Source: an uncultured Candidatus Saccharibacteria bacterium
Lineage (GTDB): Bacteria; Patescibacteriota; Minisyncoccia; Phycocordibacterales; EsbW-18
Length of the DNA: 34,059 nt
NCBI GenBank assembly: GCA_964631485.1
Contig: CAZVYH010000005.1
Span: forward strand, 14,610 to 48,668
Direction: 5' to 3'
The notes under the pieces are model-generated. The model saw nothing but the letters and a program-made list of their open reading frames with translations, searched no databases and had not been told where the DNA came from. The translations under genes and the position numbers were made by a program. Numbering within the stretch: position 1 is the stretch's first letter; every line of letters begins with the position of its first letter. Shown here piece by piece: positions 1-34,059 of this stretch.

Positions 1-1089
1 ATGAAGATTCTCATGATTTCAGGAGACAGAAATATATTAAAACCCGACTCCGCGGTTGCCGGGCGGATGGTGTTGCACGGTCGGGCTGTTGATGAAATAC
101 ACATCATTATCCCATGTGAAGGAGAACATATTCAGTTGGGAACAAATGTCTTTGTACACCCGACGGGGACATCCAAGATCACCTCAAGAATATCGAGTAT
201 TGTTCGTACTGGTAAAACCATGGCGGATATACATCTCATAACAGCACAGGATCCGTTTGAGTACGGCATCGCCGGGTTGCGTTTAGGGAAGATGTTCAAT
301 GCACCCGTTGAGTTACAGGTACATACTGACATCGGAAGCCCATACTTTTTCAGAGAAACAAAAAACAAAATACGCAAAATCGGTCTTGCGAGACGGTTTA
401 AAAGAGCAGCGGGTATTCGTGTTGTATCTGAGCGTGTCGCACATGCTGTGGAGGGGTTTGGTGTCGGACGTAGTCGCGTTTCAGTACTTCCGATGTTTAT
501 TGATGTTAAAAAATTTGAGTCTGTTACACACACGCCGTCTTCTCAAGAAAGGTCTATTCTGATGGCCGGTCGGTTAGAAAAAGAAAAAGAATATCCGATA
601 GCGTTTCGTGCGTTTGCGCGTGTACTGAAAATGTTTCCGGATGCACACCTGTATGTTGCAGGAGAAGGGCGGTTGCATGCACGTCTTGCTTCGTATGCTC
701 AAAAACACAATATAGGACACGCGGTGACGTTTCTCGGAGCGGTTCCGGACATTACACCACACCTTGTTTCTGCCCATGTATTTCTCCACACATCGCGATA
801 TGAGGGCTTTGGTGTTGTGCTCGCGGAAGCAGGGCTTGTAGGTACTCCGATCGTATCAACTAATGTCGGGATTGCAGGAGGCGTTCTTCGTGACGGAGAG
901 CACGGGAGAGTGGTTCCCGTCGGTGATGTTGAAAAAATAGCACACGCACTCAGTGAGACGTTCTCGCATCCGCAAAAAGCACACGAACGCGCTCTTTCCG
1001 CAATGGGCGTTATACAAAAAGAACTTCTCTCGTCCGAGATGTATATTCAAAAACTGAAAAGCATCTGGTCTTCATATATAACAACATGA
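1..1089 (+). CDS. Glycosyltransferase, GT4-type (GT-B fold)
   Basis: 362-aa ORF with a plausible native N-terminus (MKILMISGD) at window base 1. The C-terminal half carries a GT4-like signature RYEGFGVVLAEAGLVGTPIVSTNVG. Its stop overlaps the next start (ATGA at 1086-1089). Confidence 0.8.
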   Translation: MKILMISGDRNILKPDSAVAGRMVLHGRAVDEIHIIIPCEGEHIQLGTNVFVHPTGTSKITSRISSIVRTGKTMADIHLITAQDPFEYGIAGLRLGKMFNAPVELQVHTDIGSPYFFRETKNKIRKIGLARRFKRAAGIRVVSERVAHAVEGFGVGRSRVSVLPMFIDVKKFESVTHTPSSQERSILMAGRLEKEKEYPIAFRAFARVLKMFPDAHLYVAGEGRLHARLASYAQKHNIGHAVTFLGAVPDITPHLVSAHVFLHTSRYEGFGVVLAEAGLVGTPIVSTNVGIAGGVLRDGEHGRVVPVGDVEKIAHALSETFSHPQKAHERALSAMGVIQKELLSSEMYIQKLKSIWSSYITT

Positions 1090-2135
1090 AATTGCTCATC
1101 ATCACACAGGTTCTTGATACGGAACATCCCATCCTGGGGTTTTTTCACGGGTGGGTCGAGGAATTTGCGAAACACTGCGAGTCGGTACTTGTTATCTGTC
1201 TGCAAAAAGGACACTGCGAACTGCCGAAAAATGTCAGGGTTCTTTCCCTGGGAAAGGAGGAAAAAGTATCACGGATGCAGTACCTTCAACGTTTTTTCAA
1301 ATACATTCGTGAGGAACGCGACAACTACAACAATGTGTTTGTGCACATGAACCAGGTATATGTGATTCTGGGGGGACTGTTTTGGCGGGTATGGAAAAAG
1401 CACGTGTCGTTGTGGTACGCGCATGGGTCGGTTTCGGCATCATTGCGTCTTGCGGTTTTACTGTCTCACAGCGTGTATACTTCGACACCGCAAGGGTTAC
1501 GTCTTCATACAAAAAAGAAACACATTGTCGGACAGGGTATTGATATGCGCTCTTTCGATTTCTATGAGCACCGGACAGGAGATGAGCTCAATTTGATTAC
1601 CGTGGGGAGAATTTCTCCGGTTAAAGATCTTGAAACGCTTGTCGATGCGGTTTCGGTGATGCATAAACACGAAGCGCATTGTCTGTTCACAGTTGTCGGT
1701 GATGCGGAGACAAGTCAACAGCACTCATACAAACACGAAATTATTCAACGCATAAAAAATCGCGAGATTGAGGCATTTGTCACATGGCAGGGATCGCAGC
1801 CGTACAAAAACATTTCACACATCGTCGGAAAAGCAGATGTGTTTCTGCATGCGAGCCGTACGGGCAGTTTGGATAAGGTTGTGCTAGAGGCACTTGCGGT
1901 CGGCACACTGCCGGTGACGTGCGACCCGACGCTGTCCGAAGAACTACCTGAAGACCTGAGAAGGGTATGTTGTGTTCCTCAAGGAGATGTACAAGCGTAC
2001 GTGCGGGCGCTCATGTTCATTCGCTCACTTTCAGACGAAGAATCCGACCGTTTGCGTAAAAAGGGACGCGCATACGTCGAGAATCACCACTCGCTGACAG
2101 CACTTATTCCAAACATCCTCTCTACATTAAGGTGA
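1086..2135 (+). CDS. Glycosyltransferase, GT4-like (GT-B fold)
   Basis: 349-aa ORF translationally coupled to the upstream GT (ATGA overlap). The C-terminal Rossmann half has ITVGRISPVKD...FLHASRTGSLDKVVLEALAVGTLPV, resembling the GT4 E-x7-E region. Confidence 0.72.
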   Translation: MKLLIITQVLDTEHPILGFFHGWVEEFAKHCESVLVICLQKGHCELPKNVRVLSLGKEEKVSRMQYLQRFFKYIREERDNYNNVFVHMNQVYVILGGLFWRVWKKHVSLWYAHGSVSASLRLAVLLSHSVYTSTPQGLRLHTKKKHIVGQGIDMRSFDFYEHRTGDELNLITVGRISPVKDLETLVDAVSVMHKHEAHCLFTVVGDAETSQQHSYKHEIIQRIKNREIEAFVTWQGSQPYKNISHIVGKADVFLHASRTGSLDKVVLEALAVGTLPVTCDPTLSEELPEDLRRVCCVPQGDVQAYVRALMFIRSLSDEESDRLRKKGRAYVENHHSLTALIPNILSTLR

Positions 2136-2155
2136 GGCATTAGGGTCTGAAAACG

Positions 2156-2164
2156 TGGTATAGT
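2156..2164 (+). promoter_or_regulatory. Extended -10 box TGgTATAGT, 7 nt upstream of ATG 2172 (leaderless-type promoter candidate)
   Basis: Sequence TGGTATAGT at 2156-2164, spacer cttgcct, then ATG at 2172. There is no Shine-Dalgarno motif. Confidence 0.45.
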
Positions 2165-2171
2165 CTTGCCT

Positions 2172-2801
2172 ATGGATGCTCAAACATTTGAAAATGCACG
2201 CTGGTTAGCAGGTAACCAAAAAGTGCAATTTAGACACCGCGCCTGCGTAGACATGGTCACTGAAGGCTCCGTTCTCGATGTTGGGTGTGGAGATGGTCTC
2301 CTACTCTCAATGCTCAAAGAGAAAGGTGTTTTAGGTGAAGGTGTTGATTTTTCTGAGGATGCGGTTCATAAATGTGCGGAGCGTGGAATACATGCCACGC
2401 AACATGACCTCTCAGAAAAACTACCATTTGCAGATAATTCGTTCGATTATGTTGTTGCGTTGGATGTGCTTGAGCACCAATTTGACCCGCTGTCAGTTCT
2501 TCGTGAAATGACACGTGTATCGCGTAAAAATGTTGTGGTCGGAGTTCCAAATTTTTCGTCACTTCCAGCACGTTTTCAAACTCTTTTTGGACGCGTTCCC
2601 GAAAACAATCGACCCAACAAGGGCCATGTGTATTGGTTTAATTATTTTGTGTTGATGAATCTTGCAATACACGCAGGACTTGAGTCGGGTACATATACAG
2701 CAAATACATTCAAACCACTTAGTTTTTTTGGAGGATTTTTTCAGAGATTGTTTCCTAATGCATGTGCCTTATCTTTTGTTGTTTGTTTTGTTAAAAAATA
2801 A
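2172..2801 (+). CDS. Class I SAM-dependent methyltransferase, MetW-like
   Basis: Motif I VLDVGCGDGLLLSML, followed by FDYVVALDVLEHQFDP and VVVGVPNF, closely resembles MetW-type methyltransferases. The ORF-track start 2166 is TTG; the first ATG is 2172. Confidence 0.8.
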   Translation: MDAQTFENARWLAGNQKVQFRHRACVDMVTEGSVLDVGCGDGLLLSMLKEKGVLGEGVDFSEDAVHKCAERGIHATQHDLSEKLPFADNSFDYVVALDVLEHQFDPLSVLREMTRVSRKNVVVGVPNFSSLPARFQTLFGRVPENNRPNKGHVYWFNYFVLMNLAIHAGLESGTYTANTFKPLSFFGGFFQRLFPNACALSFVVCFVKK

Positions 2802-2847
2802 ACAAAGAATTGTTACGTAATATAATTTGGTGATTTTGTATTTACAC

Positions 2848-3483
2848 ATGAACAAAAAACGAGTGCTTAAAAATATGTTACGGGGGCAATCACTCTCTCG
2901 GGCGCTTATGAATGAGGGGCTGTCTTTGGTTAGTTTGATGGGGAAGGTTTTGGATGTGGGAGGCGCACGAAACCCAGACTATTTTCACTATTTTCAAAAA
3001 AAAGGAGAGGTTCACATCGATATCATTGACGGCTCATTCCAGAAAATAGATTTTGAAAAAGACCCACTACCATACGCAACTGATTCTTATAATGCAGTTG
3101 TTGTGTGTAATGTGTTAGAGCATATCTTTAACTATCAGTTTCTTGTGGGGGAGATGCACCGAGTCCTTAAAAAAGATGGAATATTGGTGGGGTATGTACC
3201 ATTCTTTTTTCAGTATCATCCCGACCCACATGATTACTTTCGGTACACAGGTGAAGCACTTCAAAAAATTCTAACAACTGCTGGTTTTTCCAGTATCGAC
3301 GTAAAAAAGATTGGCCGGGGTCCATTTTTTGTGAATTTTAATATACTCATGCACTCTATACCGGTGCCGCTCAGATTATTTGTGTTTCCTTTTTACGCCC
3401 TGTCTGATTGGTTTTTTCTAAAATTACGCCCAAAAGCTCGTGAACGATTTCCTCTCGGATATCTTTTTGTTGCAAAAAAATAA
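2848..3483 (+). CDS. Class I SAM-dependent methyltransferase (Methyltransf_11-like)
   Basis: VLDVGGARNPDY (degenerate motif I) and YNAVVVCNVLEHIFN...LKKDGILVG (post-I/II/III motifs). A TATAAT box at 2821-2826 argues for ATG 2848 rather than the TTG at 2827. Confidence 0.7.
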   Translation: MNKKRVLKNMLRGQSLSRALMNEGLSLVSLMGKVLDVGGARNPDYFHYFQKKGEVHIDIIDGSFQKIDFEKDPLPYATDSYNAVVVCNVLEHIFNYQFLVGEMHRVLKKDGILVGYVPFFFQYHPDPHDYFRYTGEALQKILTTAGFSSIDVKKIGRGPFFVNFNILMHSIPVPLRLFVFPFYALSDWFFLKLRPKARERFPLGYLFVAKK

Positions 3484-3484
3484 T

Positions 3485-4537
3485 ATGTTGAATCTTTTTG
3501 TTGGTCCCGAGAAAGAGGGTGTTGGAATTACAAGGCTTCTTTCGAAGTATCGTGGTACGCAAAAAGTCAGCTCTCAATTATTCCAACCTATAGAGGTTCC
3601 AGTACGGGATATTTTTAATATTGTTGATTCGATTGATGCTTCGGATGCAATTTTATTTCCACATGACTACGCTTCGGTTATGTATGACAGTGGTTTTATT
3701 GAAACATATCAGGAATTATCTAAGGTTCACAAGAAAAAAATTATCGTGTTCTCGCTTTCCGATAGGGATATTTTTGTACCGTTGGAAAATGCAATTATAT
3801 TAAGGACATCTGCATACCGATACAAACTGCGTCCAAATGAAATTATAGTGGTCCCATTCATTGAGGATCTGGGAGCTATGTATGGCGTTGTGTTTCGGAA
3901 CAAGGAAAACAAAACTCCAACAGTGGGTTTTACAGGACTAGCTTCTTGGCCGAACGTTTCTTCAAGGGTCATAGCCCACATTCGTCAGATACAGCTCTTT
4001 TTACGCACCTTTATTTCTGGAAGAAAAGAGTTTTTAGCCCACACGCAAGGAATTTTTTTGAGACGAAAAGCAATCAGTGCTTTAGAGGCATCTCAACATG
4101 TTCGACCCATTGTCACTATCCGCCACTCATTTTCGGGGCTTGCACGAACGATTGGTTTGGATCCAGAAAAAGCGCGTAGTGAATATATTCAAACAATGCA
4201 AGAAAGTGATTTTTGCTTGGCTCCGAAGGGAGACGGTAACTACTCGCTTCGTTTTTATGAAGCTCTTTCTTTGGGTAGAATCCCCGTGCTTGTAGATACC
4301 GAAACGGTATTACCTTTTGAAGATAGAATTAAGTATGATGATGTTATTATTCGCGTGCCAATGCAGGACGTCAAAAATATTGGAAATATAATTGCGGATG
4401 AGTATACACATATGACCAAAGATGAGTTTATACAACGACAACAAAAGGCACGAAAAATTTTTGAGGAATTTTTAAAACCAGAGAAATTTTATACCACTCT
4501 TTTTAATGAGTTTGCAACTCAGTTTCATTCGGGATAG
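3485..4537 (+). CDS. Exostosin-family-like glycosyltransferase (GT47-like)
   Basis: The C-terminal motif SDFCLAPKGDGNYSLRFYEALSLGRIPVLVDT matches the exostosin-family signature (FCL-P-GD...S-R-EA-GCIPV). ATG 3485 follows the upstream stop at 3481-3483; the ORF-track start 3440 would overlap it. Confidence 0.68.
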   Translation: MLNLFVGPEKEGVGITRLLSKYRGTQKVSSQLFQPIEVPVRDIFNIVDSIDASDAILFPHDYASVMYDSGFIETYQELSKVHKKKIIVFSLSDRDIFVPLENAIILRTSAYRYKLRPNEIIVVPFIEDLGAMYGVVFRNKENKTPTVGFTGLASWPNVSSRVIAHIRQIQLFLRTFISGRKEFLAHTQGIFLRRKAISALEASQHVRPIVTIRHSFSGLARTIGLDPEKARSEYIQTMQESDFCLAPKGDGNYSLRFYEALSLGRIPVLVDTETVLPFEDRIKYDDVIIRVPMQDVKNIGNIIADEYTHMTKDEFIQRQQKARKIFEEFLKPEKFYTTLFNEFATQFHSG

Positions 4538-4546
4538 TGTGTTGGT

Positions 4547-5350
4547 ATGAAAGAGTTTTCGGGCGATAACCCGCTTTCGTGGGCACAAAAAATTTGGTAC
4601 GTGTTCTACAATATATCCAGAAACATTCTCGGTTTGAGGTACCCACTTCGTATGCGTTTCTGGCACACCTATTTTCAGTATGCAAACCAAGATTCTCCAA
4701 CGCGTTCATATCTTGACGCCTTTATGGGTTTAGAGCTTCCTCAACTTTTTTCTCCAAGGAGTGTTTCAATTCTTGATATTGGGTGTGGCACTGCGTATGT
4801 TCGTTCGATTCTTGCCCATTCCGGGTACTTAGGAACATACACAGGTGTTGATGTGATGCTTGAACCAAAGTTCGATATTAATGCACATCCTGAGTTCAAA
4901 ACACAATTTCTTAATCAAGACATTACTACTTTTGATACACAGGAAAGGTTTGATATGGTTATTTCGAATACATCTCTTGAACATATTGCAGACGATACAC
5001 AGGCAGTGATTGTTGCGCATCATCTGACTCGGGAAGATGGTATTGAGGTGCACCTTATGCCATCGCTTTGGTCACTACCTCTTTATTTATGGCACGGGTA
5101 TCGGCAGTATACGCCGGCACGCGTGAGGTCTCTTTTTAAAGGAACTCAGTATCGGGTATACCGAATGGGAGGTCTGGGCTCATTTTTCTTGCACTTTTTT
5201 TGTATTACAATTCCAGAACGTTTTTTAGGTATATCCACACTGCGAACAAAAACAATATATACAAAGTTAAAAGCAGTCGCTAATAAAGCAGACAGGTTTT
5301 TGCCGTTATGTTCACCGCTGTATGCTGTCGTTGTATTTCATGGAAAGTAG
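4547..5350 (+). CDS. Class I SAM-dependent methyltransferase
   Basis: Motif I ILDIGCGTAYVRSIL, then FDMVISNTSLEHIADD. Confidence 0.7.
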   Translation: MKEFSGDNPLSWAQKIWYVFYNISRNILGLRYPLRMRFWHTYFQYANQDSPTRSYLDAFMGLELPQLFSPRSVSILDIGCGTAYVRSILAHSGYLGTYTGVDVMLEPKFDINAHPEFKTQFLNQDITTFDTQERFDMVISNTSLEHIADDTQAVIVAHHLTREDGIEVHLMPSLWSLPLYLWHGYRQYTPARVRSLFKGTQYRVYRMGGLGSFFLHFFCITIPERFLGISTLRTKTIYTKLKAVANKADRFLPLCSPLYAVVVFHGK

Positions 5351-6488
5351 GCAACACAAAAAAATCCATATTGCGTTTGTTTTACCGAGCTTGCTTCCCG
5401 GCGGTATTGAGAAGCATACGTTGAAATTGCTCAGACATTTTGATCGCACAAGATTTTCTTTTTCACTCGTTACACTTTTTGATCTGCCTGGGCGGTCCGA
5501 TTTGTACAACGACGTGCCGGATGATGTTACGGTGTATCGACTCGCATTTGCAACGGGGGTAGATATTCCGCAATGGAAGCATTTGTATACGATCTTCAAA
5601 AAAGAGAAACCGGACGTTGTCGTTTCAAGTATGTTTTCAGCAAACACTATTGTTCGTTTCTTGAAACCGTTGTGTGGATATAAAGTGGTCACACGTGAGC
5701 ATAATATTTACTCTGAAAAAAATATCTTCCAGCGATTTGTTGATATGGTACTTGCTCCACTTTCAAACACTATTATTGCGGTCTCTTCGTCGGTTGCCGA
5801 TTTTTTTTCTAATCAAGCATGGGTTAATCGTGGAAAAATCAAAGTTGTTCACAATGGTGTTGATATCGGTGCAATAGACGCATATATTCGCGAAAAAGGG
5901 GAAGATGAAGCGCTGCGCGTTAGACACGAACTCGGAATATTGGATGATGAAAAGATAATTCTCAATGTCGCACGTCTCAAGCCTCAAAAAAACCACAAGC
6001 TCCTTATTGATGCATTCAGTCTTTTTGTAAAAACACACCCTCAGTACCATTTGGTAATTGTTGGTGACGGCGTTGAACGCGAGCGACTCAAGACATATGT
6101 TTGTGAAAATAATGTGTCAAAGGTTCATATTGTTGGATATCGTTCAGATGTGTTTGCGTTTTATTCAGCAAGCACACTGTTTACTCTTACATCCCGATTT
6201 GAGGGGTTTCCTAATGTTGGTGTTGAGGCAATGGCATTCGGTCTTCCTATGGTTTCAACAAGTGTACCGGGTGTCGACGAATTTCTCGTGAACGGAGAAA
6301 ATGGTTTTATTGTTGCATCTGATACACAAAGTGTAACTAGGGGGATGAGTGTTGTTGTGGATGTTATAAGTAAAAATCCAAGTGCGTATACGCAGAATTG
6401 CAGAGAAACCGCGGGTCGGTTTGATATTGTGAAGATTACAAAAGAGTATGAAAAAATTATTCAGTCGATTCTTCAAAAGAACACATGA
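5340..6488 (+). CDS. Glycosyltransferase, GT4-type
   Basis: N-terminal IHIAFVLPSLLPGGIEKHTLKLL and C-terminal LTSRFEGFPNVGVEAMAFGLPMVSTSVPGVDEF (GT4 E-x7-E region). ATG 5340 overlaps the upstream stop by 11 nt. Confidence 0.82.
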   Translation: MESRQHKKIHIAFVLPSLLPGGIEKHTLKLLRHFDRTRFSFSLVTLFDLPGRSDLYNDVPDDVTVYRLAFATGVDIPQWKHLYTIFKKEKPDVVVSSMFSANTIVRFLKPLCGYKVVTREHNIYSEKNIFQRFVDMVLAPLSNTIIAVSSSVADFFSNQAWVNRGKIKVVHNGVDIGAIDAYIREKGEDEALRVRHELGILDDEKIILNVARLKPQKNHKLLIDAFSLFVKTHPQYHLVIVGDGVERERLKTYVCENNVSKVHIVGYRSDVFAFYSASTLFTLTSRFEGFPNVGVEAMAFGLPMVSTSVPGVDEFLVNGENGFIVASDTQSVTRGMSVVVDVISKNPSAYTQNCRETAGRFDIVKITKEYEKIIQSILQKNT

Positions 6489-7269
6489 AAGTATTGCCGT
6501 TGCTCTCTTGGGCAATGGGATATATGAAAAAATACGTATTTTAAGCGTGCTCTTACGCAGATCTTTTCAACACTCCTTTTTACAAATTCCCGAAGATGCC
6601 TTGGATTATGCTGTCCCGTTCCATTTTTTACATAACAATACGCGCTTCGACATCATCCCCGCTTCTCATGAAGAAGTTGCGTTGTTGTATGAAATTTTTT
6701 GTCGCAATGTGTACAAAATTCAATTGCCCTTTGAACCAAAGACTCTTTTGGATTTAGGAGCAAATACTGGTATTTCAACCCTCTTCTTTCACTCGCTGTT
6801 TCCACACGCACGTATTATTGCAGTTGAGCCGAATCCAAAAATTTTCCAACTTCTTAAAAAGCATTTATCTAGTATTACAAACAGCCTTGCGCTCCATGGT
6901 GCTATTTCCAATCACGGCGGTGAAGTGGATTTTTTTGTTAGTCGACAATCTCTTTCTTCATCTCTTACACAGCGAACTATTGATGTTGAGAAAATAAAAG
7001 TGCCTAGTCTTACGCTACGGGGTATATTAGAAGAACATAGTCCTCAAGGGATAGATTTACTTGTCTTTGACATTGAAGGAGCAGAGGAGTTTCTGGTATC
7101 CGATAGAGATGCCCTTACTCATGTTCGAGCACTACTTGGTGAAATACATGAAGACCTTATGAGTATATCGCTCGAACATTTTCTTTCCACATTGCGGGAG
7201 ATATATACTATAACTATCAAGCCGACACAAAAGAAAGGGAGGTACATTCTCCGTGGTATACAAAAATAA
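6448..7269 (+). CDS. FkbM-family methyltransferase (Methyltransf_21)
   Basis: LLDLGANTGISTLFF...IIAVEPNPKIFQLL...LLVFDIEGAEEF is the FkbM-family pattern. ATG 6448 overlaps the upstream gene by 41 nt. An in-frame TTG at 6508 is an alternative start. Confidence 0.8.
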   Translation: MKKLFSRFFKRTHESIAVALLGNGIYEKIRILSVLLRRSFQHSFLQIPEDALDYAVPFHFLHNNTRFDIIPASHEEVALLYEIFCRNVYKIQLPFEPKTLLDLGANTGISTLFFHSLFPHARIIAVEPNPKIFQLLKKHLSSITNSLALHGAISNHGGEVDFFVSRQSLSSSLTQRTIDVEKIKVPSLTLRGILEEHSPQGIDLLVFDIEGAEEFLVSDRDALTHVRALLGEIHEDLMSISLEHFLSTLREIYTITIKPTQKKGRYILRGIQK

Positions 7270-7271
7270 AT

Positions 7272-8168
7272 ATGAAAGTAAGTATTATTGTAGCAACATA
7301 CAACCGCGAGAAGACACTCCTAAGGGCGCTAGAGAGTATTTTACAACAAACGCATTCTGATATTGAAGTTGTGGTGGTTGATGACGGCTCAACCGATAGT
7401 ACGGAGAAATTAATGAAGACAGTCACTGATTCGCGAGTGCGATATATTAAACTCGACAAAAATAGCGGTGCCTCAATAGCCCGCAATCGAGGCGTTCAAG
7501 AGGCAACCGGAGACTATATTCTTGTCTGGGACAGTGATGATGTATTGTATCCAAACGCTTTTGAAAGAATTCTCTCTGTGTTCGATCAACATCCTGAAGT
7601 GTTTATTGTCTCTGCTCCCGCAAGAGTACTTGTTGACGCAAAAGAAAAAACATACCCACATTTCCCAACCGGAGAGGTCAGACTCATAGATATATTGTGT
7701 AAAAAACTCCCGAGTAATATGAAGGTTCGTGTTGCACGGACAAGTGTAATGAAACAGGTGTCCTATAAATCAAGAAATATTGATTTTTTGGTCAATGTTG
7801 AACTTATTGAAAAAGGAAAGTGGTATCACCTAGATGAGGCGCTTGGTGATGTACACAATAATCCAAATGAAGGATCACTCACCGCATCAAGAAAAAAGAA
7901 GAACGTTCAGTACTCTATTGAACGTGCTCCGTACCTATTATCTTTTCTAGAGAGACAAGGGGAGCTTCTCAAGGAGACATGTGCGTCTCGTTATGCCGAC
8001 TACTCTTATGGTGCAGGAATAGGATTTTTTCTTGCGGGCGATATACACAACGCTCGGCATCTTATTCATGAAGCGGTTGTGTACCATCCAACAAAATGTT
8101 CATATGTTGGACTCCTTATTCTGTCATATATTCCAGGAGGGGTCTCAATACTACGACTGTTGTACTAA
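7272..8168 (+). CDS. Glycosyltransferase family 2
   Basis: Canonical GT2 N-terminus VSIIVATYNREKTLLRALESILQQTHSDIEVVVVDDGSTDST, followed by GASIARNRGVQEATGDYILVWDSDD (DxD). Confidence 0.88.
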   Translation: MKVSIIVATYNREKTLLRALESILQQTHSDIEVVVVDDGSTDSTEKLMKTVTDSRVRYIKLDKNSGASIARNRGVQEATGDYILVWDSDDVLYPNAFERILSVFDQHPEVFIVSAPARVLVDAKEKTYPHFPTGEVRLIDILCKKLPSNMKVRVARTSVMKQVSYKSRNIDFLVNVELIEKGKWYHLDEALGDVHNNPNEGSLTASRKKKNVQYSIERAPYLLSFLERQGELLKETCASRYADYSYGAGIGFFLAGDIHNARHLIHEAVVYHPTKCSYVGLLILSYIPGGVSILRLLY

Positions 8169-9037
8169 TTCTTTGTTTGTGTTGGTTTGTTGCGGTAACA
8201 ATAGAGAAGTAAATCTTGGAAACGGTGTTTCTTGATGAGGGGTAAAAACGGTGCATCTATTTGATAGGTAAAACCAGATTGTTCAATATCTCCGAGTATA
8301 TGAGACAATTCTGACTTGTCTCTGTTGATATTGTGGTGGTATTCAATAACCATTTCTTGTATGTAGTGCATTGTGTTTGTGCTACATAAATCTTTTACAA
8401 TATCTACTTCAGCGCCCTCGGTGTCTATTTTTAAGAAATGAACAGGTTGTGTGATAAATGTAGATACAGGAACAAGTGAAACTGTTATCGGTAGTGCACC
8501 ACCTCTTTCTTGAAGTGTGCTGGCAACGAGCGATGTTAGGTTTTCTGCTTGTGTATACAGTGTGATTGTTCCAGATTTTTTACCAAGTGCGACGTTATTG
8601 AGATGGACTGACTGTAGCCCATTACTCTGTATGTTTCGTTCAAGTATTTTAAAAGCCACCGGATCTGGCTCGAATGCATAAATAGTGCTGTCGGGATATA
8701 GCCACTTAAAAAAGAGCGTTGCAACACCGATGTTGCTTCCACAATCAAAAATAGTCGGTGTTTCGACGTTGCTCTGAAATGCATAGTGTCCACGTACAAA
8801 TATCTCTCGAAAGAGAAACCATAATGAATCACGATTGTATGTATACACGGTAAACCCACATATTTTTTCATTACGTAGTTTGTTGCATGTGGAGCGGTAC
8901 AAAAAAAAGAGTTGTTTTAGGAATAGGCGGATATACGTTAAATAAACTTCTCGTTTCTTATGCCGAGGGTATTTTTGTTTAGTAAGTACGCGTATATCGG
9001 GTACTAGGTTGTACAGATTCTGAGCTAAAATACTCAT
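8165..9037 (-). CDS. FkbM-family methyltransferase (Methyltransf_21)
   Basis: IFDCGSNIGVATLFF...IYAFEPDPVAFKIL...FLKIDTEGAEVDI. It is a paralogue of 6448-7269 in the opposite orientation. Its stop codon overlaps the convergent GT2 stop (CTAA at 8165-8168). Confidence 0.8.
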   Translation of the reverse strand: MSILAQNLYNLVPDIRVLTKQKYPRHKKREVYLTYIRLFLKQLFFLYRSTCNKLRNEKICGFTVYTYNRDSLWFLFREIFVRGHYAFQSNVETPTIFDCGSNIGVATLFFKWLYPDSTIYAFEPDPVAFKILERNIQSNGLQSVHLNNVALGKKSGTITLYTQAENLTSLVASTLQERGGALPITVSLVPVSTFITQPVHFLKIDTEGAEVDIVKDLCSTNTMHYIQEMVIEYHHNINRDKSELSHILGDIEQSGFTYQIDAPFLPLIKKHRFQDLLLYCYRNKPTQTKN

Positions 9038-9042
9038 AGGTG

Positions 9043-9642
9043 TTATTTTCTACTCTTTGTCCACGTTATCTTTACTTCACCATTGCGATGATTGCCTAGC
9101 ATGCGCACAAGAGTAAGTCCATATCCATAGGGAAGAGTGAGAGTTTCGTGACGGTATCCAAGAAGTGCAAGGCGTACAGCTAATTTAAGTCGGTATGTCG
9201 GTACGTGTTCAGTGTCGTGTACCAGAAGAATGGCGTTGTGTTTCATGAGTGGCAGAATTTTTCGTAAATCTTTGTAGACGACACGCCACTCATGTGAACC
9301 GTCGTGAAGGACCACATCAAAACACATATCTTTAGATACTGTTGAGAGGGTTTGTCTAGTATCGCCTTGAAGATATGTCCATGCCGGATAGTTTTCTTTT
9401 AATGAGGGGTCATTTCCCGTGTCCTGAATATTCCTTTGATCACACGTAATGAGTGCTCCATTTGTTTTTTTAAGCGCTTCAAGAATAACGGGCGTCGAAA
9501 ATCCAGCCCCTAACTCCAGCACGTTTTTTGCTTCCATGCCAACAATAAGACTATAGAGAAATAGGTAATGGAGCGTAAAACCACTTGAGTTTTTTTCTAT
9601 TTGCGAAATAATTTTTTGTACTATTGTTTCCATGTAACACAT
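9043..9642 (-). CDS. Class I SAM-dependent methyltransferase (O-methyltransferase / Methyltransf_24-like)
   Basis: VLELGAGFSTPVILEAL (motif I)...FDVVLHDGSHEW...LLVHDTEH. An alternative start is at 9633 (METIVQ). It is tightly packed between the flippase and the FkbM gene. Confidence 0.62.
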   Translation of the reverse strand: MCYMETIVQKIISQIEKNSSGFTLHYLFLYSLIVGMEAKNVLELGAGFSTPVILEALKKTNGALITCDQRNIQDTGNDPSLKENYPAWTYLQGDTRQTLSTVSKDMCFDVVLHDGSHEWRVVYKDLRKILPLMKHNAILLVHDTEHVPTYRLKLAVRLALLGYRHETLTLPYGYGLTLVRMLGNHRNGEVKITWTKSRK

Positions 9643-9643
9643 C

Positions 9644-10933
9644 TTACAACACGTACTTATTTTGAGTGAGTTTTTGAGAATCCCGTGAAAGTTTAAAAAA
9701 TATACACAGAATAATAATAAGGCGAACCAACTCCATTCCTAGTATGGAAGCAAGAGCACCCCAAATACCATAGAGGGGAAGAAGGATAAGGAGCAATAAT
9801 ATTTTTGTGACAGGGACAATTGTTTGCAGTATATATAACCATTTTTGTTGCATTTGTCCGACAAGGAATTGTTGGAACAGAGCTGCTGGAAAGAAAAGGA
9901 TAACTAGAGAAAATACTTGAGAATACCGAGTGGCATCAGTGTACATTGGGAAGAAAAAACTAAAAAACCAAGGAGCAAGTAAAATGTATATCGCCACAAT
10001 CACAATTGATACAAGAAAGACAATAAAAGCTTTTCGGGGAAGTGTTCTATAAATCAACGTTGGGTCATTACCACTAAACTTTGGCAGCGCCATCGCAGAA
10101 AGTAATTTACTTCCAAAACGTAGTTGTTGCGGTGCTGCAAGTGCAATTGTGTAGAGAGCCATTTGTACAGCTCCAAGATAATGAAACACAAGAAGACGAT
10201 CGAGTTGAAGTGAAATAGAACCAAGAATGTTCATAACGCTCAAATGCTTTCCATATGTTAGGGTTTTTGCCTCTGTTTTTTTAGGAGGGTTGTATCGTTT
10301 TAGTGTAATACGATAGAAAAGTATTGCCGAAACGGCACCTGTCCCGAAGAACGCCGCCACAAGAAAAGGTGTGACATCTGTAAATAGTACAGTGATCCCT
10401 GTCGCCAGTAGTGGAAGAATGGTGCACACAATACCAAAAATGGTTTCTGTTTTGAACTCTTTTTTACCAACAAGAAAGGGGCTAAAGAGTGTACCTGCTT
10501 GGGAAAGTGGCAACGCTATTCCAACGACGATAAGTGACCAACCAAGTACAATGTTCCCTTGTACAAAATAATAAAAGGCCGAACCCCAAGCAATAATCGT
10601 CATCAACACACTCCATGAAAGAAATGTTTTAAAACCCTCACGCACCACCCCATCATTTCCTCGTGCTACAGATTGGATAATAGCTGCACCCATTCCGGTG
10701 AGAGAGAACGCTGTAATAATTCCTGCAAATGATTGGATGAACTTATAGTGACCAAGAGCCTCTTTTGAGATGGTGTTTGCTAAGAGAAGTGTGAGTAAAA
10801 AACCAGATCCAGCGCCTATAATGCGCCCAAAGGTTATCCAAAAACCACCCTTGGCAAGGTAGAGCATATCTGTTTTTGTATACCGCTCGCTCCAACGAAG
10901 GAAGTGTACTATCTTATTTTTTACCTCTTGCAT
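9644..10933 (-). CDS. Wzx-like oligosaccharide/polysaccharide flippase (MOP superfamily)
   Basis: 429-aa polytopic membrane protein with about 12 hydrophobic segments. Its N-terminus is typical of polysaccharide biosynthesis flippases, and it sits in a glycan locus. Confidence 0.72.
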   Translation of the reverse strand: MQEVKNKIVHFLRWSERYTKTDMLYLAKGGFWITFGRIIGAGSGFLLTLLLANTISKEALGHYKFIQSFAGIITAFSLTGMGAAIIQSVARGNDGVVREGFKTFLSWSVLMTIIAWGSAFYYFVQGNIVLGWSLIVVGIALPLSQAGTLFSPFLVGKKEFKTETIFGIVCTILPLLATGITVLFTDVTPFLVAAFFGTGAVSAILFYRITLKRYNPPKKTEAKTLTYGKHLSVMNILGSISLQLDRLLVFHYLGAVQMALYTIALAAPQQLRFGSKLLSAMALPKFSGNDPTLIYRTLPRKAFIVFLVSIVIVAIYILLAPWFFSFFFPMYTDATRYSQVFSLVILFFPAALFQQFLVGQMQQKWLYILQTIVPVTKILLLLILLPLYGIWGALASILGMELVRLIIILCIFFKLSRDSQKLTQNKYVL

Positions 10934-10945
10934 ATATGCTAGTGT

Positions 10946-10957
10946 AGCGTATACGCT
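10946..10957. promoter_or_regulatory. Perfect 12-bp palindrome AGCGTATACGCT in a divergent promoter region
   Basis: It lies between the flippase start (10933, minus) and the methyltransferase start (11007, plus). It abuts the minus-strand -10 candidate TACACT (10941-10946). Confidence 0.35.
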
Positions 10958-10989
10958 TTCTTTTGTCCCTGTGTTGAACCACTACACCG

Positions 10990-10998
10990 TGATACCAT
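10990..10998 (+). promoter_or_regulatory. Extended -10 box TGaTACCAT, 8 nt upstream of ATG 11007
   Basis: TGATACCAT at 10990-10998, spacer tttgtcgt, then ATG. No SD. Confidence 0.35.
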
Positions 10999-11006
10999 TT
11001 TGTCGT

Positions 11007-11741
11007 ATGAAACCATCAAAATTCTTCGTTATTAACGAGATTGAAAAGATGCTTGTCCAAAAGCCTGATTTAGTTATCGCTGACCTTGGGTCGGGACAGT
11101 CAAAGAATTTTGTTGGGCTTCTCAAAAAACATCCACAGATGCGATATGTGGGTTTTGAACCAAATAAGAACGAAGCGGATCAAGCTCGTGCGATACTCGC
11201 ATCATTTCCGACAGCTTCAGTTGAGGAGCGTTTAGGATATGGAACAGATGAAGAAGAATGGAGGGGGAAGTTCGATGTTGTTGTGTCTTTGAGTGTTCTT
11301 GAGCATGTGAAAGATTTAGAAACATTTTTACAGTTTTCTGTGGATCTTTTAAAATCAGGCGGGCGTGTCATTCATTTGTACGACCTTGGACACGCGCTCT
11401 ATCCTTCAAACATCAAAGAGCGTTTTCATGTCGCACTTTGTAACCTCTCCAAAAAGTATTCTTTTATAAAGAAATTTATTCCTGAAACAAAATTTGCTGG
11501 ATATGTAGATGTTTCGTATGTAAAGGATATTCTTCAAAAGAATGGAGTAGGTATAGAAAAGGTGACACAGCACAATAATCCATTCCTTGTTGCTCTACTT
11601 AAAAAAAGTAGTAGTACGACTGTGGACAGAATTCTTACTCTCGTTTGTACTTTGGAAGAGGAGATATACAAGGGTATTGAAGATGTGTCTGTGTTAGAAA
11701 AGACCTTGCCATCAGTGTGTGTTTGGGGGAGAAAAAGCTAA
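11007..11741 (+). CDS. Class I SAM-dependent methyltransferase
   Basis: VIADLGSGQSKNF (motif I)...FDVVVSLSVLEHVKD...LKSGGRVIHL. The first ATG after the promoter-like box is 11007; the ORF-track start 10971 is GTG. Confidence 0.65.
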   Translation: MKPSKFFVINEIEKMLVQKPDLVIADLGSGQSKNFVGLLKKHPQMRYVGFEPNKNEADQARAILASFPTASVEERLGYGTDEEEWRGKFDVVVSLSVLEHVKDLETFLQFSVDLLKSGGRVIHLYDLGHALYPSNIKERFHVALCNLSKKYSFIKKFIPETKFAGYVDVSYVKDILQKNGVGIEKVTQHNNPFLVALLKKSSSTTVDRILTLVCTLEEEIYKGIEDVSVLEKTLPSVCVWGRKS

Positions 11742-11772
11742 TTTTCAAGTGTTCGCCTGAGTCTTTCTAAGG

Positions 11773-11781
11773 TGCTATAGT
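11773..11781 (+). promoter_or_regulatory. Extended -10 box TGcTATAGT, 9 nt upstream of ATG 11791
   Basis: TGCTATAGT at 11773-11781, spacer atttcacat, then ATG. No SD. Confidence 0.45.
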
Positions 11782-11790
11782 ATTTCACAT

Positions 11791-14022
11791 ATGCAACGTA
11801 TTCTTGAAAAAATGTTAGTCGGCGGATTGTTTCTCGTTCCGTTCATTCCTTTCGTGGTGACGGGGTCAATGTTTTTCCCTTTTATTACAGGGAAAGCGTT
11901 CGTGTTCCGTATCATTGTCGGCGTGTTGCTTGCGTTGTGGTTTCTTGTGGTTATTGTAGACACGTCGTATCTCCCTCGTCGGTCACCTCTTATTGTAGGT
12001 ATTCTCACCTTTTTCGGTATTGTTGCGCTTGCCGACCTTCTTGGCGTCAATGTGCATCGGAGTATCTGGAGTAACTTTGAACGTATGGAGGGACTCGTTA
12101 CCTTCATATACCTCTGCGCCTACTTCTTCATTGCGTTTTCTGTTCTGACGAAGAAAAACGCATGGAAGGCCTTTTGGAACACCTCGGTTTTCGTAAGCGC
12201 CGGGGTGGGTATCTACGCACTTCTTCAACTTGTGGGGGTGTTGGTAATGTCTCAAGGTGGCGATCGTGTGGATGCAACGCTCGGTAATTCAATTTATCTG
12301 GCGGTGTACATGCTTTTTCACGTGTTCCTCACACTCTGGCTTTTGTACAAATCTCTACCGGCAAAAGTTTCCTCTGTTTTGTATGTGTGCGCCCTTATTC
12401 TTCAAACAGTTGCTTTGTATTACACGGGAACGCGCGGCACTCTACTTGGTCTCATCGGAGGGTTGGGTCTTTCTGCGTTGCTTGTTGTATGGAAAGGGAA
12501 GCAGCACCCACGGTTGCGGCGCTTGTCCGTAGGATTTATTTTGGCCGTCATCTTATGTGGAGCGGTTTTCTTCAGTCTTCGTGAAAGCTCATTTGTTCAG
12601 AACAATAACTTTCTTTCGCGCATTGCAAACACCTCTTTGTCCGGACAAACAGTGCAGTCACGTCTGGTGTTGTGGGGAAGTATTGCAAAAGACGGTTTTC
12701 TCGAAAGGCCGATTCTTGGTTGGGGGCAGGACAACTTTATTGTTGTGTTCGGGAAATATTACGATCCGCGAATGTATATTCAAGAGCCGTGGTTTGACCG
12801 GGCACACAACGTTTTTTTTGATTGGCTCATCTCTGCGGGTATTCTAGGCCTTCTGGCGTACCTCTCGTTATTTGGTGTCACTCTCCGTACCCTCTGGCGA
12901 TCTGATACGGCGCTCTCCGTTCCTGAACGTGCACTCTTTACGGGTTTGCTTGCGGGATACTTTGTGCACAATATTTTTGTGTTCGATAACCTCATCAGTT
13001 ATATTTTCTTTCTTTCCTTCATTGGTTTTATTCATTCATTTTCATCCCTTCGTTTACGTGATGTTGGTGAGACAGGAAGACGGCGGGGATGGCATTGTAT
13101 ACAAGACGCACATCTTCGCACAGGTATTTCAATTACAGGTGGTATCGTCATACTTATTCTTACCTATACAACAACAGTCCCTCACATTATTGCATCACAA
13201 GCTCTCATCACGGGGATCTCGCGTATAGGACAAGGTTCTGATCCGGCGGACACACTTCCGTTCTTTGAGCGCGCGTTGGACGATTCGATAGGAAAAGATG
13301 AAACACGATTGCAGTTGAGTCGTGTTGCTTTTGCTCTTGCAACAAGGGACGTCCCAGAGGAGATTAAGCAAATGTACCTTTCTCGCGCCTACACGGAAGC
13401 CCGTCTAGCCGCGCAAGAGGATCCTCTTAGTACACGATCAAAGTATTTTTTGGCAATCTTCGAGGCTCGTATTGGTAATTTTGATGAGGCAATACGTTTA
13501 TACGAAGAGTTGTTGACGATTAATCCTGTACGGCAGATATTTCTGAGTGAATATGGCACCGTACTTCTCTTAAAAGGAGAACGCGAACGTGCCAAAGAAG
13601 TGTTTGAAAGACTTGTTGTGCTTGCGCCGGAAAATCGGGACTATATTACTCAGTACATTACGACCTTGTTTGGAATAGGGCAAGAGTCCGATGCGCTTTT
13701 GTTTGCCAGAACTGCACTTGGGACAACGACGGCAGATTTTATTTCCGATGCGTACAACAAGGGGCAGATGACCGACTATAATACAACAACAAAAGTCATC
13801 ACGTTTCAAATTCTTCGAGGTGATCTCCTAGAAAACGCGGATATCAACACATACCTTCTTCAGATTAATGAACTTGCTAACGCGGGGAAAACGGAACAGG
13901 CACTACAACTTATCGATGATGCCGCCGGACTTAACCCTGAATTTGCAAAAGGTGTTCCAATGTTGCGCGAAGCGATATTAAGCGGAAAAGGTCTTCTTTT
14001 GGAGAATACCGCAGGACAATAA
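11791..14022 (+). CDS. O-antigen ligase/polymerase-like (Wzy_C domain) polytopic membrane protein with C-terminal TPR repeats
   Basis: 743 aa. The N-terminal ~480 aa has many TM segments and a Wzy_C-like core (YTGTRGTLLGLIGGLGL, then a large loop WGSIAKDGFLERPILGWGQDNF). The C-terminal ~240 aa is soluble, helical-repeat and TPR-like (AIRLYEELLTINP, AKEVFERLVVLAPEN, ALQLIDDAAGLNPE). Confidence 0.75.
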   Translation: MQRILEKMLVGGLFLVPFIPFVVTGSMFFPFITGKAFVFRIIVGVLLALWFLVVIVDTSYLPRRSPLIVGILTFFGIVALADLLGVNVHRSIWSNFERMEGLVTFIYLCAYFFIAFSVLTKKNAWKAFWNTSVFVSAGVGIYALLQLVGVLVMSQGGDRVDATLGNSIYLAVYMLFHVFLTLWLLYKSLPAKVSSVLYVCALILQTVALYYTGTRGTLLGLIGGLGLSALLVVWKGKQHPRLRRLSVGFILAVILCGAVFFSLRESSFVQNNNFLSRIANTSLSGQTVQSRLVLWGSIAKDGFLERPILGWGQDNFIVVFGKYYDPRMYIQEPWFDRAHNVFFDWLISAGILGLLAYLSLFGVTLRTLWRSDTALSVPERALFTGLLAGYFVHNIFVFDNLISYIFFLSFIGFIHSFSSLRLRDVGETGRRRGWHCIQDAHLRTGISITGGIVILILTYTTTVPHIIASQALITGISRIGQGSDPADTLPFFERALDDSIGKDETRLQLSRVAFALATRDVPEEIKQMYLSRAYTEARLAAQEDPLSTRSKYFLAIFEARIGNFDEAIRLYEELLTINPVRQIFLSEYGTVLLLKGERERAKEVFERLVVLAPENRDYITQYITTLFGIGQESDALLFARTALGTTTADFISDAYNKGQMTDYNTTTKVITFQILRGDLLENADINTYLLQINELANAGKTEQALQLIDDAAGLNPEFAKGVPMLREAILSGKGLLLENTAGQ

Positions 14023-14026
14023 GCAC

Positions 14027-14055
14027 TTGCATTTTATGTGGAGGTATGCTATACT
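14027..14055 (+). promoter_or_regulatory. Near-consensus sigma70-type promoter TTGCAT-N17-TATACT with TGn extension
   Basis: TTGCAT at 14027-14032, a 17-nt spacer ending in TGc, and TATACT at 14050-14055. No protein-coding ORF follows before the terminator at 14110-14135. Confidence 0.45.
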
Positions 14056-14061
14056 GCCACC

Positions 14062-14135
14062 CGTGAGTGCAGTAGCGTGTTAAGCTACTCCACAGACGTT
14101 CTGCGAAAGCTCCGCCCCTTGGGCGGGGTTTTCGT
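14062..14135 (+). ncRNA. Candidate ~70-nt small RNA or terminated leader, family unknown
   Basis: Predicted TSS is about 7 nt after the -10 box. An internal hairpin pairs agtagc (14071-14076) with gctact (14084-14089), extended by gtg/cac. It ends in a GC-rich intrinsic terminator. I recognise no match to SRP, 6S, tmRNA or RNase P. Confidence 0.3.
14110..14135 (+). terminator. Rho-independent terminator
   Basis: Stem ctccgccc / gggcgggg (14110-14117 / 14121-14128) with loop ctt, followed by ttttcgttt. Confidence 0.72.
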
Positions 14136-14242
14136 TTGTTATACCCAGAACCCCTTTTCCATACTGAAATGTGTATTATACTTTCTGGTGCACCGGCGCT
14201 CTATTTGGTGTTTGATTTTACTTTTTTAATAACGAAAAACGT

Positions 14243-14728
14243 ATGAAAAAACTATCTGTATTTTCGATTCTTATCATAATTCTCCTTGGCGGACTCATTG
14301 GAGGTGTTGCGTGGTACTCGTATGACACACTTCTCGGTCCTGACAGCTCTCTGATGGGTAGCTCAACATATGTAGCTGTGTTTCTCACGACCAATCAGGT
14401 CTTTTTCGGAAAGATTGAATCTATGGACTACGAAAACGTTGTTTTGTCGGACACATTCTACCTTCAGCAAGGCGGCAGTGCGGAAAGCCCCGAGTTTATT
14501 CTACAGAAAAGCGGCAGCGAGCTTCATTCACCGGAAGACATAATGTTTATCAACAGGAATCACATCCTCATTATTCAACCACTTCGCTCCTCTTCTCAAG
14601 TTATTCAGGCAATCGGACAGTATAAGGAATCTCTGAAGACGCCGGCAGCAAACCAACAGGCAGAAGCAGTAGTGCCGGATGTTGCGGATATCGTCCCGGA
14701 GGAGTCAGAACCCGAGGTTCTCGAGTAG
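14243..14728 (+). CDS. Hypothetical membrane-anchored protein (single N-terminal TM helix, acidic C-terminal tail)
   Basis: 161 aa. The TM segment is LSVFSILIIILLGGLIGGVAWY, followed by an extracytoplasmic domain and then PDVADIVPEESEPEVLE. No family recognised. A terminator follows. Confidence 0.6.
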   Translation: MKKLSVFSILIIILLGGLIGGVAWYSYDTLLGPDSSLMGSSTYVAVFLTTNQVFFGKIESMDYENVVLSDTFYLQQGGSAESPEFILQKSGSELHSPEDIMFINRNHILIIQPLRSSSQVIQAIGQYKESLKTPAANQQAEAVVPDVADIVPEESEPEVLE

Positions 14729-14753
14729 TCTCTTTCCCTACAAGACTTTTACG

Positions 14754-14795
14754 CCGTCTCCTGTTCGTGTAGAATAGGAGACGGTTTCTTTTTAT
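14754..14795 (+). terminator. Rho-independent terminator
   Basis: 9-bp stem ccgtctcct (14754-14762) / aggagacgg (14776-14784), then tttctttttat. Confidence 0.78.
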
Positions 14796-14857
14796 GCACG
14801 ACCGGCGGCTGCACTCACATAGAACTTCACTTGGAGCTTCGCACCCGCCGGTCATGT

Positions 14858-15874
14858 ATGGACGGAACATCAAACGTCATACTTGCTCCTTTTACCACCT
14901 TGCGCATCGGCGGTCCCGCCGATGTTTTTTATGAAGTTGTTTCCATTGACGATCTTAGAGTTATTCTCAGGACACATTCCAATGAACACATCACGGTTCT
15001 TGGAGGCGGTTCAAATGTACTTGTATCTGACGCCGGTGTTCGTGGTGTCATTATCAGAATGACCATTCCCGGTATTGTGTATGAGAGCCGCGGCACGTAC
15101 ACCCGGGCGATTGTCGGTGCGGGAGAGGGGTGGGATGCGTTTGTTGCAGATACACTCGCACACGGTTTCTCGGGACTTGAAAATCTCTCCGGTATTCCGG
15201 GAAGTGTCGGCGCTTCTCCGGTGCAAAATATCGGAGCGTATGGTACGGAAGTGCGCGAACACATTGAGTCGGTTGAAGTATTTGATACAACGGACGGGAC
15301 ACTCAAATCGCTTTCTTCCGATGACTGTGCGTTCGGGTACCGTGACAGTATTTTTAAATCCTCCGAAGGAAAAAAATATATTGTTACTCGGGTCATATTC
15401 TCTCTTACAAACGTATTTCGTCCGAACACTGCATATAAGGACATAGAGAGTTTTTTTTCGAAAAAAGAATCCGGCCCGCATAGTGCGCAGGACGTGCGTG
15501 ATGCGGTGCTTGCTGTTCGTCGGACCAAATTTCCGGATCTCTCCAAAGAAGGAACTGCCGGTTCATTCTTTAAAAATCCACTTATTTCGAATACGGAAGC
15601 GCAAACGCTTGTACGAACGTATCCCGGTATGCCGGTATTTCCGGCCGGCGACGACCGCACCAAAATTCCTTTGGGTTGGATTTTAGAACATGTTTTGCAT
15701 ATCAAGGGTGTGCGAGAAGGAAATGTCTCAATGTTTGAACATCATGCACTTGTGCTTGTTGCACACAAAGGGGCAACTGCACACGATGTAGATATGTTTG
15801 CACGCGGTGTGGAAAAAAAAGTTTTTGATGCAACCGGTATCACCATTGAACGTGAGGTGTGTACGCTTTCGTAA
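14858..15874 (+). CDS. murB: UDP-N-acetylenolpyruvoylglucosamine reductase
   Basis: FTTLRIGGPAD, LGGGSNVLV, LSGIPGSVGASPVQNIGAYG, FGYRDSIFK and GSFFKNP are MurB hallmarks. The first ATG is 14858; the ORF-track start 14831 is TTG. Confidence 0.92.
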   Translation: MDGTSNVILAPFTTLRIGGPADVFYEVVSIDDLRVILRTHSNEHITVLGGGSNVLVSDAGVRGVIIRMTIPGIVYESRGTYTRAIVGAGEGWDAFVADTLAHGFSGLENLSGIPGSVGASPVQNIGAYGTEVREHIESVEVFDTTDGTLKSLSSDDCAFGYRDSIFKSSEGKKYIVTRVIFSLTNVFRPNTAYKDIESFFSKKESGPHSAQDVRDAVLAVRRTKFPDLSKEGTAGSFFKNPLISNTEAQTLVRTYPGMPVFPAGDDRTKIPLGWILEHVLHIKGVREGNVSMFEHHALVLVAHKGATAHDVDMFARGVEKKVFDATGITIEREVCTLS

Positions 15875-15967
15875 CACACGCTCAGCACACGGAATGTTAT
15901 CCACACTTATGCACAAAAAGTATTGTGTTGCGTGAAGATATGAACGATAATTTTATGTAGTAAACAG

Positions 15968-15988
15968 ATGTGCACGCTAATGTGCACG
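15968..15988. promoter_or_regulatory. Tandem direct repeat ATGTGCACG (x2, 12-nt period), each with a GTGCAC palindromic core
   Basis: ATGTGCACG occurs at 15968-15976 and 15980-15988, immediately upstream of a -35-like TTGGTC (15995-16000). Confidence 0.3.
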
Positions 15989-15994
15989 TTCGTG

Positions 15995-16022
15995 TTGGTC
16001 GACGTTTACCAAACTCTATTAA
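15995..16022 (+). promoter_or_regulatory. Candidate promoter TTGGTC-N16-TATTAA for the micro-ORF
   Basis: TTGGTC at 15995-16000, a 16-nt spacer, then TATTAA at 16017-16022. Confidence 0.35.
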
Positions 16023-16038
16023 TCGTGGTACCACGATT
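16021..16038. promoter_or_regulatory. Perfect 18-bp palindrome AATCGTGGTACCACGATT (operator or 5'-UTR hairpin)
   Basis: AATCGTGGT|ACCACGATT at 16021-16038. It overlaps the -10 candidate and ends 7 nt before ATG 16046. Confidence 0.4.
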
Positions 16039-16045
16039 CAGCACT

Positions 16046-16138
16046 ATGGCAAAGAAAAAAGCAGCAAAGAAGAAAGTTGCAAAACGAAAAGTTGCAAAGC
16101 GCCCTGCTAAGCGCAAAGCTGCAAAGCGCCGCGCATAA
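16046..16138 (+). CDS. 30-aa Lys/Ala/Arg-rich polycationic micro-protein (hypothetical)
   Basis: The ATG...TAA frame encodes MAKKKAAKKKVAKRKVAKRPAKRKAAKRRA. It was too short for the ORF track. It has a dedicated promoter-like region upstream and a strong terminator 23 nt downstream. The only listed ORF here is an antisense one running through both terminators. Confidence 0.45.
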   Translation: MAKKKAAKKKVAKRKVAKRPAKRKAAKRRA

Positions 16139-16160
16139 GCGAACGCTTTGTCCCACATAC

Positions 16161-16190
16161 AAAAAATCGCCCTCGGGCGATTTTTTGTAT
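16161..16190. terminator. Bidirectional-looking intrinsic terminator
   Basis: aaaaaatcgcc-ctcg-ggcgatttttt has an A-tract, a GC stem and a T-tract. It is followed by two further hairpins, one of which is cggcgact-gaa-agtcgccg at 16207-16225. Confidence 0.72.
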
Positions 16191-16248
16191 ACAGCGATTT
16201 AATTGTCGGCGACTGAAAGTCGCCGTTGCCGCCTCTGGTGGGGTTTTG

Positions 16249-16257
16249 TGTTATAAT
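16249..16257 (+). promoter_or_regulatory. Extended -10 box TGtTATAAT upstream of secA
   Basis: TGTTATAAT at 16249-16257. The secA ATG is at 16279. Confidence 0.45.
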
Positions 16258-16278
16258 ACGGCACATTCGTTATATTTT

Positions 16279-18816
16279 ATGGACTTTTTTAAGAAACTTT
16301 TCGGAAGTGATGCGTCACGCGCCCTCTCAGCCGTTGCACCGATTGTTGGGCAGATAAACGCGCTTGAGGCATCTCTGATGTCTCTGTCTGATGGTGCCTT
16401 GCGCGAAAAAACGGATGAATTTAAGAAACGTCTTGCTGAGGGACAAAATCTCGATGATATTCTTCCGGAAGCATTTGCCGTTGTCCGCGAAGCCGCACGG
16501 CGTACGTTGAAACAGCGTCACTATGATGTGCAACTGATCGGCGGCATTATGTTGCATCGCGGTGCAATTGCCGAGATGCGTACAGGAGAAGGAAAGACGC
16601 TTGTGGAAACACTTCCTGCGTATCTCAACGCGCTTGAGGGACGAGGTGTGCACATTGTGACGGTCAACGATTATCTTGCCCGACGTGATGCGGTGTGGAT
16701 GGGGCAAGTGTTTGCGTTCCTCGGTCTGTCTGTCGGCGTCGTCAACAGTCAGCGACAGTCGTTTTTGTATGATCCGTCACATTCTGATGTGGACCAAAAG
16801 CGCGACGAAGTCGGGTCATTCAAAGTTGTGTATGAATTTTTACGCCCTTGTGAGAAACGTGATGCGTATACCGCTGACATTACATACGGGACAAACAGTG
16901 AGTTCGGTTTTGATTACCTGCGTGATAACACGGTGTACCGCAAAGAAGACATGTCTCAGCGTATGCCGCAGGACGGCGGGCATCACTTCGCTATCGTTGA
17001 TGAAATTGACTCTATTTTGATAGATGAGGCGCGTACCCCGCTCATTATCTCCATTGCAACAAAGGAGTCAGAAAAGCTGTATACGACATTTGCTCAGATA
17101 GCTGCACACCTTAAGGAAGAAGAGGATTATGAGGTTGATGAGAAAAAACACGCGGTATTGCTTACTGAATCGGGTATTGAGAAGGCTGAAAAAATCCTCG
17201 GATTAGAGAATATTTACACGGATGCCGGCATTCGGTACGTGCACCATCTGGAGTCGGCGGTAAAAGCAAAGGCGTTGTACAAGAAAGATAAAGAGTACGT
17301 CGTGCGTGACGGGGAAGTTATTATTGTTGATGAGTTCACAGGTCGGCTTCAACCCGGACGCAGATGGTCCGAAGGACTTCATCAGGCTATTGAGGCGAAA
17401 GAAGGAGCGCGTATTCAAGAAGAGTCGCGCACGCTGGCATCAATCACATATCAGAACTACTTTCGCATGTACCGAAAACTCGCGGGAATGACCGGAACAG
17501 CGCTCTCAAGCTCGGAGGAGTTTTTTAAGGTGTACGGGCTTGATGTTGTGCCGATTCCGACGCACCGGCCGAGCGCGCGAACCGATCATAACGACTTTAT
17601 CTATCAAACAGAGAAAGGAAAGTTTGAAGCGATAGCAAAACGCGTGAAAGAGGCGCATGACAAAGGACAGCCCGTGCTTATCGGTACGGTTTCAATTGAA
17701 AAAAACGAGCTACTTGCCATGCATCTGCACAACGAAGGGATTCCGCACACCATTCTCAACGCAAAGATGCATGAGCAGGAAGGAGAGGTTATTGCGCAGG
17801 CGGGACGGAAAGGGTCTGTGACAGTCGCGACGAACATGGCCGGGCGCGGTGTCGACATTAAACTCGGCGGTGCGACAGCAACACCGGAGGAGCATGAAGA
17901 AGTGAAACGCCTCGGCGGTTTGTTTGTGCTCGGAACGGAACGGCATGAGGCGCGTCGTATCGATGATCAGCTCCGTGGACGTTCAGGCCGTCAAGGAGAT
18001 CCGGGTGAGACCCAGTTTTTTGTGTCGCTTGAGGATTCGCTTATGCGCGTATTCGCGTCAGATGCCGTCAAACGCATGATGGGTCGCTTCGGTATTCCCG
18101 AGGATGTTCCGATTGAAAACAAGCTCATCAACCGTTCACTTGAAGCTGCCCAGAAAAAAATTGAAGGGCTCAACTTCGATGTGCGTAAACACGTGCTTGA
18201 ATTTGATGACGTGATGAATACCCAGCGGAAGACTATTTATGAACGACGTAAGACACTTGTCCTAGGCGGACATGAGGATATCGGGCGTGTTCTCTCTGAA
18301 ATGACGGGAGGTGATGAGGATATGGCGCGTGTTATATCGGAAAAGAAAAAGGAGCTCGGTGAGGAGGCCTTTATTGAGGCCGTTCGGCGGCTTATGTTGC
18401 AGGCGATTGATGTTTTCTGGATTGATCACCTTGAACTCATGGATTTCACACGCAGCAGTGTAAATCTGCGCGCCTACGGACAGCGCGATCCGCTCGTTGA
18501 ATATCAAAAAGAAGGTCTGATGGCGTTTCGCCGAATGGAGGCATCTATCGCTGGACATGTGATGAATATGATTCCGCAGATCGGGGCGGGTGCGTTCACT
18601 AAGGAAGAAGAACAACTGCGACGAGAACGTGCGCGCTTGCAGATGATAGGGAGTGATTCGTCCGCTTCCGCGCCTGCGCAAGCTCACCATACCGCCACCC
18701 CCGGGCGTAACGACACCGTTACTATCACGAATGGAACACAAACACAGACAATGAAGTACAAAAAAGCGGAACGCTTGATTGACGGCGGAGAATGGAAAAT
18801 TGTCACGTCTCAATAG
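16279..18816 (+). CDS. secA: Preprotein translocase ATPase SecA
   Basis: MRTGEGKTLV (Walker A), VTVNDYLARRD, FAIVDEIDSILIDEARTPLIIS (DEAD-like), TNMAGRGVDIKLGG and RIDDQLRGRSGRQGDPG. Start is at MDFFKKLFG (ATG 16279). Confidence 0.96.
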   Translation: MDFFKKLFGSDASRALSAVAPIVGQINALEASLMSLSDGALREKTDEFKKRLAEGQNLDDILPEAFAVVREAARRTLKQRHYDVQLIGGIMLHRGAIAEMRTGEGKTLVETLPAYLNALEGRGVHIVTVNDYLARRDAVWMGQVFAFLGLSVGVVNSQRQSFLYDPSHSDVDQKRDEVGSFKVVYEFLRPCEKRDAYTADITYGTNSEFGFDYLRDNTVYRKEDMSQRMPQDGGHHFAIVDEIDSILIDEARTPLIISIATKESEKLYTTFAQIAAHLKEEEDYEVDEKKHAVLLTESGIEKAEKILGLENIYTDAGIRYVHHLESAVKAKALYKKDKEYVVRDGEVIIVDEFTGRLQPGRRWSEGLHQAIEAKEGARIQEESRTLASITYQNYFRMYRKLAGMTGTALSSSEEFFKVYGLDVVPIPTHRPSARTDHNDFIYQTEKGKFEAIAKRVKEAHDKGQPVLIGTVSIEKNELLAMHLHNEGIPHTILNAKMHEQEGEVIAQAGRKGSVTVATNMAGRGVDIKLGGATATPEEHEEVKRLGGLFVLGTERHEARRIDDQLRGRSGRQGDPGETQFFVSLEDSLMRVFASDAVKRMMGRFGIPEDVPIENKLINRSLEAAQKKIEGLNFDVRKHVLEFDDVMNTQRKTIYERRKTLVLGGHEDIGRVLSEMTGGDEDMARVISEKKKELGEEAFIEAVRRLMLQAIDVFWIDHLELMDFTRSSVNLRAYGQRDPLVEYQKEGLMAFRRMEASIAGHVMNMIPQIGAGAFTKEEEQLRRERARLQMIGSDSSASAPAQAHHTATPGRNDTVTITNGTQTQTMKYKKAERLIDGGEWKIVTSQ

Positions 18817-18821
18817 CGTGT

Positions 18822-19496
18822 ATGTTCGACACTATTATTGTATTTGCGCAGTCTCTCTTTCTCTCTCTTGGTCCGTGGGGTGTTTTTGCCCTGGGTTTTT
18901 TTCAGGAAATTATTCCTCCGATCCCGTCAACGTTGGTTACTGTTTCAGCAGGATTCTTTTTTCTTGAAGGTTCGGCTCTTTCATGGGCTTCGTTTGTAAA
19001 ATTGTTTCTCTATGTTGGGTTGCCCATTGCCGGCGGTTTGTCTCTTGGGTCATTAGCAATCTACGGCATTGTGTATTGGGGAGGAAAGCCGCTGGTTACA
19101 CAGTACGGAAAGTACATGGGTGTTTCGTGGTCTGATATTGAAAAGATGCACTCATATATGGAAGGCCACACGTGGGATGATGTGCTGTTGTTTGCTGCTC
19201 GGTCATTTCCGCTTATGCCGAGCATAGCGATTAATATTTTTTGCGGGCTTGTCCGTTGGCCGCTGTGGTCGTTCTTTTTGCACACATTTTTCGGCACCAT
19301 CATTCGATCAATGTGGTCAGGTTTCATCGGGTGGCAGTTCGGAAATTTATATCAAAACTATTCATCGGCGGTTGAAGGAACCCAGAATAGTATTCTCATA
19401 ATAGTCGTTCTTGCCGTCGGTGTGTTTTTATATTACCGAAAACGTAGGAAACAAAAACAACCCGATGCCCTTACCGGCGACAAGGTGGTAGAATAG
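18822..19496 (+). CDS. DedA/VTT-family membrane protein
   Basis: FFQEIIPPIPSTLVTVSAG (compare DedA FLENxLPxxPLPGD) and a later ARSFPLMPSIAINIFCGL re-entrant-like motif. ATG 18822 lies 6 nt after the secA stop. Confidence 0.62.
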   Translation: MFDTIIVFAQSLFLSLGPWGVFALGFFQEIIPPIPSTLVTVSAGFFFLEGSALSWASFVKLFLYVGLPIAGGLSLGSLAIYGIVYWGGKPLVTQYGKYMGVSWSDIEKMHSYMEGHTWDDVLLFAARSFPLMPSIAINIFCGLVRWPLWSFFLHTFFGTIIRSMWSGFIGWQFGNLYQNYSSAVEGTQNSILIIVVLAVGVFLYYRKRRKQKQPDALTGDKVVE

Positions 19497-19528
19497 CCTT
19501 GTTTATCAACAGGTATAACAACATACAT

Positions 19529-19873
19529 ATGCATACTCTTTTTAAAATACTATTGACAGCGCTCGCTGTTTTGGCGGTTCCTTATCTCATCCCCGGCATT
19601 TTTGTGGAAAGTTTTTATGTTGCCCTGGTTGTTGCGGTTGTGCTTGCGGTGCTGAACCTAATTGTGAAGCCGCTCATTATTGTACTGACGCTTCCGATAA
19701 ACATTCTCACGCTCGGGCTTTTCACTTTCGTTATTAATGCCGGTCTATTCTGGCTTGCCGCATATTTTGTCGACGGGTTTACCATCGACGGATTTTTAGA
19801 CGCCTTTATCGGCGCGTTGCTTGTCTCGGTCGTTGTCTGGGTAGGGCACAAACTTATTTCCGACAATGACTAA
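19529..19873 (+). CDS. DUF360 / phage-holin-4_2 family membrane protein (YvlD-like)
   Basis: VLNLIVKPLIIVLTLPINILTLGLFTFVINAGLFWLAAYFVDGFTIDGF closely resembles YvlD-type proteins. Confidence 0.75.
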   Translation: MHTLFKILLTALAVLAVPYLIPGIFVESFYVALVVAVVLAVLNLIVKPLIIVLTLPINILTLGLFTFVINAGLFWLAAYFVDGFTIDGFLDAFIGALLVSVVVWVGHKLISDND

Positions 19874-20762
19874 AACTCGGATTGTTACACACAGCGGTAA
19901 GTTTCATTCGGACGATGTGTTTGCGGTCGCCGTTCTTTCCCGTGTATTTGGGGATGTGGAAATTGTACGCACGCGCGATGAAAGCATTATTCAGTCTGCA
20001 GATGTCGTTGTTGACGTTGGTAGTGTCTATGATGCCTCCGCACGGCGTTTTGATCATCATCAAGAAACCGGCGCCGGTGTGCGCGACAACGGTATTCCCT
20101 ATGCTTCATTCGGTATTGTCTGGAAAGCATACGGAGAGCAGGTATGCGGCGACGCGGAAATCGCACAAACCATCGATCGGGTACTTGTCCAACCTATTGA
20201 TGCGGGGGACAATGGTGTTGATCTTTCTACCCCGACATTTCCGGGCGTGTTCCCATATACCGTCGGCAGTATAGTAAATCTTTTTCGACCCACACACACG
20301 GAGGGGGAGGAATATGATGCGCTGTTTCTTCGGGCGGTTGAGTGGGCAGCGTGGGTGCTTGAAAGAGAAATTAAAATCTCGAAAGATGCACGGTCCGGGA
20401 AAAATCTTGTTGAGTCGTTTTACAACAACGCCCCCGATAAGCGTCTTATCATTTTTGACACCACAAATGTACTAGGTAGAGAATTAACCGTCGACTTTCT
20501 TATGGCGCATCCGGAGGTACTCTACGCGGTTCTCTACAGAAAGGACGTTGACTCGTGGCAGTTGATTGCGATGAACGAATCAGAAGAAACATACCGGGTT
20601 CGAAAACCGCTTCCAAAAGCCTGGGCCGGCAAACGAGACCAAGAGCTCATCAGTATAACCGGAGTTCCGGATGCCATTTTCTGTCATAGAGGTCTGTTTA
20701 TGGCTGTTGCAAAATCAAAAGAAGGCGCTATCACATTGGCCGAACTAGCTCTTGCCGCATAA
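19866..20762 (+). CDS. MYG1/UPF0160-family metal-dependent hydrolase/exonuclease
   Basis: THSGKFHSDDVFAVAVL...VVDVGSVYDASARRFDHHQ matches the MYG1 signature (GxFHxDE...DVGG-YD...-DHHQ). It overlaps the upstream gene by 8 nt. Confidence 0.8.
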   Translation: MTKTRIVTHSGKFHSDDVFAVAVLSRVFGDVEIVRTRDESIIQSADVVVDVGSVYDASARRFDHHQETGAGVRDNGIPYASFGIVWKAYGEQVCGDAEIAQTIDRVLVQPIDAGDNGVDLSTPTFPGVFPYTVGSIVNLFRPTHTEGEEYDALFLRAVEWAAWVLEREIKISKDARSGKNLVESFYNNAPDKRLIIFDTTNVLGRELTVDFLMAHPEVLYAVLYRKDVDSWQLIAMNESEETYRVRKPLPKAWAGKRDQELISITGVPDAIFCHRGLFMAVAKSKEGAITLAELALAA

Positions 20763-20772
20763 CTAAACATAT

Positions 20773-21756
20773 ATGCCGTTTATCGACGAATTACATCTTC
20801 ATTTAGCTGCCGGTCGCGGAGGCGACGGTGTGGTGCGTTGGCTGCATCTCAAAGGAAAAGAATTCTCCGGACCTGCAGGAGGTAACGGTGGTCGTGGTGG
20901 AGATGTTGTTGTTGTCGCTATTCGTGATATCACGGTACTTCTTCGTTACAACGATCAAAAAAGTTATGAAGCAGAAGATGGTGCACCCGGAGGAAGCCAA
21001 AGTAAAGAGGGAAGAGACGGAAAAGAACTTCTGTTTGAATTTCCTGTGGGAACCGTCATTACCAATGTACAAACAGGACAACGTTTTGAACTGCTCACTG
21101 AAGGGCAGAGAGAAATTATTCTTCAAGGTGGTAACGGCGGATATGGCAATGAACACTTCAAGGGTTCACGAAACGTCACACCCAAACAATCAACAAAAGG
21201 AAAACCGGGCGAAGAAGCCGACTTTGATATTGAATTGCAGCTGGTTGTTGACGCCGGACTCATTGGTTTGCCGAACGCAGGTAAGTCCAGCCTACTCAAT
21301 GAGCTCACCGGGGCACACGCAAAAGTTGGCGCGTATGCGTTTACAACACTTAACCCGAACCTCGGTGCACTGTATGGATTTGTTCTCGCTGATATTCCGG
21401 GGCTCATTGAGGGTGCGGCGGAGGGGAAAGGTCTCGGACACACGTTTCTCCGTCATATAAAACGAACAAAAACACTCATTCACTGTATTTCATGTGAACA
21501 TGAGAATCCTACGGAGGCGTTTACCACCATTCGTACGGAGCTTTCAAAGTACTCTAAGGACTTAGCTGAAAAACCTGAACTTATCGTGTTTACGAAGCGC
21601 GACCTTGTTGATGAAAAAACTCTCTCTGCACGAATGAAGGAGTTTGCTAAAAAAACAAAGATTCCCGCAAAGAGTATCGTTACGGTTTCTGTGTATGACG
21701 ACGCATCTCTCAAGGAGCTCGGCGACACTATTGTGAAGGCCTTAAGAAAAAAATAG
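20773..21756 (+). CDS. obg: GTPase Obg/CgtA
   Basis: N-terminal Obg fold FIDELHLHLAAGRGGDGVVRW...GGNGGRGGDV, plus G-domain GLPNAGKSSLL, DIPGLIEGA and TKRD. Confidence 0.92.
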   Translation: MPFIDELHLHLAAGRGGDGVVRWLHLKGKEFSGPAGGNGGRGGDVVVVAIRDITVLLRYNDQKSYEAEDGAPGGSQSKEGRDGKELLFEFPVGTVITNVQTGQRFELLTEGQREIILQGGNGGYGNEHFKGSRNVTPKQSTKGKPGEEADFDIELQLVVDAGLIGLPNAGKSSLLNELTGAHAKVGAYAFTTLNPNLGALYGFVLADIPGLIEGAAEGKGLGHTFLRHIKRTKTLIHCISCEHENPTEAFTTIRTELSKYSKDLAEKPELIVFTKRDLVDEKTLSARMKEFAKKTKIPAKSIVTVSVYDDASLKELGDTIVKALRKK

Positions 21757-21764
21757 GAATCTCG

Positions 21765-21770
21765 TATACT
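21765..21770 (+). promoter_or_regulatory. -10 box TATACT, 6 nt upstream of the gatB ATG
   Basis: TATACT at 21765-21770, spacer agagtt, then ATG 21777. No SD. Confidence 0.35.
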
Positions 21771-21776
21771 AGAGTT

Positions 21777-23177
21777 ATGTCAGAGTACACACCGACAATT
21801 GGGTTAGAGATTCATGTTGAGCTCAAAACGCAGACGAAGATGTTCTGCAATTCAAAGAATGACCCGGACGAAAAACGGCCGAATGTGAATGTGTGTCCGG
21901 TGTGCATGGGTCATCCGGGAACACTTCCTGTTATCAACAAAGAGGCCGTTAAACACGTATTGAAGGTGGGTGTGGCTGTTGGTGGGGAACTTGCAGATTT
22001 TACTGAATTTGACCGCAAGAACTACTTTTATCCGGATATTCCAAAGGGATACCAGATTAGTCAGTATGCATACCCACTTGTAAAAGGTGGTGAACTTCAC
22101 GGTGTGGCACTGACGCGTATTCATCTAGAAGAAGACACCGCTCGTTCACAACACGCAGGGGGCCACTCCCTCGTTGATTTCAACCGTGCGGGCGTGCCGC
22201 TGATGGAACTCGTAACTGAACCGGTTATTCACTCTGCACAAGAAGCAGGGGACTTTGCGCGAGAATTGCAGTTGTTACTCCGAACGCTTGGTGTGTCTGA
22301 TGCAGATATGGAAAAAGGACATTTACGTGTCGAAGTAAACATTTCTGTTTCAAAAGACACAACCTTGGGAACAAAAACAGAAATAAAAAACATCAACTCG
22401 TTTCGTGCTGCAGAAAAGGCAATTGCATTTGAAATTGAACGACAGTCGGCCGTTCTTGAAGAAGGGGGTGAAATTGAACAGGAAACTCGTGGCTGGGATG
22501 ATGTGAAAGGCAGTACATTTTCACAGCGAAAAAAAGAATCATCGCACGACTACCGCTATTTTCCTGAACCTGACTTGCCGAAGCTCAATATTTCAGAAAT
22601 ACCCGAATTTTCTTACGAGGCACTTTCAAGAGAATTACCCGAGTTGCCGTGGGTTAGGCGTGCCCGCTATCTTGCGCTTGGTTTGAAAGCGCAAGATGCA
22701 GACATGTTTGTAAACGACCGCATGTACGGAGATTTTTTTGAGGCAGTTTCTAAATGTTTGAATAATAACGCCCAAAAAATGATTCTTGCAACCAACTACA
22801 TTGCAGCCGATCTCGCGGGAATTCTGCGGGGTGCGCCTATTTCTATTACACCGGAGAACTTCGGAGAGCTTATTGGCATGCTCTCTGACGGGCTCGTATC
22901 TTCTCGTGGAGGAAAAGATATTCTCGCGTTGATGGTGGCGCAAGGTGGTTCTCCAAAAGAAATTGCGGAAAAAGAAGGACTGCTACAACAAAGCGATGAG
23001 GGTGCGCTTTTGAAGATTGTTGAACAGGTTATTTCCGAAAATCCCGGGGTTGTTGCTGAGTATAAAGCCGGAAAAGAGAGTGTGCTGCAGTTCCTCGTTG
23101 GACAAGGCATGAAACTTTCAAAAGGTTCGGCAAATCCGGGGGTGGTTGCAAAACTCCTCAAAGAAAAACTTTCATAA
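21777..23177 (+). CDS. gatB: Asp-tRNA(Asn)/Glu-tRNA(Gln) amidotransferase subunit B
   Basis: IGLEIHVELKTQTKMFC, NVCPVCMGHPGTLP, DRKNYFYPDIPKGYQISQ, NRAGVPLMELV, and a C-terminal YqeY-like domain. Confidence 0.95.
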   Translation: MSEYTPTIGLEIHVELKTQTKMFCNSKNDPDEKRPNVNVCPVCMGHPGTLPVINKEAVKHVLKVGVAVGGELADFTEFDRKNYFYPDIPKGYQISQYAYPLVKGGELHGVALTRIHLEEDTARSQHAGGHSLVDFNRAGVPLMELVTEPVIHSAQEAGDFARELQLLLRTLGVSDADMEKGHLRVEVNISVSKDTTLGTKTEIKNINSFRAAEKAIAFEIERQSAVLEEGGEIEQETRGWDDVKGSTFSQRKKESSHDYRYFPEPDLPKLNISEIPEFSYEALSRELPELPWVRRARYLALGLKAQDADMFVNDRMYGDFFEAVSKCLNNNAQKMILATNYIAADLAGILRGAPISITPENFGELIGMLSDGLVSSRGGKDILALMVAQGGSPKEIAEKEGLLQQSDEGALLKIVEQVISENPGVVAEYKAGKESVLQFLVGQGMKLSKGSANPGVVAKLLKEKLS

Positions 23178-23186
23178 AAATACGAA

Positions 23187-23214
23187 CGCCGCCAAAAACT
23201 CTTGGCGGCGGTTT
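23187..23214. terminator. Hairpin between convergent gatB and the GC-rich minus-strand gene
   Basis: 9-bp stem cgccgccaa (23187-23195) / ttggcggcg (23202-23210). The U-tracts are weak on both strands. Confidence 0.5.
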
Positions 23215-23234
23215 CGCGCGTGATGCGCTGGTTG

Positions 23235-23510
23235 TCAGGAGAGGCCGGCGATCTCGTCGATGTCGGGAACGGCGTTCCGTGCCGTCCAGTCGACGAGATT
23301 GTTGAAGAGCTCGAGGCTACGGTCTCCCAAGACGGTGTCGTCGGGGAGCTGGAGCCACGACGACGAGAGATTGTTCTCGGTTACGATGGTGGTGTGCACT
23401 TCCCGAGCCCTCCTGTTGAACTCGGTCTCGAATTCGGGATTGATCCCGAAGAGACCCGCATCCGCACGCTTCTCAGAGAGCCACCTCCGAACGTCGGCCA
23501 ACGTTTTCAT
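23235..23510 (-). CDS. Hypothetical 91-aa protein, G+C-rich, SD-led
   Basis: The sequence is MKTLADVRRWLSEKRADAGLFGINPEFETEFNRRAREVHTTIVTENNLSSSWLQLPDDTVLGDRSLELFNNLVDWTARNAVPDIDEIAGLS. It is preceded by AAAGGAG-N7-ATG (the AAGGAG complement is at 23518-23523). The ORF-track start 23678 would run through its own promoter. No family recognised. Confidence 0.6.
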   Translation of the reverse strand: MKTLADVRRWLSEKRADAGLFGINPEFETEFNRRAREVHTTIVTENNLSSSWLQLPDDTVLGDRSLELFNNLVDWTARNAVPDIDEIAGLS

Positions 23511-23537
23511 GGTTTTTCTCCTTTGAAATCCAATGCA

Positions 23538-23567
23538 ACTATACAACAATAAATTGCGCGCTGTCAA
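23538..23567 (-). promoter_or_regulatory. Consensus-like promoter TTGACA-N18-TATAGT (minus strand)
   Basis: The plus strand reads tgtcaa at 23562-23567 and actata at 23538-23543. A 27-nt leader containing AAGGAG precedes the ATG at 23510. Confidence 0.5.
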
Positions 23568-23586
23568 TTTTTTAGCGAGAGCGTGA

Positions 23587-23631
23587 TATACCCCGCACGT
23601 AACTTTGGAGCAAAGGTAAGTGCGGGGTATA
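23587..23631. repeat. Inverted repeat with 12-bp perfect arms (TATACCCCGCAC / GTGCGGGGTATA) and a 21-nt spacer
   Basis: The arms are at 23587-23598 and 23620-23631. The spacer contains a nested ctttg-gag-caaag stem. On the plus strand the repeat is followed by cTTTTTg. Confidence 0.6.
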
Positions 23632-23682
23632 CTTTTTGTATACCACATTATTTCTAGTACCCGGTATCTAATCTCCATTTAT

Positions 23683-24705
23683 ATGTCACGCATCGCAATT
23701 AACGGATTCGGTCGCATCGGACGCTCGTTTCTTAAACTTGCACTCAAGTATCCTGAAATTGATATTGTTGCAATCAACGATCTCGGCGATGCACACAACC
23801 TCGCTTATTTGCTTACCTTCGACAGCGCATACGGACGCTCGGACATCGACGTGCAGGCGCGCGACGGCGGTATCACCGTCAACGGGAAAGATATTCCCTT
23901 TTTTCAGGAAAAAGATCCGAGCGGACTGCCATGGAAGAAGCTTGATGTGGACATTGTTGTCGAATCAAGCGGTTTCTTTACAAATTACACTGACGCAAAG
24001 AAACATCTTGATGCTGGCGCGAAGCGCGTGGTGATTACCGCTCCCGCAAAAGGAGAGGGTGTGGAAGGTATTGAAACCGCGACGGTGCTCATGGGCGTGA
24101 ACGAAGAGAAGCTGAAGACGTGTGACATTACTTCAAACGGTTCGTGTACGACAAATGCCGCAAGCCCGGTGATTCAAATTTTGCACGAGACACTTGGTGT
24201 GGAAAAAGCAGTGCTTAATACAGTACACGGCTACACACAGTCACAAAGTTTACAGGACGGCCCGAACAAAAAGGACTGGCGTGAAGGACGCGCCGCCGCG
24301 CACAACATCGTGCCGACATCTACCGGCGCCGCGGTCGCAGTGACAAAAGCAATTACTGATTTGGAGGGAAAGTTTGACGGTATCGCAATCCGTGTGCCGG
24401 TCATCGTCGGTTCCATTGCGGACATTACGCTTGTTACCAAGCGTGATACAAGCGTGGAAGAAGTGAACGATATTCTGCAGAAGGCGGCCGGAGAGGCACG
24501 TTGGCAGGGAATACTCAAAGTGAGCAATGAAGAATTGGTGTCATCCGATATTGTCGGCGAACCGTACGGAGCAATTGTTGACAGTAAACTGACGCGCGTG
24601 GTCGGCGGAAATCTGGTGAAAGTACTTTCGTGGTATGACAACGAGATGGGGTACACGGTGACGCTTGTTCAGCATGTACGTAAAATGGCCTCTAGTTTGT
24701 CCTAA
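23683..24705 (+). CDS. gap: Glyceraldehyde-3-phosphate dehydrogenase, type I
   Basis: RIAINGFGRIGR, the active site NGSCTTNAASPV, and WYDNEMGY. Start is at ATG 23683; the ORF-track start 23620 is an upstream extension. Confidence 0.95.
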   Translation: MSRIAINGFGRIGRSFLKLALKYPEIDIVAINDLGDAHNLAYLLTFDSAYGRSDIDVQARDGGITVNGKDIPFFQEKDPSGLPWKKLDVDIVVESSGFFTNYTDAKKHLDAGAKRVVITAPAKGEGVEGIETATVLMGVNEEKLKTCDITSNGSCTTNAASPVIQILHETLGVEKAVLNTVHGYTQSQSLQDGPNKKDWREGRAAAHNIVPTSTGAAVAVTKAITDLEGKFDGIAIRVPVIVGSIADITLVTKRDTSVEEVNDILQKAAGEARWQGILKVSNEELVSSDIVGEPYGAIVDSKLTRVVGGNLVKVLSWYDNEMGYTVTLVQHVRKMASSLS

Positions 24706-24730
24706 TCTGGAGAAGTGAGGTTATTTCTGT

Positions 24731-25123
24731 ATGTACGAAATTCTAGCCAACACTACTTTAGTTGTGCATACGGCATTGATTGTGGCAGTTTTTGTCGGCA
24801 TAGGTATGAGTATTAGGGTGAAGTGGTTTCGACCAATCGAGTCCGCCTTTCTCCTTGTGGCAATTGTTATATGGTCATTATATGGGGCGTGTCCGTTGAC
24901 AACATTAGAAAGCTACTTCAGAACGGGTTCGTTTGGTGTTTCGTATTTTGGCCAAGGAGGTTTTATTCCTTTTTACTTTAACCAATGGTTCAACGTTCAT
25001 TTAAGTGCAACGGTGGTTACTGCGGGTACATATCTTATAGCCGTCTTTTTCTTTATTCTGACTATAGAATGGCTCGTGCCTTTTATAAAAAAGGTTCCCA
25101 TACTAAAATTGATTCATAAATAA
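24731..25123 (+). CDS. Small polytopic membrane protein, DUF2784-like
   Basis: 130 aa with 4 hydrophobic segments. The motif YGACPLTTLESYFR resembles the DUF2784 CPLT-LE motif. This assignment is from memory only. Confidence 0.5.
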   Translation: MYEILANTTLVVHTALIVAVFVGIGMSIRVKWFRPIESAFLLVAIVIWSLYGACPLTTLESYFRTGSFGVSYFGQGGFIPFYFNQWFNVHLSATVVTAGTYLIAVFFFILTIEWLVPFIKKVPILKLIHK

Positions 25124-25128
25124 TTATA

Positions 25129-25569
25129 ATGAAAATCGCACTTGGAGCAGATCATGCGGGGTTTAAACTCAAAGAATACGTGAGAGATTTTCTTGTCGAA
25201 CAAGATCACGAAGTGATGGACAAGGGTGCGTTTTCTTTCGATGAACACGATGACTACCCCGATTTCGTGTTCCCTGTAGCGCGTGCGGTTGCAAACGGCG
25301 AGGCGGAGCGGGGGATTGTATTTGGAAAGTCAGGTCAAGGAGAGGCGATGTGCGCCAACCGTGTCAAAGGAGTTCGAGCGGCAACTGCATGTGGTACGCA
25401 GGAAGAGATAGTGCAGCTATCGCGCGAGCATAACGATGCGAACATCCTTTCTCTCGGCGCTGCGTTTATAGATCAGGAAGGAGCAAAACATATCATAGAG
25501 ATGTGGCTTCAGACGCCGTTCACCGAGGAGGAGCGCCACATCAGACGTATAAAAAAATTAGACGCATGA
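25129..25569 (+). CDS. rpiB: Ribose-5-phosphate isomerase B
   Basis: MKIALGADHAGFKLKE...GIVFGKSGQGEAMCANRVKGVRAA matches the RpiB/LacAB family. Confidence 0.9.
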   Translation: MKIALGADHAGFKLKEYVRDFLVEQDHEVMDKGAFSFDEHDDYPDFVFPVARAVANGEAERGIVFGKSGQGEAMCANRVKGVRAATACGTQEEIVQLSREHNDANILSLGAAFIDQEGAKHIIEMWLQTPFTEEERHIRRIKKLDA

Positions 25570-26234
25570 TAGACGTTGTTCCGGTATTACTGCCGCAAAA
25601 TTATGCCGACATTCTCGGTAAGGTGTCCCGTGTGAAGGGTCTTGTGTCGCGTGTGCAAATAGATATTGCCGACGGAACATACGCGCCGTCAAAGACGTGG
25701 CCGTACAACGGAGATGACGGACACTTCAAGGAAATTCTTTCTCAAGATGAAGGGTTGCCGTACTGGGATGAAATGGACTACGAAGTCGATCTTTTAGTAA
25801 GTGAACCGGAGCGTCTCATTGACACGTGGATACGTGTCGGAATTGCGGGCGCTATTGTGTATGTTGAAAGTACCAACAAACTTGATGAGAGTATACAAAA
25901 ACTGAAAGAAGCGGATGTTGAGGTCGGTCTCGGAATTACACCGAGCACACCGAACGAGAAGCTATTCCCGTACATCGAACAAGCGACGTTCATACAGTGT
26001 ATGGGGAGTGACGAGATAGGATTCGCCGGCATGTCGTTGGATGAGCGTGTGTACGACAAGGTGCGTGACATTAGAAAAAAGTATCCGAAAATTCCTATCG
26101 CAATTGATATCGGGGTGAACGAAGAAACCGCGCCGCTTCTTGTGGAGGCGGGAGCGACAAAACTGGTTTCCGGCTCGGCCATTTTCGGCAGTGAAGATAT
26201 TCAAGATACGATTTCGTATCTCCAAACACTATAA
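25566..26234 (+). CDS. Ribulose-phosphate 3-epimerase-like TIM-barrel protein (divergent)
   Basis: It is collinear with Rpe. VQIDIADGTYAP corresponds to VHFDVMDNHYVP, EVDLLVSEP to IDVHLMV, IAIDIGVN to LEVDGGV, and VSGSAIF is conserved. ATGA start/stop coupling to rpiB occurs at 25566-25569. Confidence 0.68.
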   Translation: MIDVVPVLLPQNYADILGKVSRVKGLVSRVQIDIADGTYAPSKTWPYNGDDGHFKEILSQDEGLPYWDEMDYEVDLLVSEPERLIDTWIRVGIAGAIVYVESTNKLDESIQKLKEADVEVGLGITPSTPNEKLFPYIEQATFIQCMGSDEIGFAGMSLDERVYDKVRDIRKKYPKIPIAIDIGVNEETAPLLVEAGATKLVSGSAIFGSEDIQDTISYLQTL

Positions 26235-26267
26235 AAAAGTCACACCTCTTGACTTTTTTGTTTTTTT
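26233..26267 (+). terminator. AU-rich intrinsic terminator candidate
   Basis: aaaaaagtca-cacctct-tgactttttt followed by gttttttt. The stem contains only two G:C pairs. Confidence 0.45.
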
Positions 26268-26380
26268 GCCTATGATAAAAGTAGGTCAGGTGAGGGCGTT
26301 GTGAAAAACGGGCTCTGGCATTTAGTCATCGGGTTGTCTCTAGTCAAGACAACCCACAGCCCACAATTTTTCATACCACC

Positions 26381-26572
26381 ATGCGTATTTTACGATCACT
26401 GGGGTTTGGGGTTTTATTACTCATTCTCTGGATCGCAATGCCGCGGGTGTTCCACGCTCTCGAGGATACGCTGCTGTCGTTGTTGAGCGCTCTTCAAACA
26501 ACGCTCCAACAAGCAGAAATCCTTGTGGCATCACCTGCCACACTGACGGTTCCTTCGGTCCTCTCTCCTTGA
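26381..26572 (+). CDS. Hypothetical 63-aa membrane protein
   Basis: MRILRSLGFGVLLLILWIAMPRVF (TM helix) followed by an amphipathic stretch. It is preceded by a 9-bp hairpin (26331-26355) and followed by a strong terminator. No homology recognised. Confidence 0.35.
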   Translation: MRILRSLGFGVLLLILWIAMPRVFHALEDTLLSLLSALQTTLQQAEILVASPATLTVPSVLSP

Positions 26573-26589
26573 GAGAGCGACCACCCAAG

Positions 26590-26620
26590 AACGCGGCCCT
26601 TCGGGACCGCGTTTTGTCAT
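26590..26620 (+). terminator. Rho-independent terminator
   Basis: aacgcggccc-ttc-gggaccgcgtt (10 bp with one bulge), then ttgtcattt. It ends about 20 nt before the tkt start. Confidence 0.7.
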
Positions 26621-26639
26621 TTCGTAGGATATTTTTTTC

Positions 26640-27533
26640 ATGCACGTGCGTGGTATGATACAGGGAGCAATGACGCACCTTTCTGACGAAAAAATTAAAG
26701 CATTAGAGCTGAAAGCAAATGACATTCGCATGTCGGTCATCGACATGCTTGAGGACGCCGGGTCGGGGCACACCGCCGGACCTCTTGATATGGCGGATAT
26801 TTTCACCGCATTCTATTTTCACATTCTCAACCATGACCCGAAGAACCCGCAATGGGAAGAACGAGACCGTCTTGTTCTCTCAAACGGACACATTGTGCCG
26901 ATTCGCTATGCAACAATGGCGCATGCAGGATATTTCCCGATGAGTGAACTCAAAACCCTGCGAAAATTCGGCACTCGTTTACAAGGACATCCTGAACGCG
27001 AACGGTTGCCGGGACTGGAAACGACATCGGGCCCTCTCGGGTCGGGGCTTTCCCAGTCCGCGGGTATTGCGTACGGCGCGCGTATGGACGGCAAAAAGTG
27101 GCGCACGTATTGTTTGCTCTCCGACGGTGAACTGCAGGCAGGAAACACATGGGAAGGCGCTATGTTTGCGGGAAACAACAAACTTTCAAACCTCACGGCG
27201 GTTATTGACCGCAACAACATTCAAATTAACGGCATGACAGAGAATGTAATGCCGCTGGAGCCACTAGCGGACAAATGGCGTGCGTTTAACTGGCATGTCA
27301 TTGAGGTGGACGGACACAATATGATGGCGTTTGTTGATGCGATTGACGAAGCAAAAGCGATTGTTGAGCGGCCGACGGTGATTATTGCGCACACGATTGC
27401 CGGAAAGGGAATTAAAGAGATTGAATACGACTTTCACTGGCACGGTAAGCCGCCGACAAAGGAAGAAGAGCAGAAGTTTTTGAAAGAACTACGCACCCTT
27501 AAGGGAACTATTGAGGCAAGCCACAATGATTAA
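26640..27533 (+). CDS. Transketolase, N-terminal (TPP-binding) subunit
   Basis: GSGHTAGPLDMADI, LSNGH, LGSGLSQSAGIAYG, LLSDGELQAGNTWEG and VIDRNNIQING. Alternative in-frame starts are at 26655 and 26670. Confidence 0.9.
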   Translation: MHVRGMIQGAMTHLSDEKIKALELKANDIRMSVIDMLEDAGSGHTAGPLDMADIFTAFYFHILNHDPKNPQWEERDRLVLSNGHIVPIRYATMAHAGYFPMSELKTLRKFGTRLQGHPERERLPGLETTSGPLGSGLSQSAGIAYGARMDGKKWRTYCLLSDGELQAGNTWEGAMFAGNNKLSNLTAVIDRNNIQINGMTENVMPLEPLADKWRAFNWHVIEVDGHNMMAFVDAIDEAKAIVERPTVIIAHTIAGKGIKEIEYDFHWHGKPPTKEEEQKFLKELRTLKGTIEASHND

Positions 27534-28515
27534 ACAAGAGCAAAAACTCATAGAGCACATTTTCGACTCGGACATCAAAAAGGTGCCGACGCGAGACGGG
27601 CTTGGACACGGGCTTGTAGAAGCAGGGAAGGCGGACCCACGCGTTGTTGTGTTGTGTGCAGACTTGGCGGAATCAACACGCGTTGAGTGGTTCAAAAAAG
27701 AATTCCCCGAGCGCTACATTGAAATCGGCGTTGCGGAACAAAACCTCGCAACAGTGGCGTCAGGGCTTGCGAGCTACGGAAAAATCCCATTCATTACCTC
27801 GTACGCAACATTTTCGCCCGGTCGAAACAATGAACAAATCCGTACAACTATCGCGCTCAATAATGTTCCGGTAAAAATTGCGGGAAGTCATGCGGGTATT
27901 TCTGTGGGCCCGGACGGCGCGACGCACCAGGCGCTTGAGGATATCGGTCTCATGCGTATGTTGCCGCACATGACGGTTATTGTGCCGGCGGACAGTGAGG
28001 AAGCACGGAAGGCAACTGTGGCTGCCGCGCAAACAAACACGCCTGTATACCTTCGTTTCGGACGCGCAGGAAGCCCTCAGTTCACAACACCGGAAACACC
28101 CTTTGAAATCGGACGAGCGGAAGTGCTGTGGGAGTCGGAGAACCCTCAGGTTGCTCTTATTGTGTGCGGAACACTCGTTCACAACGCGCTTCTTGCTGCA
28201 AAAAAACTGCAAGATGAAGGCGTGGGGAGTATAGTGATAAATAATCACACCGTGAAGCCGATGGACGAGCAAAAAATTATTGATGCAGCCGACAGGTGTC
28301 GTGCGGTTGTGACTATTGAAGAGCACCAGATTGCGGGCGGTATGGGTTCCGCGGTTGCCGAGGTGCTCTCCCAACACAAACCTGTGCCTATAGAGTTTGT
28401 CGGTATGCGTGATCAATTTGGGCAATCAGGTGAACCGGATGAACTCATCAAACACTACAGAATGGATGCGGATTCAATTGTGGAAGCGACAAAAAAGGTA
28501 CTTTCAAGGAAATAA
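27526..28515 (+). CDS. Transketolase, C-terminal (pyrimidine-binding plus C-terminal domain) subunit
   Basis: TRDGLGHGLVEAG, IEIGVAEQNLATVASGLA, SYATFSPGRNNEQIR, HAGISVGPDGATHQALEDI and EEHQIAGGMGSAV. It overlaps the N-terminal subunit gene by 8 nt. Confidence 0.9.
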   Translation: MIKQEQKLIEHIFDSDIKKVPTRDGLGHGLVEAGKADPRVVVLCADLAESTRVEWFKKEFPERYIEIGVAEQNLATVASGLASYGKIPFITSYATFSPGRNNEQIRTTIALNNVPVKIAGSHAGISVGPDGATHQALEDIGLMRMLPHMTVIVPADSEEARKATVAAAQTNTPVYLRFGRAGSPQFTTPETPFEIGRAEVLWESENPQVALIVCGTLVHNALLAAKKLQDEGVGSIVINNHTVKPMDEQKIIDAADRCRAVVTIEEHQIAGGMGSAVAEVLSQHKPVPIEFVGMRDQFGQSGEPDELIKHYRMDADSIVEATKKVLSRK

Positions 28516-28516
28516 T

Positions 28517-28735
28517 ATGGTTACACCGGGAACATATAAACATGCAAAAACAGGGAATCTGTATTGTGTGATTGGTATTGCAAAACACTCAGAAACACTT
28601 GAAGATCTTGTTGTGTATGAAGCACAGTACGACAATCCAAAATCAAAACTCTGGGTTCGGCCACTTTCTATGTTTGAGGAAGATGTGGAGATCGAAGGAC
28701 AGAAACGAAAAAGATTTGAAAGAGTAGAAGAATAA
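28517..28735 (+). CDS. DUF1653-family small protein
   Basis: YKHAKTGNLYCVIGIAKHSETLEDLVVYEAQYDNPKSKLWVRPLSMFEE matches the DUF1653 pattern. ATG 28517 lies 1 nt after the tkt stop. Confidence 0.75.
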   Translation: MVTPGTYKHAKTGNLYCVIGIAKHSETLEDLVVYEAQYDNPKSKLWVRPLSMFEEDVEIEGQKRKRFERVEE

Positions 28736-28744
28736 AAAGAAAAG

Positions 28745-28778
28745 ACCCGCCGACGGCTCTGGTGCCGCGGCGGGTTTA
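28745..28778. terminator. Shared hairpin between convergent DUF1653 and the SLT-domain gene
   Basis: acccgccg (28745-28752) / cggcgggt (28768-28775) with an inner cggc/gccg extension. There is an A-tract upstream and ttt downstream. It overlaps the minus-strand stop codon at 28776-28778. Confidence 0.6.
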
Positions 28779-29969
28779 CTTCAAGGGCTCATCGAGCCCG
28801 AATGCTTTCACAAGATATCCGCGTGTTTCCGAAAGGAGGCGTGCGGACCAGTTTTTCTGCGAGCGGACGGCCGTAGAAACTCGTCCGGGGCCCGTGTTGT
28901 ACGCGGCGCGAAGGAGGAGTTTCATCTCCGGACGAGCAGCAAACTCCTCGGGTGTCTCTCCTTGGTGTCGTAGACGTTGCGAGATGATGGAGAGGTGGTA
29001 ATCGAGAACGAGCATCGCCGTGGCGATTTGGACCGAGTGCGGATGAGGTTTTTCAAAGCACCCCAAAGGAATCCGTGCGGTGGGATACTTGTTCCGCATA
29101 TCCTGACACGTGCTCGGCATCACCTGCATCATTCCTTGAGCTCCCGCCGGACTTGCCGTAAACGCAAATGCGGTTTCGGGATTTCCAGCAATGACCGCAA
29201 ACGGGCGGTCGATGGGACTTATAGGGAAGTCTCCGTTGCGATACGCCGTAACTTCGTGATCGTCGGCGTGTTCGATGGAGACAATTGTCTCAAGCAAGCG
29301 CGGGAAGAATGTCGTAATGACTTCTTCTACGCTCATGCCTGGAACAGCGCGTGAGGGAACACTTGTAAGGCGCTGTGCCGCGGCTTCATGGTCAGACCGG
29401 AAATGTTCGCGGCCGACGTCCGGAAGCGAGGGGAAGGAGGCAATCAAGTCTCCCGACCCGGGCGTGTAGACGATTGACTGCCCGGTCGAGCGCTCCTTCC
29501 AGTGCAGAGCGGCGACAACCCATCCTTCAGGTGCGAGAACCTGGAGAGATGAGTTCCACCAATTCCAAACCGCACCGTACGCACGCTCTTCGATGAACAC
29601 GATGAATCTCGAGTCGTCAGTTGAAAGAAACGTCGGAAGACGGCTCTTTCTGATTGTCCTAGTGACCGACGTCGTGGCGAGTTCACATGTAAACGTGTTC
29701 AGCAGAACCAGCGGAATAGTGCGCCGCACGAAATCTGTTCGTGTCCGAGGTTCTTTGTGCTTCGGGTACACGAGCACTTCCGTGTAGGTCGTGAGATCGG
29801 CGCTGTGTTCTACAGGAACGCGCGCAACGATTGCACGCGCCTCTTCGAAGAGCGTTTTCACCGGACAGGGTTCGCTTCGTGAGAGGGGATGTGACGCAGA
29901 TACGTCTGTGAAAGCAGTTGTGTCAAAGAGCGCTCCGAGAAGGAGCGCGGCGGCGACTTTGTATCGCAT
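28776..29969 (-). CDS. Secreted protein with a C-terminal SLT-type (GH23) lytic transglycosylase domain and an unknown N-terminal domain
   Basis: Signal-like N-terminus MRYKVAAALLLGALFDTTAFTDVSAS. The SLT motif is NPETAFAFTASPAGAQGMMQVMPST (compare ES-F-P-A-S-AGA-GLMQ-MP-T). The gene is G+C-rich and preceded by AAAGGAG-N7-ATG (the AAGGAG complement is at 29977-29982). Confidence 0.75.
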   Translation of the reverse strand: MRYKVAAALLLGALFDTTAFTDVSASHPLSRSEPCPVKTLFEEARAIVARVPVEHSADLTTYTEVLVYPKHKEPRTRTDFVRRTIPLVLLNTFTCELATTSVTRTIRKSRLPTFLSTDDSRFIVFIEERAYGAVWNWWNSSLQVLAPEGWVVAALHWKERSTGQSIVYTPGSGDLIASFPSLPDVGREHFRSDHEAAAQRLTSVPSRAVPGMSVEEVITTFFPRLLETIVSIEHADDHEVTAYRNGDFPISPIDRPFAVIAGNPETAFAFTASPAGAQGMMQVMPSTCQDMRNKYPTARIPLGCFEKPHPHSVQIATAMLVLDYHLSIISQRLRHQGETPEEFAARPEMKLLLRAAYNTGPGRVSTAVRSQKNWSARLLSETRGYLVKAFGLDEPLK

Positions 29970-30070
29970 GGCGCGGCTCCTTTCTGCGGAAATCTGCTCT
30001 TATAGTAGCAACGCTTACCCACATTCTCTAATGTATGTGAACTGGAGAACGGAAGCGTGGGAAAGCAAGT

Positions 30071-31078
30071 CTATAATTTTTCAACTTTGTATTCCGCGGG
30101 TGCTTCGGCAAGATGTTTTTCGAGCTGTTCTTTTGAGAGGAGGCCCTTCTGTGCGCCGATGTATTGTACGACTGACATTGAGTTCACGGGTCCCCATAAA
30201 AGGGCTTCAGACAAAGGTTTTTCCAGTGCCATGGCGGCGACAACGGTTGAGGCAAAAGCATCTCCCGCACCCGTACGGTCTACCGGAGGTTTGGGATCGG
30301 GATACATGGTTACCGAGAATGTGTCGCCGCTGTGCGAGTCGTATGCGTATGCGCCGCTTGGTCCGTCGGTAATAACAACCACTTTTGGTCCGAGTTGTGC
30401 GACATCCTGCAGAAGTTTCTTAACGTCGCTCATATCTTCTGTCTCAAGAATTCTTCCCGCCTCTTCGCGGTTGCAGAAGAAAATGTGCGTGTGCGCGTAC
30501 AAATCAGATAATTCTTTTGCACCGAGTTTAATCTGAAATGTTCCCGGCTGGAATGCGAGTTTGATTGTCGGGTGTGCTTCAAGATACCGGGCAATTTCAT
30601 GATGGTATTCCAGAGAGTGTTCTGCGAGTGAGGAAAGATAGAGCCACTTCGGTTCTCCGATATCAGGAAGTGTGTACGGGTACGGTTGGTGTTTGATTAA
30701 AATAGTTCGCTCTGGCCCGTACTGCAATACATAGTGGTGGTTACTGAGCATGTCTTCATGAATTCGTATGAAGGATGTGGATACATTGTGTCCGGTGAGC
30801 GTTTCAAGAATTTTTGTTCCAAGATCATCATCGCCGACATCGCTGACAAACGCCGTTGAAAGACCGAGTCGGGTTGCGGCAACTGCGGCGTTTGCGGCGT
30901 TGCCTACCGCGTGTATGACGGTGAGGTTTTTGTATGACACTTTGTCGCCGAACCGAAAACAAATTTCCTGATACCCCTTGTCTTCCGGGTCGCGCTTCGT
31001 GTCGATGCGCACATCTTCCAATTCAATAAATTCATCAGTCACTGTGTCGCCAATGGCGATAAGGTCGTATGTATTCAT
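30071..31078 (-). CDS. PfkB-family carbohydrate kinase (ribokinase/phosphofructokinase-B superfamily)
   Basis: GNAANAAVAATRLG (PfkB signature 1 region) and PVDRTGAGDAFASTVVAAM (signature 2, DTxGAGD). Confidence 0.85.
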   Translation of the reverse strand: MNTYDLIAIGDTVTDEFIELEDVRIDTKRDPEDKGYQEICFRFGDKVSYKNLTVIHAVGNAANAAVAATRLGLSTAFVSDVGDDDLGTKILETLTGHNVSTSFIRIHEDMLSNHHYVLQYGPERTILIKHQPYPYTLPDIGEPKWLYLSSLAEHSLEYHHEIARYLEAHPTIKLAFQPGTFQIKLGAKELSDLYAHTHIFFCNREEAGRILETEDMSDVKKLLQDVAQLGPKVVVITDGPSGAYAYDSHSGDTFSVTMYPDPKPPVDRTGAGDAFASTVVAAMALEKPLSEALLWGPVNSMSVVQYIGAQKGLLSKEQLEKHLAEAPAEYKVEKL

Positions 31079-31085
31079 GAGGAAT

Positions 31086-31094
31086 ATGATAGCA
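31086..31094 (-). promoter_or_regulatory. Extended -10 box TGcTATCAT (minus strand), 7 nt upstream of the pfkB-family ATG
   Basis: The plus strand reads atgatagca at 31086-31094. The spacer is 31079-31085 and the start codon is at 31076-31078. No SD. Confidence 0.4.
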
Positions 31095-31136
31095 CACAGA
31101 GGTAGTGGAGAAGTGGGGTTTTGGAACGTCGGCCTG

Positions 31137-31145
31137 TGGTACTAT
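31137..31145 (+). promoter_or_regulatory. Extended -10 box TGgTACTAT, 6 nt upstream of the fba ATG
   Basis: TGGTACTAT at 31137-31145, spacer tacggt, then ATG 31152. No SD. Confidence 0.4.
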
Positions 31146-31151
31146 TACGGT

Positions 31152-32018
31152 ATGAAATCTTTACGTGAAGCGCTCAATGAAGCGCAAAAAGGGAAGTATG
31201 CTCTCGGTCATTTTAACGTCGCAAATATTGAGATGGTAAAGGCTGTTGTTGGCGCCGCGAAAGCAACAGGGCTGCCGGTGATTATCGGTGTTTCGGAAGG
31301 AGAGCGCGACGTGTTTGGTGTCCGGGAAATTGTTTCCCTGGTGAAAACAATCCGCGAAGATTCGGGGGTGTCTGTCTATCTGAATGCCGATCACACATAC
31401 AGTGTTGAGCGAGTAAAAGAAGCGATTGATGCCGGTTTTGATTCGGTTATTTTTGACGGAGCCCAACTTTCATTCGAGGAAAATGTCTCGAAAACAAAGG
31501 AGTGTGTTGAATATGCACGCACAACAGGGAAAGATGTCCTTATAGAAGGGGAGCTAGGATTTATCGGGGTTGGCTCGGAACTTCTGGACGTGCTTCCGGA
31601 AGGCGCGGCGGTAACTGACGATATGATGACGACGGCGGATGACGCGAAGAGGTTTGTAGATTCGACGGGTGTTGATTTGCTCGCGCCTGCGGTGGGTACG
31701 ATTCATGGAACACTCAAGAGCGGTATGGACCCGCGGCTCAACCCCGGACGTGTGAAAGAAATTGCAGACAATGTCGGTGTTCCGCTCGTACTCCACGGCG
31801 GCTCGGGTACGTCGGATGAGGATTACCTTGCGGTTGTCACAAACGGTATTGCACAGGTGCATGTATCAACGGAACTTCGCGTCGCATACCGAAAAGCATT
31901 GCAGCTTTCCCTCCAGGAAAGTCCCGAAGAACTTGCTCCGTATAAATACGCCAAACCTGCGGTTTCGGCCGTTCAGGATGTTGTTGAACGACGATTAAAA
32001 CTCTTTGCGGGTCGATAA
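31152..32018 (+). CDS. fba: Class II fructose-bisphosphate aldolase
   Basis: ALGHFNVANIEM, YLNADHT, GELGFIG, VGTIHG and LVLHGGSGTSDE are class II FBA/tagatose-bisphosphate aldolase motifs. The ORF-track start 30978 lies antisense to the pfkB-family gene. Confidence 0.9.
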   Translation: MKSLREALNEAQKGKYALGHFNVANIEMVKAVVGAAKATGLPVIIGVSEGERDVFGVREIVSLVKTIREDSGVSVYLNADHTYSVERVKEAIDAGFDSVIFDGAQLSFEENVSKTKECVEYARTTGKDVLIEGELGFIGVGSELLDVLPEGAAVTDDMMTTADDAKRFVDSTGVDLLAPAVGTIHGTLKSGMDPRLNPGRVKEIADNVGVPLVLHGGSGTSDEDYLAVVTNGIAQVHVSTELRVAYRKALQLSLQESPEELAPYKYAKPAVSAVQDVVERRLKLFAGR

Positions 32019-32058
32019 TCTTGCAATTTGGGCGTCCGTATGCGATTATTGTTGACCT

Positions 32059-32730
32059 ATGCCGACAGTACAGATACAAAAACGAGACGGGGGAAAACCG
32101 GATACACTCCGAGCTGCGGGGCGTATTCCCGGTGTTTTATATGGTCCCAAGGAGGCGTCCCAGGCTGTTTCCGTTGATCAGAAAGTATTTGAAAAGCTTT
32201 GGAAGGAGGCGGGCGAATCAACCGTCATTACTCTTGAGGGGGTAGGAGAACCGAAAGACGCCCTTATCCACGAAGTTGATTTTGATCCGGTGACGGACGT
32301 CGCGCGTCATGTTGACTTTTATGTTATTGAAAAAGGAAAGAAGGTGGAAACAGAAGTTCCGCTCGTATTTGTCGGCGAGGCGCCTGCAGTTAAGAGTCTC
32401 GGAGGAACACTGATGAAAATTATGCTTGAAGTGAAAGTAGAGGCATTTCCAAAAGATTTGCCGCATGAGATACTAGTAGATGTATCGACACTTGAAACCT
32501 TTGAGAGTCGTATCGCCATTAAAGATATACCAGTACCCGCGGGTGTGACTATTTTGGAAGATTTGGAAGAAACGATTGTTTCCGTGTCACAGCCGAAAGA
32601 AGAAGAGGAAGCGCCGGTTGCCGAAATAGACATGGAGTCTATTGAGGTTGAAAAGAAGGGTAAGAAAGAGGAAGAGGGAGAGGCCACGGACGAAGGTGCG
32701 GAAAAGACAGAGAAGCCCGAAAAAGCCTAG
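32059..32730 (+). CDS. rplY: Ribosomal protein bL25, long Ctc form
   Basis: RAAGRIPGVLYG, HEVDFDPVTD...HVDF, and an acidic Glu/Lys-rich C-terminal tail. Confidence 0.9.
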   Translation: MPTVQIQKRDGGKPDTLRAAGRIPGVLYGPKEASQAVSVDQKVFEKLWKEAGESTVITLEGVGEPKDALIHEVDFDPVTDVARHVDFYVIEKGKKVETEVPLVFVGEAPAVKSLGGTLMKIMLEVKVEAFPKDLPHEILVDVSTLETFESRIAIKDIPVPAGVTILEDLEETIVSVSQPKEEEEAPVAEIDMESIEVEKKGKKEEEGEATDEGAEKTEKPEKA

Positions 32731-32767
32731 GCGTAGTCCACTTATCGACGGGTGTCTGGCGAACTAT

Positions 32768-34059
32768 ATGCGCCATTCACGTTTCGTATCCATTTTGCTC
32801 ATAAGCGTTCTTTTTGTGGGATTCTGTTCCACGGTTTTTGCTCAAACCTCGGAAGATGCCGTGGAAGAACGGCAGCGCGAGCTTGAAGCCGAACTTAAAA
32901 AGGTGGAGAAAGAAATACAGCTCCAACAGGTTTTTCTTGATGAAAAACGCAACGAACGCGTGTCACTTGAACGGGACGTGTCGTTGTTGAACGGTGAGAT
33001 AAAAAAATCACAGCTCGGCATTCAGGCGCGCACCTACACCATTACAAAAATCGGAGGTGAAATCGGCGACAAACTGGAAACCATAGAAGAACTTACCGCG
33101 CGCATGGCGCGCGAGAAGGAGTCGCTCGCACAACTTATCCGCGAAACCGACCGGCTCGACAACTACTCGATTGTGGAGATTGCGCTCGCGAAAGAAAATA
33201 TTTCTGAATTTTTTGAAGACCTGGACTCATTTGACTCCATTACCGTCGCGCTCAAAGGGTCATTTCGGGAGATTGAAGAGACGAAAGAGGAAACACACCG
33301 GGAAACGCTAACTCTTGAAGAGCGTCGTGCAGAGGAGCTTGAGTTGAAAAAACTTCAGGAGCTTGAAAAAAGAAAAATTGAAATCCAGGAGGCGCAGAAA
33401 AAAGAGGTGCTCAATGTAACAAAAGGCCAGGAGAATATATACCAGTCAATTATTGCCCAGAAACAACAGACAGCCGCACAAATTCGCGCCGAGCTCTTCA
33501 AACTGCGCGGCTCAACGGCGATTTCTCTCGGTGAGGCGATTGATTTTGCACAAAGTGTAGAGCGGGTAACCGGTGTGCGCGCGGCACTGATTCTCGGGAC
33601 ACTCCAAGAAGAGACGCGTCTGGGAGAAAATCTCGGAACGGGAAACTGGCAAACGGATTCTCACCCGGAACGTGATAAATGGATTTTTGCGGCGCTCATG
33701 AAGGATCTCGGCCTTAACCCTGACAGTATGCCGGTTTCGGCAAAGCCGTGGTACGGCTGGGGAGGCGCGATGGGCCCGGCTCAGTTTATTCCGTCAACAT
33801 GGGTGCAATACGCGGGGTACGCGTGCGACAAGGTGGCGCAAACGTGCGTATACGATAAAAGTAAAGATCGTATCGGCGCGGTGTCGGGGAATTACCCGCC
33901 GAACCCGTACAATCCGGTAGACGCATTTACTGCCGCTGGCATTCTTTTGGGGGACAATGGTGCGACTGCGGGGACACGTGCCGCGGAACGACTTGCGTCG
34001 CTGCGCTACTTTGCCGGATGGGGAAATGCATCAAAACCCTCATATGCTTTTTATGGAGA
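32768..34059 (+). CDS. Coiled-coil protein with a C-terminal MltB/SLT_2-like lytic transglycosylase domain (3'-truncated by the window end)
   Basis: This ORF is not in the supplied track. I translated it codon by codon from ATG 32768 to the window end and found no stop (430 codons). It has a signal/TM segment FVSILLISVLFVGFCSTVFA, about 200 aa of heptad-rich Glu/Lys/Leu sequence, then LQEETRLGENLGTGNW...WGGAMGPAQFIPSTW (compare MltB E-S-x-x-G and GAMG-xQF-P). Confidence 0.75.
   Translation, partial: MRHSRFVSILLISVLFVGFCSTVFAQTSEDAVEERQRELEAELKKVEKEIQLQQVFLDEKRNERVSLERDVSLLNGEIKKSQLGIQARTYTITKIGGEIGDKLETIEELTARMAREKESLAQLIRETDRLDNYSIVEIALAKENISEFFEDLDSFDSITVALKGSFREIEETKEETHRETLTLEERRAEELELKKLQELEKRKIEIQEAQKKEVLNVTKGQENIYQSIIAQKQQTAAQIRAELFKLRGSTAISLGEAIDFAQSVERVTGVRAALILGTLQEETRLGENLGTGNWQTDSHPERDKWIFAALMKDLGLNPDSMPVSAKPWYGWGGAMGPAQFIPSTWVQYAGYACDKVAQTCVYDKSKDRIGAVSGNYPPNPYNPVDAFTAAGILLGDNGATAGTRAAERLASLRYFAGWGNASKPSYAFYG

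Follow-up and report, generated by a model that had tools for sequence, protein, structure and literature searches.

What does a locus build when seven methyltransferase genes lie among its glycosyltransferase genes, and what is the role of the Wzy_C protein encoded at its end? Here, we address these questions for positions 1–14022 of a 34,059-nucleotide stretch of DNA ("the window"). A sequence-only reading had described this region as a methyltransferase-dense glycan assembly locus of 14 adjacent genes. Pfam searches bear out each of the 14 genes and the family to which it had been assigned: five glycosyltransferases (GTs), seven class I SAM methyltransferases (MTs), a Wzx-type flippase, and a Wzy_C+TPR protein. 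The ORF coordinates are correct, and the start codons agree with independent gene calls in near-identical contigs. The identification as a glycan-assembly locus is supported. All components come from known families, and the locus is an unusual variant, not a new kind of system. The features are as follows:

g01, 1..1089, + strand: GT4 glycosyltransferase (Pfam Glycos_transf_1, 113.6 bits)
g02, 1086..2135, + strand: GT4 glycosyltransferase (Pfam Glycos_transf_1, 71.2 bits)
g03, 2172..2801, + strand: class I SAM MT, MetW-like/Methyltransf_11 (Pfam MetW 95.6, MT11 62.5 bits)
g04, 2848..3483, + strand: divergent class I MT (Pfam MT11, 32.3 bits; cutoff 21.2)
g05, 3485..4537, + strand: exostosin/GT47-like glycosyltransferase (PF03016, 59.7 bits; cutoff 33.4)
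g06, 4547..5350, + strand: class I MT, Methyltransf_23/11 (Pfam)
g07, 5340..6488, + strand: GT4 glycosyltransferase (Pfam Glycos_transf_1, 119.2 bits, and Glyco_transf_4)
g08, 6448..7269, + strand: FkbM-family MT (PF05050, 54 bits; TIGR01444, 76.7 bits; cutoff 37.7)
g09, 7272..8168, + strand: GT2 glycosyltransferase, soluble/peripheral (PF00535, 136.4 bits)
g10, 8165..9037, − strand: FkbM-family MT (PF05050; TIGR01444, 99.6 bits)
g11, 9043..9642, − strand: class I MT, Methyltransf_24 (PF13578, 57.6 bits)
g12, 9644..10933, − strand: Wzx-type flippase, Polysacc_synt/MOP (PF01943, 64 bits)
g13, 11007..11741, + strand: class I MT, Methyltransf_12 (Pfam)
g14, 11791..14022, + strand: WaaL-fold Wzy_C enzyme with C-terminal TPR (PF04932, 68.3 bits, plus TPR)
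Hairpin, 14103..14135, + strand: terminator-like, closing the g13–g14 unit (15-bp stem, 9 GC pairs, T-rich tail)
g15, 14243..14728, + strand: 161-aa membrane-anchored protein (N-terminal TM segment, acidic low-complexity C-terminus)

A strain-variable island

The left edge of the window is not the edge of the locus. A contig 99.85% identical to the window (L018), from the same population, carries two additional GT4 genes directly upstream of coordinate 1, and the full locus therefore has a GT:MT ratio of 7:7 rather than 5:7. The reported excess of methyltransferases holds within the window but, for the whole locus, is an artefact of truncation. Positions 1–14022 are best explained as the 3′ ~86% of a surface-glycan island of ~16.2 kb. 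An LTD/PKD surface-protein gene borders the island on one side, and a conserved block of Wzy_C-TPR, murB, and secA borders it on the other.

The closest homologs belong to Candidatus Campbellbacteria/Parcubacteria. The host is a Campbellbacteria-like Patescibacterium with a small genome, in line with the earlier suggestion of a CPR bacterium. Comparison of synteny across related genomes, which the sequence-only reading had advised, reveals the island, flanked by the same genes but mosaic in content, in three Campbellbacteria relatives (L015, JANLIT, and CP064977). The relatives have GT:MT ratios of 7:7, 8:8 (here with an acyltransferase as well), and 7:4. From genome to genome, genes are retained, missing, or exchanged for divergent alleles, whereas the flippase stays 79–95% identical; the island is strain-variable. 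The varying part is the low-GC segment g03–g13 (GC 0.38–0.42, versus 0.44–0.56 in core genes), and in all four genomes the variable segment lies 4–7 GC points below its flanks. The AT-richness noted previously is thus real, down to the count of exactly 23/60 G+C at 3481–3540.

The 14 genes are tightly packed, with a coding share of ~99% and junctions ranging from −41 to +73 nt. The gap between g13 and g14 is 49 nt with no terminator in it, and the two genes are probably co-transcribed. In a consensus scan, the only basis on which terminator-like hairpins were called, the sole strong one of the locus lies 3′ of g14. The next gene, g15, has its own terminator-like hairpin (14753–14785) and no Pfam match. 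A g15 ortholog (69%) occupies the same position in JANLIT and is absent from two more distant loci, L019 and L020. g15 is a lineage-specific neighbor of g14 and, speculatively, may serve as its partner or acceptor.

Glycosyltransferases, methyltransferases, and flippase

The glycosyltransferases differ in how well they are conserved among the three relatives. g01, the third GT of the full locus, has orthologs in all three (56–68% identity), and g02, which overlaps g01 by 4 nt, is 73–77% identical. Identities are lower for g07 (44–63%) and g09 (44–69%); by hydropathy, g09 lacks a GtrB-like double TM tail. g05 shows allelic divergence (77%, 66%, and 31%). The PF03016 match of g05 is confined to its C-terminal part, and its match in the PDB, to human EXT1, is weak (E 8e-4).

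All seven methyltransferases exceed Pfam cutoffs and keep the GxG-type SAM loop of motif I, and two are FkbM proteins by both PF05050 and TIGR01444. Seven such genes among 14 neighbors is far beyond chance. They are not recent duplicates, because the best pair shares only 29% identity. Their distribution among the relatives is patchy: (i) g03 (VLDVGCGDG) and g08 have orthologs only in JANLIT (77% and 69%, respectively); (ii) g04, with the variant motif VLDVGGARN, has orthologs in L015 (67%) and CP064977 (63%) and none in JANLIT; (iii) g06 (ILDIGCGTA) is 49–69% identical; (iv) g11 (VLELGAGFS) occurs in L015 and JANLIT and is missing from CP064977, which has a TylF/MT24 gene at another place in the island instead; (v) g13 (IADLGSGQS) is also missing from CP064977. 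The g10 model (AF2, pLDDT 91.5) has a class I Rossmann methyltransferase fold. Homologs of g10 with 40–45% identity occur in Nitrospira, Methanobacteriaceae, and Aminicenantaceae, and both contexts examined (Nitrospira and an Aminicenantaceae-type contig) are GT/flippase glycan loci. g10 is a tailoring cassette found across phyla.

What the seven enzymes methylate is a separate matter. HMM, PDB-sequence, and fold searches neither assigned nor reassigned their substrates. On substrate, NCBIfam gave only generic, sub-threshold matches (best MetW, UbiG, BioC, and similar), with no equivalog at or above cutoff for g03; PDB sequence and profile searches were empty or marginal; and the g10 fold search returned generic RNA and small-molecule methyltransferases. 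These results would accommodate a locus in which most of the seven act on lipids, proteins, non-sugar substituents, or the N/C atoms of amino sugars, or in which several are inactive, and whose glycan is then not heavily O-methylated. The characterized Tannerella O-glycosylation cluster, with three Mtfs for two methyl groups, leaves similar room; counts of methyltransferase genes and of methyl groups can differ. We nevertheless consider such a locus very unlikely. Motif I is kept throughout, the methyltransferase genes lie in among the GT genes and are translationally coupled to them, the roughly 1:1 MT:GT ratio is kept in related islands, g10 homologs of two other phyla also sit in GT/flippase loci, and the methyltransferases of the Tannerella and M. 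tuberculosis PGL loci, which have the same layout, act on sugars. From operon context here and, by analogy, in other phyla, we infer that the seven enzymes O-methylate sugars, and the glycan is probably methylated about once per sugar. Methyltransferase-rich glycan loci are already known from M. tuberculosis PGL, Tannerella, and an Aminicenantaceae EPS locus. A chemical precedent is the S-layer O-glycan of Kuenenia, which carries up to five methyl groups on six sugars (PMC5088730).

The flippase, g12, has at least nine hydrophobic segments and is unusually conserved; by hydropathy and Pfam, no protein of the locus besides it and g14 is polytopic. In profile searches, the whole window lacks a phosphoglycosyl transferase, any nucleotide-sugar gene, and Wzz, as the sequence-only reading had stated, and no primer or sugar-activation genes lie within 10 kb upstream in the three relatives. 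This absence is ordinary rather than peculiar: the listed contents of the Tannerella cluster include no primer or OTase either. In E. coli, wecA sits outside the O-antigen clusters. An anti-phage or conflict system has a vanishingly small chance of being the right description. PF20706 ("GT4-conflict") matches g01, g02, and g07, but scores well below generic GT4 models over the same regions. Weak PADLOC mad2 matches (20–30 bits) to three methyltransferases span only the generic methyltransferase core, with no other defense component, and a flippase with a WaaL-like enzyme points to export of a lipid-linked glycan.

The Wzy_C-TPR protein

The g14 model (AF2, pLDDT 91.3) has the WaaL ligase as its best structural match (Foldseek, 7TPG, TM-score 0.62 on the target), although its overall hhalign match to E. 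coli WaaL is weak (E 0.016). The family-invariant residues R215/R291/H339 align with WaaL R215/R288/H338, and in the model the Arg/Arg/His triad of WaaL/PglL is intact on an external loop. TM13 (the 13th TM helix), which comes after a cytoplasmic loop bearing RRR, places the TPR domain outside. The PglL_A motif (PF15864) and Wzy_C_2 are absent from Pfam searches even at E ≤ 10, as they are from the OTases TfpO and TfpM (PMC12645811).

The g14 family is large in Parcubacteria, with 2,491 cluster representatives at E ≤ 1e-30. The order Wzy_C-TPR, murB, secA is kept in distant Parcubacteria whatever lies upstream, and murB adjoins the g14 homolog in all five lineages examined. g14 is 67–71% identical across islands of differing content. 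Homologs with ~40% identity and the same murB-secA synteny lie beside an unrelated phosphonate/LicD glycan locus (L019) or with no glycan locus alongside (L020). We conclude that g14 is a conserved Parcubacteria core gene that anchors a variable island, and not a polymerase specific to the locus. Its conservation beside changing or absent glycan loci fits a donor-promiscuous ligase or OTase better than a Wzy.

Could the pathway still be of the Wzx/Wzy type, with g14 as its Wzy polymerase and a methylated, capsule- or EPS-like repeat-unit polysaccharide as its product, which another enzyme (e.g., LCP) attaches or releases? WaaL, PglL, and some Wzy proteins are indistinguishable by sequence (PMC3643930). 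PF04932 includes genuine polymerases, such as the Wzy_C protein of L023, an EPS locus of the classical Wzx/Wzy/Wzz/Wza type that includes four methyltransferases. g14 is the sole polymerase candidate beside a Wzx, with no second Wzy-like gene in the locus, and g13 and g14 are apparently co-transcribed with the island. We regard a polymerase as unlikely, given the constancy of g14, its match to WaaL, and the lack of a Wzz/PCP in the window or any relative; moreover, the Wzy class is noted for high sequence variability (PMC12502699), and a TPR domain on the outside suggests that the acceptor or partner is a macromolecule. Also doubtful is a ligase with a non-protein acceptor (a membrane glycolipid, a lipoteichoic-acid-like anchor, or peptidoglycan), which would make the product a CPR counterpart of LOS/LPS or a secondary cell-wall polymer. 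The WaaL fold and triad, the missing PglL-specific motif, the strict adjacency to a peptidoglycan precursor gene, and the frequent attachment of heavily methylated oligosaccharides to lipids, as seen in mycobacterial PGL and GPL, all favor it. However, adjacency to murB could be plain conserved gene order, TPR domains usually serve in protein-protein interactions, and in the PDB (Foldseek) the g14 TPR domain resembles the superhelices with which the protein glycosyltransferases OGT and SPINDLY bind their substrates. The island is also flanked by secreted proteins that have Ser/Thr-rich linkers. Furthermore, PglL and WsfB, the latter a predicted Gram-positive S-layer O-OTase, are reported to combine Wzy_C with a TPR motif at the C-terminus (PMC2943079). 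g14 shares this architecture with WsfB, whose own role is a prediction, and is a candidate en bloc glycan transferase.

A proposed pathway

We slightly favor, at a little better than even confidence, a pathway in which a heavily methylated oligosaccharide is assembled in a Wzx-dependent manner and then passed en bloc to an acceptor on the surface, probably a protein. The phosphoglycosyl transferase that primes the polyprenyl-phosphate carrier would be encoded elsewhere, and common nucleotide sugars would likewise be made or acquired elsewhere; no primer, acceptor, or LCP gene was identified in the window. Seven soluble glycosyltransferases (five GT4, one GT47-like, and one GT2) would then build an oligosaccharide of roughly 7–8 residues. 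In the cytoplasm, the seven mutually unrelated, soluble methyltransferases would tailor it, most plausibly by O-methylation of sugar hydroxyls, with roughly one methyl group for each residue. The Wzx-type flippase would move the lipid-linked glycan outward, and g14, by its fold, active site, and topology, could transfer it en bloc to an extracytoplasmic acceptor. The likeliest acceptor would be Ser/Thr residues on surface proteins, the target proposed for WsfB and demonstrated for PglL O-oligosaccharyltransferases.

Swaps of methyltransferase and GT cassettes in the low-GC core of the island would then generate strain-specific surface structures. For a reduced genome without dedicated rare-sugar pathways in the locus, methylation may be the main source of that diversity.

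Gene content and full extent of the island

All 14 ORFs that the sequence-only reading placed at 1-14022 have the coordinates it proposed, and a Pfam HMM search bore out each of its family assignments. The start codons at 2172, 2848, 3485, 5340 and 11007 agree with independent gene calls on near-identical public contigs. We refer to the genes as g01 to g14, in their order along the window.

Genes of the glycan island in the window, by Pfam family
1-1089, 1086-2135 and 5340-6488: GT4 glycosyltransferases (g01, g02, g07)
3485-4537, + strand: protein with a GT47/exostosin-like C-terminal domain, PF03016 (g05)
7272-8168: GT2 glycosyltransferase (g09)
2172, 2848, 4547, 6448, 8165 (- strand), 9043 (- strand) and 11007: seven class I SAM methyltransferases, MTs (g03, g04, g06, g08, g10, g11, g13)
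9644-10933, - strand: Polysacc_synt (Wzx-type) flippase (g12)
11791-14022: Wzy_C plus TPR protein (g14)

The coding density of the 14 genes is ~99%, with gene junctions ranging from -41 to +73 nt. An earlier hand count of 23/60 G+C at 3481-3540 proved exact on recount. The G+C content is 0.38-0.42 in g03-g13, versus 0.47-0.48 in g01-g02 and 0.46 in g14; low G+C is limited to the variable segment of the island. The flippase matches PF01943 with 64 bits (cutoff, 28.2) and has at least nine hydrophobic segments; apart from it and g14, no protein of the island is polytopic. The GT47-like protein g05 (3485-4537, + strand) scores 59.7 bits against PF03016 (gathering score, 33.4), but over profile positions 213-290 of 293 only. 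Its C-terminal ~80 residues resemble the eukaryotic exostosin family (EXT1 in the PDB, E 8e-4), and its N-terminal 240 residues match no family, with alleles in relatives at 77%, 66% and down to 31% identity. No NCBIfam equivalog scored above cutoff for any MT, the GT47-like protein, the flippase or g14, and Rfam and tRNA scans of the window gave no match.

Several other readings of these genes were rejected. Simple repeats or homopolymers that could drive phase variation are limited to trivial two-copy repeats and four A/T runs of 8 nt. The GT2 protein g09 was considered as a GtrB/DPM1-like polyprenyl-phosphate sugar synthase, a role rejected because the double C-terminal TM tail is missing. 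A defence-system reading of the locus was likewise rejected.

The island extends beyond the 5' edge of the window. L018, a contig that reaches further upstream, shares 99.85% identity with the window over 1,945 nt and therefore represents the same population, which is present in samples SRR14932662, SRR14932695 and SRR30303793. Before window position 1, L018 has two additional GT4 genes (393 and 335 aa); these follow genes for a secreted LTD/PKD protein and a 76-aa membrane protein. Hence, the full island is ~16.2 kb long, with 7 GTs and 7 MTs. The impression that MTs outnumber GTs was an edge artefact; the notable feature is an MT:GT ratio of about 1:1.

Related islands and their neighbors

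By their labels, the nearest homologs of g14 and g01 belong to Candidatus Campbellbacteria and those further off to Parcubacteria, Paceibacteria or Patescibacteria, which bears out the proposal of a CPR-like host. The loci compared are four from Campbellbacteria and two from distant Parcubacteria. The synteny comparison showed that three relatives have the island between the same flanking genes: a 43-kb Logan contig (L015), JANLIT010000004.1 (JANLIT) and CP064977.1 (CP064977; an 811-kb record). The order is RsmI, DUF4015, TrwB-like and LTD/PKD, then the island, then Wzy_C-TPR, a 161-aa protein, MurB and SecA. GT:MT counts among the three are 7:7, 8:8 (plus a hexapeptide acyltransferase) and 7:4. 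Island content is mosaic, with genes variably present or absent and some swapped for divergent alleles: among the relatives, g03 and g08 occur in JANLIT only and g04 in L015 and CP064977 only, while g11 and g13 are missing from CP064977. Identity to the relatives is 79-95% for the flippase and 67-71% for g14. The G+C dip of the variable segment is found in every relative, 4-7 points under the flanks; together with the mosaicism, it is a signature typical of surface-polysaccharide islands. The flippase is more conserved than the surrounding GTs and MTs and than g14, yet has low G+C (0.40). Such strong conservation is unusual for Wzx proteins, which are typically divergent and glycan-specific.

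As the sequence-only reading had noted, there is no priming transferase, nucleotide-sugar gene or Wzz anywhere in the 34-kb window. An initiating phosphoglycosyl transferase (WecA/MraY- or WbaP-type) was found neither in the window nor within 10 kb upstream in the three relatives, and the same upstream regions hold no sugar-activation gene. A chain-length regulator (PF02706/GNVR, Wzz/PCP) is missing from the window and related loci; L023, a contig with an Aminicenantaceae-type EPS locus, has one. Since primers are often encoded outside glycan loci, the absence of a primer is compatible with a Wzx/Wzy pathway.

An exact-sequence lookup found no record for g01 and matched g02 to one 5.9-kb contig only. 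A g01 search of genome contigs gave only distant GT4 matches (27-35% identity) from unrelated phyla, meaning that the source lineage has no close homolog among them. Flippase searches of metagenome contigs, with a single sequence or a four-sequence alignment, yielded no confirmed relatives.

The linkage of Wzy_C-TPR, murB and secA runs from Campbellbacteria (contig L014) to two distant Parcubacteria (contigs L019 and L020), in which the order of the three genes is kept. Upstream of the Wzy_C-TPR gene, L019 has an unrelated glycan locus; L020 has no glycan genes and instead encodes a 1,241-aa LTD protein. The family itself is large, with >5,500 matches to g14 in a word-indexed search and 2,491 50%-identity cluster representatives matching the membrane domain alone at E<=1e-30; nearly all of the best 150 of these 2,491 are 700-800 aa long. 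Thus, g14 is a conserved anchor gene and probably not a locus-specific polymerase.

The products of the L019 glycan locus (1-9913; JAQTLZ010000001.1, Pacebacteria) are a PEP mutase carrying a fused cytidylyltransferase-like domain (PF01467), a TPP (phosphonopyruvate) decarboxylase, LicD, an Fe-ADH, two epimerases, a flippase and a GT2-MT fusion, a set that points to a glycan with phosphonate decoration in a further CPR lineage.

The remaining 20 kb of the window is housekeeping (MurB, SecA, DedA, MYG1, Obg, GatB, GAPDH, RpiB, Rpe, split transketolase, FBA, L25). A gene of the PF04020 "4-TMS phage holin" family (19499-19873, + strand) lies between the DedA/VTT gene and MYG1; a PF04020 homolog is directly 5' of MYG1 in JANLIT and L020 as well, the pattern of a core membrane protein rather than of a prophage remnant. 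Transketolase is split over two overlapping genes (26640-27533 and 27511-28515, + strand), one for the N-terminal, TPP-binding part and one for the Pyr/C-terminal part. They belong to a compact pentose-phosphate/glycolysis cluster (RpiB, Rpe, PfkB kinase, class II FBA, GAPDH). The gene for an SLT-domain (lytic transglycosylase) protein (28776-29969, - strand) has the highest G+C of the window (0.56), well above adjoining core genes. An ORF that leaves the window at its 3' end (32731-34059, + strand; >440 aa) encodes a protein with a signal peptide and a long coiled coil, whose C-terminal segment has the lytic-transglycosylase-like motif GGAMGPAQFIPSTW.

The Wzy_C-TPR protein and its candidate acceptors

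The g14 protein matches PF04932 (Wzy_C) with 68.3 bits (gathering score, 31.7). An AlphaFold (AF2) model built on 59 homologs has a pLDDT of 91.3. In this model, the best Foldseek match of the membrane domain is the WaaL O-antigen ligase 7TPG_B (TM-score 0.62 on the target, 461 columns), and the C-terminal domain resembles the superhelical TPRs of OGT and SPINDLY, both of them protein glycosyltransferases. The predicted topology has an outward-facing Wzy_C loop (residues 264-340) between TM9 and TM10, followed by three TM helices, as in WaaL, and then by an RRR-containing loop (427-439). A 13th TM helix would put the acidic TPR domain outside the cell. A functional Arg/Arg/His triad is described for E. 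coli WaaL (R215/R288/H338, all three essential) and for PglL (R224/R298/H349) (PMC3643930). In an hhalign alignment of the g14 profile to E. coli K-12 WaaL, which is weak overall, R215/R288/H338 correspond to g14 R215/R291/H339; these three residues are invariant among 59 family members. PglL_A (PF15864) and Wzy_C_2 were not detected in g14 by hmmscan at either E<=0.01 or E<=10; both are also missing from the OTases TfpO and TfpM (PMC12645811). A strong terminator-like hairpin follows g14 (14103-14135), and none lies between g13 and g14. We found no published description of a Wzy_C-TPR enzyme of CPR in a literature search.

With its PF04932 match, g14 is the sole Wzy polymerase candidate in the locus, and its sequence and fold are compatible with ligase and polymerase alike. 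We nevertheless favor a ligase/OTase role, for several reasons. The gene is conserved whether the adjacent island differs in content or is missing; Wzy enzymes, by contrast, vary strongly in sequence, as an excerpt of PMC12502699 notes. Conservation across islands, and where no island is adjacent, argues against a polymerase. Wzz is absent, and both the fold and the triad are WaaL-like. In addition, g14 has Wzy_C with a C-terminal TPR, the WsfB/PglL architecture, which has been reported for PglL and for WsfB, a predicted S-layer O-oligosaccharyltransferase of the Gram-positive Paenibacillus alvei (PMC2943079).

To our knowledge, Patescibacteria have no outer membrane, LPS or lipid A, and the acceptor of g14 would therefore have to differ from that of WaaL. 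A protein acceptor is plausible. No pilin gene lies next to g14; the only leads are the LTD/PKD protein that bounds the island, with its GSSTSTPSSS...TTAT linker, and g15, the 161-aa protein that follows g14. Upstream of window position 1 lie the genes for the secreted LTD/PKD protein (L018:388-1548), whose Ser/Thr-rich linker is GSSTSTPSSSVKKKTTATAY, and for the 76-aa protein (L018:1549-1779), which has one TM segment and an N-terminus rich in Ser/Thr; the two border the island in all Campbellbacteria relatives. The 1,241-aa LTD protein of L020 (5863-9588) is encoded directly 5' of the Wzy_C-TPR homolog, with no glycan island between. The LTD-type and 76-aa proteins may be glycosylation targets, or may be adjacent by chance. 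The g15 protein (14243-14728, + strand) has an N-terminal membrane anchor, an acidic low-complexity C-terminus and no Pfam family, and its gene has its own terminator-like hairpin (14753-14785). An ortholog (69%) is found at the same position in JANLIT; none is present between Wzy_C-TPR and murB in L019 and L020.

Methyltransferases, precedents and a proposed pathway

All seven MTs score above Pfam cutoffs, as Rossmann-type class I domains, and have the glycine-rich SAM loop of motif I; the weakest is g04 (motif I VLDVGGARN). The assignment of two MTs to the FkbM family is correct: g08 and g10 score 76.7 and 99.6 bits against TIGR01444 (cutoff, 37.7), and both score 54 bits against PF05050 (cutoff, 22.7). 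The MTs are not recent duplicates, with 29% identity for the best pair and no detectable similarity for most pairs. The AF2 model of g10 has a confident class I MT fold, whose Foldseek neighbors are generic RNA and small-molecule MTs only; the fold is therefore silent on substrate. Sequence searches of the PDB with g08, g10 and g11 gave no matches, and a profile of 49 FkbM homologs matched PDB entries only marginally (the uncharacterised FkbM structure 2PY6 and Trm5/TYW2-like proteins). NCBIfam returned sub-threshold generic matches to the MTs only (e.g., MetW, UbiG and BioC).

We infer from gene context that the seven MTs would O-methylate sugars. They are interleaved and coupled with the GTs, and the ~1:1 ratio recurs in related islands. 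Homologs of g10 (40-45% identity) in Nitrospira and in the Aminicenantaceae-type contig are also inside GT/flippase loci. The sequence-only reading had proposed a heavily O-methylated glycan; the interleaving and the 1:1 ratio support this from context, but the family, PDB and fold searches tie no MT to a sugar hydroxyl. A literature search on methylated glycans of CPR found nothing.

There are precedents for methylated glycans and MT-rich loci. The O-glycosylation cluster of Tannerella is polycistronic, encodes five Gtfs and three Mtfs along with a Wzx flippase, and differs in content from strain to strain. The Mtfs methylate sugars of the O-glycan on S-layer and other proteins; since there are three of them for two methyl groups, a count of MT genes is not necessarily a count of methyl groups. 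As in the CPR island, no primer is listed among the contents of the cluster, nor is an OTase. By contrast, Tannerella is diderm, has genes for nonulosonic-acid and UDP-ManNAcA synthesis, and has an MT:GT ratio of 3:5, whereas the CPR island has no sugar-synthesis genes, a 7:7 ratio and a candidate transferase directly adjacent. The characterised PGL-tb system of Mycobacterium tuberculosis has more sugar O-MTs (four: Rv2959c, Rv2954c, Rv2955c and Rv2956) than GTs (three: Rv2957, Rv2958c and Rv2962c) (PMC3594219). However, its sugars are added directly to a lipid aglycone inside the cytoplasm, by a route that lacks a Wzx/Wzy_C step, and its genes lie in a 70-kb PKS locus. In Kuenenia stuttgartiensis, a Planctomycete, the S-layer O-glycan is described in an excerpt of PMC5088730 as short and non-repeating, with up to 5 methyl groups on 6 residues. 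To the extent of that excerpt, this is a chemical and not a gene-level precedent, with about one methyl per sugar.

The locus of L023 shares its mix of families with the CPR island: four MTs (MT24, MT23, MT11-type and FkbM), seven GT4 genes, a GT2, a Polysacc_synt flippase and a Wzy_C protein. Unlike the CPR island, this classical Wzx/Wzy locus has Wzz/GNVR and Wza, as for diderm polymer export, and an MT:GT ratio of about 4:8; its Wzy_C protein is 452 aa long, with no TPR match on record. Its FkbM protein has the label Aminicenantaceae in NCBI. A horizontally transferred module shared with this locus was rejected because only the FkbM protein is specifically similar (41% identity to g10), the rest being similar at the family level. 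Together, the Tannerella, PGL, L023 and Kuenenia precedents make the missing primer and sugar-activation genes ordinary.

For g14, the closest likenesses are to enzymes that transfer whole glycans. The S-layer glycosylation (slg) clusters of P. alvei (WsfB) and Geobacillus stearothermophilus (WsaB/WsaA/WsaE) belong to monoderm envelopes, and WsfB has Wzy_C with a C-terminal TPR (PMC2943079); the likeness of g14 to WsfB is one of architecture as described there, not of sequence alignment. The Geobacillus pathway includes methylation, by the 2-O-methyltransferase domain of WsaE, which forms a single terminal cap (PMC2943079). It differs in this single cap, in its export by a Wzm/Wzt ABC transporter and in having the primer WsaP in the cluster. 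With E. coli K-12 WaaL (7TPG), g14 shares the membrane fold, the triad and the status of a single gene conserved across variable glycan loci; unlike WaaL, it has an extra TM13 and a ~260-residue TPR domain, predicted to be external. PglL, PglS, TfpO and TfpM also belong to the Wzy_C superfamily; they transfer lipid-linked oligosaccharides en bloc once Wzx has flipped them, and are often relaxed about the glycan and often encoded beside their target proteins (PMC3643930, PMC12645811). In g14, by contrast, PglL_A and Wzy_C_2 are undetected, there is no neighboring pilin gene and there is no Gram-negative periplasm.

The best-supported reading of the locus has five steps. Seven soluble GTs would assemble an oligosaccharide from common sugars on a lipid carrier primed elsewhere, and seven soluble MTs would tailor it. 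Wzx would flip the lipid-linked glycan over the membrane, and g14 would move it en bloc onto an external acceptor. Exchange of cassettes in the low-GC core would then generate structural diversity from strain to strain. An extension of this reading, which we consider unlikely, is that a syntenic, Parcubacteria-wide, g14-type general O-OTase attaches any glycan that the island supplies to surface proteins (LTD-type adhesins, pili or S-layer). In Campbellbacteria, that glycan would be near-permethylated and built of common sugars. Surface diversity in a ~0.8-Mb genome would then come mainly from cassette-swapped MTs, in place of rare-sugar biosynthesis, and would likely serve host attachment and phage evasion.

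The component families are all known, and MT-rich glycan loci have precedents. What is distinctive is the density of 7-8 MTs, about one per GT; the complete absence of rare-sugar genes from an island whose host genome may be roughly 0.8 Mb; and the coupling of the island to a CPR-wide syntenic WaaL-fold/TPR enzyme. If the reading is wrong, this is one more MT-rich polysaccharide cluster of a type known in other phyla. CPR/Patescibacteria are episymbiotic, have tiny genomes and meet hosts and phages via their surface; we know of almost no experimental work on their surface glycoconjugates. If the genome is ~0.8 Mb, like the 811-kb record of a relative, the strain-variable island makes up roughly 2% of it. 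If the reading is true, it would identify the enzyme by which glycans become attached to the CPR envelope, and would suggest methylation as a cheap means of surface diversification where rare-sugar pathways are absent. The methyl-sugar signature (a +14 Da series) would also offer a handle for CPR glycoconjugates in enrichment glycoproteomics.
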